Assembly (NCBI GenBank): GCA_035084275.1
Contig: CM068771.1
Coordinates: 496,001 to 560,000, forward strand
DNA length: 64,000 nucleotides
Direction of reading: 5' to 3'
Origin: Hydrolagus colliei
Lineage: Eukaryota
In this document: positions 1 to 64,000 of the stretch, one piece after another
Position numbering within the stretch: the first letter of the stretch is position 1
How the letters are laid out: every line of letters starts with the position of its first letter
Program-made: the position numbers and the translations under genes
Notes under the pieces: generated by a model
Databases searched by the model: none
What the model saw: only the letters and a program-made list of their open reading frames with translations
What the model was told of the DNA's origin: nothing

Positions 1-232
1 CATCCCAGCTCGACAATACAAATGCCTTACTTGTCAGCCTTCCCAATTCCTCCCTCCACAAGCTGCAGGTGATCCAGAACTCTGCGGCCCATGTCCTCTG
101 CTGTTCCAAACTCCGTGAACCCATCTCCCCCATCCTCGCCCAACAACATTGGCTGCCCATCAACCAGAAGATCCAATTCAAAATCATGATCCTCACATTC
201 AAAGCCCTCCACAACCTCGCTCCACCCTACAT
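1..232 (+). mobile_element. L2-clade LINE fragment (C-terminal ORF2)
   Basis: Translation includes HWLPINQKIQFKIMILTFKALHNLAPPY, the same ORF2 C-terminal block as the younger L2 copies in this window. Confidence 0.8.
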
Positions 233-237
233 CTTTC

Positions 238-375
238 TTGCGCTTCGAACGTCGATAAGATGTGAAAAGTGCTGTATCAAATGCAAGGATTAGGATTAAT
301 ATTCTGTGAAGCACTTTGAGATGTCTAGAAGACGTGAAAAGCATAATATAAAGTGCAAGGATTATAATTTAAAAT
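238..375 (+). mobile_element. Two tandem SINE/L2-type 3' tails
   Basis: gataagatgtgaaaagtgctgtatcaaatgcaaggatt followed by gtgaagcactttgagatgtctagaagacgtgaaaagc...tgcaaggattataatt; matches the tails of the tRNA-SINEs at 47.2, 51.1 and 62.6 kb. Confidence 0.6.
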
Positions 376-404
376 AACATTGTTAGCATTTTAAACATAA
401 ACAA

Positions 405-803
405 AGCTCGCCTTGGAGAGGGTACAGCGTAGATTCACTAGGTTGGTACGTGGGATGAGGGGGATGAGTTATGAGGGTAGGTTGAGCAATCTAGGCCTAT
501 ATTCTCTAGAATATAGAAGAATTAGAGGTGATCTTATAAAAACCTATAAGATTGTTAAGGTGAAAGACAGAGTAGATAGTGGGAGACTGTTTCCCCTGGT
601 TGGAGAAACTATAACCGGGGGTCACAGTCTGAAGATTAGGGGGTCAGCCCTTTCACACTGAGTTGAGAAACAATTTTTTCACTCAGAGGGTAGTGAATTT
701 ATGGAATTCTCTTCCCCAAAGTGCTGCTCAGTCCTTGAACATATTCAAGACTGAGATTGATAGATTTCTTATGGATAAAGGGATTAAGGGATATGGTGAT
801 AAA
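405..803 (+). mobile_element. CR1 LINE 3' fragment, left part (interrupted by L2)
   Basis: ERVQRRFTRLV...SYEGRLSNLGLYSLEYRRIRGDLIKTYKI...DRVD...LFP and FFTQRVVNLWNSLP, typical CR1 ORF2 end; continues at 1759. Confidence 0.9.
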
Positions 804-1750
804 CAACAACAACAAATTACATTTATAGAGCGCCTTTCACGTCGGGAGGACGTCCCAAGGCGCTGCACAGGAGGCGTGTGACCCGGTGGGGGGGGGGGGG
901 GAGTTGGGAGGGGAGTGTTTGGGAAGGGGTGAAACACGAAGGGGGGGTAAAAGAGTTCGGGGTGGAACAAAAGGCACGATCGAAGAGGAAAGTCTTCAAA
1001 CCGGCCTTGAAAGAGGAAAGGGAAGAGACGAAACGGAGGGATTGAGGGATGGCATTCCATATGGTGGGATCGGAGAAACTGAAGGCCCGGCCTCCGATGG
1101 TGGGGCGGTTCGGGCGGGGGGCTTGGAGCAGGCCAAGTCCTGTTGAACGGAGGGTCCGGGTGGGCATGTAGGGGGAGAGTAGATTGGTTAAATAGGGTGG
1201 GGCAAGGCCGTGTAAGGCCTTGTAGATGAGGACGAGGATCTTGAACTCGATCCTCTGGAGGATGGGGAGCCAGTGGAGACGGGTGAGGGTGGGGGTTATG
1301 TGGTTGCGGAGGCGGGTGCGGGATAGTACACGGGCTGCAGAGTTTTGGATGACCTGCAGCCTGTGAATGGAGGAACTGGGGAGGCCGACGAGGACAGAAT
1401 TTCCGTAGTCCAGCCGTGAGGTGATGTATGTGTGCACAAGTGTTTCGGCAGCGCGGGGGGTAAGATAGTTGCGGAGCCTGGCAATGTTGCGCAGGTGGAA
1501 ATAAGCGGTGCCGGTCAAGGCACGGATGTGGGGGAGGAAGGAAAGTTTTTGATCGAACATGATGCCGAGGTTCCTGATTGGCTTTGTGAGGTGGAGAGTG
1601 CAGCCTTGGATGTTGAGGCTGGCAGCGCCCGATGTGCGGAGGCGCTGGCTTGAGCCAATCAGGAGGGCCTCGGTCTTACTCACGTTCAATTGCAAAAAGT
1701 TGTCCCTCGTCCATGACTCGATGTCGGACAGACATGCTGTCAGAAGATCC
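804..1750 (-). mobile_element. Young 5'-truncated L2 LINE inserted into CR1
   Basis: Open frame of about 309 aa (FLQLNVSKTE...RLDYGNS...LHWLPILQRIEFKIL...KTFLF); (TTG)n tail at 804-815; ATAAA duplicated at 799-803 and 1759-1763. Confidence 0.92.
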
Positions 1751-1758
1751 ACCTACCC

Positions 1759-1865
1759 ATAAAGTGGGTAGGTGGAGTTAGAATAGATCGGCCATGATCT
1801 TATTGAATGGCGGGGCAGGCTTGAAGGGCTGAATAGTCTACCCCTGCTCCTCGTTCTTAACTACG
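1759..1865 (+). mobile_element. CR1 3' tail, right part of the interrupted element
   Basis: gatcggccatgatcttattgaatggcggggcaggcttgaagggctgaatagtctacccctgctcct resembles the CR1 3' end and joins seamlessly to gatatggtgataaa at 790-803. Confidence 0.8.
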
Positions 1866-1944
1866 TGTTAATGAAATGAATGTCAGTAATTTTAATATGG
1901 GTGTAGGGGGGGAAACCCAGCAAACACTGGGAATAAACACCAGA

Positions 1945-2569
1945 CCACAATCTGAGACTAAAACTTTTATTTCAGTTAAAGAAGCAGTTACAGCATCTGA
2001 CAGTCAGTTGCCAAACCCTCCCACACATCCACACTCCCACCCTCACACCCATAGTCCCCACCTGCTCCCCAGCCTCCCTGACACCATGACAGTCAGAGAC
2101 AGCCTCACTGTCTCAACACAAAGCAATGTTTTCTCTCAGCAGCAAAATCAGCAAAAAAATATTGTATCAATGATATAAGTAATTAATCAGTAAATCATTC
2201 AATTGGTATGTTAAAGCAAAAGCCCCAGAGTCCCTGTGCCTGTCTCCCCCGGTCTTCCCTATCACTAACTCCCCCACAAAGCGCTTGCCTCCCACTCTCC
2301 CCCATCACTAACTACCCCCCACATTCGAGGTTACTGGAATATTTAGCCCCTGAGCTCCCCACAACTCCCTGAATCTAACCCCAGCTAATCAGTTCCTTGT
2401 ACCCACCCCATCCCTGCCGCACCCTCAGCGATTTGCAATTATTTGAAGAGGAAATTTTAAAGCAAAAACAAAGCAAACTCCCCGAGCCCTGAACTATTGA
2501 GGAATTAATGCGCGCAATCCTGTGGAGCCAACATTCCTCCCGAGGGCTCGGAGTCCAGACCAGGAATCC
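1945..2569 (-). other. Putative terminal non-coding (3'UTR) exon of MHC class I gene
   Basis: Strong acceptor tgatttccctgtttcag|GG ending at 2570; minus-strand AATAAA at 1966-1971 followed by a GT-rich stretch. Confidence 0.55.
1966..1971 (-). terminator. Candidate polyadenylation signal of MHC class I gene
   Basis: AATAAA on the minus strand with downstream tgtggtctggtgtttattcccagtgtttg. Confidence 0.45.
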
Positions 2570-2629
2570 CTGAAACAGGGAAATCAGTGTCACCACAATC
2601 ACTAATATTATTATTATTGTCACAACCAC

Positions 2630-2945
2630 ATCTCACACACAACAACCACAACACATAACACCACCTCAGGAAACCACCCTCAAGATGCTGGGACTGACAC
2701 ACACACTGTACCCACACACACACACACTGTACCCACACACTGTACACACACACACACACACACTGTACACACACACACTACACACACAACAACCACAACA
2801 CATAACACCACCTCACGAAACCACCCTCAAGATGCTGGGACTGACACACACACTGTACACACACACTGTACACACACACACACTGTACACACACACTGTA
2901 CCCACATACACACTATACACACACACACTACCCACACACACACTG
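2630..2945. repeat. CA-rich tandem region with a ~147 bp duplicated unit
   Basis: caagatgctgggactgacac at 2681 and 2828, embedded in (CACACACTGTA)n. Confidence 0.8.
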
Positions 2946-2956
2946 TGGTGATTACC

Positions 2957-3012
2957 TCAAGCGGGTGGGTTGGACGAGTTGTTTGATGAACTGTCCGTCC
3001 TGTCGCCATTTT
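2957..3012 (-). CDS. MHC class I heavy chain, second cytoplasmic exon (QNGDRTDSSSNNSSNPPA*)
   Basis: Acceptor catttag|AA; phase 1 continues from the previous exon; Ser-rich class I tail; TGA at 2957-2959, then G|gtaatc donor. Confidence 0.8.
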
Positions 3013-3329
3013 CTAAATGAAATAAATCATTTGTTACACAGGTTACATACTACACACACCCAGACTACAGACTATAAACACACACCCAGACTACAGACTA
3101 TAAACACACCCAGCCTACAGACTATAAACACACAGAATACAGGCTACACACAAGCAGCTAGATTACAGGCTGCATACACACACACACTCAGACTACCGGC
3201 CACACACAGACAGCAGACTAGACACGCACACACTGGTGCCAAGCCACCCACACAGACTTCATCAGTCGTCAGAAATATGTGATCAGAATAATATTTGGAT
3301 TTGTGATAAGTCAGTGAGACAGTCAGTGA

Positions 3330-3480
3330 CTGACAGTCAGAGGGGCTGGGGGAGGAGGAGGGGCTGCGGGAGGAGGAGGGGCTGTGTGTGAGGGGCTAGG
3401 GGAGGAGGGGAGGCTGGGGGGGAGGAGGGGAGGCTGGGGGGGAGGAGGGGCTGTGTGTGAGGGAATGTGTGTGAGGGAGA
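3330..3480 (+). repeat. G-rich minisatellite (gaggggctggggggaggag)n
   Basis: About 7 degenerate copies; G-tract spacing is compatible with a G-quadruplex. Confidence 0.75.
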
Positions 3481-3569
3481 GGCCTGGGTTGTCCCCCCAA
3501 GCACAGACTAAACCCTATCAGACCCACACCGACAGTGGGATCAGTGAGTATTACCGCCCTGAAGGAGGC

Positions 3570-4320
3570 AATTTCTAACAGTTTCCCAACCAGTTCCCTC
3601 CCAACTCTTTGTGTAAACTCTTGTCAATATTTATGTTTGAGGTATCCATCCAATTTGCTTTTGAAGGTTGACCCTTTTCAGGCATCCCAGACTGTGTGTT
3701 GTTACCTGTCGTATCCCCATAAACCCCTAATCCCTCTATTTTAACAAAAATTCTATCAGTCTCAGCCTTGAAAATGTTCAAGGAGTGAGCATCCACAGCC
3801 TTCTGAGTGAAGAAATGTTTCCTCAACTCTGTTCTAAAAGACTGACCCTTTACCAATTATCTTAACCCACCCACCAGTGGAAATAGTCTCTCGCTCTCTA
3901 CGCCAACAAATCACCTCCTCATTTTGAATTCCTCTATTTAAGAGCTGCGAGACGCTGCCTGGGTTGGGGGCGCTGCACAAACACAAGGATAATTATTATT
4001 ATTCTCCTGTGAAGCGTTTTAAGATGTCTCAAAGTCATGATAATGTGCTATTATTATTATATCCTTCCCAAATTGTGGTTCTCAGAATTGGACACAATAC
4101 TCCAGCTGAGGCCTAAACAGTGATTTAAAAGAGGTTAAGCAGAACTTCCTCACTGTTGTACTCTACCAACCTGTCCCGCCAACTCTAAATACCTGTTTTT
4201 CTGAACCCTCAGGTCTGTCAGCCCCTGGATCCCCTTTAAACCTATTCCATGTCTTGTACATTGCCTCTTCTCATTCATCACCCAAACCCACCTCACACTA
4301 CTCTGTATTAATCTGTACCT
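3570..4320 (-). mobile_element. Degenerate CR1 fragments with an intervening L2/SINE tail
   Basis: VKGQSFRTELRKHFFTQKAVD...LNIFKAETDR (3575-3856); further CR1-like pieces at 4060-4320; tail-like motif at 3940-4060. Confidence 0.65.
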
Positions 4321-4321
4321 G

Positions 4322-4435
4322 CGGAGCCTGGTGTGGGGGGGGACTTGGGCTCCAATGTTCTGGATGATCTGCAGCTCGTGGAGGGGAGAGTTGGGGCGGC
4401 CGACAAGGAGGGAATCTCTAGAGCTGAGCCGACAG
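4322..4435 (-). mobile_element. L2 fragment
   Basis: SLLVGRPNSPLHELQIIQNIGAQV, homologous to L2 ORF2. Confidence 0.7.
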
Positions 4436-4597
4436 ACGAACACACACACACACAGACTACAGGTCTCAAATGTACACCCAGACTACAGGCTATTCACACA
4501 CACAGAAACAGGCCAGACACAGGCATTGCACATGTTGTACAGGCTACAGGCAGAGATCAGGACAGTTACAGTTAATGTTCTGGTGTCAGTAACTCAC

Positions 4598-4627
4598 GTT
4601 TGGCTGGGGTATAGCCAGGCTTCCCTC
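4598..4627 (-). CDS. MHC class I heavy chain, first cytoplasmic exon (xGKPGYTPAK)
   Basis: 30-bp exon, acceptor ttgcag|GA, donor C|gtgagt, phase 1-1; Tyr-x-x-Ala motif typical of class I tails. Confidence 0.8.
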
Positions 4628-4947
4628 CTGCAACTGAGAGACACAAGTCTTAGTGATGTCACTGACACACTCCCCACACACACTCCCCACATACACACAC
4701 ACACATTCCCCACCCCACACACAAACACTCCCCCCCACACACACATTCCCACCCCCCCACACACACTGCCCCCCACACACACAACATACACACTCCCCCC
4801 CCACCNNNNNNNNNNNNNNNNNNNNNNNNNNNNNNNNNNNNNNNNNNNNNNNNNNNNNNNNNNNNNNNNNNNNNNNNNNNNNNNNNNNNNNNNNNNNNNN
4901 NNNNNNNNNNNNNNNNNNNNNNNNNNNNNNNNNNNNNNNNNNNNNNN

Positions 4948-5048
4948 TTGTAAATAAAGAATCCCCCGACTGCGAGTGCGGCCAGCGCCAAAACAACAAC
5001 AACAACAGCAATAATGATGGTGGTCAGACTCCCCTCGTTTCCTCCTCC

Positions 5049-5081
<33 letters not shown>

Positions 5082-5092
5082 AGCTGGTCCAG
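4948..5092 (-). CDS. MHC class I connecting peptide and transmembrane exon (3' end lost in N gap 4806-4947)
   Basis: Acceptor ttcacag|CT in phase with the alpha3 donor; TGPAGGGRGGGGRGGGGGNEGSLTTIIIAVVVVVLALAALAVGGFFIY. Confidence 0.85.
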
Positions 5093-5129
5093 CTGTGAAC
5101 ACAGGAAGGTCACAGCTCCACCATCAACT

Positions 5130-6240
5130 CTCCCTCCCCTCAGGGTTAATCCTCTCACTACCACCCTCACTCTCTCCCTCCTCACTCCCTCCCTCCTCAC
5201 TCTCTCCCTCCTCACTCCCTCCCTCCTCACTCCCTCCCTCCTCACTCACTCCCTCCTCACTCCCTCCCTCCTCACTCCCTCCCTCCTCACTCACTCTGTC
5301 CCTCCTCACTCACTCTGTCCCTCCTCACTCACTCTGTCCCTCCTCACTCACTCTGTCCCTCCTCACTCACTCTGTCCCTCCTCACTCACTCTGTCCCTCC
5401 TCACTCACTCTGTCCCTCCTCACTCACTCTGTCCCTCCTCACTCACTCTGTCCCTCCTCACTCACTCTGTCCCTCCTCACTCACTCTGTCCCTCCTCACT
5501 CACTCTGTCCCTCCTCACTCTCTCCCCCCTCACTCTCTCCCCCCTCACTCTCTCCCCCCCTCACTCTCTTCCCCCCTCACTCTCTCCCCCCCTCACTCTC
5601 TCCCCCCCTCACTCTCTCCCCCCCTCACTCTCTCCCCCCTCACTCCCTCCCCCCTCACTCCCTCCCCCCTCACTCCCTCCCCCCTCACTCCCTCCCCCCT
5701 CACTCTCTCCCTCCTCACTCCCTCCCTCCTCACTCCCTCCCTCCTCACTCCCTCCCTCCTCACACTCTCCCTCCTCACTCTCCCTCCTCACTCCCTCCCT
5801 CCTCACTCTCTCCCTCCTCACTCTCTCCCTCCTCACTCTCTCCCTCCTCACTCCCTCCCTCCTCACTCTCTCCCTCCTCACTCTCTCCCTCCTCACTCTG
5901 TCCCTCCTCACTCTCTCCCTCCTCACTCTCTCCCTCCTCACTCTGTCCCTCCTCACTCTGTCCCTCCTCACTCTCTCCCTCCTCACTCACTAACCCCTCA
6001 CTCTCTGTCTCTCCCCTCACTCTCTCTGCCCAATCACAATCTCTACCCCCTCATTCTCTCCTCACTCTCTGTCTCCTCCACACTCTCTCTCCTCTCTCTC
6101 TCTCTCTCTCCCTCACTCTGTCTCCCCCTCACTCCCTTTCCCGCTCACTATATCTCTCCCTCACTCGCTTCCCATCGCTCTCTCCCCGCTCACTCTCTCT
6201 CCCCACCTCACGTTCTCTCCCTAATGGAGACAGTGATGGG
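5130..6240. repeat. Pyrimidine-rich minisatellite (ctcactctgtccctcctca / ctcactccctcc)n in the alpha3-TM intron
   Basis: Dozens of 15-19 bp units visible directly. Confidence 0.9.
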
Positions 6241-6271
6241 GAATAGACAGTGAGAGTGAGTTCACACTTAC

Positions 6272-6532
6272 TGTAGACAACAGTGATGGGTGTGGTCAGG
6301 CTGCTGTGGTCCACCTCACAGGTGTAACTCTCAGCGTCTTTAAGGTTGATCTCCAGGGATTTGCGGAGCTGGAAGGTTCCGTCGCCATTTGGTAAAATCC
6401 CTGATGATTCCACGTCACTCAGAGTCTGTCTGTCTCTCAGCAGCTTCACCTCGATCGCTCGGGGATAGAAACCAGTGGCCAAACATGAGATCTTAGACCC
6501 TCTCGGAGAGGAGAGAGAGACCTCGGGGGTCA
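6272..6532 (-). CDS. MHC class I heavy chain alpha3 (Ig C1) exon
   Basis: 261-bp exon, cccacag|TG ... TACA|gtaagt, phase 1-1; ISCLATGFYP, LPNGDGTFQL, YTCEVDHSSL with both C1 cysteines. Confidence 0.93.
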
Positions 6533-6689
6533 CTGTGGGCAGATAGTCAGGGTCAGTCAGAGAGAGACATACACAGATAGAGAGAGGAAGACAGACAGAG
6601 AGAGGGAGAGAGAGAGTGAGGGACAGAGAGGGAGAGAGAGAGAGGGACAGGGCGGAGATTGGGAGAGCGACATAGAGACAGAGAGGCAG

Positions 6690-7000
6690 AGAAACAACAA
6701 CAACAAAAAGAAAATTACATTTCTAGAGCGTCTTTCACGTTGGGAGGACATCCCAAGGAGCTGAACAGTCAGATTGGGAACTGAGCAAGGGAGAGGGGCA
6801 AGGCAGGGGGGAGGGGAGGGAGAGAGTTGGGAGGGGAGGGAGAGAGTTGGGAGGGGAGGGAGAGAGTTGGGAGGGGAGGGAGAGAGTTGGGAGGGGAGGG
6901 AGAGAGTTGGGAGGGCAGCAGAAGGCAAGGTCGAAGAGGACAGTCTTGAGACTGGCCTTGAAGGTGGCGAGGGAGAGAGTGAGGCAAAGGGACTGTAGGA
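6690..7000 (-). mobile_element. L2 3' fragment with internal tandem expansion
   Basis: aaacaacaacaac tail and gagcgtctttcacgttgggaggacatcccaagg; (gggagagagttgggagggga) repeated about 5 times at 6800-6915. Confidence 0.8.
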
Positions 7001-10000
7001 TGGAGTTAGAGTCTCTCTGTCTCCCCCGTCTCTCTCTCTCTGTCTCACTGTGTCTCTCCCTCTCTATTTCTCTCCCTCACTGTCTGTCTCCCTGTTTCTC
7101 TGTCCTTCGCTCGGTTTCCCTGTGTGTGTGTGTCTCTCTCTATCTGTCTCTCTGTGTATCTCACTGTGTCTCTCCCTCTTCTCTGTCTCCCTGCCTCTCT
7201 CCCTGTGTGTGTGTGTCTCTGTCTTTGTCTCCCTGTCTCTCCCTATTTGTATCTGTCATTCTCTCGCCCCATGGGTCTCTGTCTCTCTCTCCCTGTTTGT
7301 ACCTCTCTGTCTCTCTCTCTCTCTCTCTGTCTCCCCATTTCTCTCTCTGTCTCCCCATTTCTCTCTCTGTCTCCCCATTTCTCTCTCTGTCTCTCTCTAT
7401 CTCTCAGTTGTGTGTCTCCTTCCCTCCCTGTCTCCTTCCCTCCGTCTCTGACTCCCTGCCTCTCTCTGTCTTCATCTCTCTCTCTTTCTCTGTCTCCTTG
7501 TGTGTGTGTGTCTCTCTCTCCCCATTTCTCTCTCTGTCTCTCTCTCCTTGTCTCTTTCTTTCTCTGTCTCCCTCTCTCTTTGTCTCAACATGTCTCTCTC
7601 TCTCTCATCTCCCCGTGTTTGTCACTCACTCTCCCTGTCTCTACCCTTGTCTCCCTGTGTGTGTGTCTCTCTCTCTCCCTCTCTCTGTCTGTCTTCCTGT
7701 GTGTGTGTCTCTCACTCACTCACTCTCTCTCTCTCCCAGTGTCTCTCTCTCTCCTTCTGTCCCTTTTTCCCTGCCACCCTGTTTCCCCCTCTCTCTCTCG
7801 CTATCCATCTCTCCGTGTCTCTTTATCTCTCTATGTCTCCAACTGTGTCTCCCTGCATGCGTGTGTGTGTGTGTCTCTCTCTTATCTTGCTGTCTCTCTC
7901 CCTCAGTTTCTCACTGTCTTTCTCTCTCTCTCGCTTTCTTTTTCTCCCTCTCGCTGTCTCTCTCTCTGTGTGTGTGTTTCTCTCTCCCTGCCTCTCTCTC
8001 TCTCCCTCTCTCTGTCTCATGGTCTCTCTCCCCACCCCCTCTCTCTTCCCTCTCTCTCTGTCTCCCTCTCACAGTCTCTCGGTCTCCCTCTCACTCCCTC
8101 TCTCTCCTTCTCCCTNNNNNNNNNNNNNNNNNNNNNNNNNNNNNNNNNNNNNNNNNNNNNNNNNNNNNNNNNNNNNNNNNNNNNNNNNNNNNNNNNNNNN
8201 NNNNNNNNNNNNNNNNNNNNNNNNNNNNNNNNNNNNNNNNNNNNNNGTCTCTCTCTCCTTGTCTCTATGGTCTCTCTCCCACTGTCTCTCCTTGTCTCCC
8301 TGTGTTAGTCTCTCTCTCTGCCGCTCACTTTCTCTCTGTCTCTCGCTGTTTCTTTCTCTCTCTCTGTCTTTCTGTGTGTATTTGTTTGTGTGTGTCTCTC
8401 TCGCTGTTTCTGTCTCTGTCTCCCTACGTCTCTCCACCCAACTCTCTCTTTTTCTTTCTCTCCCCCTCTCACTGTCTCTCAGTTTCTCTCTCTTGCTGTC
8501 TCTCTCTCTGATTCCCTGTGTGTCTCTCGCTCTCTGTCTCAGACTCCTTGTCTCTCTATCTGACTGTGTCGCTCTCTCTCTCCCTGTGTCTCACACTCTC
8601 TGTCTCTCTCTCTCTCTCGCTGTCTCTCTCTGTCTTCCTGTGTGTGTATCTCTCTCAGTCTCCTCATCTCTCTCTGTCTAATCTCTCTCTGTCTTACTCT
8701 CCCTCTCTGTGTGTGTGTGTCTCTCTCCGTCTCTCTCTCTCGCTATCCTTTTGCTATCTCTCTCACTATCCCTATATGTCTCTCTCTCGTCTCTCTCTCT
8801 CACTCGCCTTCTCACTGTCTCTCTCTATTGCTGTGTCTCTCTCTCTCCTCACCATCTCTCTCTATCGCTGTGTGTATCTCTCTGTGTCTCCAGGTCTCTC
8901 TCTCTTTCTCTCTCTATCTTGCGGTCTCTCTCCCCCCTCTCATTGTCTCTCCCTCTCACTGTCTCTCCCTCTCTTTCTCTCTCTCTGTGTCTCTCTACCT
9001 CTCTCTCACTGTCTCTTTCTCTCCCTCTCTCTTCCTGTCTCTCTCTCTTTCAATCTCCTTATCTCTTTCTCGTCTCCCCTGCGAGTGGTTTACGCTGGCT
9101 CCATCTCTCTCTCTCTGTCCCCCTGACTCTCTCTTTCTCTCTCCCTCTCACTGTCTCTCTCTCTACCACTGTGTGTGTCTCTCTGTCTTTCTCTTCCTTT
9201 CTGTCTCATTACATATCTCTCTCTCTCCTCCCGTCTCTCTCTCTCTCTAGCTGTCTCTCTCACTCTTTCTCTCGCTCTTGCTCTCCTTTTGTTGTTTCTC
9301 TCACTGTCTCTCTCTCTCTCGCTGTCTCTCTCTATCTCTCTCTCTCTCGCTGTCTCTCTCTCGCTCGCTGTCTCTCTCTCTCTCTTTCTCACTGTCTCTC
9401 TCTTTCTCACTGTCTCTCTCTTTCTCACTGTCCCTCTCTTTCTCTCATACTGTCTCTCATACTGTCTCTCTCTCGCTGTCTCCTTCTCTCACTGTCTCTC
9501 TCTCTCACTGTCTCTCTCAGTGTCTCTCTCTCTCTCTCACTGTCTCTCTCTCTCTCTCACTCTCTCTTTCACTGTCCCTCTCTTTCTCACTGTCCCTCTC
9601 TTTCTCACTGTCTCTCTCTTTCTCTCATACTGTCTCTCTCTCTCTCGCTGTCTCTTTCTCACTATCTCTCACTGTCTCCTTCTCACTATCTCTCTCACTG
9701 TCTGTATCTCTCTTCACTGTTTCTTTCTCTCACACTGTCTCTCTCTCTCTTTCTCTCGCTGTCTCTCTCTCTCTCTCTCAGTGTCTCTCTCCCTCTCTCT
9801 CACTGTCTCTCTTTTTCTCACTGTCTCTCTCGCGGTCTCTCTCTTTCTCGTTGTCTCCCTCTCGCTGTTTCTCTTTCTCACTGGAATGCGTTGCCTGAAA
9901 AGGTGTGGAGGCCGATTCGATAACAACTTTTAAAAGAGAGATAGACATTTATTTGGGGAGGACGGGTTTGCGAGATTATGGGGGAGAGAGAGAGCTGGGG

Positions 10001-10200
10001 AGTGGGATTAAATTGGTCTTCTAGGCACAGGACTCGATGGGCCGAATGGCCTCCTTTTGTGCCATAAGATTCTATGATTGACTCTATATCTCTATTGCTT
10101 TCTCTATCACTGTCTCTCTCTCATTGTCTTGCTACGTCTCTCTCACTATCTCTCTCTCCCTTGGTGTCTCTCTCTCTTGCTGTTTCTGTGTGTGTGTCTG
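7000..10200. repeat. (CT)/(CTGT)-rich low-complexity region (contains N gap 8116-8246)
   Basis: Degenerate CT microsatellite, almost purely pyrimidine with TG interruptions on +. Confidence 0.9.
9882..10085 (+). mobile_element. CR1 3' end
   Basis: ggaatgcgttgcctgaaaaggtgtggaggc ... tcgatgggccgaatggcctccttttgtgccataagattctatgatt (ATTCTATG-type tail). Confidence 0.8.
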
Positions 10201-10227
10201 ACGGACAGAGGGAGATAGATTTAGATA

Positions 10228-11672
10228 GAGAGAGAGTGTGTGGAGGGGGAGAGCAGAGAGAGAGAGTGTGTGGAGGGGGAGAGCAGAGAGAGAGTGGAGG
10301 GGGAGAGAGAGAGTGTGTGGAGGGGGAGAGCAGAGAGAGAGAGTGTGGAGGGGGAGAGCAGAGAGAGAGTGTGTGGAGGGGGGAGAGCAGAGAGAGAGTG
10401 TGTGAAGGGGGAGAGCAGAGAGAGAGTGTGAAGGGGGAGAGCAGAGAGAGAGTGTGGAGGGGGAGAGCAGAGAGAGTGTGGAGGGGGAGAGCAGAGAGAG
10501 AGAGTGAGGGGGAGAGCAGAGAGAGAGTGTGGAGGGAGAGAGCAGAGAGAGAGTGTGGAGGAGGAGAGCAGAGAGAGTGTGGAGGGGGAGAGCAGAGAGA
10601 GAGTGTGGAGGGGGAGAGAGAGAGTGTGTGGAGGGGGAGAGCAGAGAGAGTGTGGAGGGGAGAGCAGAGAGAGAGAGTGGAGGGGGAGAGCAGAGAGAGA
10701 GTGTGGAGGGAGAGAGCAGAGAGAGAGTGTGGAGGAGGAGAGCAGAGAGAGTGTGGAGGGGGAGAGCAGAGAGAGAGTCTGGATGGGGAGAGCAGAGAGA
10801 GTGTGTGGAGGGGCAGAGCAGAGAGAGAGAGAGTGGACGGGGGAGAGAGAGTGTGTGGAGGGGGAGAGCAGAGAGAGAGTGTGGAGGGGGAGAGCAGAGA
10901 GAGCGTGTGGAGGGGGAGAGCAGAGAGAGAGAGAGAGAGAGAGAGAGTGTGGAGGGGGAGAGCAGAGAGAGAGTGTGGAGGGGGGAGAGCAGAGAGAGAG
11001 TGGAGGGGGAGAGCAGAGAGAGAGAGTGGAGGGGGAGAGCAGAGAGAGAGTGTGGAGGGGGAGAGCAGAGAGAGTGTGGAGGGGGAGAGCAGAGAGAGAG
11101 TGTGGAGGGGGAGAGCAGAGAGAGTGTGTGGAGGGGGAGAGCAGAGAGAGTGTGTGGAGGGGGAGAGCAGAGAGAGAGTGTGGAGGGGGAGAGCAGAGAG
11201 AGAGTGTGGAGGGGGAGAGCAGAGAGAGGTGTGTGGAGGGGGAGAGCAGAGAGAGTGTGGAGGGGGGAGAGCAGAGAGAGAGTGTGGAGGGGGAGAGCAG
11301 AGAGAGAGTGTGGAGGGGGAGAGCAGAGAGAGAGTGTGGAGGGGGAGAGCAGAGAGAGAGTGTGGAGGGGGAGAGCAGAGAGAGTGTGGAGGGGGGAGAA
11401 CAGAGAGAGAGAGAGAGAGAGAGAGAGTGGATGGGGAGAGCAGAGAGAGAGTGGAGGGGGAGAGGCAGAGAGAGTGTGGAGGGGGAGAGTAGAGAGAGAG
11501 TGTGGAGGGGGAGAGCAGAGAGAGAGTGTGGAGGGGGAGAGCAGAGAGAGAGTGTGGAGGGGGAGAGCAGAGAGAGAGTGTGGAGGGGGAGAGCAGAGAG
11601 AGAGTGTGGAGGGGGAGAGCAGAGAGAGTGTGTGGAGGGGGAGAGCAGAGAGAGCGTATGGAGGGGGAGAGC

Positions 11673-11706
<34 letters not shown>

Positions 11707-12522
11707 TGTGGAGGGGGAGAGCAGAGAGAGTGTGGAGGGGGAGAGCAGAGAGAGAGTGTGGAGGGGAGAGCAGAGAGAGAGTGTGGAGGGGGAGAGCAGA
11801 GAGAGTGTGGAGGGGGAGAGCAGAGAGAGAGTGTGGAGGGGGAGAGCAGAGAGAGTGTGGAGGGTAGAGCAGAGAGAGAGTGTGGAGGGGGGAGAGCAGA
11901 GAGAGCATGTGGAGGGGGAGAGCAGAGAGAGCGTGTGGAGGGGGAGAGCAGAGAGAGTGTGTGGAGGGGGAGAGCAGAGAGAGAGAGAGTGTGGAGGGGG
12001 ACATCAGAGAGAGAGAGAGAGTGTGGAGGGGAGAGCAGAGAGAGAGTGTGGAGGGGGGAGAGCAGAGAGAGAGTGGAGGGGGAGAGCAGAGAGAGAGTGT
12101 GGAGGGGGAGAGCAGAGAGAGTGTGGAGGGGGGAGAGCAGAGAGAGAGTGTGGAGGGGGAGAGCAGAGAGAGTGTGTGGAGGGGGAGAGCAGAGAGAGAG
12201 TGTGGAGGGGGAGAGCAGAGAGAGAGTGTGGAGGGGGGAGAGCAGAGAGAGTGTGGCGGGGGAGAGCAGAGAGAGAGAGTGTGTCGGGGGAGAACAGAGA
12301 GAGAGTGTGGAGGGGGAGAGCAGAGAGAGTGTGTGGAGGGGGAGAGCAGAGAGAGTGTGTGGAGGGGGAGAGAGAGAGAGTGTGGAGGGGGAGAGCAGAG
12401 AGAGAGTGTGGAGGGGGAGAGCAGAGAGAGTGTGGGGGGGGAGAGCAGAGAGAGAGCGTGGAGGGGGAGAGCAGAGAGAGAGTGTGGAGGGGGAGAGCAG
12501 AGAGAGAGTGTGGAGGGGGAGA

Positions 12523-12566
<44 letters not shown>

Positions 12567-13594
12567 GGGGGAGAGCAGAGAGAGTGTGGAGGGGGAGAGC
12601 AGAGAGAGAGTGGAGGGGGAGAGCAGAGAGAGAGTGTGGAGGGGGGAGAGCAGAGAGAGTGTGTGGAGGGGGAGAGCAGAGAGAGTGTGGAGGGGGGAGA
12701 GCAGAGAGAGAGTGTGGAGGGGGAGAGCAGAGAGAGAGTGTGGAGGGGGAGAGCAGAGAGAGAGAGTGGAGGGGGGAGAGCAGAGAGAGAGTGTGGAGGG
12801 GGAGAGCAGAGAGAGAGAGTGGAGGGGGAGAGCAGAGAGAGAGAGTGGAGGGGGAGAGCAGAGAGAGAGTGTGGAGGGGGAGAGCAGAGAGAGAGAGTGG
12901 AGGGGGGGAGCAGAGAGAGAGTGTGGAGGGGGGAGAGCAGAGAGAGAGTGTGGAGGGGGAGAGCAGAGAGAGAGTGTGGAGGGGGAGAGCAGAGAGAGTG
13001 TGGAGGGGGAGAGGAGAGAGAGAGTGTGGAGGGGGAGAGCAGAGAGAGAGTGTGGAGGGGGAGAGCAGAGAGAGAGTGTGGAGGGGGAGAGCAGAGAGAG
13101 AGTGTGGAGGGGGGAGAGCAGAGAGAGAGTGTGGAGGGGGAGAGCAGAGAGAGTGTGGAGGGGGAGAACAGAGGGAGAGAGAAAGAGAGAGAGAGTGGAT
13201 GGGGAGAGCAGAGAGAGAGTGGAGGGGGAGAGCAGAGAGAGTGTGGAGGGGGAGAGTAGAGAGAGAGTGTGGAGGGGGAGAGCAGAGAGAGAGTGTGGAG
13301 GGGAGAGCAGAGAGAGAGTGTGGAGGGGGAGAGCAGAGAGAGTGTGTGGAGGGGGAGAGCACAGAGAGAGTGTGGAGGGGGAGAGCAGAGAGAGAGTGTG
13401 GAGGGGGAGAGCAGAGAGAGAGTGTGGAGGGGGAGAGCAGAGAGAGAGTGTGGAGGGGGAGAGCAGAGAGAGAGAGTGTGGAGGGGGAGAGCAGAGAGAG
13501 TGTGGAGGGGGAGAGCAGAGAGAGAGAGAGTGGAGGGGGAGAGAGAGAGTGTGTGGGAGGGGGAGAGCAGAGAGAGCGTATGGAGGGGGAGAGC

Positions 13595-13628
<34 letters not shown>

Positions 13629-16600
13629 TGTGGAGGGGGAGAGCAGAGAGAGTGTGGAGGGGGAGAGCAGAGAGAGAGTGGAGGGGGAGAGCAGAGAGAG
13701 AGTGTGGAAGGGGAGAGCAGAGAGAGTGTGGAGGGGGAGAGCAGAGAGAGTGTGGAGGGGGAGAGCAGAGAGAGTGTGTGGAGGGGGAGAGCAGAGAGAG
13801 TGTGGAGGGGGAGAGCAGAGAGAGTGTGGAGGGGGAGAGCAGAGAGAGAGTGGAGGGGGAGAGGAGAGAGAGAGAGAGAGAGTGGAGGGGGAGAGAGAGA
13901 GAGTGTGGAGGGGGAGAGCAGAGAGAGTGTGGAGGGGGACAGCAGAGAGAGAGTGTGGAGGGGGAGAGCAGAGAGAGAGTGTGGAGCGGGAGAGAGAGAG
14001 TGGAGGTGGAGAGCAGAGAGAGTGTGGAGGGGGAGAGCAGAGAGAGTATGGAGGGGGAGAGCAGAGAGAGTGTGGAGGGGGAGAGCAGAGAGAGAGTGTG
14101 TAGGGGGAGAGCAGAGAGAGAGTGTGGAGGGGAGAGCAGGGAGAGAGTGTGGAGGGGGAGAGCAGAGAGAGAGTGGAGGGGGAGAGCAGAGAGAGAGTGT
14201 GGAGGGGGAGAGCAGAGAGAGAGTGTGGAGGTGGAGAGAGAGAGAGTGTGGAGGGGGAGAGCAGAGAGAGAGTGTGGAGGGGGAGAGAGAGAGTGGAGTT
14301 GGAGAGCAGAGAGAGTGTGGAGGGGGAGAGCAGAGAGAGAGTGGAGGGGGAGAGCAGAGAGAGTGTGGAGGGGGAGAGCAGAGAGAGAGAGTGTGGAGGG
14401 GGAGAGCAGAGAGAGAGTGTGGAGGGGGAGAGCAGAGAGAGAGTGTGGAGGGGGAGAGCAGAGAGAGAGTGTGGAGGGGGAGAGCAGAGAGAGAGAGAGT
14501 GTGGAGGGGGAGAGCAGAGAGAGAGTGTGGAGGGGGAGAGAGAGAGAGTGTGGAGGGGGAGAGCAGAGAGAGAGAGAGCGTGGAGGGGGGAGAGCAGAGA
14601 GAGAGTGGAGGGGGAGAGCAGAGAGAGAGTGTGGAGGCGGAGAGCAGAGAGAGAGTGTGGAGGGGGAGAGCAGAGAGAGAGTGTGGAGGGGGAGAGCAGA
14701 GAGAGAGTGTGGAGGGGGAGAGCAGAGAGAGAGAGAGTGGAGGGGGAGAGCAGAGAGAGTGTGGAGGGGGAGAGCAGAGAGAGAGAGTGGAGAGGGAGAG
14801 CAGAGAGAGAGAGTGTGGAGGGGAGAGCAGAGAGAGAGGGAAAGTGTGGAGGGGGAGAGCAGAGAGAGAGAGAAAGTGTGGAGGGGGAGAGCAGAGAGTG
14901 TGTGGAGGGGGAGAGAGAGTGTGGAGGGGGAGAGAGAGTGTGGAGGGGGAGAGCAGAGAGAGTGTGGAGGGGGAGAGCAGAGAGAGTGGAGGGGGAGAGT
15001 AGAGAGAGAGTGTGGAGGGGGAGAGCAGAGAGAGAGTGTGGAGGGGGAGAGCAGAGAGAGAGTGTGGAGGGGGAGAGCAGAGAGAGAGAGTGGAGGGGGA
15101 GAGCAGAGAGTGTGTGGAGGGGGAGAGAGAGTGTGGAGGGGAGAGCAGAGAGAGTGTGTGGAGGGGGAGAGCAGAGAGAGAGTGTGGAGGGGGAGAGCAG
15201 AGAGAGAGTGTGGAGGGGAGAGAGAGAGAGTGTGGAGGGGGAGAGCAGAGAGAGAGAGAGTGGAGGGGGAGAGCAGAGAGACAGAGAGAGTGTGGAGGGG
15301 GAGAGCAGAGAGAGAGAGTGGAGAGGGAGAGCAGAGAGAGAGTGTGGAGGGGAGAGCAGAGAGAGAGAGAGAAGTGTGGAGGGGGAGAGCAGAGAGAGAG
15401 AGAAAGTGTGGAGGGGGAGAGCAGAGAGAGAGAAAGTGTGGAGGGGGAGAGCAGAGAGAGAGAAAGTGTGGAGGGGGAGAGCAGAGAGTGTGTGGAGGAG
15501 GAGAGAGAGTGTGGGAGGGGGGAGAGCAGAGAGAGTGTGGAGTAGGAGAGCAGAGAGAGAGTGTGGAGGGGGAGATCAGAGAGAGAGAGAGTGTGGAGGG
15601 GGAGAGCAGAGAGAGAGTGTGGAGGGGGAGAGAGAGAGAGTGTGGAGGGGGAGAGCAGAGGAGAGAGAGTGTGGAGGGGGAGAGCAGAGAGAGAGTGTGG
15701 AGGGGGAGAGCAGAGAGAGAGTGTGGAGGGGGAGAGCAGAGAGAGAGTGTGGAGGGGGAGAGCAGAGAGAGAGTGTGGAGGGGGAGAGCAGAGAGAGAGA
15801 GAGTGTGGAGGGGGAGAGCAGAGAGAGAGTGTGGAGGGGGAGAGAGAGAGAGTGTGGAGGGGGAGAGCAGAGAGAGTGTGGAGGGGGAGAGCAGAGAGAG
15901 AGAGAGTGTGGAGGGGGAGAGCAGAGAGAGAGTGGAGGGGGAGAGCAGAGAGAGAGTGTGGAGGCGGAGAGCAGAGAGAGAGTGTGGAGGGGGAGAGCAG
16001 AGAGAGAGTGTGGAGGGGGAGAGCAGAGAGAGAGAGAGTGGAGGGGGAGAGCAGAGAGAGTGTGGAGGGGGAGAGCAGAGAGAGAGAGTGGAGAGGAGAG
16101 CAGAGAGAGAGAGTGTGGAGGGGAGAGCAGAGAGAGAGGGAAAGTGTGGAGGGGGGAGAGCAGAGAGAGAGAGAAAGTGTGGAGGGGGAGAGCAGAGAGA
16201 GAGAAAGTGTGGAGGGGGAGAGCAGAGAGAGAGAAAGTGTGGAGGGGGAGAGCAGAGAGTGTGTGGAGGGGGAGAGAGAGTGTGGAGGGGGAGAGAGAGT
16301 GTGGAGGGGGAGAGCAGAGAGAGTGTGGAGGGGGGAGAGCAGAGAGAGTGGAGGGGGAGAGTAGAGAGAGAGTGTGGAGGGGGGAGAGCAGAGAGAGAGT
16401 GTGGAGGGGGAGAGCAGAGAGAGAGTGTGGAGGGGGAGAGCAGAGAGAGAGAGTGGAGCGGGAGAGCAGAGAGTGTGTGGAGGGGGGAGAGAGAGTGTGG
16501 AGGGGAGAGCAGAGAGAGTGTGTGGAGGGGGAGAGCAGAGAGAGAGTGGTGGAGGGGGAGAGCAGAGAGAGAGTGTGGAGGGGGAGAGCAGAGAGAGAGT

Positions 16601-18349
16601 GTAGAGGGGGAGAGCAGAGAGAGAGAGAGTGGAGGGGGAGAGCAGAGAGAGAGTGTGGAGGCGGAGAGCAGAGAGAGAGTGTGGAGGGGGAGAGCAGAGA
16701 GAGAGTGTGGAGGGGGAGAGAGAGAGAGTGTGGAGGGGGAGAGCAGAGAGAAAGAGAGAGTGTGGAGGGGGAGAGCAGAGAGAGAGAGTGGAGAGGGAGA
16801 GCAGAGAGAGAGTGGAGGGGAGAGCAGAGAGAGAGAGAAAGTGTGGAGGGGGAGAGCAGAGAGAGAGAGAAAGTGTGGAGGGGGAGAGCAGAGAGAGAGA
16901 AAGTGTGGAGGGGGAGAGCAGAGAGAGAGAAAGTGTGGAGGGGGAGAGCAGAGAGTGTGTGGAGGAGGAGAGAGAGTGTGGAGGGGGAGAGCAGAGAGAG
17001 TGTGGAGTAGGAGAGCAGAGAGAGTGGAGGGGGAGAGCAGAGAGAGAGTGTGGAGGGGGAGAGCAGAGAGAGTGTGGAGGGGGAGAGCAGAGAGAGTGTG
17101 GAGGGGGAGAGCAGAGAGAGTGTGGAGGGGGAGAGCAGAGAGAGAGAGTGTGGAGGGGAGAGCAGAGAGAGAGTGTGGAGGGGGAGAGCAGAGAGAGAGT
17201 GTGGAGGGGGAGAGCAGAGAGAGAGTGTGGAGGGGGAGATCAGAGAGAGAGAGAGTGTGGAGGGGGAGAGCAGAGAGAGAGTGGAGGGGGAGAGCAGAGA
17301 GAGAGTGTGGAGGCGGAGAGCAGAGAGAGAGGTGGAGGGGGAGAGCAGAGAGAGAGTGTGGAGGGAGAGAGGAGAGCAGAGAGAGAGTGTGGAGGGGGAG
17401 AGCAGAGAGAGAGAGAGTGGAGGGGGAGAGCAGAGAGAGTGTGGAGGGGGAGAGCAGAGAGAGAGAGTGGAGAGGGAGAGCAGAGAGAGAGAGTGTGGAG
17501 GGGAGAGCAGAGAGAGAGGGAAAGTGTGGAGGGGGAGAGCAGAGAGAGAGAGAAAGTGTGGAGGGGGAGAGCAGAGAGTGTGTGGAGGGGGAGAGAGAGT
17601 GTGGAGGGGGAGAGAGAGTGTGGAGGGGGAGAGCAGAGAGAGTGTGGAGGGGGAGAGCAGAGAGAGTGGAGGGGGAGAGTAGAGAGAGAGTGTGGAGGGG
17701 GAGAGCAGAGAGAGAGTGTGGAGGGGGAGAGCAGAGAGTGTGTGGAGGGGGAGAGAGAGTGTGGAGGGGGAGAGCAGAGAGAGTGTGGAGGGGGAGAGCA
17801 GAGAGAGAGAGTGGAGGGGGAGAGCAGAGAGAGAGTGTGGAGGGAGAGAGCAGAGAGAGAGTGTGGAGGAGGAGAGCAGAGAGAGTGTGGAGGGGGAGAG
17901 CAGAGAGAGAGTCTGGATGGGGAGAGCAGAGAGAGTGTGTGGAGGGGCAGAGCAGAGAGAGAGAGAGTGGACGGGGAGAGAGAGTGTGTGGAGGGGGAGA
18001 GCAGAGAGAGAGTGTGGAGGGGGAGAGCAGAGAGAGCGTGTGGAGGGGGAGAGCAGAGAGAGAGAGAGAGAGAGAGAGTGTGGAGGGGGAGAGCAGAGAG
18101 AGAGTGTGGAGGGGGAGAGCAGAGAGAGAGTGGAGGGGAGAGCAGAGAGAGTGTGGAGGGGGAGAGTAGAGAGAGAGTGTGGAGGGGAGAGCAGAGAGAG
18201 AGTGTGGAGGGGGAGAGCATGAGAGAGAGTGTGGAGGGGGGAGAGCAGAGAGAGAGTGTGGAGGGGAGAGCAGAGAGAGAGTGTGGAGGGGGAGAGCAGA
18301 GAGAGTGTGTGGAGGGGGAGAGCAGAGAGAGCGTATGGAGGGGGAGAGC

Positions 18350-18383
<34 letters not shown>

Positions 18384-19862
18384 TGTGGAGGGGGAGAGCA
18401 GAGAGAGTGTGGAGGGGGAGAGCAGAGAGAGAGTGGAGGGGGAGAGCAGAGAGAGAGTGTGGAGGGGGAGAGCAGAGAGAGTGTGGAGGGGGAGAGCAGA
18501 GAGAGAGTGTGGAGGGGGAGAGCAGAGAGAGTGTGTGGAGGGGGAGAGCAGAGAGAGAGAGTGTGGCGGGGGAGAGCAGAGAGAGAGTGTGGAGGGGGAG
18601 AGCAGAGAGAGTGTGTGGAGGGGGAGAGCAGAGAGAGAGAGTGTGGCGGGGGAGAGCAGAGAGAGAGTGTGGAGGGGGAGAGCAGAGAGAGTGTGTGGAG
18701 GGGGAGAGCAGAGAGAGTATGTGGAGGGGGAGAGAGAGAGTGTGTGGAGGGGGAGAGCAGAGAGAGAGTGTGGAGGGGGAGAGCAGAGAGAGTGTGTGGA
18801 GGGGGAGAGCAGAGAGAGAGAGAGAGTGTGGAGGGGGAGAGAAGAGAGTGTGTGGAGGGGGAGAGAGAGAGAGTGTGGAGGGGGAGAGCAGAGAGAGAGT
18901 GTGGAGGGGGAGAGCAGAGAGAGAGAGTGGAGGGGGAGAGAGAGATTGTGTGGAGGGGGAGAGCAGAGAGAGTGTGGAGGGGGAGAGCAGAGAGAGAGTG
19001 TGGAGGGGAGAGCAGAGAGAGAGTGTGGAGGGGGAGAGCAGAGAGAGTGTGGAGGGGGAGAGCAGAGAGAGAGTGTGGAGGGGGAGAGCAGAGAGAGTGT
19101 GGAGGGTAGAGCAGAGAGAGAGAGTGGAGGGGGAGAGCAGAGAGAGAGTGTGGAGGGGGAGAGCAGAGAGAGTGTGGAGGGCAGAGCAGAGAGAGAGTGT
19201 GGAGGGGGAGAGCAGAGAGAGCATGTGGAGGGGGAGAGCAGAGAGAGCGTGTGGAGGGGGAGAGCAGAGAGCGTGTGTGGAGGGGGAGAGCAGAGAGAGA
19301 GAGAGTGTGGAGGGGGACATCAGAGAGAGAGAGAGAGTGTGGAGGGGGAGAGCAGAGAGAGTGTGGAGGGGGAGAGCAGAGAGAGAGTGGAGGGGGAGAG
19401 CAGAGAGAGAGTGTGGAGGGGGAGAGCAGAGAGAGTGTGGAGGGGAGAGCAGAGAGAGAGTGTGGAGGGGGAGAGCAGAGAGAGTGTGTGGAGGGGGAGA
19501 GCAGAGAGAGAGTGTGGAGGGGGAGAGCAGAGAGAGAGTGTGGAGGGGGAGAGCAGAGAGAGTGTGGCGGGGGGAGAGCAGAGAGAGAGAGTGTGGAGGG
19601 GGAGAACAGAGAGAGAGTGTGGAGGGGGAGAGCAGAGAGAGTGTGTGGAGGGGGAGAGCAGAGAGAGTGTGTGGAGGGGGAGAGAGAGAGAGTGTGGAGG
19701 GGGAGAGCAGAGAGAGAGTGTGGAGGGGGAGAGCAGAGAGAGTGTGGGGGGGGAGAGCAGAGAGAGAGCGTGGAGGGGGAGAGCAGAGAGAGAGTGTGGA
19801 GGGGGAGAGCAGAGAGGAGAGTGTGGAGGGGGAGAGCAGAGAGAGAGCGTGGAGGGGGGAGA

Positions 19863-19906
<44 letters not shown>

Positions 19907-20119
19907 GGGGGAGAGCAGAGAGAGTGTGGAGGGGGAGAGCAGAGAGAGAGAGTGTGGAGGGGGAGAGGAGAGAGAGAGTGTGGAGGGGGAGAGCAGAGAG
20001 AGAGTGTGGAGGGGGAGAGCAGAGAGAGAGTGTGGAGGGGGAGAGCAGAGAGAGAGTGTGGAGGGGGAGAGCAGAGAGAGAGTGTGGAGGGGGAGAGCAG
20101 AGAGAGTGTGGAGGGGGAG

Positions 20120-20156
<37 letters not shown>

Positions 20157-20710
20157 TGGGGAGAGCAGAGAGAGAGTGTGGAGGGGGAGAGCAGAGAGAG
20201 TGTGTGGAGGGGGAGAGCACAGAGAGAGTGTGGAGGGGAGAGCAGAGAGAGTGTGTGGAGGGGGAGAGCACAGAGAGAGTGTGGAGGGGGAGAGCAGAGA
20301 GAGAGTGTGGAGGGGGAGAGCAGAGAGAGAGAGTGTGGAGGGGGAGAGCAGAGAGAGAGTGTGGAGGGGGAGAGCAGAGAGAGAGTGTGGAGGGGGAGAG
20401 CAGAGAGAGAGTGTGGAGGGGGAGAGCAGAGAGAGAGTCTGGAGGGGGAGAGCAGAGAGAGAGTCTGGAGGGGGAGAGCAGAGAGAGTGTGTGAGGTGGA
20501 GAGCAGAGAGAGTGTGGAGGGGGAGAGCAGAGAGAGAGTGTGGAGGGGGAGAGCAGAGAGAGAGTGTGGAGGGGGAGAGCAGAGAGAGAGTGTGGAGGGG
20601 GAGAGCAGAGAGAGTGTGTGGAGGGGCAGAGCAGAGAGAGAGAGAGTGGAGGGGGAGAGAGAGAGTGTGTGGAGGGGGAGAGCAGAGAGAGCGTATGGAG
20701 GGGGGAGAGC

Positions 20711-20746
<36 letters not shown>

Positions 20747-21649
20747 TGTGGAGGGGGAGAGCAGAGAGAGTGTGGAGGGGGAGAGCAGAGAGAGAGTGGA
20801 GGGGGGAGAGCAGAGAGAGAGTGTGGAGGGGGAGAGCAGAGAGAGTGTGTGGAGGGGGAGAGCAGAGAGAGTGTGGAGGGGGAGAGCAGAGAGAGAGTGT
20901 GGAGGGGGAGAGCAGAGAGAGAGTGTGGAGGGGGAGAGCAGAGAGAGAGAGTGGAGGGGGAGAGCAGAGAGAGAGTGTGGAGGGGGAGAGCAGAGAGAGA
21001 GAGTGGAGGGGGGAGAGCAGAGAGAGAGAGTGGAGGGGGAGAGCAGAGAGAGAGTGTGGAGGGGGAGAGCAGAGAGAGAGAGTGGAGGGGGGGAGCAGAG
21101 AGAGAGTGTGGAGGGGGAGAGCAGAGAGAGAGTGTGGAGGGGGAGAGCAGAGAGAGAGTGTGGAGGGGGAGAGCAGAGAGAGAGTGTGGAGGGGGAGAGC
21201 AGAGAGAGTGTGGAGGGGAGAACAGAGGGAGAGAGAAAGAGAGAGAGAGTGGATGGGGAGAGCAGAGAGAGAGTGGAGGGGGAGAGCAGAGAGAGTGTGG
21301 AGGGGGAGAGTAGAGAGAGAGTGTGGAGGGGGAGAGCAGAGAGAGAGTGTGGAGGGGGAGAGCAGAGAGAGAGTGTGGAGGGGGAGAGCAGAGAGAGTGT
21401 GTGGAGGGGGAGAGCACAGAGAGAGTGTGGAGGGGGAGAGCAGAGAGAGAGTGTGGAGGGGGAGAGCAGAGAGAGAGTGTGGAGGGGGAGAGCAGAGAGA
21501 GAGTGTGGAGGGGGAGAGCAGAGAGAGAGAGGTGTGGAGGGGGAGAGCAGAGAGAGTGTGGAGGGGGAGAGCAGAGAGAGAGAGAGTGGAGGGGGAGAGA
21601 GAGAGTGTGTGGAGGGGGAGAGCAGAGAGAGCGTATGGAGGGGGAGAGC

Positions 21650-21683
<34 letters not shown>

Positions 21684-24600
21684 TGTGGAGCGGGAGAGAG
21701 AGAGTGGAGGTGGAGAGCAGAGAGAGTGTGGATGGGGAGAGCAGAGAGAGAGTGTGGAGGGGGGAGAGAGCAGAGAGAGTGTGGAGGTGGAGAGCAGAGA
21801 GAGTATGGAGGGGGAGAGCAGAGAGAGCGTGGAGGGGGAGAGCAGAGAGAGAGTGTGGAGGGGGAGAGCAGAGAGAGTGTGGGAGGTGGAGAGCAGAGAG
21901 AGTATGGAGGGGGGAGAGCAGAGAGAGAGTGTGTAGGGGGAGAGCAGAGAGAGAGTGTGGAGGGGGGAGAGCAGGGAGAGAGTGTGGAGGGGGAGAGCAG
22001 AGAGAGAGTGGAGGGGGAGAGCAGAGAGAGAGTGTGGAGGGGGAGAGCAGAGAGAGAGTGTGGAGGTGGAGAGAGAGAGAGTGTGGAGGGGGAGAGCAGA
22101 GAGAGAGTGTGGAGGGGAGAGAGTGAGTGGAGTTGGAGAGCAGAGAGAGTGTGGAGGGGGAGAGCAGAGAGAGAGTGGAGGGGGAGAGCAGAGAGAGAGA
22201 GTGTGGAGGGGGAGAGCAGAGAGAGTGTGGAGGGGGAGAGCAGAGAGAGAGAGAGTGTGGAGGGGGAGAGCAGAGAGAAAGTGTGGAGGGGGAGAGAGAG
22301 AGAGTGAGGGGGAGAGCAGAGAGAGAGAGAGCGTGGAGGGGGAGAGCAGAGAGAGAGTGGAGGGGGAGAGCAGAGAGAGAGTGTGGAGGCGGAGAGCAGA
22401 GAGAGAGTGTGGAGGGGGAGAGCAGAGAGAGAGTGTGGAGGGGGAGAGCAGAGAGAGAGTGTGGAGGGGGAGAGCAGAGAGAGAGAGAGTGGAGGGGGAG
22501 AGCAGAGAGAGTGTGGAGGGGGAGAGCAGAGAGAGAGAGTGGAGAGGGAGAGCAGAGAGAGAGAGTGTGGAGGGGAGAGCAGAGAGAGAGGGAAAGTGTG
22601 GAGGGGGAGAGCAGAGAGAGAGAGAAAGTGTGGAGGGGGAGAGCAGAGAGAGAGAAAGTGTGGAGGGGGAGAGCAGAGAGAGAGAAAGTGTGGAGGGGGA
22701 GAGCAGAGAGTGTGTGGAGGGGGAGAGAGAGTGTGGAGGGGGAGAGAGAGTGTGGAGGGGGAGAGCAGAGAGAGTGTGGAGGGGGAGAGCAGAGAGAGTG
22801 GAGGGGGAGAGTAGAGAGAGAGTGTGGAGGGGGAGAGCAGAGAGAGAGTGTGGAGGGGAGAGCAGAGAGAGAGTGTGGAGGGGGAGAGCAGAGAGAGAGA
22901 GTGGAGGGGGAGAGCAGAGAGTGTGTGGAGGGGGAGAGAGAGTGTGGAGGGGGAGAGCAGAGAGAGTGTGTGGAGGGGGAGAGCAGAGAGAGAGTGTGGA
23001 GGGGGAGAGCAGAGAGAGAGTGTGGAGGGGGAGAGCAGAGAGAGAGTGTAGAGGGGGAGAGCAGAGAGAGAGAGAGTGGAGGGGGAGAGCAGAGAGAGAG
23101 TGTGGAGGCGGAGAACAGAGAGAGAGTGTGGAGGGGGAGAGCAGAGAGAGAGTGTGGAGGGGGAGAGAGAGAGAGTGTGGAGGGGGAGAGCAGAGAGAGA
23201 GAGAGTGGAGGGGGAGAGCAGAGAGACAGAGAGAGTGTGGAGGGGGAGAGCAGAGAGAGAGAGTGGAGAGGGAGAGCAGAGAGAGAGTGTGGAGGGGAGA
23301 GCAGAGAGAGAGAGAAAGTGTGGAGGGGGAGAGCAGAGAGAGAGAGAAAGTGTGGAGGGGGGAGAGCAGAGAGAGAGAAAGTGTGGAGGGGGAGAGCAGA
23401 GAGAGAGAAAGTGTGGAGGGGGAGAGCAGAGAGTGTGTGGAGGAGGAGAGAGAGTGTGGAGGGGGGAGAGCAGAGAGAGTGTGGAGTAGGAGAGCAGAGA
23501 GAGAGTGTGGAGGGGGAGATCAGAGAGAGAGAGTGTGGAGGGGGAGAGCAGAGAGAGAGTGTGGAGGGGAGAGAGAGAGAGTGTGGAGGGGGAGAGCAGA
23601 GAGAGAGAGTGTGGAGGGGGAGAGCAGAGAGAGAGTGTGGAGGGGAGAGCAGAGAGAGAGTGTGGAGGGGGAGAGCAGAGAGAGAGTGTGGAGGGGGAGA
23701 GCAGAGAGAGAGTGTGGAGGGGGAGAGCAGAGAGAGAGAGTGTGGAGGGGGAGAGCAGAGAGAGAGTGTGGAGGGGGAGAGAGAGAGAGTGTGGAGGGGG
23801 AGAGCAGAGAGAGTGTGGAGGGGGAGAGCAGAGAGAGAGAGTGTGGAGGGGGAGAGCAGAGAGAGAGTGGAGGGGGAGAGCAGAGAGAGAGTGTGGAGGC
23901 GGAGAGCAGAGAGAGAGTGTGGAGGGGGAGAGCAGAGAGAGAGTCGTGGAGGGGGAGAGCAGAGAGAGAGAGAGTGGAGGGGGAGAGCAGAGAGAGTGTG
24001 GAGGGGGAGAGCAGAGAGAGAGAGTGGAGAGGGAGAGCAGAGAGAGAGAGTGTGGAGGGGAGAGCAGAGAGAGAGGGAAAAAGAGAGAGGGAAAGTGTGG
24101 AGGGGGAGAGCAGAGAGAGAGAGAAAGTGTGGAGGGGGAGAGCAGAGAGAGAGAAAGTGTGGAGGGGGAGAGCAGAGAGAGAGAAAGTGTGGAGGGGGAG
24201 AGCAGAGAGTGTGTGGAGGGGGAGAGAGAGTGTGGAGGGGGAGAGAGAGTGTGGAGGGGGAGAGCAGAGAGAGTGTGGAGGGGGAGAGCAGAGAGAGTGG
24301 AGGGGGGAGAGTAGAGAGAGAGTGTGGAGGGGGAGAGCAGAGAGAGAGTGTGGAGGGGGAGAGCAGAGAGAGAGTGTGGAGGGGGAGAGCAGAGAGAGAG
24401 AGTGGAGGGGGAGAGCAGAGAGTGTGTGGAGGGGGAGAGAGAGTGTGGAGGGGGAGAGCAGAGAGAGTGTGTGGAGGGGGAGAGCAGAGAGAGAGTGTGG
24501 AGGGGGAGAGCAGAGAGAGAGTGTGGAGGGGGAGAGCAGAGAGAGAGTGTAGAGGGGGAGAGCAGAGAGAGAGAGAGTGGAGGGGGAGAGCAGAGAGAGA

Positions 24601-27600
24601 GTGTGGAGGCGGAGAGCAGAGAGAGAGTGTGGAGGGGGAGAGCAGAGAGAGAGTGTGGAGGGGGAGAGAGAGAGAGTGTGGAGGGGGAGAGCAGAGAGAG
24701 AGAGAGTGGAGGGGGAGAGCAGAGAGAAAGAGAGAGTGTGGAGGGGGAGAGCAGAGAGAGAGAGTGGAGAGGGAGAGCAGAGAGAGAGTGGAGGGGAGAG
24801 CAGAGAGAGAGAGAAAGTGTGGAGGGGGAGAGCAGAGAGAGAGAGAAAGTGTGGAGGGGGAGAGCAGAGAGAGAGAAAGTGTGGAGGGGGAGAGCAGAGA
24901 GAGAGAAAGTGTGGAGGGGGGAGAGCAGAGAGTGTGGAGGAGGAGGAGAGAGAGTGTGGAGGGGGAGAGCAGAGAGAGTGTGGAGTAGGAGAGCAGAGAG
25001 AGTGGAGGGGAGAGCAGAGAGAGTGGAGGGGGAGAGCAGAGAGAGAGTGTGGAGGGGGAGAGCAGAGAGAGTGTGGAGGGGGAGAGCAGAGAGAGAGAGT
25101 GTGGAGGGGAGAGCAGAGAGAGAGTGTGGAGGGGAGAGCAGAGAGAGAGTGTGGAGGGGGGAGAGCAGAGAGAGAGTGTGGAGGGGGAGATCAGAGAGAG
25201 AGAGAGTGTGGAGGGGGAGAGCAGAGAGAGAGTGGAGGGGGAGAGCAGAGAGAGTGTGGAGGCGGAGAGCAGAGAGAGAGTGTGGAGGGGGAGAGCAGAG
25301 AGAGAGTGTGGAGGGGGAGAGCAGAGAGAGTGTGGAGGGGGAGAGCAGAGAGAGAGAGAGTGGAGGGGGAGAGCAGAGAGAGTGTGGAGGGGGAGAGCAG
25401 AGAGAGAGAGTGGAGAGGGAGAGCAGAGAGAGAGAGTGTGGAGGGGGAGAGCAGAGAGAGAGGGAAAGTGTGGAGGGGGAGAGCAGAGAGAGAGAGAAAG
25501 TGTGGAGGGGGAGAGCAGAGAGTGTGTGGAGGGGGAGAGAGAGTGTGGAGGGGGAGAGAGAGTGTGGAGGGGGGAGAGCAGAGAGAGTGTGGAGGGGGAG
25601 AGCAGAGAGAGTGGGAGGGGGGGAGAGTAGAGAGAGAGTGTGGAGGGGGAGAGCAGAGAGAGAGTGTGGAGGGGGAGAGCAGAGAGGTGTGGAGGGGGAG
25701 AGAGGAGTGTGGAGGGGGAGAGCAGAGAGAGTGTGTGGAGGGGGAGAGCAGAGAGAGAGTGTGGAGGGGGAGAGCAGAGAGAGAGTGTGGAGGGGGGAGA
25801 GCAGAGAGAGAGTGTGTGGAGGGGGAGAGCAGAGAGAGAGTGGAGGGGGAGAGGAGAGAGAGAGAGAGAGAGTGGAGGGGGGAGAGCAGAGAGAGTGTGG
25901 AGGGGGAGAGCAGAGAGAGAGAGAGTGGAGGGGGAGAGCAAGAGAGAGAGAGTGGAGGGGGAGAGCAGAGAGAGTGTGGAGGGGCAGAGCAGAGAGAGAG
26001 AGAGTGTGGAGGGGGAGAGCAGAGAGAGTGTGTGGAGGGGGGAGAGCAGAGAGAGAGTGTGGAGGGGGGAGAGCAGAGAGAGTGTGGAGGGGGGAGAGCA
26101 AAGAGAGAGAGAGTGGAGGGGGAGAGCAGAGAGAGAGTGTGGAGGGGGAGAGCAGAGAGAGAGTGTGGAGGGGGAGAGCAGAGAGAGAGAGAGTGTGGAG
26201 GGGGGAGAGGAGAGAGAGAGAGAGTGTTGAGGGGGAGAGCAGAGAGAGTGTGGAGGGGGGAGAGTAGAGAGAGTGTGGAGGGGGAGAGCAGAGAGAGTGT
26301 GGAGGGGGAGAGCAGAGAGAGTGTGGAGGGGGAGAGCAGAGAGAGAGAGTGTGTGGAGGGGGAGAGCAGAGAGAGAGTGTGGAGAGGGAGAGCAGAGAGA
26401 GAGAGTGTGGAGGGGGAGAGCAGAGAGAGAGAGTGTGGAGGGGGAGAGCAGAGAGAGAGAGTGTGAGGGGGAGAGCAGAGAGAGAGAGTGTGGAGGGGGA
26501 GAGCAGAGAGAGAGAGTGTGGAGGGGGAGAGCAGAGAGAGAGTGTGGAGGGGGAGAGCAGAGAGAGAGTGTGGAGGGGAGAGCAGAGAGAGAGTTTGGAG
26601 GGGGAGAGCAGAGAGAGTGAGTGTGGAGGCGGAGAGCAGAGAGAAGAGTGGAGGGGGAGAGCAGAGAGAGAGTGTGGAGGGGGAGAGCAGAGAGAGAGTG
26701 AGTGTGGAGGGGGAGAGCAGAGAGAGAGAGTGTGGAGGGGGAGAGCAGAGAGAGAGTGTGGAGGGGGAGAGCAGAGAGAGAGTGTGGAGGGAGAGAGCAG
26801 AGAGAGAGTTGGAGGGGGAGAGCAGAGAGAGAGTGAGTGTGGAGGCGGAGAGCAGAGAGAGAGAGTGGAGGGGGAGAGCAGAGAGAGAGTGTGGAGGGGG
26901 AGAGCAGAGAGAGAGTGAGTGTGGAGGGGGAGAGCAGAGAGAGTGTGGAGGGGGAGAGCAGAGAGAGTGTGGAGGGGAGAGCAGAGAGAGAGAGTGTGGA
27001 GGGGGAGAGCAGAGAGAGAGAGTGTGGAGGGGGAGAGCAGAGAGAGAGAGTGTGGAGGGGGAGAGCAGAGAGAGAGTGTGGAGGGGGAGAGCAGAGAGAG
27101 AGTGTGGAGGGGGAGAGCAGAGAGAGAGTTTGGAGGGGGGAGAGCAGAGAGAGAGTGAGTGTGGAGGGGGAGAGCAGAGAGAGTGTGGAGGGGGAGAGCA
27201 GAGAGAGTGTGGAGGGGGAGAGCAGAGAGAGAGAGTGTGGAGGGGGAGAGCAGAGAGAGAGAGTGTGGAGGGGGAGGAGCAGAGAGAGAGACTGTGGAGG
27301 GGGAGAGCAGAGAGAGAGTGTGGAGGGGGAGAGCAGAGAGAGAGTGTGGAGGGGGAGAGCAGAGAGAGAATGTGGAGGGGGAGAGCAGAGAGAGAGTGTG
27401 GAAGGGGAGAGCAGAGAGAGTGTGGAGGGGGAGAGCAGAGAGAGTGTGGAGGGGGAGAGCAGAGAGAGTGTGTGGAGGGGGAGAGCAGAGAGAGTGTGGA
27501 GGGGGAGAGCAGAGAGAGTGTGGAGGGGGAGAGCAGAGAGAGAGTGGAGGGGAGAGGAGAGAGAGAGAGAGAGAGTGGAGGGGGAGAGCAGAGAGAGAGT

Positions 27601-30600
27601 GTGTGGAGGGGGAGAGCAGAGAGAGAGAGAGTGGAGGGGGAGAGCAAAGAGAGAGAGAGTGGAGGGGGAGAGCAGAGAGAGTGTGGAGGGGCAGAGCAGA
27701 GAGAGAGAGAGTGTGGAGGGGGAGAGCAGAGAGAGAGAGAGTGGAGGGGGAGAGCAGAGAGAGTGTGGAGGGGGAGAGCAGAGAGAGTGTGGAGGGGGAG
27801 AGCAGAGAGAGAGAGTGTGGAGGGGGGAGAGCAGAGAGAGAGGGAAAGTGTGGAGGGGGAGAGCAGAGAGAGAGAGAAAGTGTGGAGGGGGAGAGCAGAG
27901 AGTGTGTGGAGGGGGAGAGAGAGTGTGGAGGGGGAGAGAGAGTGTGGAGGGGGAGAGCAGAGAGAGTGTGGAGGGGGAGAGCAGAGAGAGTGGAGGGGGA
28001 GAGTAGAGAGAGAGTGTGGAGGGGAGAGAGCAGAGAGAGAGTGTGGAGGGGGAGAGCAGAGAGTGTGTGGAGGGGGAGAGAGAGTGTGGAGGGGGAGAGC
28101 AGAGAGAGTGTGTGGAGGGGGAGAGCAGAGAGAGAGTGTGGAGGGGAGAGCAGAGAGAGAGTGTGGAGGGGGAGAGCAGAGAGAGAGTGTGTGGAGGGGG
28201 AGAGCAGAGAGAGAGTGGGGGGAGAGGAGAGAGAGAGAGAGAGTGGAGGGGGAGAGCAGAGAGAGTGTGGAGGGGGAGAGCAGAGAGAGAGAGAGTGGAG
28301 GGGGAGAGCAAAGAGAGAGAGAGTGGAGGGGGAGAGCAGAGAGAGTGTGGAGGGGCAGAGCAGAGAGAGAGAGAGTGTGGAGGGGGAGAGCAGAGAGAGT
28401 GTGTGGAGGGGGAGAGCAGAGAGAGAGTGTGAAGGGGGAGAGCAGAGAGAGTGTGGAGGGGGAGAGCAGAGAGAGAGAGAGTGGAGGGGGAGAGCAGAGA
28501 GAGAGTGTGGAGGGGGAGAGCAGAGAGAGAGAGAGTGTGGAGGGGGAGAGCAGAGAGAGTGTGTGGAGGGGGAGAGCAGAGAGAGAGTGTGGAGGGGGAG
28601 AGCAGAGAGAGTGTGGAGGGGGAGAGCAAAGAGAGAGAGAGTGGAGGGGGAGAGCAGAGAGAGAGAGTGTGGAGGGGGAGAGGAGAGAGAGAGAGTGGAG
28701 GGGGACAGCAGAGAGAGTGTGTGGAGGGGGGAGAGCAGAGAGAGAGTGGAGGGGGAGAGGAGAGAGGAGAGAGAGAGAGAGGAGGGGGAGAGAGAGAGAG
28801 TGTGGAGGGGGAGAGCAGAGAGAGTGTGGAGGGGGAGAGCAAAGAGAGAGAGAGTGGGAGGGGGAGAGCAGAGAGAGAGTGTGGAGGGGGGAGAGCAGAG
28901 AGAGAGTGTGGAGGGGGAGAGCAGAGAGAGAGAGAGTGTGGAGGGGGAGAGGAGAGAGAGAGAGAGTGTTGAGGGGGAGAGCAGAGAGAGAGTGTGGAGG
29001 GGGAGAGTAGAGAGAGTGTGGAGGGGGAGAGCAGAGAGAGAGTGTGGAGGGGGGAGAGCAGAGAGAGAGAGTGTGTGGAGGGGGAGAGCAGGAGAGAGAG
29101 TGTGGAGAGGGAGAGCAGAGAGAGGAGAGTGTGGAGGGGGGAGAGCAGAGAGAGAGAGTGTGGAGGGGGAGAGCAGAGAGAGAGAGAGTGTGGAGGGGGA
29201 GAGCAGAGAGAGAGAGTGTGGAGGGGGAGAGCAGAGAGAGAGTGTGGAGGGGGGAGAGCAGAGAGAGAGTGTGGAGGGGGAGAGCAGAGAGAGAGTTTGG
29301 AGGGGGAGAGCAGAGAGAGAGTGAGTGTGGAGGCGGAGAGCAGAGAGAAAGAGTGGAGGGGGAGAGCAGAGAGAGAGTGTGGAGGGGGAGAGCAGAGAGA
29401 GAGTGAGTGTGGAGGGGGAGAGCAGAGAGAGTGTGGAGGGGGAGAGCAGAGAGAGTGTGGAGGGGGAGAGCAGAGAGAGAGAGTGTGGAGGGGGAGAGCA
29501 GAGAGAGAGAGTGTGGAGGGGGAGAGCAGAGAGAGAGAGTGTGGAGGGGGAGAGCAGAGAGAGAGTGTGGAGGGGGAGAGCAGAGAGAGAGTGTGGAGGG
29601 GGAGAGTAGAGAGAGAGTTTGGAGGGGGAGAGCAGAGAGAGAGTGAGTGTGGGAGGGGGAGAGCAGAGAGAGTGTGGAGGGGGAGAGCAGAGAGAGTGTG
29701 GAGGGGGAGAGCAGAGAGAGAGAGTGTGGAGGGGGAGAGCAGAGAGAGAGAGTGTGGAGGGGGAGAGCAGAGAGAGAGACTGTGGAGGGGGAGAGCAGAG
29801 AGAGAGTGTGGAGGGGGAGAGCAGAGAGAGAGTGTGGAGGGGGAGAGCAGAGAGAGAATGTGGAGGGGGAGAGCAGAGAGAGAGTGTGGAAGGGGAGAGC
29901 AGAGAGAGTGTGGAGGGGGAGAGCAGAGAGAGTGTGGAGGGGGAGAGCAGAGAGAGTGTGTGGAGGGGGAGAGCAGAGAGAGTGTGGAGGGGGGAGAGCA
30001 GAGAGAGTGTGGAGGGGGAGAGCAGAGAGAGAGTGGAGGGGGAGAGGAGAGAGAGAGAGAGAGAGTGGAGGGGGAGAGCAGAGAGAGTGTGTGGAGGGGT
30101 GGAGAGCAGAGAGAGAGAGAGTGGAGGGGGAGAGCAAAGAGAGAGAGAGTGGAGGGGGAGAGCAGAGAGAGTGTGGAGGGGCAGAGCAGAGAGAGAGAGA
30201 GTGTGGAGGGGGAGAGCAGAGAGAGAGAGAGTGGAGGGGGAGAGCAGAGAGAGTGTGGAGGGGGGAGAGCAGAGAGAGTGTGGAGGGGGAGAGCAGAGAG
30301 AGAGAGTGTGGAGGGGGAGAGCAGAGAGAGAGGGAAGTGTGGAGGGGGAGAGCAAGAGAGAGAGAGAAGTGTGGAGGGGGAGAGCAGAGAGTGTGTGGAG
30401 GGGGGAGAGAGAGTGTGGAGGGGGAGAGAGAGTGTGGAGGGGGGAGAGCAGAGAGAGTGTGGAGGGGGGAGAGCAGAGAGAGTGGAGGGGGAGGAGTAGG
30501 AGAGAGAGTGTGGAGGGGGAGAGCAGAGAGAGAGTGTGGAGGGGGAGAGCAGAGAGTGTGTGGAGGGGGAGAGAGAGTGTGGAGGGGGGAGAGCAGAGAG

Positions 30601-30717
30601 AGTGTGTGGAGGGGGAGAGCAGAGAGAGAGTGTGGAGGGGGGAGAGCAGGAGAGAGAGTGTGGAGGGGGGAGAGCAGAGAGAGAGTGTGTGGAGGGGGAG
30701 AGCAGAGAGAGAGTGGA
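10228..30717. repeat. ~20.5 kb GA-rich satellite, unit about 24-28 bp: (GA)n-GTGTG-GAGGGGGAGAGCA
   Basis: Continuous tandem array; rare variants recur at multi-kb spacing. Confidence 0.97.
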
Positions 30718-30917
30718 NNNNNNNNNNNNNNNNNNNNNNNNNNNNNNNNNNNNNNNNNNNNNNNNNNNNNNNNNNNNNNNNNNNNNNNNNNNNNNNNNNN
30801 NNNNNNNNNNNNNNNNNNNNNNNNNNNNNNNNNNNNNNNNNNNNNNNNNNNNNNNNNNNNNNNNNNNNNNNNNNNNNNNNNNNNNNNNNNNNNNNNNNNN
30901 NNNNNNNNNNNNNNNNN
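30718..30917. other. Assembly gap of exactly 200 N (probably an unsized scaffold join)
   Basis: Round length, unlike the 131-176 N gaps elsewhere; the sequence family changes across it. Confidence 0.75.
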
Positions 30918-31135
30918 TAGGGTGTGTGTGAGGGGGTGTGTGTGTGTGTGAGGGGGGGTGAGAGCTGAGGGTGAGGGGGTGTGTGTGAGAGGGAGGGTGT
31001 GTATGTGAGGGTGTGTATGTGAGGGTGTGTATGTGAGTGTGTGTGTGTGTGTGTGAGGGGGTGTGTGTGAGAGGGAGGGTGTGTATGTGAGGGTGTGTGT
31101 GTGTGTGTGAGGGGGGTGAGAGCTGAGGGTGAACA
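30918..31135. repeat. GT-rich tandem (gagggtgtgtatgt)n
   Basis: Direct reading. Confidence 0.8.
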
Positions 31136-31221
31136 CTAGTCACTAGTGACCTGTAGTGACAGTTTATTTTGAAATAAACACAATGTGACATGTGACTGAT
31201 GGAGGTTTGTTTGGCTGAATC

Positions 31222-31690
31222 CGACCCCCCCCCCCCACACTGACCCCTTCCACACTGACCCCCCCACACACTGACCCCCCCCCCACACTGACCCCTCCCA
31301 CACTGACCCCCCCCACACACTGCCCCCCCCACACTGACCTCCCCCCACACACTGCCCCCCCCCACACACTGCCCCCCCCCACACACTGCCCCCCACACAC
31401 ACTGACCCCTTCACACTGACCCCCCCACACACTGACCCCCCCCCCACACTGACCCCTCCCACACTGACCCCCCCACACACTGACCCCCCCCCACACTGAC
31501 CCCTCCCACACTGACCCCCCCACACACTGCCCCCCCCACACTGACCTCCCCCCACACACTGCCCCCCCCCACACACTGCCCCCCCCACACACTGCCCCCC
31601 CCCACACTGACCTCCCCCCACACACTGCCCCCCCCCACACACTGCCCCCCACACACACTGACCCCTCCCACACTGACCCCCCCCACACAA
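31222..31690. repeat. C-rich minisatellite (cacactgaccccccc)n
   Basis: About 30 units; G-tracts on the minus strand. Confidence 0.9.
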
Positions 31691-31721
31691 CCCCACACCA
31701 ACAACAACAACTGTCATGTAT

Positions 31722-33887
31722 ACACAGTGACCCTCACANNNNNNNNNNNNNNNNNNNNNNNNNNNNNNNNNNNNNNNNNNNNNNNNNNNNNNNNNNNNNN
31801 NNNNNNNNNNNNNNNNNNNNNNNNNNNNNNNNNNNNNNNNNNNNNNNNNNNNNNNNNNNNNNNNNNNNNNNACACAGTGACCCTCACACNNNNNNNNNNN
31901 NNNNNNNNNNNNNNNNNNNNNNNNNNNNNNNNNNNNNNNNNNNNNNNNNNNNNNNNNNNNNNNNNNNNNNNNNNNNNNNNNNNNNNNNNNNNNNNNNNNN
32001 NNNNNNNNNNNNNNNNNNNNNNNNNNNNNNNNNNNNNNNNNNNNNNNNNNNNNNNNNNNNNNNNNAGTGACCCTCACACACACACACACACACAGTGACC
32101 CTCACACACACACACACACACAGTGACCCTCACACACACACACACAGTGACCCTCACACACACACACACAGTGACCCTCACACACACACACACACAGTGA
32201 CCCTCACACACACACAGTCACCCTCACACACACACAGTGACCCTCACACACACACACACACAGTGACCCTCACACACACACACACAGTGACCCTCACACA
32301 CACACACACACACAGTGACCCTCACACACACACACACAGTGACCCTCACACACACACACAGTCACCCTCACACACACACAGTGACCCTCACACACACACA
32401 CACACAGTGACCCTCACACACACACACACAGTGACCCTCACACACACACACACACACAGTGACCCTCACACACACACACACACACAGTGACCCTCACACA
32501 CACACACACACAGTGACCCTCACACACACACAGTGACCCTCACACACACACACAGTGACCCTCACACACACACACACACAGTGACCCTCACACACACACA
32601 GTGACCCTCACACACACACACACACAGTGACCCTCACACACACACACACACAGTGACCCTCACACACACACACACAGTGACCCTCACACACACACACACA
32701 CACAGTGACCCTCACACACACACGCACAGTGACCCTCACACACACACACAGTGACCCTCACACACACACACACACACACAGTGACCCTCACACACACACA
32801 CAGTGACCCTCACACACACACAGTGACCCTCACACACACACACACACACAGTGACCCTCACACACACACACACAGTGACCCTCACACACACACACACACA
32901 CAGTGACCCTCACACACACACACACACACACAGTGACCCTCACACACACACACACACACAGTGACCCTCACACACACACACACAGTGACCCTCACACACA
33001 CACACACAGTGACCCTCACACACACACACACACAGTGACCCTCACACACACACACACACACACAGTGACCCTCACACACACACACACAGTGACCCTCACA
33101 CACACACACACACACACAGTGACCCTCACACACACACACACACACACACAGTGACCCTCACACACACACACACACAGTGACCCTCACACACACACACAGT
33201 GACCCTCACACACACACACACACACAGTGACCCTCACACACACACACACACACACGGTGACCCTCACACACACACACAGTGACCCTCACACACACACACA
33301 CACACAGTGACCCTCACACACACACACACACACACACAGTGACCCTCACACACACACACACAGTGACCCTCACACACACACACACACAGTGACCCTCACA
33401 CACATACACAGTGACCCTCACACACACACACACAGTGACCCTCACACACACACACAGTCACCCTCACACACACACAGTGACCCTCACACACACACACACA
33501 CAGTGACCCTCACACACACACACACAGTGACCCTCACACACACACACACACACAGTGACCCTCACACACACACACACACACAGTGACCCTCACACACACA
33601 CACACACACAGTGACCCTCACACACACACAGTGACCCTCACACACACACACAGTGACTCTCACACACACACACACACACACACACAGTGACCCTCACACA
33701 NNNNNNNNNNNNNNNNNNNNNNNNNNNNNNNNNNNNNNNNNNNNNNNNNNNNNNNNNNNNNNNNNNNNNNNNNNNNNNNNNNNNNNNNNNNNNNNNNNNN
33801 NNNNNNNNNNNNNNNNNNNNNNNNNNNNNNNNNNNNNNNACAGTGACCCTCACACACACACACACACACACAGTGACCCTCACACAC
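31722..33887. repeat. Minisatellite (CA)n-GTGACCCT array with three N gaps
   Basis: Invariant GTGACCCT separated by variable CA runs. Confidence 0.95.
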
Positions 33888-34175
33888 CGTCTCTATGTTG
33901 CCTCTGTCATTGGGTTCTCTTCCAGCCCCTGCACAGTCTCTTGCCGTGTTCCTCAGCATCGAGAACTTTCCACAGCTAAATGTGAGCCAAACTGCAGCCC
34001 TCCTGATTGGCACATGCAAGTGCCTCTGCACCAGCAGCATCAGCATCCACTGAGGCAAACTTCACCAAACAAGCCTGCCAGCAACCTGGCCTGCTCCATG
34101 TTCCCGGGACCTACCCGCCCCACATTTGGCAGGCGAGACTCTAGACATTCTGCCCTCAACCTCTGGAACTCCATC
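33888..34175 (+). mobile_element. Old internally deleted L2 composite, shared with 57240-57560 in inverted orientation
   Basis: Same deletion junctions (gttcctcagcatcgag / ttccacagctaaatgtgagc) appear in both copies. Confidence 0.7.
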
Positions 34176-34489
34176 CCATCATCAATGGTTGTTTTTTTGT
34201 TATTGGTTTTGCTGTATGAGAATAATTCCTGCCCGTCCTTTCAGATAGTGGCTGAGCTAAGGAATGTTGTAGTTTTGGTGAAATGTAGAGTCGGCCTTGG
34301 AATGAATGCAGGATATGAAAGACGTCTGATGTCAAGAAGGTCACTGAGCTTCTGTATTGGATCTGTATCATTATCCATGGAGGAGGGAGATATTGTCACT
34401 GCCCAAGATATGGAGCTGCTTGTGGGAGCCATACCAGATGGTTTCCGTCATATTGATATTCATCAAAACACTACACATACTCTACTGCA

Positions 34490-35158
34490 ACATTGCCAGG
34501 CTCCGCAACTATCTCACCCCCCGCGCTGCCGAAACACTCGTGCATGCATACATCACCTCACGGCTGGAATATGGAAACTCTCTCCTTATCGGCCTCCCCA
34601 GTTCCTCCATTCACAGGCTGCAGGTCATCCAAAACTCTGCAGCCCGTGTACTATCCCGCACCCGCCTCCGCGACCACATAACCCCCACCCTCGCCCGTCT
34701 CCAGTGGCTCCCCATCCTCCAGAGGATCGAGTTCAAGATCCTCGTCCTCACCTACAAGGCCTTACACGGCCTTGCCCTGCCCTATTTAACCGATCTATTC
34801 TCCCCCTACACGCCCACCCGGACCCTCCGTTCAACAGGACTTGGCCTGCTCCAAGGCCCCCGCCCGAACCGCCCCACCATCGGAGGCCGGGCCTTCAGTT
34901 TTTCCGCTCCCACCTTATGGAATGCTATCCCTCAATCCCTCCGTTTCGTTTCTTCCCTTTCCTCTTTCAAGGCCGGTTTGAAGACTTTCCTCTTCGATCG
35001 TGCCTTTTGTTCCACCCCGAACTCTTTTACCTCCCCTTCGTGTTTCACCCCTTCCCAACCACTCCCCTCTCAGCTCGGGTCACACGCCTCCTGTGCAGCG
35101 CTTTGGACGTCCTCCCGACGTGAAAGGCGCTCTATAAATGTAATTTGTTGTTGTTGTT
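34490..35158 (+). mobile_element. Young 5'-truncated L2 (copy A arm only)
   Basis: NIARLRNYLTPRAAETLVHAYITSRLEYGN...KTFLFDRAF with (TTG)n tail; absent from the homologous position in arm B (about 52480). Confidence 0.9.
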
Positions 35159-35714
35159 ACTGTATAGACTCTTGACTATATTTATTAAGGCAAAATCTGG
35201 CTGCCAATTGTGCAGAGCAGCGTCCTATCAACAGTTCTGAATTAGGAGACAAGTCATACGTTAAAGGATTGTTATGCACAGACAACTATTTTTGTTTTCG
35301 CTCTTCAATTGATTGAAATTGACATTTTCTTTTGAATGACCTTGAATGGGATTCAAGAATGAACAGTCATGACCACTGTATTTTATCAAACATTTCACAG
35401 CATTATCAAGCATTTCACAGTTCGCTGTGCACTTAATTGATAGACCAGCATTTAGTTGCTCATTTCCTATTTACATGTGTTACCCAGCTAAATAAAACAA
35501 TGGTCATCCATCCTCTTTATAACATGGTGTTATCCAGAGAGAGATGGTTGGCTTCTCACACACAATTTATTATTTTTATTTAATATATTATCATTTCTAG
35601 TCTTCCCACAAAACCACGTTTTGTTCAGAATGGTGTGATTCTCTTTGTCGCAGTTGTTGGTTCGGATAATTTATTAATTGCGTAATGACAGTCCCTGCAG
35701 AGCTGACTCCCAGG

Positions 35715-35722
35715 TATAAAAA
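35715..35722 (+). promoter_or_regulatory. TATA box of GPCR copy A
   Basis: TATAAAAA 92 bp upstream of the ATG; identical in copy B. Confidence 0.7.
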
Positions 35723-35806
35723 GAGGAAGCTCTGAATGGTTCTGAGAGCAGGATCACATTCTTCAGCCGCAGAACAGTGTCAGCAGAATACAATACAGCT
35801 TTGACA

Positions 35807-35869
35807 ATGATGGAAATAATAGAAATAGAAAAGGTGTTTTACCCTACGCTGGAATCATTGGCTTTCCTG
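35807..35869 (+). pseudogene. GPR139-like GPCR copy A, coding exon 1 with a 1-bp deletion
   Basis: ATGATGGAAATA...CCTG|gtacgt; 63 nt versus 64 nt in copy B (ctggaatc versus ctgggaatc); splicing to exon 2 gives CGA TCG CGG TGA. Confidence 0.7.
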
Positions 35870-35930
35870 GTACGTTGTTGACGGAGCTGTGTGCGCCACT
35901 GATCCACACTACACCCGACAATGATGCTTC

Positions 35931-36065
35931 TTGTTGCCTCCCCTTCGTGTTTCGCCCCTTCCCAAACACTCCCCTCCCAGCTCGGGTCACACGCCTCTTG
36001 TTTAGCGCCTTGGGACGTCCTCCCGATGTGAAAGGCGCTATATAAATGTAAATTGTTGTTGTTGT
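35931..36065 (+). mobile_element. Short L2 3' end inserted in the intron of copy A
   Basis: Copy B has the empty site gcttcttgttctcagaaagt; A has the L2 stem-loop and (TTG)n at ttgtt. Confidence 0.85.
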
Positions 36066-36449
36066 TCCCAGAAAGTAAACTTCTCTGTTCACCAGTGTTA
36101 AGAGGACAAGTTTCAAATGAAGTAAAGAAAGTGAATGGCAGCATAAAAGGAACATCACCAATTAGAGTTATACTGTAAAACACAATATCCAATTCTGGTC
36201 TCCTTCTCTAAGGACCCATTTATCTATATTCCAAAGGGTAGTGTGAATGGCATGTAGACAAGTAACTGTAATTTGGCAGCTGAATTCTGAGTAAATACTC
36301 TGACAGATGCAACTGTAATTCATAATGGATAAGACCACACACTCTGCAACTCGCCTGGATGGTAAGATCAGGAGAATGGAGGTAATCTGACATTCCACAT
36401 TGAATTACTTGTCAAAAAGAGGCAGGAGTATTTAGAATGAGCAATGCAG

Positions 36450-36810
36450 GAACATGCTGTGAAGTCGTGTAACTTTTTGATTAGAGCATTCCTCGCAATT
36501 CGAGGAACTGGGCTCGATGCCCATTCAAGGCAAAAGGTTGAGAAATTTTCCACTCTCCTCACACCTTTCTTTGCAACTAGGTAAGGATCCGGTTGACAGT
36601 CGATTGGTGGATCGCTTCTTGGGGTATAATCATTCCTTGAAAAATAACCAAACACAGAGAATTTGTTCAATCATTCCACAAATTTGTATGCATCAATTCT
36701 ATGGCAATTGGCTGTCGAGTTGCCAAAAACGTATACAGGCAATTCACTTTAAGATATATCATGTGAAGAATTTTAATATATGATGAATGCAATGATCACT
36801 ACTATTCTCA
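36450..36810 (+). mobile_element. Old tRNA-derived SINE (counterpart at 50630-51000 on the minus strand)
   Basis: Degenerate A/B boxes (the B copy reads gtagctttgcggttagagc...ggctcgattccc) and an L2-like tail. Confidence 0.6.
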
Positions 36811-36954
36811 TTTGTATCTCAAACTCCTCATTACCGGGATGAATGATCCAGTGGGAATTAATTAATTAATCAATTAATTAACGAGTAATCACTTCAAGTT
36901 GTAATATGTTGGAGATCTGGAGGATAATCCATTTATTTCAATGATTTTCAACAA

Positions 36955-37255
36955 TGATAATCTTTGCATTTGACATAGCAATTTTACTGTTTTCTAGACA
37001 TCTCGAAGAACTTCACAAAATATAAACTGTAAAGTGAATTGACTGCTTATATGGTGGACAAAACACGGCATCCAATTATGCATGGCAGTGTTCCACAAAT
37101 TCAGGAGGATTGAATTGACCAATTCATTCCTTTCAGGAACATTATTTTAGGTATGTAGAGCAAGGAAAATGCTGTAGATTTTGCCGTGCCGTGAAGTGAA
37201 CCCATGTGTGCCATGTGGAAAGCAAGTTCTCTGAACTTGGAGCTGCAGGACTACT
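36955..37255 (-). mobile_element. Old tRNA-derived SINE (counterpart at about 50200-50500 on the plus strand)
   Basis: Tail aataatctttgcatttgacatagc, shared core ggattgaattgaccaatt and a degenerate tRNA head. Confidence 0.55.
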
Positions 37256-37280
37256 TAAGTAGAGAGAGGGCGACAGAGAG

Positions 37281-37700
37281 ACAACAACAACAACAACCAT
37301 TTACATTTATAGAGCGCCTTTCACGTCGGGAGGACGTCCCAAGGCGCTGAACAAGAGGCGTGTAACCCGAGCTGGGAGTGGAGTGTTTGGGAAGGGGTGA
37401 AACACGAAGGGGAGGTAAAAGAGTTCGGGGTGGAACAAAAGGCACGATCGAAGAGGAAAGTCTTCAAACCGGCCTTGAAAGAGGACAGGGAAGAGGCGAA
37501 ACGGAGGGATTGAGTGATGGCATTCCATAAGGTGGGAGCGGAGAAACTGAAGGCCCGGTCTCCGATGGTGGGGCGGTTCGGGCGGGGGGCTTGGAGCAGG
37601 CCAAGTCCTGTTGAACGGAGGGTCCGGGTTGGCGTGTAGGGGGAGAGTAGATCGGTTAGGTAGGATGGGGCAAGGCCGTGTAAGGCCTTCTAGGTGAGGA
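37281..37700 (-). mobile_element. Young L2 3' fragment
   Basis: Near-identical to 804-1230, with a (CAA)n tail on +. Confidence 0.9.
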
Positions 37701-38089
37701 CAGACAGAAAGATCGATATATAAGGGAGTGGAGTTGGCTACTGTACCATTGTTTCATGTGTCAGTAAGTAGTGGTGTGTGAGTTGACAGGGGCAAGAATG
37801 TCAAAAATGACTGATTCGAAGACAGTTGTGGTTAAAGTCACACAAGTTTATGACGAGTTCAGAACAGCATGTAGAAGGCGGATGGGAGGGTGGAGCTGTC
37901 AGAGAGGAAAGTGGAGGAAATTGGGGATGAGGGAATGTTGGTAGCTGCTGAGGGAGAGCCAGCAGCGCTTGCCACGATCACTTCAGTGGAGGATTCCAAG
38001 GAGGGAACATACGATTGCTGTGAAAACAAGATGGTGAGAAGATGCGGAAGTTGGTTGGAGACATTAACTGAGTTGAGCAATAAACTGTA

Positions 38090-38483
38090 CACGGCTTTGC
38101 CCCATCCTATCTTTCCGACCTACTCTCCCCCTACAAGCCCACCCGGACCCTCCGTTCAGCAGGACTTGGCTTGCTCCAAGCCCCCCGTCCGAACTACACC
38201 ACCATCGGAGGCCGGGCCTTCAGTTTTTCGGCTCCCACCCATTGGAACTCCATCCCCCAATCCCTCCGCCTTGTTTACTCCCTTTCCTCTTTCAAGGCCG
38301 GTTTGAAGACTCTCCTTTTCGACCATGCCTTCTGCTCCCCCACTAATTCTTCGACCTCCCCTACGTTTCTTACCGCCTCCCGAACACTCCCCTCCGAGCT
38401 CCGGTCACACGCCTCCTGTGCAGCGGCTTGGGACGTCCTCCCTACGTGAAAGGCGCTCTATAAGTGCAATTTGTTGTTGTTGT
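38090..38483 (+). mobile_element. L2 3' fragment (copy A arm only)
   Basis: QAPRPNYTTIGGRAFSFSAP...WDVLPT*; TGTA at 38086-38089 and 38484-38487; empty site in arm B near 49500. Confidence 0.85.
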
Positions 38484-39162
38484 TGTATGGAGTAGGAGAG
38501 GGCAAATAGTGTTAGGGGTTGGGTCAGGTGCTGCAGCCACATGCTCAATGTGAGACTTGGAGAAGAACAATTACAGAGGCATCGTTAGCCCACACGCGTT
38601 GAGACTGGGGGAGGCTCGATGAGACATTTCAAAGTGTAGGAAGAGGGAATTGTGGTCATGGCATTTCTGGAGCAAAGTCGGAGAGGAAGCTAGTGATGGA
38701 CAGAGAGTAAAGATGGTTACCAAGCTCAGATTTGCGTGCAGGGCAATGGCTCAGCTGTGTTTCCTTACACCACACACTCTTTAAACATCGCAATAAATTA
38801 CAGCGTGAAGTTTAGTCAATTTGTTACTTTCTTTCCACAGATAATTATCCTTCTCAATATGAATTGATACATGGTAGTTATTGGGACGTTGATTTCTGCA
38901 ACTACTGTTTCTGCATCCACAATATATACTGAAATTTCACTTTACAGAATATCTGGCACAGGTACAATGTGCTGAATGGCCTTCTATGCTGTAAATGTCT
39001 ATGTAACATTCTCTGACTACTCTGTGAAATGCATCTGTTTGAAATCTAGGATCAAAGTGATATGCACTAAGTAAATGCATGGAATATTATTATTGTTTGC
39101 TGCCAGGCACAATCAAGCTTTAGATAGTGAAATGTTTGATTGCATTTGTGACTTTCCTGCAG

Positions 39163-40052
39163 CGATCGCGGTGACCATTGTGGTCCTGGCCCAGGGAAAG
39201 TGTGGACTCTCCAAATGTGTCACCCGCTACCTGGTCGCAATGGCTGTTGCTGATCTGCTGGTCATATTCATTGGTGTGATCCTGAGGAAGACATTTCAGC
39301 TCCACCTGCCATACTTTGCTTTGTTCCAGACCCCCATGTGCCGAGTACACATTGTGCTGCGCTTCATCGTCACTGAAGCCTCTGTCTGGCTGACCATGGC
39401 CTTCACCTTTGACCGCTTCATTGCCATCTGCTGCCCAAAGCTCAAAACCAAATACTGCACTGAGAGGACAGCGGGCCTGGTGATCTGGACAATCTATGTA
39501 CTTTTAAGCGCCAAAAATATCCCCATTTATTTTATGTACCAACCGCTGATGGTGATCAATGGGCAGCCCTGGTTCTGCAGCATCAAGCCCATCTGTGGAA
39601 CCGCTATTGGCTGGAGGGTGTTTTCCTTTATTCATATGATTGTAAATCCAATACGTCCCTTCATCGTCATCCTCCTCTTCAACTCTCTGACCATCAGGCA
39701 GGTTCTCGTGGCCAGCGCTGTGCGCCAGCGTCTGCGGGGATCCGTGAAGGGGAGGGACGAGGAGATGGAGAGTCGTCAGAAATCTCTTATCTTGCTCTTT
39801 ACCATCTCGGGGACCTTTGTGTTGCTGTGGCTCACCTACTTGGTCACCTACATGTTTGCAGTGTTGACAAAGGCCAAACTCGATCAGTCTGACTACAGCA
39901 GCCCTTTCACCATCGCTGAGCATGTGGGTTACATACTGCAGTTCCTCAGCTCCTGCTCCAACACCGTCATCTATGGTGTGACCCAGACCCAATTCAGGCA
40001 GAGCCTGAAATCCATCTTCATTTATCCCATCACTCGCTTACTGGGCCACTAA
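39163..40052 (+). CDS. GPR139-like class A GPCR copy A, exon 2 (TM1 end to C-terminus; gene possibly pseudogenised)
   Basis: Acceptor ctgcag|CG; YLVAMAVADLL (TM2), FTFDRFIAICCP (TM3), SNTVIY (TM7); exon is open to TAA. Confidence 0.88.
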
Positions 40053-40258
40053 TATAACCATGTGTAGCTTTTTTGCTCTCTTTGGTCTTGACAACATTAC
40101 ACTTGCGCACAGATCTACGCTATCTTAGAAATTGTACGGTATATCTTTAAAATAATAATTTTTGTATTAAAAATAGCTGTTGGAAAATGCCTGATATTGT
40201 TTCACAAGAGATTTTGTGCAGTTAGATATCTTTCAGTCAACTCGGATCATTGATGTTC

Positions 40259-40264
40259 AATAAA
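40259..40264 (+). terminator. Poly(A) signal of GPCR copy A
   Basis: AATAAA in a block conserved in B (47706-47711), C (63078-63083) and the relic (43607-43612). Confidence 0.65.
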
Positions 40265-40639
40265 ACTAAAGATGTTAAATTAACTGAGGGAAATAAAATT
40301 ACAGAATTGGAAAGAAGAAATAATTGAATTGGATTTGCTATAATAGAATTGGACATGCGATAGTATCTAGATAATTTTGGCTGATCAAACTGAGAAACGT
40401 ACAACAATAATTGGATATGTTTTATGGATCCCAAAATGGACATTGAATAGGATATTTCTCTCCTATCTCTTCTGTAGCATTTGCTTATATTACATAAATC
40501 ATTGTGAACTGTACGTAGATACATAAGGAATACTGTTATGTAATCTGTTAGTTACGAATCACTACTGCTCACATGAATTACTAAATTGTTCCAACTTCGC
40601 AAAACATTTCTGTCAGTCCTTCATTTATCGCGGGACCAC

Positions 40640-41580
40640 AAAAACAACAACATAGTTGCACTTATAGAGCGGCTTTCACGTTGGGAGAATGGGGTGGGGG
40701 GGTGGGGGAGTAGGGGAAGGAGAGTGGGGGAGAGGGAAGAGTTAGTGGGGCAGCCAAAGGCACGGTTGAAGAGGAAGATCTTGAGACCGGCCTTGAAGAA
40801 GGAAAGGGAGGAAGCGAGGCAGAGGGCTGCGGGATGGAGTTCCACAGTGTGGGAGCAGAGAGGTTAAAAGCCCGGCCGCTGATGTTTGGGCAGTTTGGGT
40901 GGTGGACGCGGAGCATGCCTGAGTCTACTGAGCGGAGGCTGCGGTCAGGCTGACAGGGAGACAGTAGGTCAGAGAGATAGGTAAGGGCAAGGCCGTGAAT
41001 GGCCTTGAAAGTGAGGACGAGGATCTTGAATTTGATCCTCTGGGGGATGAGAAGCCAGTGGAGATGGGCAAGGGTGGGAGTGATGTGGGCTCGAAGCCTG
41101 GTACGGGAGCATTCATGAGCTGTAGAATTCTGAGTGATCTGCAGCCTGTGAACAACAACAACAAGATTGCACTTTTATAGCGCCTTTCACGTCGGGAGGA
41201 CATCGCAAAGCACTGTGAAGGGAGGAGCTGGGAAGGCCAATGAGGAAAGAGTTCCCAAAGTCGAGCTTGGAAGTGATAATGGCGTTAATGAGTGTTTTGG
41301 CGGCTTACTGGATGAGGAAGTGGCAGAGTCTGGCAATATGGCAGAGGTGATGGAAGGCTGTGCCGGTCATGGAGCGGATGTGTGGGAGGAAGGATAGTTC
41401 GAGGTCGAAAAAGATGCCCAGATTCCTGATTGGCTTCGACAGGTGGAGAGAGCAGCCTTGAACACTGATGTTGTCAGCGCCTAAGTGGAGGCACTGATGT
41501 GAGCCAATCAGGAGGGCATCTGTCTTGTTGATATAGAGCTGTAAGAAATTTGTCCTCGTCCAGGACTCAACGTCGGACAC
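40640..41580 (-). mobile_element. L2 with a second L2 3' end nested at about 41150
   Basis: SDVESWTRTNFLQLYINKTDALLIG...; two (CAA)n tails; homologous to 45430-46845 in the inverted arm. Confidence 0.8.
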
Positions 41581-41749
41581 AAATCTAAATGAACGCTTAC
41601 AATCGATGCCTGGAACTCCGTCTTGCCCACTTTAACTCCAACCACTCAGACTGACTGACTCCTTATCAACCTGTACACTACCTCTGTAATGCAGGCTTCG
41701 GGTCTGCTCTACATTTCCCAACTGAAACCTCTTTCATCCATGGCCTTGC

Positions 41750-42000
41750 TTCAACAACAACAAAAAAACAACAACAACAATTTCAATTTATATAGCGCCC
41801 TCCGCGCCGGACGGCATCTCAGAGCGCTTCACAATAGCGGATCCTGGGACCGTGCCAGGGGCAGGGCTAGAAAGGTGACCAAAGGCGCAGTCGAAGAGAA
41901 AGGCCTTCAGCTTGGACATGAAACTGAGAAAAGAGGGGTAAGTGAAGGTAGTGAGGAAGGGAATTCCGGAGCCTTGGAGCATAGTGGCTGAAGGCACGGC
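41750..42000 (-). mobile_element. L2 3' end of a different subfamily
   Basis: aacaacaacaatttcaatttatatagcgcc...agagcgcttcacaa; SKLKAFLFDCAF. Confidence 0.65.
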
Positions 42001-42198
42001 CGCTGAGGGTGGAGCAGGTGAAGCTGCAGCCTCTTTGTCCTTTCATTTTGGAAATCCATCCCACAATCCTTTCACCTTGCTCCCTCTCTTATCTCCTTCA
42101 AAGCGGGTTTCAAGAACCTGCTGCTCAACTGCTGCTTCAGTTGTTCTCCTACCTCTCTGCACTTCCTCATTCCAACCCTGTAACATAGTGCTATTCAG

Positions 42199-43403
42199 TA
42201 GGGTCCGCCGATATATCGCTAAAACCCGATATAATTGACAGATCGATTCGCCGATATAGGCATTTCAAAAATATCGATATATCGAGAAATTGGAATGCGC
42301 GCACACTGAACTACAAGACCCAGAATGCTCGTCTCTATACACAATGCACAGATGGAGGTGCAAAGCTGCCATATTGTATTCATAGTCCTCGAATCTATAG
42401 GTATGCAAGGGGTGGGGGGGGGGGGGGGGGGGTGAAGAGAAGGCTATGGCGGGTGTAGGGGCAGAGAGACGGCTTGGGTGTGGGGGTGAGGGGGAGAGAG
42501 ACGGCTGGGGGGGGTGAGGGGGAGAGAGACGGCTGGGGGGGGAGGGAGGAGAGAGAGAGACGGCTGGGGGGGTAGGGGGAAAGAGACGGCTGTGGGGGTC
42601 GGGGGGGAGAGGGACGGCGGGGGGGGGGGGGGAGGAAGAGAGAGACGGCTGGGTGGGGGGGGGGGGGTGGAGTGGTAGAGAGACGGCCTGGGGGGGCGGT
42701 GGGGGTGGAGAGAGACGGCTGTGTGTGGGTGGGTGGGGAGAGAGATAGCTGGGGGGGGGGGATGTAGGAGGGAGAGAGAGACGGCTGGCGGTGGGGGGGG
42801 GGGGAGGGAGAGAAAGTCGGCTGGGTGGGGTGGGGGGGAAGAGAGACGGCCTGGGAGGGGTGGGGGGGGGGGAGAGAGACGGCCTGGGAGGGGTGGGGGG
42901 TGGTGGGGGGAGAGAGACAGCCTGGGAGGGTTGGGGGGGGGGGAGAGAGACGGCTGGGGAGGGTGGGAGGGAGAGAGAGACGGGTGGGGTGGGACGGTGG
43001 GGAGAGAGACGGCGTGGTTGGGGAGAGAGACGACGGTGGGGGGGGAGAGACGGGGTGGATGTGATAATATACAGATAGATAAAGATGGTGGGGATGTGAG
43101 AGAGACACAGAGACACAGACAGAAAAACAGAGAGATGGAGAGAGTGAGAGACACAGAGAGAGATAATTACCTCCTGAGGAGATAGGCCCCGAATGCGCGC
43201 GCACACGGAACGCACGCGCACACTGAGCGCGCGCGCACCCGGGACCGCGCCCACACCCAAATGCGCATGCGCGCGCACTCCGAATGCGCACTATGCACGA
43301 AAAACCCGGAAATATCGAAAGTTCCTCTCTTTTTGAAAATGTTTGTGTTGGCATATCGATACGATAATTGTATCGGATATAATCGATATATCGCCGGACC
43401 CTG
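42199..43403. mobile_element. Non-autonomous DNA transposon (hAT-like TIRs) with internal G-rich minisatellite
   Basis: Left end TAGGGTCCGCCGATATATCG; right end reverse complement CAGGGTCCGGCGATATATCG; repeated CGATAT subterminal motifs; no TSD. Confidence 0.75.
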
Positions 43404-43408
43404 GTGCG

Positions 43409-43424
43409 CCCTAACCCTAACCCT
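43409..43424 (-). repeat. Short interstitial telomeric repeat (CCCTAA)2CCCT
   Basis: ccctaaccctaaccct between the transposon end and the GPCR relic. Confidence 0.75.
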
Positions 43425-43900
43425 GCTCCAACACTGTCATCTATGTTGTGACGCAGACCCAAATCAGGCAGTGCCCAAAATCCATCTTTTTGAAATAATA
43501 AAAGATTTTACATTGAATGTAAAGCTGTTTGAAAATGTCTGGTATCGTTTGACAAGAGATTTTTTGCAGCTAGATATCTGTCACTCAATGCAGACATGTG
43601 ATGTTCAATAAAACTAAATACATCGGAGCTCCTCAGGTTTTATGTGCTGTACACACAAGAAGAAGCCTCTGTAAGATGCTGTAATTAAACTGTTTAATTT
43701 CAGCAGATTACCATCCAATAGGGAATGGGAGGCAGTGGAGCTGGGCGAATGTGGGGCTGTTCGGGTCACTGAGCTTCATGCAGCAAAACATATTAGATGC
43801 AGAATGCAGCATAATCTGCGTCTTGTAGAGACTAGAGTTACAATGACCAATAAGATTGGAGTTGGCACAGGAAAGCCTAATTAGGTCAGAAGGTTGCCAG
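43422..43900 (+). pseudogene. Relic fourth GPR139-like copy (TM7/C-terminus, 3'UTR and downstream flank only)
   Basis: cctgctccaacactgtcatctatgttgtgacgcagacccaaatcaggcag matches SCSNTVIYGVTQTQFRQ; downstream sequence matches the copy C flank (62760-63200) inverted. Confidence 0.8.
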
Positions 43901-44519
43901 TGGTAGGTTTGTTGTTGATGGTTTGTGAGTAGATGGGGAAGGAGGTGAAGCTGGCAGCTAAAGAGGGGATAAGAAGGGGTTGACTGAGCAGTTGCTTATT
44001 TCAAAGCTGGTGATTTTTAAAAATATATCAGATATATATTTTTTATTTGAAACTTATATTTTATGACAACACATTCCATCCCCACTGTAACAAATGCGCA
44101 ACAGCCGTCTGTATACTCTCACACACAAAATGCCAAAACAAAAATTTCCACCAGCTTTAGACAGATACAATTCTGTTCGCGTTACAAACATAGACGCCTA
44201 TTATACAATTTCCAATCGCCTTGTCCATTAGAGATTGGTTCCAGACGATATACTCAGTATAAGTCAAAAGCATTGACTTTTGACTTAAGTATGGTAAGTC
44301 AAAAGTACCATACAATATTTTCTATTCTTCATCCTTCACAACTATCATTTCAAGTACATTTGGTGCCAACCTGGCTACATTCAGTTCTGTTGTACAAACA
44401 GGACTGGTTGTTGCTATTCTGCAAGCTTCTCATGTTTATACCTAAATTTCCAATGCTATACTATGTATGATACATACAGATTTACCTAATAAACATGAAA
44501 TAAACCTAATGGTTCATCT

Positions 44520-45400
44520 ACCAAACCCAGGAAGTTTTTTTTCAGGATGAGGATGATGAAAACTATTTATTGAGAGCTGGGAAAAATTGAGGTGTTTAAG
44601 GAGAGTTTGATTATGTTGGAAAGGAGGATTTGTGGGATAGACAGGAGGGTGGTAGTGAGTAAGGTTCTCAAAGGAGTGGAAGGATCTGGAGGCATCAGGG
44701 TAAAGGCCGAGGGGAAAACTCGAGAGGAGAGCCACACCTGTAGAATGGTGGTGGTATGATGAAAGATGTAGCCATGTGTTGTGTCCTCGATCAGGGGGAA
44801 GGTGTCGATTGGGATGACCCAGGTTTCCGTGAGGGTGAAGTGTTGATGATTTCCTTGATTGTGAGAACTAACCTTGTGCCGTTCACTATCAACAAGAGTG
44901 AGGCCCTGCTGCTTGACTTTCATCAGTATCTACATACTCTGGACAATTACTCCAGACCCTATATCCTATCTATATTTGGAAGCACTCTACAACTCACTGA
45001 TCCAATCCAGCACCTCAACAACCGGTTCACACCTCAACACTTCCTAACACGTATCGATCCCATTCCACCTTTCCACACCTTTGCTTGGATTTCCCATTGG
45101 CACTTCAGGCTGCAAAGAATTCCAAACACATATTCGTAACATCCGCAATTGATTATGCAAACTCCCTGCTTGTTGCACTCCCCAACACCTCCCTCTATCA
45201 GTGGCATATAATCCAGAGCTCTGCAGTGTATCTTCTCCAGCACCAAACAATGCCACCCTATCACCTGCACCCACGTCTGACTCCACTGACTTGTCATTAC
45301 ACATAGGATAATAATAATCACAATAATAATCCTTGCATTTGATATAGCGCTTTTCATAACTTATTGACATCTCAAAGCACTACACATAGTATGGTCAATC
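44520..45400. mobile_element. Highly degenerate L2 pieces and a SINE-type tail
   Basis: IDYANSLLVALPNTSLYQWHIIQSSA (45085-45306); tail at 45320-45390. Confidence 0.5.
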
Positions 45401-45429
45401 AATTGATTGTATGTATGTTGGCAAAACAT

Positions 45430-46845
45430 GGCAATGACTGTGTGTGTGTCTCTCCCCCTGGGCGACATCATCCGCAGACATGGGGTAAATTTCCACATAT
45501 ATGCTGATGACACCCAACTCTACCTCTCCACATCCACCCTCGGCTCCAGGACAACTGACGTTGTGACTGCAAGTCTGTCTGACATTTGAGTCCTGGACGA
45601 GGGCAAATTTCCTACAGCTGTGGAAATATAATTAAACATATACCTATGCGGAATCAAACTATATTATAATTAGCATTAACATGTAATAATTACTAACTAC
45701 ATTATAGTTAAAAACAGACACATAGGTGAGCTACGAGAATGCTGATCATATGTATCATTTGGTCAGAAAACTAAACCAGCTTCTCTGAGGTCAGAGTACA
45801 CTGGGAGGGATGCCATTAACATTGGTCAACTGAAGTCAGGACAAAGATTCACACCAACTGCATATGCAGTCCTGTGGGAATGGATGAATCACTATCAACC
45901 CAGAACAGATAAAGAGACAGGCGTACAGACTGACTCTTATTATCTTATGTATTTCATGTAGGTCTAGTCAACACTCATTTCTCACGGGAACAGACAGGCG
46001 TCCTTGAGCCGGGCGGTACCACTGACGACAGTTTCAATAGCTATCTCTATGTGACTTTGATAAGTAAATGTGTCAAGATAGCTTTCATTTTCTCTCTCTC
46101 TGTAACTATACTAATCCATGATGTATTGTTTTAGTTGTATAAAAGGAGACATTGGAGCGTTTCCAAACTCAGAGGACAAGAGCGACTCCCATTGAGAGAT
46201 GCATATTCTCCTCTCCTTTACTAGTATCGTATTAATAAAGTGCATTCGAATTATCTGTTTGAAGTGTTGTTTTTCTAATAGATAAATATTATTACACAAA
46301 TATCGGATTCAACACAGCTCAATGTCAACACGATGGAAGCCCTCCTGATTGGCTCACGTCAGCACTCCGCACCTCAGACACTGACAACATCAGTGTTCAA
46401 GGCTGCCCTCTCCTCCTCTTGAAGCCAATCAAGAATCTGGGTGTCTTGCTCGACCCGAAACTATCTTCCCTTCCCGACAACCGCTCCATGCCCGGCACAG
46501 CCTTCCACCACATTCACAATATTGCCAGACTCCACCACTACCTCACCCTCTGTGCCGTCGAAACTGGCATCCACGCCATTTTTACTTCCAGGCTTGACTA
46601 TGGAACTCTCTCCTCATCGGCCTTCCCAGCTCCTCGCTTCACGGGCTGCAGATCATTCAGAATTCTGCAGCTCGTACACTCTCCCTTACCAGGCTTCGTG
46701 ATCACATCACTCCCACTCTCGCCCATCTCCACTGGCTCCCATCCCCCAGAAGATCGAATTCAAGATCCTCATCGTCACTTTCATGGCCATTCCTGACGTG
46801 AAAGGCGCTACATAAGTGAAATTGTTTTGTTGTTTTTATTGTTGT
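45430..46845 (+). mobile_element. L2 fragment (RT YADD region to 3' tail), split by a solo LTR
   Basis: [26 protein letters not shown] at 45450-45530; resumes at 46319; internally deleted before the tail. Confidence 0.8.
45619..46314 (+). mobile_element. Solo LTR (696 bp)
   Basis: TG...CA termini; exact 4-bp TSD CAGC (45615-45618 and 46315-46318); TATAAAA at 46138 and AATAAA at 46234. Confidence 0.85.
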
Positions 46846-47239
46846 GGTCCTGCGATAAATGTAGGACAGACAGAAATCTTTTGCAAATATAGAAAAAATT
46901 ATTCGTTCATGTGAGCAGTAGTTATTAGTAATTAACAGATTACATTACAGTAATCGTACGTATATACCTACAGTTCATTATGATTTAATAATTTGATCCA
47001 ATTCAATGTCCATTTTAACATGGCCTTTTTGGGATCCATAAAACATATCCAATTATTGTTGTACGTTTCTCAGTTTCATCAGCCCAAATTATCCAGATAC
47101 TATTGCATGTCCAATTCTATTAGAGCAAATCCAAATCAATGATTTCTTCTTTCCAATTCTATTCTTTCCCCCTCAATTAATGCAGTTGACTCTCTTTCCA
47201 AATCAATCTCATTGATAAATTTACACAGATATATAATCA

Positions 47240-47540
47240 TAATAATAATAAACCTTGCATTTGATATAGTGCTTTTCACATCTTATCGACATCCCAAAGC
47301 GCTTCACAGAATATACTGTAAAGTGAATTGACTGTATATTTGTGGACGAATCACGGCAGCCAGTTGCACACAGCAGTATCCCACAAACAGTCGTGGGTTG
47401 AAATGACCAATATTATTATTGTGTTTTTTTTTGGAGGGATTATTATTAGGCGTGTGGAGTAAGGAAACTTGCCCAAGGTTTCGCCCTGACCTGCCTGGAT
47501 TCGAACACAAGTCTCCCCAGCTTGGTCTCCCCATTGTCAC
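47240..47540 (-). mobile_element. tRNA-derived SINE, head partly lost
   Basis: Near-identical to 51086-51430, including the B box gttcgaatcc and the ccccagcttggtctcccc duplication. Confidence 0.75.
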
Positions 47541-47896
47541 CTATTGTTTATTTCGAGTTGTTTAGTTTATGGGATAAAATGCCCTATAGCTCCTTCCAGC
47601 TGCAAATTACAATTTGCTTGATGACGGGTAAAAACTGGTAACTGATGGATTCTTCTTCTTATATGTAGAGTACATAAAACTTCAGGTTGCTCTGACGTCT
47701 TTAGGTTTATTGAAAATCAAAGTTCCGATTTGAATGAAAGATATCGAACTGCACAAAATCTATTTTCAAACAATACCAGGCATTTTCAAACAACTCTTTA
47801 TTCCATCTGATTATTTCAGAGATGCCGGATCATTTCTAAGATAGCGCAGATCTGTGCACGAGTGTACTGTTGTGAAGACCAAAGAGAGCAACAAAG

Positions 47897-48801
47897 CTAC
47901 ACATGGTTATGTTGGTGGCTCAGAAAGCGAGTGATGGGGTAAATGAAGATGGATTTCAGGCTCTGCCTGAATTGGGTCTGGGTCACACCATAGATGACAG
48001 TGTTGGAGCAGGAGCTGAGGAACTGCAGCATGTAACCCACGTGCTCAGCGATGGTGAAAGGGCTGCTGTAGTCAGACTGTAGGAGTTTGGCCTCTGTCAT
48101 CAGTGCACACATGAAGGTAACCATGTAGGTCAACCACAGCAACACAAAGGTCCCCGAGATGGTAATGAGCAGGATTAGAGATTTCTTCCGACTCTCCATC
48201 TCCTCGTCCTTCAACGTCACTGATCCCCGCAGACGCTGACGCACAGCGCTGGCCACGAGAACCTGTCTGATGGTCAGAGAGTTGAAGAGGAGAATGACGA
48301 TGAAGGGAAGAATCGGATTTACAATCATATTCATCAAGTTAAATATCCTCCAGCCAATATCAATATAACAGTTGGGCTTGACGCTGCAAAACCAGGGCTG
48401 CCCATTGATCATCATCAGCGGTTGGTAGATAAAATAAATGGGGATATTTTTTGCGCTTAAAAATGCACAGATTGTCCAGATCACCAGGCCCGCTGTCGTC
48501 TCGGTGCAGTATTTGGGTTTGAGCTTTGGGCGGCAGATGGCAATGAAGCGGTCAAAGGTGAAGGCCATGGTCAGCCAGACAGAAGTATCAATTACGAAGA
48601 AGCGCAGCACAAGGTGTACATGGCACACGGGGGTCTGGAACAAAACAAAGTACGGCAGGTGGAGCTGAAATGTCTTCCTCAGGATCACACCAATGAATAT
48701 GACCAGCAGGTCAGCAACAGCCATAGCGACCAGGTAGCGGGTGACACATTTGGAGAGTCCACACTTTCCCTGGGCCAGGACCACAATGGTCACCGCGATC
48801 G
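47897..48801 (-). CDS. GPR139-like class A GPCR copy B, exon 2 (intact; 322 aa with exon 1)
   Basis: Acceptor ttgctgcag|CG in phase 1; DRF and NTVIY motifs; 64+905 nt = 323 codons. Confidence 0.9.
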
Positions 48802-51085
48802 CTGCAGCAATGTTACAAACACAATCATAGATTTCACTAACTTATTCATGATTGTGCCTGGCAGCAAACCCTTATAAGATTCCATGATTTTGCTGAGTGC
48901 ATATAAGTTCGATCATGTATTTAAAACAGATGCATTTCACAGAGTAGTCAGAGAAAGTTACATAGACATTCACAGCACAGATGGCCATTCAGCCCATTGT
49001 ACCTGTGCCAAATATTCTGTTAAGCGAAATGCCAGTACGTATTGTGGATGTAGAAGCAGTAATTCCACAAATGAATGTCCCAATAAATACCATATATCCA
49101 TTTATCAATAGATTTTTTAGAAGGATTGTTATCTCTGGAAAGAAAGTGACAAATTGACTAACCTTGCACCTGCAATTTATTGCAATGTATAAAGAGCATG
49201 ATGTGTAAGGAAACACAGCGAAGCCATTGCCCTGCACGCAAATCAAACCAGGCAATTTCGCTTCCAAGTGAGCTTTGTATCTATCTTTACTCTCTGTCCA
49301 TCGCTAGATTCCTCTCGGTTTGCTCAGAAATGCCATGACCACAATTCCCTCTGCTTACGCTTTGGATTGTCTCATCGAGCCTCACCCAGTCTGAATGCGT
49401 GTGGGCTGACAATGCCCCACTGATTGCTCATCTCCGAGTCTCGGCTTGAGCGTGTGCCTGCTGGAACTGACCCAACCCTTAACATTATTTATCCTCTCCT
49501 ATTCCATACACTTTCTTGATCGAACTCAAGTCAATGTCTCCTCCAACTTTTGCATCTTCTCAACCCTCCTGTACTCAGAGCAGCCCTATGTTCCTTCCCT
49601 GGAGTCCTGCACTCAACATATTTTGTCAAAGGCTGCTGGCTTTCCATCAGCAGCCACCATGGAAACCCCATCCTCAGTTTCCTCCACTTTCTTCTCTGAC
49701 AGCTCTACCCTCCTGTCCTACTTCTGCTGCTCTGAACTCCTCATAATCTTGGGTGACTTTAACCATAACTATCTTGCATTCAGTCATGCATGACACACTA
49801 GTCGCTGTCAACCTCCACATCACTACTTACTGATATATGTAACCCTGGTATAGGAGACAACTCCACTCCCTCAAATCCCAGGTGCTCTCTGTATACTGTC
49901 CCTTTTCAAACCTTCTTTGTCTGTGCTAATTCATGGACTGTGTTGTTGCTTCCCAACTTTGCCTTTGCTCTCCCAACTTCAGCCCACAACCCCTTCAAAT
50001 TTGGGTTTTGTATTGTTGTAACATAGACTCAGCCCTGGTCAAGGTAAATAAATTAACAATCTGTCGAATTACGACCATGGCATGTCTCTGTCTCAACATC
50101 CTTCTCAACCTGCGAGTTGCTTTCCATAACATTGACCACTATATTTTTCTACACGCACCAATTCTGACCAGTGTCTGCCTGCCTGCGAGACTGACTGCCT
50201 ACCTGCCTAGGAAATTTGGATCACACATGGAAGACCTGGGATTAATTCACGGAAACGCAAATTCTAGGGCAGTTTACTTCATCCACAACCCTGTAATAAT
50301 GTCCCTGGAAGAAACAGAATAGATTGGTCAGTTCAAACCACTAATGGAAGTATTAATGGAAAACTGCTGTGTGCAATTCAATGCCATGTTTTGCCCACCA
50401 TACAAGCAGTGAATTCACTTCACAGTATATATTGTGAAGCACTTCGAGTCATCTAGAAGGCAGCAAAATTGCTTTGACAAATGCAACTATTTGTATTATT
50501 ATTGTATATACCGTCAAACAAATCGATCATCCACTAGTTCTCCAACATATTCAACTTGAAGTCCTTTCCAATTAACAAATTCCCTCTGGATCATTCATTC
50601 TGGTAATGAGTATTATGAGATACAAATAAAAATAGTAGTAATCCTTGCATTCATCAAAATATATCAAAGTGCTTCACATAATACATTGTAAAGTTAATTA
50701 AGTGTGTACTTTCATGGGAAACTCAGCAGCCAATTGATATAGAAGTGACGTATACAAATTTATAGATTGAGTGAAGAAATTCTTTGTGTTTTGTTGTTTT
50801 TCAAGGAAAGATTCTAACCATAAAGCGATTCACCAGTCCAATAACAAATGGGTTTCTTCCAACCGAAGTTCCAAAGAGAGGTGTGAGGAGTGAGGAAAAA
50901 TTCTCAATATTTTGCCTTGACTGGGAATCGAGCCCAGGTCCTCCACTTTCGAGGAGTGCTCTAACCGCAAAGCTACATGACTCAACAACCTGTTTCTGCA
51001 CCACTCATTCTAAATACTCCTTTCTCTGTTTGAAAAGTAATTCAATGTGGAACGTCAGATTACCTCCATTCTCCCTATCTTACCA

Positions 51086-51430
51086 TAATAATAATAATGA
51101 TAATAATCCTTGTATTTTGATATAGTGCTTTTGCACATCTTATCGATGTCCCAAAGCGCTTCACAGAATATACTGTAAAGTGAAGTGACTGTATATTTGT
51201 GGACAAATTGCGGCAACAACTTGCGCGCAGCAGTGTCCCACAAACAGTCATGGATTGAAATGAACAAGTTTATTTTTGTGGGGTTTTTTGCATGGATTAT
51301 TATTAGGCGTGTGGAGGAAGGAAACTTACAAATGGTTTCGTCCTGACCTGCCTGGATTCGAACACGGGTCTCCCCAGCTTGGTCTCCCCAGCTTGCAAGA
51401 CAAGTGCTCTAACCACAGAGCCACTGGAGC
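51086..51430 (-). mobile_element. tRNA-derived SINE in the intron of copy B only
   Basis: Head ggtagctccagtggctctgtggttagagcacttgtcttgcaa...gttcgaatcc; (ATT)n tail; TACCA at 51081-51085 and 51431-51435; empty site in copy A. Confidence 0.85.
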
Positions 51431-51795
51431 TACCACCCAGGGCATTTAAAGAACGTCTGGTCTTATCAATTATGAAATACTATTGCCTCTGTCGGAACAT
51501 CTACTCCGAACTCGGCTGCCAAAGTGCAGCTTTTTGTCTATTTGTCCATTCACAATATCGATTGGTAAATAGAGATATGGTTCCTGAGAGAAGGAGACCA
51601 GAATTGGATATTGCATTTTACGGTATAACTCTAATTGGTGATGTTCCTTTTATGCTGCCATTCACTTTCTTTCGTTTACATGAAACATGTCCTCTTAACA
51701 CTGGGGAACAGAGAAGTTTACTTTCTGAGAACAAGAAGCACCATTGTCGGGTGTAGTGTGGAGCAGTGGCGCACACAGCTCCGTCAACAACATAC

Positions 51796-51859
51796 CAGGA
51801 AAGCCAATGATTCCCAGCGTAGGGTAAAACACCTTCTCTATTTCTATTATTTCCATCAT
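51796..51859 (-). CDS. GPR139-like GPCR copy B, coding exon 1 (MMEIIEIEKVFYPTLGIIGFP)
   Basis: ATG to CCTG|gtatgt, phase 1, matches exon 2. Confidence 0.85.
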
Positions 51860-51943
51860 TGTCAAAGCTGTACTGTATTCTGCTGACACTGTTCTGCAGC
51901 TGAAGAATGTGATCCTGCTCTGAGAACCATTCAGAGCTTCCTC

Positions 51944-51951
51944 TTTTTATA
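51944..51951 (-). promoter_or_regulatory. TATA box of GPCR copy B
   Basis: TATAAAAA at the same spacing as in copy A. Confidence 0.7.
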
Positions 51952-54900
51952 CCTGGGAGTCAGCACTGCAGGGACTGTCATTACGCAACTAATAAATTAT
52001 CCGAACCAACAACTGAGACAAAGAGAATCACGCCATTCTGAACCAAATGTGGTTATGTGGGAAGACTAGAAATAATAATAAATGACATAAAAATAATAGA
52101 TTTTTTTGTGAGAAGCCAACCATCTCTCTCTGGATAACACCATATTATAAAGAGGATGGATGAATGCTGTGACCATTGTTTTAATTAGCTGGGCAACACA
52201 TGCAAATAGGAAATGAGCAATTTGAATGCTGGTCTATCCATTATGTGCAAAGTCAAACTAGTCTGTGAACTGTTTGATACAATATAATGATCATAACTGC
52301 ATTCTTGAAATGCATTTTTTTTAAAAAAAACTTTAATTTCAATCAACTGAAGAGCGAAAACAGAAAGAGTTGTCTGTGCATAACAACCCTTTAACGTCAG
52401 ACTGGTCCCCTAATTCAGAACTGTTGATAAGACGCTGCTGTGAACAATTGGCAGCCACATTTTCCCCTAACAAATATATAGTAAAGTGACTTCACAGTGG
52501 AGTCTGTGAAGTGTTTTGGTGATTGTCATTATGAAGGAGGCCCTCTGGTTTGGCTCCCATAAGCGTCTCCATACATTGGGCAGTGACATATCTCCCTCCT
52601 CCATGGGTAATGATATAGAGCCAATACACAAGCTCAGTGACATGCTGGACCACCAAACTCCATGACCCTATCAACTTCCTATCCTCACCCGATATCGTAA
52701 CGCATTGAATAGTCAGGGCACGGGGACCCGAGCACAGAGGTGTGGGTGATTGGGGGCAGGGTTGGGATGGGGTTGGGCAGAGAGTTAGTGCGAAGGCTTG
52801 TTTCAAGGCCAAGGGGGCAAATGCGGTCAAGAAAGGACGTCAGTTTCTTCATACGGTTGAGCGACACCAGGAGATCAAGGACTCTGAGGAGCTGGTGGAG
52901 ATCAATACGATCTACAATGCAACAGTATCCAGTAGCAAGTTGCATGGCATCAAGATCCAAGTAACATTGGATGGAGTCCAAGTAATCATGGAAGTTGATA
53001 CTGGAGCAGCAGTCAGTGTGGTGTCTGAAACACTGTATTGAGAGAAGCTGAGCAAAAATAAGCTACAATCAGGAAGGGTCGAGCTGCGTAGCTATGGAGG
53101 GGAGATCATCCCAGTTGTGGGTAGACTGTGTGTTCCAGTTACATACAAGGACCAATGTGTGGATTTGCCAATTGTTGTGGTGAAGGGAGAAAAACCAGCA
53201 TTACTTGGTCGAAATTGGATGAACTCGCTGAAATTAGATTGGCAAGAAATCTGTCACGTGCAAATCTCGTTCACAACACAGGAAGAGGTGATAAAGAAGC
53301 ACCCAACGGTGTTCAGTGAATCCAATCAGCGGATACAAAGTGAATGTAGGAGTGTAAGGTGAAGCAAGGCCAATGCACTATAAGCCACGCCCAGTGCCAC
53401 ATGGAATGAGAGAAAATGCAGAAAAAGAACTGAAAATATTTGAAAAAGAGAACTTTATCAGTAAAGTACAACAAAAGTAATTGGGCTACTTCCATTTGTA
53501 GTTCCAAAACCTGTCAGTAGGGTCAAAATCTGTGTGGACTACAAGGTAACGGTGAATCAAGTTCTTGAGTGTAGTCCACCTGACACGTTACCAAATGTAG
53601 AAGATTTATTCAACACATTGGTAGGTGGTAAAACATTTTCTAAAATGGACTTGTCAAATGCCCTATTTACAGTTAGAGTTAGATGAGAAGTCAAAGGCGT
53701 ACATGACTATCAACACTCATATGGGCCCATATCAATACAGTAGGCTACCGTTTGGCGTTACGTCAAGCCCAGGAATTTTCCAAGGGTCATGACTCAGATT
53801 CTAGAGGGAATCAATGAGGTAATATGCTACCTTGATGACATACTCATCTCTGCGCCAAATAGGCAGGTTCATGATGAAAGGCTACACATGGTGTTACAAA
53901 GGCTAGAGAAACACCAAGTATGTGTCAAGGCTCACAAACGTGAGATGTTCAAAGAGTCTGTAGAGTACCAAGGGCATAAGGTAGACAAAGATGGGTTGCA
54001 ACCAACCTAGAGTAAGGTCGATGTGATCAGGATCGTGCCCACTCCCAGAAACACATCTGAGCTACGATCCTTCATGGGATTGTTGAATTACTATGGAAAA
54101 TTCATTCCAAATTTGGGAACCTTTATACTCCCCTTGAATGAGCTTTTGAAGAAAGACATGCCATGGAAATGGACACATGAATGTGACCAGGGTTTCAAGT
54201 TGTGTATAAAACAGCTGGTAGATGGTACAATGCTGGTACACTATGATGTCACAAAGACAATCAAGCCTAGCATAAGACGCCTCCCCACGGGGTTGGTGCG
54301 GTTATCTCTCATGTGTTAGAAACAGTGGAAGAGAGACCGATAGCTTTCACTTCTAGAACCCTGAGTAGTAGTGAGAAAAACTACACCCAAATAGGGAGAG
54401 ACGCTTTGGCCTTGATTTGTGGAGATAGGAGATTCAATAAATACTTGTATGGTCGCAAGTTCATCTTTGAAACAGACCATAAACCTTTGACAGCCATCCT
54501 AAATCCAAAGTCACTCTAGAAGCCAGAATGCAAAGATGGGCGTTGATCTTGTCAGCATACCAGTATGACATACAATATCGTAGGTCAACAGACCATGGTA
54601 ATGCCGATGCAATGTCTAGGTTACCCTTAGCATCATAAGTGAAACCCAACAGGGAAGATGTGTTCTATTTTTCCCAAGTTGAAGAGCTGCCAGTCACATC
54701 AAGTGACATCAGCAAGGCAACTCATAGGGACAGGGTTTTATCCAAGGTGCGTGACCATATTGTCAGTGGGTAGCCGAGTCATATGACTGAGACAGAAGAA
54801 CAAATTAGTTCATACCTTTGTGGGAGACATGAATTGATAAACGACCAAGGATATATCATGTGGGGGGCTAGAGTGGTAATCCCTGAAAGGTACAGAGTAC

Positions 54901-56134
54901 AGTTGTTAGGTGATCTTCACGATCAACACCTAGGGATGTGTCTGACCAAGAGTCTAGCTAGAAGCTACCTATGGTGGCCAGGTTTAGATAAAGACATTGA
55001 AAACACAGTAAAACAGTGTAGTGTATGTTAGTCAGTTGGAAGGAGTCCACTACCAGTACCACTACAGTCATGGAAATGGCCAGCCAGAGTGTGGCAAAGG
55101 TTACACATGGATTTTGCAGATCTAAATGGACAGCAGATGTTCATTGTGATAGATAGTCATTCCAAGTGAGTTGAGGTGTTTCCGATGAACAAAACAACCT
55201 CAAGTAAAACTTTGGATATTTTGAGAGGGTTGTTTGCTTCATATGGATTTCCAGAGGAAATCGTGTCTGACAACGGACCACAGTTCTGTTCAGAAGAGTT
55301 TGTGCAATGCATGAAGAAGAATGGTGTGAAGCACACTAGAGTACCTGCATACCATCCAGCTTCGAATGGTACTGCAGAGCACACAGTGCAAATTGTCAAA
55401 CGCGCACTAGTTAAGCAAATGCTAGATGCAAACCCAAGGAAAAGTCAATTATCATTGCCTCACAAACTAGCCAACTTTCTGATAACGTATCGTAACACAC
55501 CTCACACCACTGCATGCAGAACACTGGCTGAGTTGTTCCTAAAAAGACACCCGAGAACAAGATTTTCATTGTTAAAACCCAACTTAGTACAAACGGAAGG
55601 AAAACAGGAGGGACAGAGAGAGAACCATGATAGAGGTAAAGTGAAAGACAGAAGGCTGGAGTTAACCCAAAAAGTTAAAGTGAAGAACCATTATCACAAA
55701 TGGGTAAAGTGGGTACCAGGAAGAGTAGTGAAAGTATGTGGACCGCTCACCTATTTGGTCAGGATGTGTGAAAGTGGCAAACTCAGATTTGTTCATGTTG
55801 ATCATATCTTACTTACACATGTACTGGAAGAGTGGAGAGAAATGGATAAATCTAATGAACCAAATAGTTTTAGACCAACAAATGAGTAAGTAATGGTAAC
55901 AGAGGACTCAACAAATAAACAGAATTCAACTGTGAATGAAGGTGAGGGTTTAGTTCCAGGTGATAGTCAACAGAACCTGACTGAGAAACTGGAGACTAGG
56001 AGTGAAAGTCAAGAAGAATACCAGACTTGATAGATGGTGAGTCTGAGTGCTACCATGAGTCCTAAAACTTTTGGACAGGGAAGGTATCCTGTTAGAAGTA
56101 GGAAACCAGTAATCAAGTTTGAATTTTGAATTTT

Positions 56135-56245
56135 TATGTATGTATGTATGTATGTATGTATGTACGTATGTACGCATGTACGCATGTACGCATGTACGCA
56201 TGTACGTACATGTGCGCGCGCGCACGCACGCACGCACGCATGCAC
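56135..56245. repeat. Compound alternating purine-pyrimidine microsatellite
   Basis: (TATG)n-(TACGCATG)n-(CG)n-(CACG)n. Confidence 0.9.
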
Positions 56246-56323
56246 ATAAATTGGATATAGTATCGTGTTTTGAATGTCAGTAATTTAACTTTTTCATAAC
56301 TTCTTCGTTAAGGAGGGAGGAGA

Positions 56324-56446
56324 TGTGATAGCGCCATCTAGTGACCAGTGTATATAAATGTAAATAAACCACATGATGTGTGCAGTCGTTTTCCAGAACA
56401 TCAGAGCGTGAACATGTGTGACACTTGTAGTCCCAGAGATATGACA
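56324..56446 (+). repeat. 3' LTR of the Gypsy element (about 123 bp)
   Basis: Polypurine tract aaggagggaggaga directly before TGTGATA; ends TATGACA (imperfect terminal inverted repeat). Confidence 0.65.
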
Positions 56447-56454
56447 GATAGCAT

Positions 56455-58030
56455 GCTAACTGAAGGCACGGACTAAGAGGAGGTCCTTGAGACAAGCCTT
56501 GAAAGAGGCAAGGGTGGCAGCAACAAGAAGGGATTGTGGGTTGGAGTTCCAAAGTTGCAGAGAGACTGAAAGCCTGGCTGCCCAACACATAGAATGTGTT
56601 GGGCAAGAGACATGGAGCAGGCCGGAGCCTGGTAAACGGAGAAAGTGTACAGATTGTTCAGGGGTGAGTAGTCAGAGAGATAGGAGGGGGCAAGTCCATG
56701 GATGGCTTTGAAAGTGACGACAAGGATCTTAAAGTTGATCCTCAACCAGGGAAGGGTTGAGGTGATGGGGACATGGAGGCTGGTGTGGGAGAGTACATGA
56801 GCTGCAGACGTTTGGATGATCTGCAGCTTGTAGAGGGTAGAGTTGGGAAGACTGACAAAAAGGGAGTCGATGTAGTTGAGCCTAATGGTGACACGTGTAT
56901 GTGTATGCATTTCAGCAAACTGAGAGGAGAGGTAGTGATGGAGAAGGCCGTTATTCTGGAGTTGGTAGAAGATGGTGCTGGTCATGCCATCGTTATGGAG
57001 GAGAAAGGACGTGTCACATTCAAACAAGACAACAACAACAACAAAAACAAAATTACACTTGTACAGCGCCTTTTGCTTCAGAAAAAGTCCCAAGGCTCTG
57101 GACAGTCACTGCTTCTGACCCAAGGTGAGGACGGGGGAAGGAGGGAAAGGGGTGCTAGGAGTTGCCAATGGCTCCTTCAAAGTGTAGAGTCTGAAGCGGG
57201 GTTTGGAGGAGGCCAGGAGGCGGCGAGGTGGAGGGACTGTGGGATGGATTTCCAGAGGTTGAGGATACAATGACTAAAGTTTCACCCGCCAAATGTAGGG
57301 CGAATGGGTAAGGGGACGTGGACCAAGTTGCTGACAGGCTTGATTAGGTGATGTGTGCATCCGTGGATGCTGATGCTGCTGGTAACTGTGGTGCAGAGGC
57401 ACTATCACGTGCCAATCAGGAGGGCCGAGGTTTAGCTCACATTGATCTGTGGAAAGTTTTTTCTCTTCCAGGATTCTATATCCTCGATGCTGAGGAATAC
57501 GGCAAGAGACTGTGCAAGGGCTGGAAGAGAAACCATTGACAGAGACAAAGTGGAGACGGTGTGAAAGGTAGGACCTGAAACATTCTTTGACAAAATTACA
57601 GGCTGAGGTGAGAGGATAGGCAGTTGATGAGGATTGGATTGTCCACTGTGTCAATGGCATGGATGCATTTCAAGATCCTGGTCCTCGCTTTCAACGCCCT
57701 CCACCAAAAGCAACAAAATAATTATAATTATAGAGCGCCAATCAGTTTGTGCGGACATACCAAGGTGCTCCATGCCCTTCCTCCCACCTACCTCCATGAC
57801 CCCATTACAATCTGCCAATGTGTCCATTCATCCACTCAGTAGCTTCCTGCTTCATGTCCAACACCTTGCCTATCACAACATTGGCAGTTGGGCCTTTAGC
57901 TTCTCTGCCCTCAACCTGTAGAAGTCCATCACACAGGATAGTCTTCTCGACTGCTCCCTTATCTCCTTCAAGACACATCTCTTTTTTCATGCATGCCTTT
58001 GGTGATCACCATTCACCTCTGCCATAGTCC
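56455..58030. mobile_element. Mosaic of old L2 fragments in both orientations
   Basis: IRLNYIDSLFVSLPNSTLYKLQIIQTSAAHVL...WLRINFKILVVTFKAIHGLAPSYL; tails at about 57030. Confidence 0.7.
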
Positions 58031-59104
58031 CGCCTCCCTGATCTTGACACACAAACATGGGTCGGAAAACACTGATGGTCCATCACTTTGGCACGTCCAC
58101 CCAACTTGAAATGTGCTGTCACAAGTTAGTTTATGTTGTTGTTGCTGTCACCACATTATAAAACGGATATTAAAGCGATTGAGAGGATACAGAGGATGGC
58201 AACTAAATTGATTTAGCTGATAGAATCCCAGAATTCAGGATGGGTTCAATTCAACAAAGTTTTGATGAAAAAATAATCACGCAAAATCATGGAATAGTTT
58301 ACTTCATAAAAGCTGGATATATAAAAAACTGATAAAAAACCAAGAACAATGGGTGAACTTTACAGCAAAGTTTTCTTCAAAATTCTTGTTGTTCAAACAT
58401 ATGGTTGCAAACAATCAGAATTATACTCTATCGAAGGAGGCTATTGGGTCCATGGTGACGTGCTCTTTGTTAAATCTGTCCAAATTAACCGCACTACCCC
58501 ACCAACTCACCAAAGGCCTGCGTATTTTCCCTCCCCCAATATCTGTCGATGTCTCTTTTGAAACCTATTATCAAATCGACTCACAGCAGCCATTTTGGCA
58601 ATGCATTCCGAATACGATTGGCTCACTATATGAAGAAAAGCTCCCCTGATTCTTTTGACAACTACAGTAAATTTGAGTCATTTGGTTACCCATTCACTCA
58701 CCAGTATTAATCCGCAAAATCCCCTTATAATTTTAAACAACACTGATAAGCCTCACCTTATCCATCTCTGATCCAAAGAGAATAATCCTGCAAAATCTGC
58801 TTTGAACCCACTGCAAGGCATTTACTTTCCAATTGCTGGCCCACCTCACTACTGGCCCAGTTCCAAACTCCGTTTTCTTGACACGGTCTTTGAACTTGTC
58901 ATTGCTTCCCAGTTTCACTAATTCCTCTCATCACTCCCTTTATGAGCTTCTCCAAATGGGTTGATGTGCTCCTCACAACATGGCAGATACATTTTTGAAG
59001 GAACAAGTGACATAATGTTCATTAATATGAATCCTCTGTCAACAACCACATTCAACACTCCTGTCTTCGATACCATGGATCACTCCATCTGCTTCCACCG
59101 CCTT

Positions 59105-59530
59105 TCATAGAATCATAGAATGTTACGGCACAGAAGGAGGCCAGTCAGCCCATCGAGTCTGTGCCGGCTGTTTGACTGAGCAAGTCACTTTCATTAACCC
59201 CAATCACCAGCTTTCTCCCCATAACCCTGCAAACCCGTCTTCCCCAGATACCTATCTAGTTATTTCTTAAAATCGGACCTCACTACCCTTTCAGGCAGAT
59301 CATTCCAAATTCGAACAACTCGCTGAGTAAAAAAATTTATTCTAACCTGCCCTCTGCTTCTTTTGGTAGATATCTTAAGACTGTGACCACGGGTCACAGA
59401 CACACCTACCAGTGGAAATAGCTTTTCCCTATCTAGCCTGTCTAAACCTTTCATGATCTTGAAGACCTCTATCAGGTCCCCGCATAACCTTCTCTGCTCT
59501 AATGGGAAAAGTCCTAACTTCTCCAGCCTT
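59105..59530 (-). mobile_element. CR1 3' fragment
   Basis: ERLEKLGLFPLEQRRLCGDLIEVFKIMKGLDRLDREKLFP...FFTQRVVRIWNDLP; catagaatcatagaat tail. Confidence 0.88.
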
Positions 59531-59832
59531 TCTTCAACACTTTCTCTTCCATGCACCATTATGTCTCTTACAGTGATCCTCAGGTTTCTGTCTTCAGTCC
59601 ACTCAGATGTTCTCTCTGACTCTGCACTCGACTGCAGAATATATTATGTGCCGACATAATGTCTGAATACATCATTTTTGGATAACAGAGACAATTTTTT
59701 CCAGCTAAATGTCAGCTAGGCTTACACCCTCCTTATTGGGACGCTCCAGCCTTTCAACACCACAGGCATCTCAGAGTCAGAATCCAGAGATACACATTCC
59801 TTCTCACCATGTCAGTCAGGAATCTGAGAATC

Positions 59833-59904
59833 AGCGCCTTGGGACGTCCTCCCGACGTGAAGGGCGGTCTATAAATGTAAATTGTTGTTGTTGTTGTTGT
59901 TGTT
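59833..59904 (+). mobile_element. Minimal 72-bp L2 insertion (3' stem-loop plus tail)
   Basis: agcgccttgggacgtcctcccgacgtgaag...(TTG)n flanked by GAATC at 59828-59832 and 59905-59909. Confidence 0.8.
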
Positions 59905-60194
59905 GAATCTTGTTCAAACCCAAGTGTGCTTCAACTCAATATTAATGATATGGCACACACTGCCCCAAACACCATGCTAACTGCACCGCACAATCCACAA
60001 ACTCTTCTATTTGTATATGTCATCTCAAATATTGACTGCACGTCCCTTTCTGTTGACACTTCCAAATCTTCTTTCTGTAAGTTGCAGATGATATAGAGCT
60101 GCAGCTGATGTCCTCTGGTTTATTATACTGCATACCTCCTCTTGCTTCCAGCAATATTCGCTTCAGAGCTTACTACCTTTCCCAGCCTTCTACT

Positions 60195-60965
60195 ATAATA
60201 ATATTAATAATGATAATGGTAATAATGATAATGATAATGGTAATAATGATAATGATAATGATAATAATGATCCTTAAATTTGAAATAGCACTTTTCAGAT
60301 CTTCTAGACATCTCAGAAAGCCTCACAGGATATATTGCAAGTGAAGTGACTATATTTGTTGCCTAAACATGGCAGCCAATTGCGCTCAGCAGTGTCCAGC
60401 AAACAGTCATGGATTGAATTGACCAATTTCATTGTGCTTTTTTTTGGGAGGGATTATCATTTCCAAATTTGTGCAAGATTATGCAACCAATAACCATGTT
60501 CAAATCATTGCTAATTTAAAAATATCATGTATAAAGTATTGATATAAAGAAATAAGAAGCATCTTAAGAGAATTATCAGAAATGTTGAAGCCATAAAATG
60601 ACCAATAATGTAATGCATTTGATAGTTTTTCTCTCTTTTTTAAAATCATTTCATCTTTAAACAATAATGAATACAATAGTAATCCTTAAATTTGATAATA
60701 CACTTTTCACATCTTCTAGGCATCCCAAGTTATTTCGCAGTTCATATTGTTAACTACAAATTTTGCGCGCGAATCATAGCAGCCAGCAGTTTCTCACAAA
60801 CTGTCATGAATCCATGTATCTAGTTTATTGTTGTTGTTTTTTTCTTCAGGAATTACTAACAGGTATTTAGAGCAAGAAAACTTTCCAAGGAGTTGTCCTG
60901 CTGGAAATTGGCTGAACTTCTCGATTATTAGTTTAAAGCTCTTAACACTGAGCTACAGGACTTCA
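60195..60965 (-). mobile_element. Two degenerate tRNA-SINE copies; the first has an expanded (ATAATG)n tail
   Basis: Tails at 60270 and 60680; head gtcctgtagctcagtgttaagagc at about 60960. Confidence 0.6.
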
Positions 60966-61384
60966 ACCATTGAACTCCCAACAACTGAGGATTCCAACCA
61001 CTGATCTGTAGCTAATTGCAAAGAAAATTTCGATTGAGAAAATATCTTGACAAATAATACGCAATAAATAAATTTCAAGACAATTAGCCAGACATTGAGC
61101 ATATACAAATTAGAAAATTAAACCAATGAACAAAAATGAACTCTAAATTGATATGGTGTGCACGGTGAGTTTCTGAACTCACTATATTGTATGTAACAAA
61201 TGATCGAATAAATATATTGGGGAGACAAAGAGTTACAGAATGTGGTTGTAGACATACTGCATTTTATTGACTGATTGACTGCCCTAAATATTCTTTCTAA
61301 AGTACCATACGAACAGTCATAATACTATTCACTTAATGGTAGTCCCCGAGAGAGATAAAAGATGTAGAGAGGAAGAAAGATAAA

Positions 61385-61640
61385 AACCTGGCAAAACAGG
61401 CCAGCTAGTCTAACGTCAGTGGTAAGGAAATCTGTAGAGACTATCATCCGGAACATGATAAATTTTCACTTGGATAATTATGGGTTAAAACAGCACATCC
61501 AACAGCCATGGGTTTGCTAATGTCAAATTATGTCTAGCAAACAAGATAGAGTTTTATGGATGATGTAGCAGAGACGGTGGATGAAGGTAGAGCAGTTGAT
61601 GTCATTTCTATGGCTTTCCCAAAACGCATTTGATCAAGTG
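61385..61640 (+). mobile_element. Old CR1 RT fragment
   Basis: Degenerate RPxSLTSVVxK...HGF...AVDVI...AFDQVP. Confidence 0.6.
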
Positions 61641-62314
61641 CCTCTTCTACACAACAACTAGAAACAGACAATATTAAATGAAATCAAATGTAAAGATAAT
61701 AGATAAAATTTGGGGTTAATGTATGACCATTAGTTGCTATTGCTCATGTATCATATTATTCTACCCAACTCAATCACCTACCTTCCCTGAAAAAGTATCT
61801 CCAAGTTGCGTTCGAGTCATCTGACTATCTCGGAATCTGGGATTCATCTACAATGATACAAACTCCTCCATCGCTCTCCCCAACAACTCTCTGCTCACTC
61901 CTCACAGTGACTTTTTTCAACACACTCTCCAAACTGCTTGACCTCACTAAAGGTAACATAGTACACCAGCTACCTACTCTCATTCAAAATACAGGCACGT
62001 GCCACCTGGCTCCAATGTAAATTAATGGTAGATCTGGCTGTACATCATCAAAGACACCCACTCCCTTAAATCCTGCTTCAACTCCAACACAATATGGAAT
62101 ACTAAGGACAAGACCAGGATCTTTTACGTTACCATCTAGCTTCCCTGTCTACTCTTTCATGCCTCGCCCACTCGCTAATAAAAACAACCAGAAAGAAATA
62201 ATGATTTCTTGGACACCCAAAACAACGAATAGCTTAACTGCCTTTGCACTTCAAAACACCTAGATTCAAGCCCATTGCGCCCTCACACATGGGGCCGTAT
62301 CCATTCGTCACCAT

Positions 62315-62640
62315 GGAGCTCCTGTGGCTCAGTGGTTAGAGCACTCATCTTACAATTGTAACACCTGTGTTCGAATCCAGGCATCTCAACGCGAAACCTA
62401 AGGCAAGTTTCCTTGCTCCTAATCCCTAATAATACTCCCACCAAAAAAATACAATGTTAAAATTGATCATGTTATTCCACCATTTGTTTAACACTACTGT
62501 GCGCAATTGGTTATTGTGTTTTGCACACAAACACAGTCAATTCACTTTACAGTATTTCTATGCAGCGCTTTAAGACCTCTTCCCAAAGAAGACGTAAAAA
62601 GTACTACAACAAACTCAAGGATTATTATATTATATTATCT
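62315..62640 (+). mobile_element. tRNA-derived SINE
   Basis: A box tggctcagtgg (62325-62335), B box gttcgaatcc (62369-62378), L2-like tail ending (ATT)n. Confidence 0.8.
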
Positions 62641-63299
62641 TCATAGATTAAAATTCCTCTCTCACCAATATTACAACACACATGGAACAACCATCTCCTC
62701 AGTCAACCCCTTCTTATCCGCTGCCATCTAGTCACAAAACAACACGAACATCACCCTGACCAATGCTCTGCTCTAATTAGGCTTCCCTGTGCCAACTCCG
62801 TTCTTATTGGTCATTGTAACTCTCATCTCTGCAAGACGCAGATTATACAGTATTCTGCAATTTGTGTGTTTTGCCACTTGAAGCTCTGTGACCCAATTAG
62901 CTCCAACCTCTCCTGCCTCCACTGCCTCCCATCTCCCACTGGATCTGTTAAATTACAAAACGTTGTTCCCAGGCTTTGGAACGTGCTGTAATTAAAAAGT
63001 TTAATTTCAGCATCCTATGGATCCTTTTTCTTAATTGTACAGTACATAAAACCTCAGATTGCTCAGATGTCTTAAGCTTTATTGAACATCAAAGATCTGC
63101 ATTGAGCGAAAGATATCTAACTTCACAAACTGGTTGTCAAACAATACCAGACATTTTCAAACAGCTTTTTATTCAGTGTAAAAGTTATTGTTTCAAAGAG
63201 ATACCGGGCCATTTAATAACCATCTAAGATAGCGCAGACCTGTGTGTGTGTGTAATGTTGTGTAGACCAACGAGAGCAGCCCAGCTAAACATGGTTGTG

Positions 63300-64000
63300 T
63301 TAATGTCCCTGTAAGCGAGTGATGGGATAAATGAAGATGGATTTCAGTCGCTGCCTGAATTGGGTCTGAGTCACACCATAGATGACGGTGTTGGAGCAGG
63401 AGCTGAGGTACTGCAGCATGTAACCCACGTGCTCAGCGATGGTGAAAGGGCTGCTGTAGTCAAACTGCATCAGTTTGGCCTCTGTGCTCCTTGCATAACA
63501 GAAGGTGACGAAGTAGGTGAGCCACAGCAACACAAATGTCCCCGAGATGGTAAAGAGCAGGATAATGGATTTCTTTCGACTCTCCATCTCCTTGTCCGTC
63601 CCCTTCACTGATCCACGCAGATGCTGACGCACAACGCTGGCCACTAGAACATGCCTGATGGTCAGAGAGTTGAAGAGGAGGATGACGATGAAGGGAAGAA
63701 TCGGATTTACAATCATATGAATAACGTAAAACGCCTTCCAGCCAATAGCAGATCTATAGCTGGGCTTGATGCTGCAGAACCAGGGGTGTCCATTGATCAT
63801 CATCAGCGGTTGGAACATAAAATAAAAGGGGATATTTTTTGCGCTTAAAAATGCACAGATTGTCCAGATCACCAGTCCCGCTATCCTCTCAGTGCAGTAT
63901 TGGGGTTTGAGCTTTGGGCAGCAGATGGCAATGAAGCGGTCAAAGGTGAAGGCCATGGTCAGCCAGACAGAGGTTTCCATGATGACCAGGCGCAGTGGAA
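63300..64000 (-). CDS. GPR139-like class A GPCR copy C, exon 2 (partial; continues beyond the window)
   Basis: Open from the window edge (PLRLVIMETSVW...DRF...NTVIY) to TAA; paralogous to A and B. Confidence 0.88.
   Translation of the reverse strand, partial: PLRLVIMETSVWLTMAFTFDRFIAICCPKLKPQYCTERIAGLVIWTICAFLSAKNIPFYFMFQPLMMINGHPWFCSIKPSYRSAIGWKAFYVIHMIVNPILPFIVILLFNSLTIRHVLVASVVRQHLRGSVKGTDKEMESRKKSIILLFTISGTFVLLWLTYFVTFCYARSTEAKLMQFDYSSPFTIAEHVGYMLQYLSSCSNTVIYGVTQTQFRQRLKSIFIYPITRLQGH

What the first reader, a model, noticed from the sequence alone, without database searches (positions are those of the whole stretch)
2957..64000. MHC class I gene placed next to a diversifying GPCR cluster
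Seen: a class I gene and at least four GPCR copies lie within 64 kb. Established: mammalian extended MHC regions carry olfactory-receptor clusters, and mouse class Ib M10 proteins are co-expressed with V2R receptors. Inference: this may be an analogous or ancestral MHC-linked receptor cluster in a cartilaginous fish; I do not know of a description of it. Caveat: the two halves are separated by a 200-N join, so the linkage may be an assembly artefact.
Basis: inference. Interest (0 to 1): 0.7.

Follow-up and report, generated by a model that had tools for sequence, protein, structure and literature searches.

The report
Partial class I gene beside GPCR array
The window holds the rear half of a chimaera-type MHC class I gene joined, across a long satellite and an unread gap, to three young copies of an orphan receptor gene; the same receptor family sits inside the sawfish MHC, so the neighbourhood is probably real, but nothing shows that the genes work together.

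Summary
On the minus strand lie four class I exons with correct splice sites and phases: alpha-3, connecting peptide/TM, and two cytoplasmic exons ending in a stop at 2957. They are closest to Callorhinchus milii class I (alpha-3 74-75% identical, tail nearly identical). No leader, alpha-1 or alpha-2 exon exists anywhere in the read letters. There are three GPCR copies, not four or more: one intact, one without a usable start codon, one cut by the window end, plus a 69-bp relic. They are young local duplicates (dS 0.13-0.20, dN/dS about 0.6) of a large, dispersed chondrichthyan family that is called "GPR139" by automatic annotation only. Between the two halves lie 3.7 kb of TC repeats, a 20.5-kb satellite and the 200-N join. 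The flanks of that join share nothing, so the window cannot prove linkage. Outside evidence supports regional synteny. A published supplementary table for sawfish chromosome 34 places ten genes of this family between MHC class Ib genes, and the paper's text does not mention them. In horn shark, family members share the MHC chromosome. Functional coupling is untested. Interest is moderate.

The parts
2957..3012 (-). Last coding exon of the class I gene (QNGDRTDSSSNNSSNPPA, then TGA stop at 2957-2959)
   Evidence: tblastn against C. milii class I P0291/P0292 gives 13/15 and 12/12 identical residues. The acceptor is tttag, with phase 1 carried over from the previous exon.
4598..4627 (-). 30-bp cytoplasmic exon of the class I gene (GGKPGYTPAK)
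   Evidence: 10/10 residues are identical to C. milii class I. The acceptor is ttgcag and the donor gtgagt, phase 1-1.
4806..4947 (.). N gap that removes the 3' end of the TM exon, its donor site and part of the following intron
   Evidence: The TM exon reads ...GGFFIY straight into the Ns, whereas C. milii continues YLYKKK. The flanks share no 12-mer.
4948..5092 (-). Connecting-peptide/transmembrane exon of the class I gene, with an in-frame Gly-rich (GGA-repeat) expansion; truncated by the gap
   Evidence: The acceptor is ttcacag. The translation is GPAGGGRGGGGRGGGGGNEGSLTTIIIAVVVVVLALAALAVGGFFIY, which aligns to the C. milii TM region.
6272..6532 (-). Alpha-3 (C1-set Ig) exon of the class I gene
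   Evidence: Pfam C1-set 2e-14. PDB 6LUP shark class I alpha-3, E 5e-19. 74-75% identity to C. milii class I. AG/GT splice sites, 261 bp, phase 1-1.
6533..10228 (.). TC-rich simple repeats with N gap 8116-8246, where intron 3 and the alpha-2 exon would be expected; no class I exon is present
   Evidence: Tandem repeat arrays 7012-8106 and 8309-9879. The gap flanks share 29 12-mers. No alpha-1/alpha-2 hit.
10229..30715 (+). 20.5-kb satellite of a 26-bp unit (AGAGAGAGAGTGTGGAGGGGGAGAGC), about 787 copies
   Evidence: TRF score 26266, 85% matches. The 527 units with 3 or fewer mismatches all lie inside the array, with none elsewhere in the window.
30718..30917 (.). 200-N join separating the class I half of the window from the GPCR half
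   Evidence: The flanks share no 12-mer on either strand, and the repeat types differ on the two sides.
30918..33900 (.). Simple-repeat block (54-mer, 16/17-mer and 24-28-mer arrays) with three N runs inside one array
   Evidence: TRF. The flanks of gaps 31739-31871, 31890-32065 and 33701-33839 share the same repeat.
39075..40052 (+). GPCR copy 1: intact 325-aa ORF; the start supported by homology is the Met at 39132
   Evidence: Pfam 7tm_1 1.3e-23. 68-71% identity to C. milii 'probable GPR139' proteins. The family motifs FDRF and NTVIY and the TM3/ECL2 cysteines are kept.
43424..43492 (+). 69-bp relic of the TM7/C-terminal part of a fourth GPCR copy
   Evidence: tblastn: residues 294-316 of copy 1, 78% identity, E 3e-5.
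47897..48889 (-). GPCR copy 2: 83% amino-acid identity to copy 1; probable pseudogene, or a copy that needs another start
   Evidence: Two in-frame stops lie upstream of TM1, and Ile stands where copy 1 and C. milii P0008 have the start Met. The first in-frame ATG lies in TM2.
63300..64000 (-). GPCR copy 3: open from TM3 to the stop, 5' part beyond the window end
   Evidence: 81% identity to copy 1 over 231 aa. Pfam 7tm_1 1.1e-17.

Best explanation
This is a repeat-rich piece of a holocephalan (chimaera-lineage) genome.

SHOWN. The well-preserved 3' half of a class I gene (alpha-3, TM, two cytoplasmic exons) is scaffolded about 32.6 kb from a young local array of three orphan class-A GPCR genes. 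Two of the three are in inverted orientation relative to the first. The GPCRs belong to the large chondrichthyan family that automatic annotation calls 'GPR139'. The array arose by recent local duplication of units of at least 1.8 kb. Its members evolve under relaxed constraint, and amino-acid changes are concentrated in segments I take, from class-A topology and without modelling, to face the extracellular side. One copy already looks dead.

INFERRED.
- The 5' exons of the class I gene lie in unread sequence, most likely at the 200-N join.
- The neighbourhood reflects real regional synteny between MHC class I genes and this GPCR family.
- That synteny is a by-product of birth-and-death duplication in a duplication-prone region, not a functional partnership.
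For: - Exon map with intact splice sites and phases, and near-identity of the tail to C. milii class I.
- Alpha-3 is class I-like.
- Three GPCR copies and one relic. dS is 0.13-0.20 and dN/dS 0.58-0.66, and similarity extends about 590 bp upstream and 220 bp downstream of the ORF.
- The three window copies are monophyletic, inside a holocephalan clade with C. milii.
- In the sawfish MHC table, ten family members lie between MHC-Ib genes and three lie beside C4/TRIM39.
- In horn shark, a GPCR at 39.45 Mb and a class I-like gene at 40.36 Mb lie on one chromosome, which carries 14 of about 45 top hits.
- The C. milii paralogue sits 7 kb from a RING-B30.2 TRIM gene, as family members do in the sawfish MHC.
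Against: - Nothing in the window ties the two sides of the 200-N join together.
- The class I gene lacks its peptide-binding exons in the read sequence, so it may be a truncated fragment.
- The GPCR family is dispersed over many chromosomes, so some proximity to class I genes could arise by chance.
- The horn-shark distance (0.9 Mb) is loose.
- Elasmobranch and holocephalan copies are separate clades, so common ancestry of the linked clusters is not shown.
Confidence: 0.55

Rival explanations
1. Assembly artefact. The contig carrying the class I exons and satellite (1-30717) and the GPCR contig (from 30918) were joined wrongly or in the wrong order, so the 64-kb adjacency does not exist in the animal.
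For: The flanks of the 200-N run share no 12-mer, and the satellite stops at the gap. The join falls exactly where the missing alpha-1/alpha-2 exons should be. Long satellites are typical contig ends and are hard to scaffold (established knowledge).
Against: The same GPCR family lies within the sawfish MHC class Ib region and on the horn-shark MHC chromosome. Linkage at some scale is therefore plausible even if the exact distance is wrong.
Confidence: 0.2
2. Functional MHC-receptor unit. The class I gene and the GPCR array are kept together because they act together, for example through co-expression in chemosensory neurons as with mouse M10 and V2R, or as with MHC-linked odorant receptors proposed to serve mate choice.
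For: Linkage recurs in a batoid, a shark and, if the join is right, a holocephalan. GPCR changes are concentrated in segments taken to face the extracellular side (pN/pS 0.92 against 0.50 elsewhere), as in chemoreceptors, although those regions were chosen post hoc.
Against: There are no expression data. The receptors are class-A orphans, not V2Rs, and hit no OR profile. Most family members in other species are on non-MHC chromosomes. One of the three copies here is probably dead. The class I tail and alpha-3 are those of an ordinary C. milii-type class I, not a special lineage.
Confidence: 0.07
3. The class I piece is a truncated pseudogene fragment left by a partial duplication or by satellite insertion, not part of a working gene. 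This is compatible with either real or false linkage.
For: No leader, alpha-1 or alpha-2 appears in 64 kb, although alpha-3 is 75% identical to the query proteins, so those exons would be easy to detect. Upstream of alpha-3 there are only simple repeats and a 20.5-kb satellite. Class I fragments are common in MHC regions (established knowledge).
Against: All four exons present are open, with canonical splice sites, matching phases and a conserved tail. Two gaps of unknown true size (8116-8246 and 30718-30917) lie where the 5' exons should be.
Confidence: 0.3

Closest known systems
Callorhinchus milii MHC class I (UniProt V9KZ04 'non-classical' and V9L0X9)
   Same: The alpha-3 domain is 74-75% identical. 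The TM region aligns. The cytoplasmic exons GGKPGYTPAK and DSSSNNSSNPPA are identical or nearly so. Exon phases are the same.
   Different: The alpha-1/alpha-2 exons are not present in the read sequence, so classical versus non-classical cannot be judged. There is a 13-residue Gly-rich expansion in the connecting peptide.
Sawfish (Pristis pectinata) chromosome 34 MHC class Ib region, supplementary file 3 of Verissimo et al. 2023 (PMC10751288)
   Same: Genes of the same automatically named 'probable GPR139' family are clustered next to class I genes. The nearest gap from an MHC-Ib gene to a family member is 89 kb.
   Different: The species belongs to a different subclass (batoid). Orthology of the clusters is unresolved because holocephalan and elasmobranch copies form separate clades. 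The paper does not discuss these genes.
MHC-linked olfactory receptor clusters of mammals (extended MHC)
   Same: A tandemly duplicating class-A GPCR cluster lies near class I genes (established knowledge for mammals; assembled order here).
   Different: The window's receptors hit only the general 7tm_1 profile, and their nearest solved relatives are neurotensin receptor and GPR139 at E about 1e-9. Olfactory expression is unknown.
Mouse M10/M1 class Ib proteins with V2R vomeronasal receptors
   Same: Only the idea of a class I molecule paired with a chemosensory GPCR.
   Different: V2Rs are class-C receptors with large extracellular domains, whereas these are short class-A receptors with almost no N-terminus. 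To my knowledge the M10 genes lie in the mouse MHC and the V2R genes elsewhere, so that pairing rests on co-expression, not linkage (established knowledge). No co-expression data exist here.
Human GPR139 (PDB 7VUG)
   Same: Class-A 7TM fold, and the name given by annotation pipelines.
   Different: E 1.9e-9 with partial coverage, no better than neurotensin receptor 1 at 3.9e-10. The family has hundreds of members per genome rather than one.

Membership tests
MHC class I heavy chain | Membrane-proximal C1-set Ig (alpha-3) domain with the conserved cysteine pair | tested here: met
   Pfam C1-set 2e-14. Full-length alignment to shark class I alpha-3 in 6LUP. The motifs SCLATGFYP and YTCEVDH are present.
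MHC class I heavy chain | Alpha-1/alpha-2 peptide-binding superdomain (Pfam MHC_I) | tested here: not met
   No hit in the read letters of the window with 23 class I proteins, or with the two closest C. milii proteins at E up to 50. These exons may lie in unread gaps, which I did not fill.
MHC class I heavy chain | Separate TM and short cytoplasmic exons, all phase 1, ending in a short tail | tested here: met
   Exons 5092-4948, 4627-4598 and 3012-2957 have AG/GT splice sites and phase continuity.
MHC class I heavy chain | Association with beta-2-microglobulin and peptide presentation | not testable with these tools
   This needs the full protein and biochemistry.
GPR139 orthologue | Closer to GPR139 than to other class-A receptors | tested here: not met
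   PDB search: neurotensin receptor 1 at 3.9e-10, GPR139 at 1.9e-9, 5-HT2A at 3.9e-9. The name comes from annotation pipelines.
Rhodopsin-class (class A) GPCR | Seven-TM profile with DRY-like and NPxxY-like motifs | tested here: met
   Pfam 7tm_1 at 84 bits, covering profile positions 6-260. FDRF and NTVIY are conserved across the family.
MHC-linked olfactory receptor cluster | Receptors belong to the odorant receptor family | tested here: not met
   Only the general 7tm_1 profile is hit, with no OR profile at E up to 0.01. All named homologues are 'GPR139' or other non-OR names.
MHC-linked olfactory receptor cluster | Physical linkage to MHC class I genes | tested here: inconclusive
   The assembled distance is 32.6 kb, but it crosses a 200-N join with no shared sequence. 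Linkage of the family to the MHC is seen in sawfish and horn shark.
MHC-linked olfactory receptor cluster | Expression in olfactory or vomeronasal neurons | not testable with these tools
   No expression data are at hand. The catshark sensory atlas does not mention this family.
M10-V2R type partnership | Class-C V2R receptor co-expressed with a dedicated class Ib lineage | tested here: not met
   The receptors are about 306-aa class-A proteins without a large N-terminal domain. The class I tail and alpha-3 resemble ordinary C. milii class I. Co-expression is not testable.

The most novel reading that the evidence does not exclude
A linkage between MHC class I genes and a fast-evolving orphan class-A GPCR family goes back to the common ancestor of chimaeras, sharks and rays. 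That would make it a counterpart in cartilaginous fish, built from a different receptor family, of the MHC-odorant-receptor linkage of tetrapods. It may mark this undescribed family as chemosensory or as recognising immune-related ligands.
Probability: 0.25. Interest if true: 0.75.

Novelty: new variant of a known kind. Interest (0 to 1): 0.42.

Why it matters
MHC-linked receptor clusters are an old puzzle in tetrapods, tied to ideas about mate choice, kin recognition and the origin of the extended MHC. If cartilaginous fish also keep a rapidly duplicating GPCR family next to class I genes, and it is a different family, then one of two things follows. Either the MHC neighbourhood is generally permissive for receptor birth-and-death, or a receptor-MHC association predates bony vertebrates. 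The published account calls holocephalans a 'data-deficient taxon' for MHC organisation (PMC10751288), so even one reliable chimaera locus would add information. Separately, the GPCR family itself is large (1294 homologues at E up to 1e-10), and I found no paper about it in the library searched.

Tried and rejected
1. I searched for the alpha-1/alpha-2/leader exons with 23 class I proteins and, permissively, with the two closest C. milii proteins (E up to 50, word size 2, no filter). Only weak matches broken by stops or lying in low-complexity sequence turned up, so I rejected them.

2. I considered that the C1-set exon could be class II or beta-2-microglobulin. I rejected this. The best full-length matches are class I alpha-3, the CLATGFYP motif is present, and a class I-type TM and tail follow.

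3. I looked for other genes in the window.
- No TRIM B30.2 match with the C. milii neighbour gene.
- No tRNA genes.
- The remaining ORFs are transposon fragments.

4. I tried to place C. milii class I genes on the scaffold that carries the closest GPCR (MU249860.1). Only transcript-derived C. milii class I proteins are in the collection, so no contig information was available. Horn-shark P0233 was not on record.

5. I tested for gene conversion between copies 1 and 2. The longest identical run is 82 nt, which is only mildly unusual, so I did not pursue it.

6. Literature searches for a description of the GPR139-like expansion in cartilaginous fish found nothing relevant.

7. I did not read or infer any letters for the N runs.

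Full report
**What the window is**

The 64-kb window is vertebrate DNA: CpG observed/expected is 0.25 and GC is 51%. It contains six N runs. About a third of it (10229-30715) is one satellite with a 26-bp unit, and several other simple-repeat arrays surround the N runs. Most remaining open frames are transposon debris:
- repeated 3' fragments of a non-LTR element;
- a decayed gypsy-like pol region (protease, RT, integrase) at about 52.7-55.9 kb.

No tRNA genes are present.

**Gaps, tested first**

- Gaps 8116-8246, 31739-31871, 31890-32065 and 33701-33839 each have the same tandem repeat on both sides (29, 6, 7 and 21 shared 12-mers). They look like holes inside arrays.
- Gap 4806-4947 has unrelated flanks. 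On its right side the class I TM exon runs straight into the Ns.
- The 200-N run at 30718-30917 has no shared 12-mer on either strand. All 527 satellite units with 3 or fewer mismatches lie to its left.

The window therefore gives no evidence that its two halves are contiguous. I did not fill or look up any N.

**The class I gene**

On the minus strand, 6272-6532 is a 261-bp exon with an AG acceptor, a GTAAGT donor and phase 1 at both ends.
- It matches Pfam C1-set at 2e-14.
- Its best solved relative is the alpha-3 domain of nurse-shark class I (6LUP, residues 182-267, E 5e-19).
- A whole-library HMMER search found about 50-58% identity to class I proteins of sharks, coelacanth, gar and cyprinids.
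- A length-padded search scoring only the 86 residues of this exon found two Callorhinchus milii class I proteins at 74-75% identity.

Using those two proteins as probes, I mapped the rest of the 3' half:
- the connecting-peptide/TM exon from 5092 to the gap edge at 4948, carrying an in-frame Gly-rich expansion;
- a 30-bp cytoplasmic exon at 4598-4627 (GGKPGYTPAK, 10/10 identical);
- the last exon at 2957-3012 (QNGDRTDSSSNNSSNPPA, then stop).

All have canonical splice sites and consistent phase. The finding's start coordinate, 2957, is the last base of the stop codon.

The leader, alpha-1 and alpha-2 exons are absent. Neither 23 full-length class I proteins nor the two close C. milii proteins at E up to 50 give a credible match anywhere else in the window. 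With alpha-3 at 75% identity, these exons would be easy to see. Upstream of alpha-3 lie only 3.7 kb of TC-rich repeats with a gap, the 20.5-kb satellite, the 200-N join, 3 kb more of simple repeats, and transposon fragments. Either the 5' exons are in unread sequence, or this is a truncated copy. Because the peptide-binding domain is missing, classical versus non-classical status cannot be judged.

**The GPCRs**

tblastn with the intact ORF finds three copies and one relic.

- Copy 1 (39075-40052, +) is open for 325 codons and hits Pfam 7tm_1 at 1.3e-23. Alignment with relatives puts the likely start at the Met at 39132 and shows the family motifs intact.
- Copy 2 (47897-48889, -) is 83% identical in protein. 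It has Ile where the start Met should be, two stops upstream, and no other ATG before TM2. It is probably dead, or it needs an upstream exon.
- Copy 3 (63300 to beyond 64000, -) is open but cut by the window end.
- The fourth 'copy' is a 23-codon relic at 43424-43492.

| Pair (codons compared) | dS | dN/dS |
|---|---|---|
| Copy 1 vs copy 2 (codons 21-325) | 0.134 | 0.60 |
| Copy 1 vs copy 3 (shared 232 codons) | 0.160 | 0.66 |
| Copy 2 vs copy 3 (shared 232 codons) | 0.195 | 0.62 |

Nucleotide similarity extends about 590 bp upstream and 220 bp downstream of the ORF. Variable residues cluster in three stretches (residues 88-102, 165-200 and 252-285). From class-A topology I take these to be the top of TM3, ECL2 with the top of TM5, and the top of TM6 with ECL3; no structure was modelled. 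For the latter two stretches, pN/pS is 0.92 against 0.50 elsewhere. I chose those regions after seeing the alignment, so this is a hint and not a test. 'Diversifying' is fair only in the sense of young, fast-evolving duplicates.

**What family the GPCRs belong to**

The best hits are C. milii proteins at 68-71% identity. All elasmobranch hits are at 53% or below. [quoted passage not shown]

Against solved structures, human GPR139 (1.9e-9) scores no better than neurotensin receptor 1 (3.9e-10). The name is therefore a label, not evidence of orthology.

In a tree, the three window copies are monophyletic (support 99). They sit inside a holocephalan clade with C. milii (support 100), separate from all elasmobranch copies (support 100). 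The holocephalan clade shares a four-residue deletion in TM1 and has almost no N-terminal tail.

I found no paper describing this family in cartilaginous fish.

**Is the linkage real and meaningful?**

The window cannot say. Outside evidence helps in part.

- Sawfish. The supplementary gene table for chromosome 34 in Verissimo et al. 2023 (PMC10751288) lists MHC-Ib genes at 13.17-13.29 Mb, then ten 'probable GPR139' genes at 13.38-13.68 Mb, then U1 and TRIM39-like genes, then four more MHC-Ib genes at 13.96-14.22 Mb. Three further family members lie beside TRIM39-like and C4 genes at 10.09-11.85 Mb. The main text never mentions them.
- Horn shark. Class I genes lie on a 74.47-Mb chromosome that also carries 14 of about 45 horn-shark proteins among the top GPCR hits. 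One GPCR gene at 39.45 Mb is 0.9 Mb from a class I-like gene at 40.36 Mb. Others lie at 22.9 and 34.0 Mb.
- C. milii. The closest paralogue sits 7 kb from a RING-B30.2 TRIM gene, a pairing also seen in the sawfish MHC.

Against a special relationship:
- The horn-shark hits are spread over at least 19 contigs or chromosomes.
- In Mobula, Mustelus, Amblyraja, Stegostoma and Scyliorhinus torazame, the best GPCR hits lie on different records from the class I genes.
- Orthology between holocephalan and elasmobranch clusters cannot be resolved.

**Verdict**

The interpretation as an MHC-linked receptor cluster has real comparative support at the level of regional synteny. That support was sitting unremarked in a published supplementary table. 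The functional analogy to OR or M10-V2R systems is untested and fails the family-membership tests.

The most likely account is co-location in a duplication-prone, repeat-rich MHC neighbourhood. I rate it a new variant of a known kind, of moderate interest. The more novel reading is an ancestral chondrichthyan linkage to an undescribed receptor family, which I hold at about one in four.

Noticed in passing
window 39075-40052, 47897-48889, 63300-64000; proteins P0001-P0120: The GPCR family that pipelines call 'probable GPR139' is very large in cartilaginous fish. 1294 homologues pass E 1e-10, and the horn-shark hits lie on at least 19 contigs. It is no closer to human GPR139 than to neurotensin receptor. 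I found no paper describing it.
   Followed up: partly
window 39132-39200 (TM1 of copy 1) and C. milii P0001, P0008: Holocephalan members share a four-residue deletion in TM1 relative to all elasmobranch members. They begin only about 10 residues before TM1, so they have practically no extracellular N-terminus.
   Followed up: partly
window 10229-30715: A 20.5-kb satellite of a 26-bp purine-rich unit, about 787 copies at 85% match. It is confined to this one array within the window and ends exactly at the 200-N join.
   Followed up: partly
window 5165-6199, 7012-9879 versus 10229-30715: The repeats in the class I introns and upstream of alpha-3 are C/T-rich on the + strand, while the related-looking satellite is A/G-rich on the + strand. 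The polarity of the purine-rich repeats therefore flips near 9.9-10.2 kb, where a transposon fragment sits. This could be a real inversion or a sign of misassembly.
   Followed up: no
window 5020-5085 (-): An in-frame GGA/GGN microsatellite adds about 13 glycine/arginine residues to the class I connecting peptide relative to C. milii class I.
   Followed up: no
window 52700-55900 (+): A decayed gypsy-like LTR retrotransposon pol region, broken into several frames: a protease DTGA motif, RT (Pfam RVT_1), the integrase zinc-binding domain and the integrase core.
   Followed up: partly
window 3-290, 826-1752, 34348-35172, 37324-37689, 38084-38446, 40665-41174, 46263-46793, 56476-57105: At least eight fragments of one repeated ORF (motif ...LDYGNSLL...LQVIQNSAARVL...). 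It has no Pfam hit and is presumably the 3' part of a non-LTR retrotransposon. The same repeats occur in the C. milii locus L001 at 74-87% nucleotide identity.
   Followed up: partly
tree; horn-shark P0106 and P0114: With midpoint rooting, the earliest-branching elasmobranch lineage of the GPCR family is a pair of genes on the horn-shark MHC chromosome. This would fit an MHC-linked founder gene, but the root is not established.
   Followed up: no
L001 (C. milii MU249860.1, 3.19 Mb): The C. milii GPCR closest to the window's copies lies 7 kb from a RING-B30.2 (TRIM) gene. The same pairing of TRIM39-like and GPR139-like genes recurs in the sawfish MHC table.
   Followed up: partly

Follow-up and report, generated by a model that had tools for sequence, protein, structure and literature searches.

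Three clustered orphan receptor genes of Hydrolagus colliei: extracellular divergence among local copies and pocket selection in shark relatives

The window analysed in this study (64,000 nt of Hydrolagus colliei DNA) contains three paralogous class A (rhodopsin-type) GPCR genes of two exons each, which form a local cluster and are here called copies A, B and C. They raise the question of whether selection on ligand recognition has driven such copies apart. An earlier note had described them as a positively selected orphan-receptor repertoire, diversifying almost only at ligand-pocket codons and distinct from a redundant GPR139 duplicate. Taken as a whole, this interpretation is partly supported.

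Copy A lies on the + strand and copies B and C on the - strand, with A and B placed tail to tail and C upstream of B. The genes follow one plan, in which a TATA promoter precedes a 64-nt exon 1 (encoding a very short N-terminus and half of TM1), and an intron of 3 kb separates this from an exon 2 of 0.9 kb. The following features were identified:

35487..36175, + strand: copy A island, running from the promoter through exon 1 into the beginning of intron 1, from the identity profile of the alignment with copy B
35715..35723, + strand: copy A TATA box TATAAAAAG, with the ATG 92 nt downstream
35807..35869, + strand: copy A exon 1, 63 nt, MMEIIEIEKVFYPTL..., frameshifted
35870..39162, + strand: copy A intron (GT...CTGCAG, 3.3 kb), interrupting TM1 directly before N1.50
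39163..40052, + strand: copy A exon 2, 295 codons plus TAA, from the second half of TM1 to helix 8 (Pfam 7tm_1, E=1.3e-23)
39336..39380, + strand (A coordinates): variable patch 1, top of TM3, Ballesteros-Weinstein (BW) 3.24-3.38, from the comparison of copies
39582..39635, + strand: variable patch 2, C-terminal ECL2 and top of TM5 (45.52 to 5.42), the 54 nt singled out in the earlier note
39840..39890, + strand: variable patch 3, top of TM6 and ECL3 (6.52 to ECL3), from the comparison of copies
40259..40264, + strand: AATAAA, ~205 nt past the stop, kept in all three copies
47897..48801, - strand: copy B exon 2 (gene model)
48802..51795, - strand: copy B intron, 3.0 kb (gene model)
51796..51859, - strand: intact exon 1 of copy B (64 nt), MMEIIEIEKVFYPTLGIIGFP and the opening base of the codon that follows (alignment)
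51943..51951, - strand: copy B TATA box (alignment with copy A)
63300..64000, - strand: copy C exon 2, partial, spanning TM3 (BW 3.30) to the stop and truncated where the window ends

Position 39163 is the first base of copy A exon 2, directly after CTGCAG, and the intron placement and gene structure of this copy are matched by Callorhinchus L001 and by the Heterodontus loci. The TATA-to-ATG spacing is -92/-93 in copies A and B and in six of seven Heterodontus paralogues, and -85 in Callorhinchus. Homology between the copies stops just past the AATAAA. The 5' part of copy C, with its exon 1, falls outside the window. Splicing of copy B yields an intact 322-aa receptor, whose stop is located 5 codons downstream of the A and C stop position; its AlphaFold2 model (pLDDT 88.7, pTM 0.85) displays seven TM helices, helix 8 and a beta-hairpin in ECL2. 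The G-run at 35851-35852 in copy A exon 1 holds one G fewer than in copy B, which causes a frameshift, so that the product, if spliced unchanged, ends after 24 codons. This most probably reflects either recent inactivation or a 1-nt assembly error. Copy A is 91-97% identical to copy B within the island and ~80% identical in the remaining intron, a difference that may be due to a conversion tract or to regulatory constraint.

The window genes belong to an uncharacterised family, greatly expanded in cartilaginous fishes, whose label "probable GPR139" is due solely to GPR139 being the nearest named human receptor (E=1.5e-9 for the PDB structure, and the top identity, 22%, among the Foldseek matches). 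With the other members they share the two-exon structure, the TATA-to-ATG spacing and the arrangement of conserved and variable blocks. GPR139 and GPR142 are orphan class A receptors of vertebrates, with aromatic amino acids and peptides as ligands. Neither GPR139 nor the window family has a proline at 7.50. However, NTSR1 scores equally well against the window proteins, and the family, unlike GPR139, pairs C3.25 with C45.50 and has a longer ECL2 that forms a hairpin; it also comprises hundreds of members, whereas GPR139 is essentially single-copy. The identification of A, B and C as GPR139 was rejected, in agreement with the earlier note: they show 22-25% identity to it, carry Y in place of the hallmark R6.51, which is unique to GPR139/142 (PMC8807744), possess the TM3-ECL2 cysteine pair, and coexist with separate GPR139 and GPR142 orthologues in sharks, rays and chimaeras. 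Against the human GPR139 query, the true orthologues of rays, sharks and Callorhinchus, which are conserved genes, reach 85-86% (GPR139) and about 51-53% (GPR142).

The family comprises 1294 clusters at 90% identity (E<=1e-10), or 102 at 50% identity (E<=1e-30), and 45 of the best 120 matches are distinct proteins of Heterodontus francisci. The window genes share 71-73% identity with Callorhinchus P0001 and 47-53% with members from elasmobranchs. Their holocephalan branch is small (5 Callorhinchus proteins and at least three genes in the window) and carries I at position 1.50, where N is otherwise invariant (81/82). T6.50 and T7.50, replacing P6.50 and P7.50, are found throughout the family, hundreds of intact shark genes among them. 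Outside the cartilaginous fishes, the nearest relatives (30-33% identity) are low-copy "probable GPR139" proteins of coelacanth, salamander, bichir and one teleost, that of coelacanth being itself remotely GPR139-like (E=1.8e-18); our searches revealed no large expansion in these groups.

Every count in the earlier note was reproduced, and the B and C peptides and three TM3 strings that it quoted match the sequence. In variable patch 2 (IKPICGTAIGWRVFSFIH in A), the 15 nt differences between copies A and B fall in 10 codons, each of which changes the amino acid; none is purely silent. TM7/helix 8 (141-150 nt, 39885-40037) shows 4 nt differences, 3 of them silent, and the 92 nt from TATAAAAAG to the ATG show 3. 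The amino acid changes are clustered (10 of 42 in the densest 18-codon window, permutation p=0.0029), at the tops of TM3, ECL2/TM5 and TM6, and variable residues are more frequent in the extracellular half (38/123) than in the rest (24/172; OR 2.8, p=8e-4). The signalling core, which is strongly conserved, is made up of TM1-TM2, the DRF motif with an ICL2 rich in cysteine, ICL3 together with the cytoplasmic half of TM5, and TM7 together with helix 8. The claim that the copies vary almost only at ligand-pocket codons went too far, since 24 of the 62 variable residues (39%) belong to the tail, the intracellular loops or the cytoplasmic halves of the helices. In the extracellular half, positions facing the pocket did not vary more often than the others (11/36 vs 27/87, p=1.0), the pocket sets being derived from BW numbering based on motif anchors and a remote GPR139 alignment that is unreliable in ECL2. 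Each copy has a different residue at 13 positions. Variation among the three affects homologues of some GPR139 contacts (3.29, 3.33, 3.36, 5.42 (H187) and 6.55), but R3.32, S45.51, E7.35 and Y7.39, pocket positions selected in sharks, are invariant.

Selection at the pocket is evident in the elasmobranch relatives. Analysis of eight Heterodontus paralogues gave LRT values of 50.8 (M1a/M2a), 55.9 (M7/M8), 51.4 (M8a/M8) and 24.6 (multi-hit), i.e. robust positive selection (p=5e-6 to 7e-13). Recombination among paralogues may inflate such site-model tests; the sole control, a star-tree rerun, returned identical selected sites. Nine of the 12 selected sites belong to a generic pocket set chosen beforehand (p=5e-7) and 6 of 12 are homologous to GPR139 ligand contacts (2.57, 2.61, 3.29, 3.32, 3.33 and 7.39; p=1e-5). 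Among 85 family proteins, entropy peaks at 2.61, 3.28, 3.29, 3.32, 45.51, 45.52, 6.54 and 7.31, and in the extracellular half it is higher at pocket than at non-pocket positions (2.09 vs 1.60 bits, p=0.0017). Thus, diversifying selection in elasmobranch paralogues acts on few sites (6-7%, omega ~4.5), which lie at canonical ligand-pocket positions.

The trio of the window presents a different picture. Its copies have accumulated a dS of 0.13-0.20 since duplication, with a whole-exon omega of 0.57-0.66; omega is 0.9-1.1 in the extracellular half and 0.35-0.38 in the rest, with equal pS in both. The codon models, here and for Heterodontus, were run in our own implementation (with F3x4 and NEB posteriors) in place of codeml or HyPhy. 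In the trio, M1a assigns omega 0.07-0.08 to 59-61% of sites and omega 1 to ~40%. Hence, about 60% of codons are strongly purified (omega ~0.08) and about 40%, mostly in the extracellular half, are near neutral. The near-neutral codons are not specific to pocket-facing helix faces. Positive selection is unnecessary to account for the differences between A, B and C, and the positive selection proposed in the earlier note is supported for the shark relatives, at orthosteric-pocket positions, but not for the copies of the window.

It could still be argued that diversifying selection on ligand-contact residues separated A, B and C and gave each a different ligand. The clustering of changes, the 54 nt without a silent codon, the varying GPR139-contact homologues, the 13 three-way positions and the selection seen in shark members all agree with this, as does the M1a/M2a comparison for the trio without multi-hit rates (LRT 26.1, p=2e-6). 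That signal, however, is a class of 2% of sites at omega 414, and it depends on five codons with 2-3 nt changes (Bpos 82, 86, 167, 168 and 262); with multi-nucleotide substitutions modelled, M2a is no longer favoured in the trio (LRT 3.9, p=0.14), and its point estimate, which comes from four sequences and has low power, places 7.7% of sites in a class at omega 3.5 (top sites 5.39 and 5.40). In the pocket set fixed in advance pN is close to pS (omega 0.8-0.9), not above non-pocket neighbours, the most variable coding windows (0.81 identity) reach only intron-level divergence (~0.80), and the trio conserves those deep pocket sites on which selection acts in sharks. We therefore consider this scenario unlikely. 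Decay of the copies under relaxed constraint, with the variable patches marking where it appears first, would fit the frameshift in A, the extracellular omega of ~1 and the substituted N1.50, P6.50 and P7.50. Against it, the intracellular half is purified in all three lineages and constraint is not looser in copy A than in the other two (nonsynonymous/synonymous counts of 10/7 in A, 12/8 in B and 18/9 in C), exon 2 is free of stops and indels in all three copies, copy B is fully intact, and the threonines at 6.50 and 7.50 are the family norm; such decay is very improbable.

Scarcely credible as a general cause is gene conversion, which would homogenise the conserved parts and leave unconverted patches that merely look variable, i.e. 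concerted evolution in place of selection on the protein. It is favoured by the highly similar 5' island of A and B, by synonymous divergence in exon 2 (pS 0.12) below that of the intron, and by the mosaic of shared-derived states (BC 20, AB 16, AC 12, with AC clustered in ECL2). The earlier note had named such tracts as a possible refutation, but pS is alike in conserved and variable halves (0.108 vs 0.145, 0.141 vs 0.149 and 0.165 vs 0.183, all non-significant) and Sawyer-type run tests, on all sites and on silent sites, revealed no unusually long shared tracts. The preponderance of silent changes in TM7/helix 8 is a mark of purifying selection, not of homogenisation, and the same segments are conserved between species split hundreds of millions of years ago, which is beyond the reach of conversion inside one genome. 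For exon 2, gene conversion is thus largely refuted.

We consider it likely that the locus is a fast-evolving orphan receptor cluster, with near-neutral extracellular drift in the trio and pocket selection in the shark relatives. Judged from its sequences, the family would be a ligand-diversifying receptor repertoire feeding a single intracellular pathway shared by its members. Shark paralogues diversify the deep pocket, most of which the holocephalan branch conserves; this small sub-branch, to which the window genes belong, appears to have kept it (R3.32, E7.35, H7.36, Y7.39) and may have varied the vestibule, i.e. the distal part of ECL2 and the upper ends of TM5 and TM6.

Among known systems, MRGPRs offer a parallel, as an orphan class A family that expanded in one lineage and has the same split between a purified core and fast extracellular parts, although they have no specific sequence relationship to the window family. 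Choi and Lahn reportedly found, in 2003, purifying selection on the transmembrane and cytoplasmic parts of rodent MRGPRs and raised dN/dS in the extracellular parts. Expression of MRGPRs in sensory neurons is established. Odorant receptors and TAARs are likewise large, clustered, fast-evolving class A families, with a hypervariable TM3/TM5/TM6 pocket and a conserved signalling core. Both are very few in sharks (PMC6368271; PMC11979771), so that a niche exists. However, the window genes have neither the OR/TAAR motif set nor close similarity to these receptors, an intron splits their coding region, and their ECL2 hairpin and structural neighbours (mu-opioid, NTSR1, SSTR1) are of the peptide-receptor type.

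Three paralogous receptor genes, here termed copies A, B and C (together, the trio), occupy the right-hand 29 kb of the window. Their 7TM ORFs were recognized from the ORF listing and from matches to the Pfam family 7tm_1 (PF00001), and the features assigned to the three genes are as follows.

39075-40052, + strand: copy A, 7TM ORF (7tm_1, E=1.3e-23)
47897-48793, - strand: copy B, 7TM ORF (7tm_1, E=7.3e-21)
63300-63980, - strand: copy C, 7TM ORF (7tm_1, E=3.2e-17)
35807-35869, + strand: copy A, exon 1, with one G fewer than copy B in the G-run at 35851-35852
51859-51796, - strand: copy B, exon 1 (64 nt; MMEIIEIEKVFYPTLGIIGFP plus one base), with a GT donor at its end
48801-47897, - strand: copy B, exon 2 (905 nt), which, spliced to exon 1, encodes an intact 322-aa protein

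Copies A and B lie tail to tail, with 7.8 kb between them, while copy C, encoded on the strand of B and located 11.4 kb upstream of it, runs past the window end at TM3. Homology between the copies extends from approximately 0.5 kb upstream of the TATA box to just past a conserved AATAAA, located about 205 nt beyond the stop codon. In a three-way alignment, the identity of A and B rose from about 80% to about 100% exactly past CTGCAG (39157-39162), and B carries an in-frame stop just 5' of this point; position 39163, at which the region of the earlier note begins, was therefore taken as the first base of the second exon. Using the N-termini of shark relatives as tblastn queries, exon 1 was located 3 kb upstream in both A and B. 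A single-exon model of copy A, starting from the in-frame ATG at 39132, was rejected, since B has a stop there, identity 5' of CTGCAG is at the intron level, and the conserved exon 1 with its GT donor is also present in Callorhinchus.

The shared gene structure comprises an exon 1 of about 64 nt, an intron (phase 1 in B) that interrupts TM1 immediately 5' of the 1.50 codon, and an exon 2 encoding the remainder of the protein. GPR139 probably has a comparable intron. In the Callorhinchus gene region L001, exon 1 lies 6.9 kb upstream, and in seven Heterodontus loci a 22-codon exon 1 is followed by an intron of 2-10 kb; one Heterodontus locus contained a single gene in 25 kb. The NCBI model of the Callorhinchus protein P0001 starts inside the intron-exon 2 boundary and omits the conserved exon 1. 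The L001 intron also carries a fragment resembling receptor residues 53-111 (51% identity), which is probably a pseudo-exon. These two observations concern L001 3016-3090 and 7932-8102. At 47897-47914 the TAA stop of A and C is replaced in B by CAA, so that B is 5 residues longer; its tail (…SHQHNHV) agrees with that of Callorhinchus (…GHSHNHV).

As assembled, the spliced product of copy A ends after 24 codons. Lineage-specific nonsynonymous/synonymous counts were alike (A 10/7, B 12/8, C 18/9), which shows that A, despite its frameshift, has evolved no more freely than B and C. The frameshift is either recent or an assembly error.

The best relatives of the trio are Callorhinchus milii proteins (71-73% identity; E=4e-138 to P0001), followed by hundreds of shark, ray and sawshark proteins (47-53% identity), nearly all automatically named 'probable G-protein coupled receptor 139'. 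E values of about 1e-83 to 1e-122 were obtained for more than 100 elasmobranch proteins. This chondrichthyan expansion, referred to below as the family, amounted to 1294 clusters at 90% identity with E<=1e-10, and an exhaustive HMMER scan of 50%-identity representatives gave 102 clusters with E<=1e-30. Distinct proteins of Heterodontus francisci accounted for 45 of the best 120 matches. Each elasmobranch genome carries dozens of paralogues, often on the same chromosomes; only about five were found in Callorhinchus, and three are present here in 29 kb. The next relatives, with 30-33% identity, come from salamanders, coelacanth, bichirs and a teleost, in which these genes are low-copy. Literature searches returned no description of this expansion, and a catshark sensory-organ study covered only four classical olfactory receptor families. 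The expansion is apparently undescribed, and its genes are represented only by automatically generated models called 'probable GPR139', some of which are truncated.

Several lines of evidence indicate that the GPR139 label of the family is a best-hit name only. The window genes share only 22-25% identity with human GPR139. True GPR139 orthologues (85-86% identity) were detected in Hypanus and Mustelus with the human GPR139 core as the query, and GPR142 orthologues in Callorhinchus, Carcharodon, Hemitrygon and Leucoraja (51-53% to the GPR139 query in Callorhinchus, Carcharodon and Leucoraja). R6.51, described as unique to GPR139 and GPR142 and required for activation (PMC8807744), is replaced by Y in A, B and C. 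The same Y occurs in 54 of 85 family members, and R is not among the three commonest residues. Unlike the aligned GPR139 sequence, the window genes also possess the canonical C3.25-C45.50 pair. The view of the earlier note that these genes are not redundant GPR139 duplicates was therefore borne out.

The AF2 model of B (pLDDT 88.7, pTM 0.85) displayed seven helices, an ECL2 beta-hairpin and helix 8, with Foldseek TM-scores of 0.7-0.75 against class A receptors. Its closest structural neighbours were peptide receptors, e.g. mu-opioid, NTSR1 and SSTR1, and GPR139 ranked 23rd (22% identity); against solved structures, NTSR1 (6.5e-10) and GPR139 (1.5e-9) scored alike. The trio retains the signature residues D2.50, DRF, P5.50, W6.48, N7.49/Y7.53 and C3.25 with C45.50, as well as, tentatively and in the holocephalan copies only, W4.50. 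Replacements were found at N1.50 (I, in all holocephalan copies and only in these; N in 81 of 82 elasmobranch members), P6.50 (T) and P7.50 (T). The change at 7.50 is invariant family-wide, and position 6.50 is variable, with T in 40 of 85 members and P replaced by T or V. The peculiarities of the family alignment lie at residues 23, 93, 176, 179, 246 and 289 (numbered on the B product) and include, besides the replacements just given, a near-universal acidic residue at 3.37. Most elasmobranch members have D at both 5.39 and 5.42, where the window copies carry S/N/Y and H/N/H instead; the acidic residues hint at cationic ligands in the shark members.

Ballesteros-Weinstein numbers were assigned by motif anchors on B (D2.50=52, C3.25=81, R3.50=106, C45.50=160, P5.50=187, W6.48=244, N7.49=288). 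Two pocket sets were chosen ahead of inspecting the differences, namely a generic class A set of 37 positions, which follows published pocket definitions, and the GPR139 ligand contacts. The latter were taken from PMC8807744 and carried over via HMMER alignment; the sets thus rest on motif-anchored numbering and a remote alignment to GPR139.

The counts on which the earlier note had built its case were all reproduced. Between A and B, the segment 39582-39635 (IKPICGTAIGWRVFSFIH) differs at 15 nt in 10 codons, each of them amino-acid-changing, the TM7/helix 8 region has 4 differences (3 silent) over 141-150 nt, and the TATA-to-ATG stretch has 3 differences in 92 nt. The clustering exceeds chance, as 10 of 42 amino-acid differences fall in the densest 18-codon window (permutation p=0.0029), and the extracellular half is enriched for variable residues (38/123 vs 24/172, OR 2.8, p=8e-4). 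However, the assertion that the paralogues diversify almost only at ligand-pocket codons does not hold, since ICL2, ICL3, the tail and the cytoplasmic halves of the helices account for 24 of the 62 variable residues. Nor does the extracellular half show an excess of variation at pocket-facing over other positions (11/36 vs 27/87, p=1.0).

Analysis of substitution rates in exon 2 (Nei-Gojobori) gave omega values of 0.57 for A-B (dS 0.133, dN 0.076), 0.66 for A-C (dS 0.160, dN 0.106) and 0.62 for B-C (dS 0.195, dN 0.121). By region, omega reached 0.9-1.1 in the extracellular half vs 0.35-0.38 in the rest. For the pre-set pocket positions, pN was 0.10-0.14 against a gene-wide pS of 0.12-0.17, i.e. 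a ratio not above 1, and it was no higher than at non-pocket neighbours (pN 0.11-0.19). The identity of A and B is 0.75-0.88 in introns and 0.81 in the most variable coding window (39567-39666), whose divergence is at the neutral level, not past it.

Codon models, in our own implementation with NEB posteriors, were applied to A, B, C and the Callorhinchus gene (four holocephalan sequences). The plain models gave an M0 omega of 0.44 and a significant M1a/M2a comparison (LRT 26.1, p=2e-6). We rejected this value as evidence of positive selection, since the extra M2a class (2% of sites, omega 414) arises from codons with 2-3 nucleotide changes (residues 82, 86, 167, 168 and 262 of B). With double and triple substitutions allowed, the comparison for the same four sequences, which has little power, became non-significant (LRT 3.9, p=0.14). 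M1a is adequate for this set, assigning omega 0.08 to about 60% of codons and omega 1 to about 40%. A run of amino-acid-changing codons between recent paralogues is, alone, no evidence of adaptive evolution; here, such a run equals the neutral divergence seen in introns, and multi-nucleotide codons were the source of the apparent site-model signal. We consider what is seen in the window to be ordinary divergence of paralogues within an interesting family.

Gene conversion homogenizing only the conserved parts, which the earlier note had named as a process that could generate its pattern, was tested in exon 2 and was not supported. Synonymous divergence of the conserved vs variable halves was 0.108 vs 0.145, 0.141 vs 0.149 and 0.165 vs 0.183 (all non-significant), and silent differences persist in the conserved stretches, which are also shared by chimaeras and sharks at the protein level. 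No long shared tracts emerged from Sawyer-type run tests, either with all sites or with silent sites (lowest p=0.022 among many tests). A separate island of 91-97% identity between A and B (35487-36175 vs 51500-52200) covers the promoter together with exon 1 and the initial 300 nt of intron 1, and over the rest of the intron identity is about 80%. Of this island, only the coding part of exon 1 is recognizably conserved in Callorhinchus. The island represents either a conversion tract or regulatory constraint.

The picture is different in the wider family. Over 85 full-length relatives, entropy peaked at 2.61, 3.28, 3.29, 3.32, 45.51, 45.52, 6.54 and 7.31, and within the extracellular half it was higher at pocket than at non-pocket positions (2.09 vs 1.60 bits, p=0.0017). 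Eight H. francisci paralogue genes, 75-84% identical to one another, have conserved and variable blocks as in the window genes and an M0 omega of 0.61. Positive selection was favoured in every comparison, i.e. M1a/M2a (LRT 50.8, p=9e-12), M7/M8 (LRT 55.9, p=7e-13), M8a/M8 (LRT 51.4, p=4e-13) and M1a/M2a with multi-hit rates (LRT 24.6, p=5e-6). The selected class comprised 6.6% of sites with omega 4.9 under M2a, and 5.8% with omega 4.3 under the multi-hit model. A star tree, the only control applied for recombination among paralogues, recovered the same sites. The 12 selected sites are 2.57, 2.61, 3.29, 3.32, 3.33, residue 146 of B, 45.49, 45.51, 45.52, one ECL3 site, 7.35 and 7.39; nine belong to the generic pocket set (p=5e-7) and six are homologous to GPR139 ligand contacts (p=1e-5).

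Given these tests and the pocket placement of the sites, the idea of a positively selected, pocket-diversifying orphan repertoire holds for the family; in the trio with Callorhinchus, positive selection did not reach significance. The shark-selected positions are mostly fixed in the trio (R3.32, F45.49, S45.51, E7.35, Y7.39), and among the five Callorhinchus paralogues the only ones that differ in more than one copy are 2.57, 2.61 and 3.32. Variation in the holocephalan branch, which is small, is concentrated in the distal part of ECL2 and at the top of TM5 and of TM6.

The receptors, encoded by two-exon genes with a TATA promoter, combine an extracellular N-terminus of only a few residues (in the AF2 model, TM1 begins at residue 4) and a disulfide-stapled hairpin ECL2 with an invariant intracellular surface, made up of DRF, the cysteine-rich ICL2, an ICL3 with basic and acidic residues, and helix 8. 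All members probably signal via one common partner, the outward cavity being free to change and, in sharks, driven to do so. The family would therefore sample a variety of ligands, either small or peptidic.

Sharks and their relatives are noted for chemical sensing. Their OR, TAAR and V1R genes are nevertheless very few, and V2Rs number about 30-35 (PMC6368271, PMC11979771), so that a large class A family with more than 100 50%-identity clusters is an obvious candidate for the missing ligand-recognition repertoire. In this family the signalling core is conserved, and positive selection on the residues of the pocket can be demonstrated. It is conceivable, although in our estimation rather unlikely, that it constitutes a large class A repertoire of cartilaginous fishes for chemosensation in olfactory, gustatory or barrier tissue, which has so far escaped description and fills the OR/TAAR gap, with shark pockets diversifying under positive selection and a conserved TATA promoter with EBF (O/E)-like sites driving cell-type-specific expression.

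As regards the promoters, TATAAAAAG is located 92 nt before the ATG of copy B. TATAAA stands at -92/-93 relative to the ATG in A, in B and in 6 of the 7 Heterodontus genes, and at -85 in the Callorhinchus gene. TCCC-type motifs, whose likeness was judged by eye only, precede TATAAA. Holocephalan and shark promoters could not be aligned in register by MAFFT, and motif correspondence is based on manual anchoring at the TATA box. In two Heterodontus paralogues the EBF/O-E consensus TCCCCGGGGA occurs 22 nt before the TATA box, with degenerate versions in others; this sequence or near-matches are found in the Heterodontus loci L002 (9887-9896), L003 (187-196) and, at the same place, L006-L009, with TATAAA exactly 92 nt before the ATG. 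A second TCCCACAGGG adjoins the TATA box in the Heterodontus promoters, and A, B and Callorhinchus have GTCCC….GAG and TCCCAGG/C at the corresponding places. The consensus is not rare; it had 5 matches in nine loci and stood at -114 in only two paralogous promoters, and the window contains no exact match to TCCCNNGGGA, with about 2 expected by chance. We regard the putative EBF-like sites as a weak lead only.

Between B and C, an ORF at 55176-55886 (+) that encodes an integrase core of the retroviral type (Pfam rve, E=1.6e-9), followed up by an integrase C-terminal domain match, is an LTR-retrotransposon remnant. Three ORFs, at 823-1752 (-), 34357-35175 (+; just upstream of the copy A promoter) and 56473-57093 (-), share the block …LRNYLTPRAAETLVH.YITSRLDYGNS…LQ.IQNSAARVL… and probably represent one repeated element, a LINE tail. 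The GC-rich (54%) segment 42265-43462 (-) between A and B, with overlapping proline/serine-rich ORFs, is probably a low-complexity repeat and not a gene. Neither the LINE-like nor the proline-rich ORFs of the window had a Pfam match. CT-rich and GT-rich low-complexity DNA occupies 4300-10000 and 31100-33900 and is broken up by six N runs of 131-200 bases. A 20.5-kb satellite array (10229-30715), built of about 787 copies of the purine-rich 26-bp unit AGAGAGAGAGTGTGGAGGGGGAGAGC with 85% matches, ends at an N gap and is the source of giant spurious ORFs.
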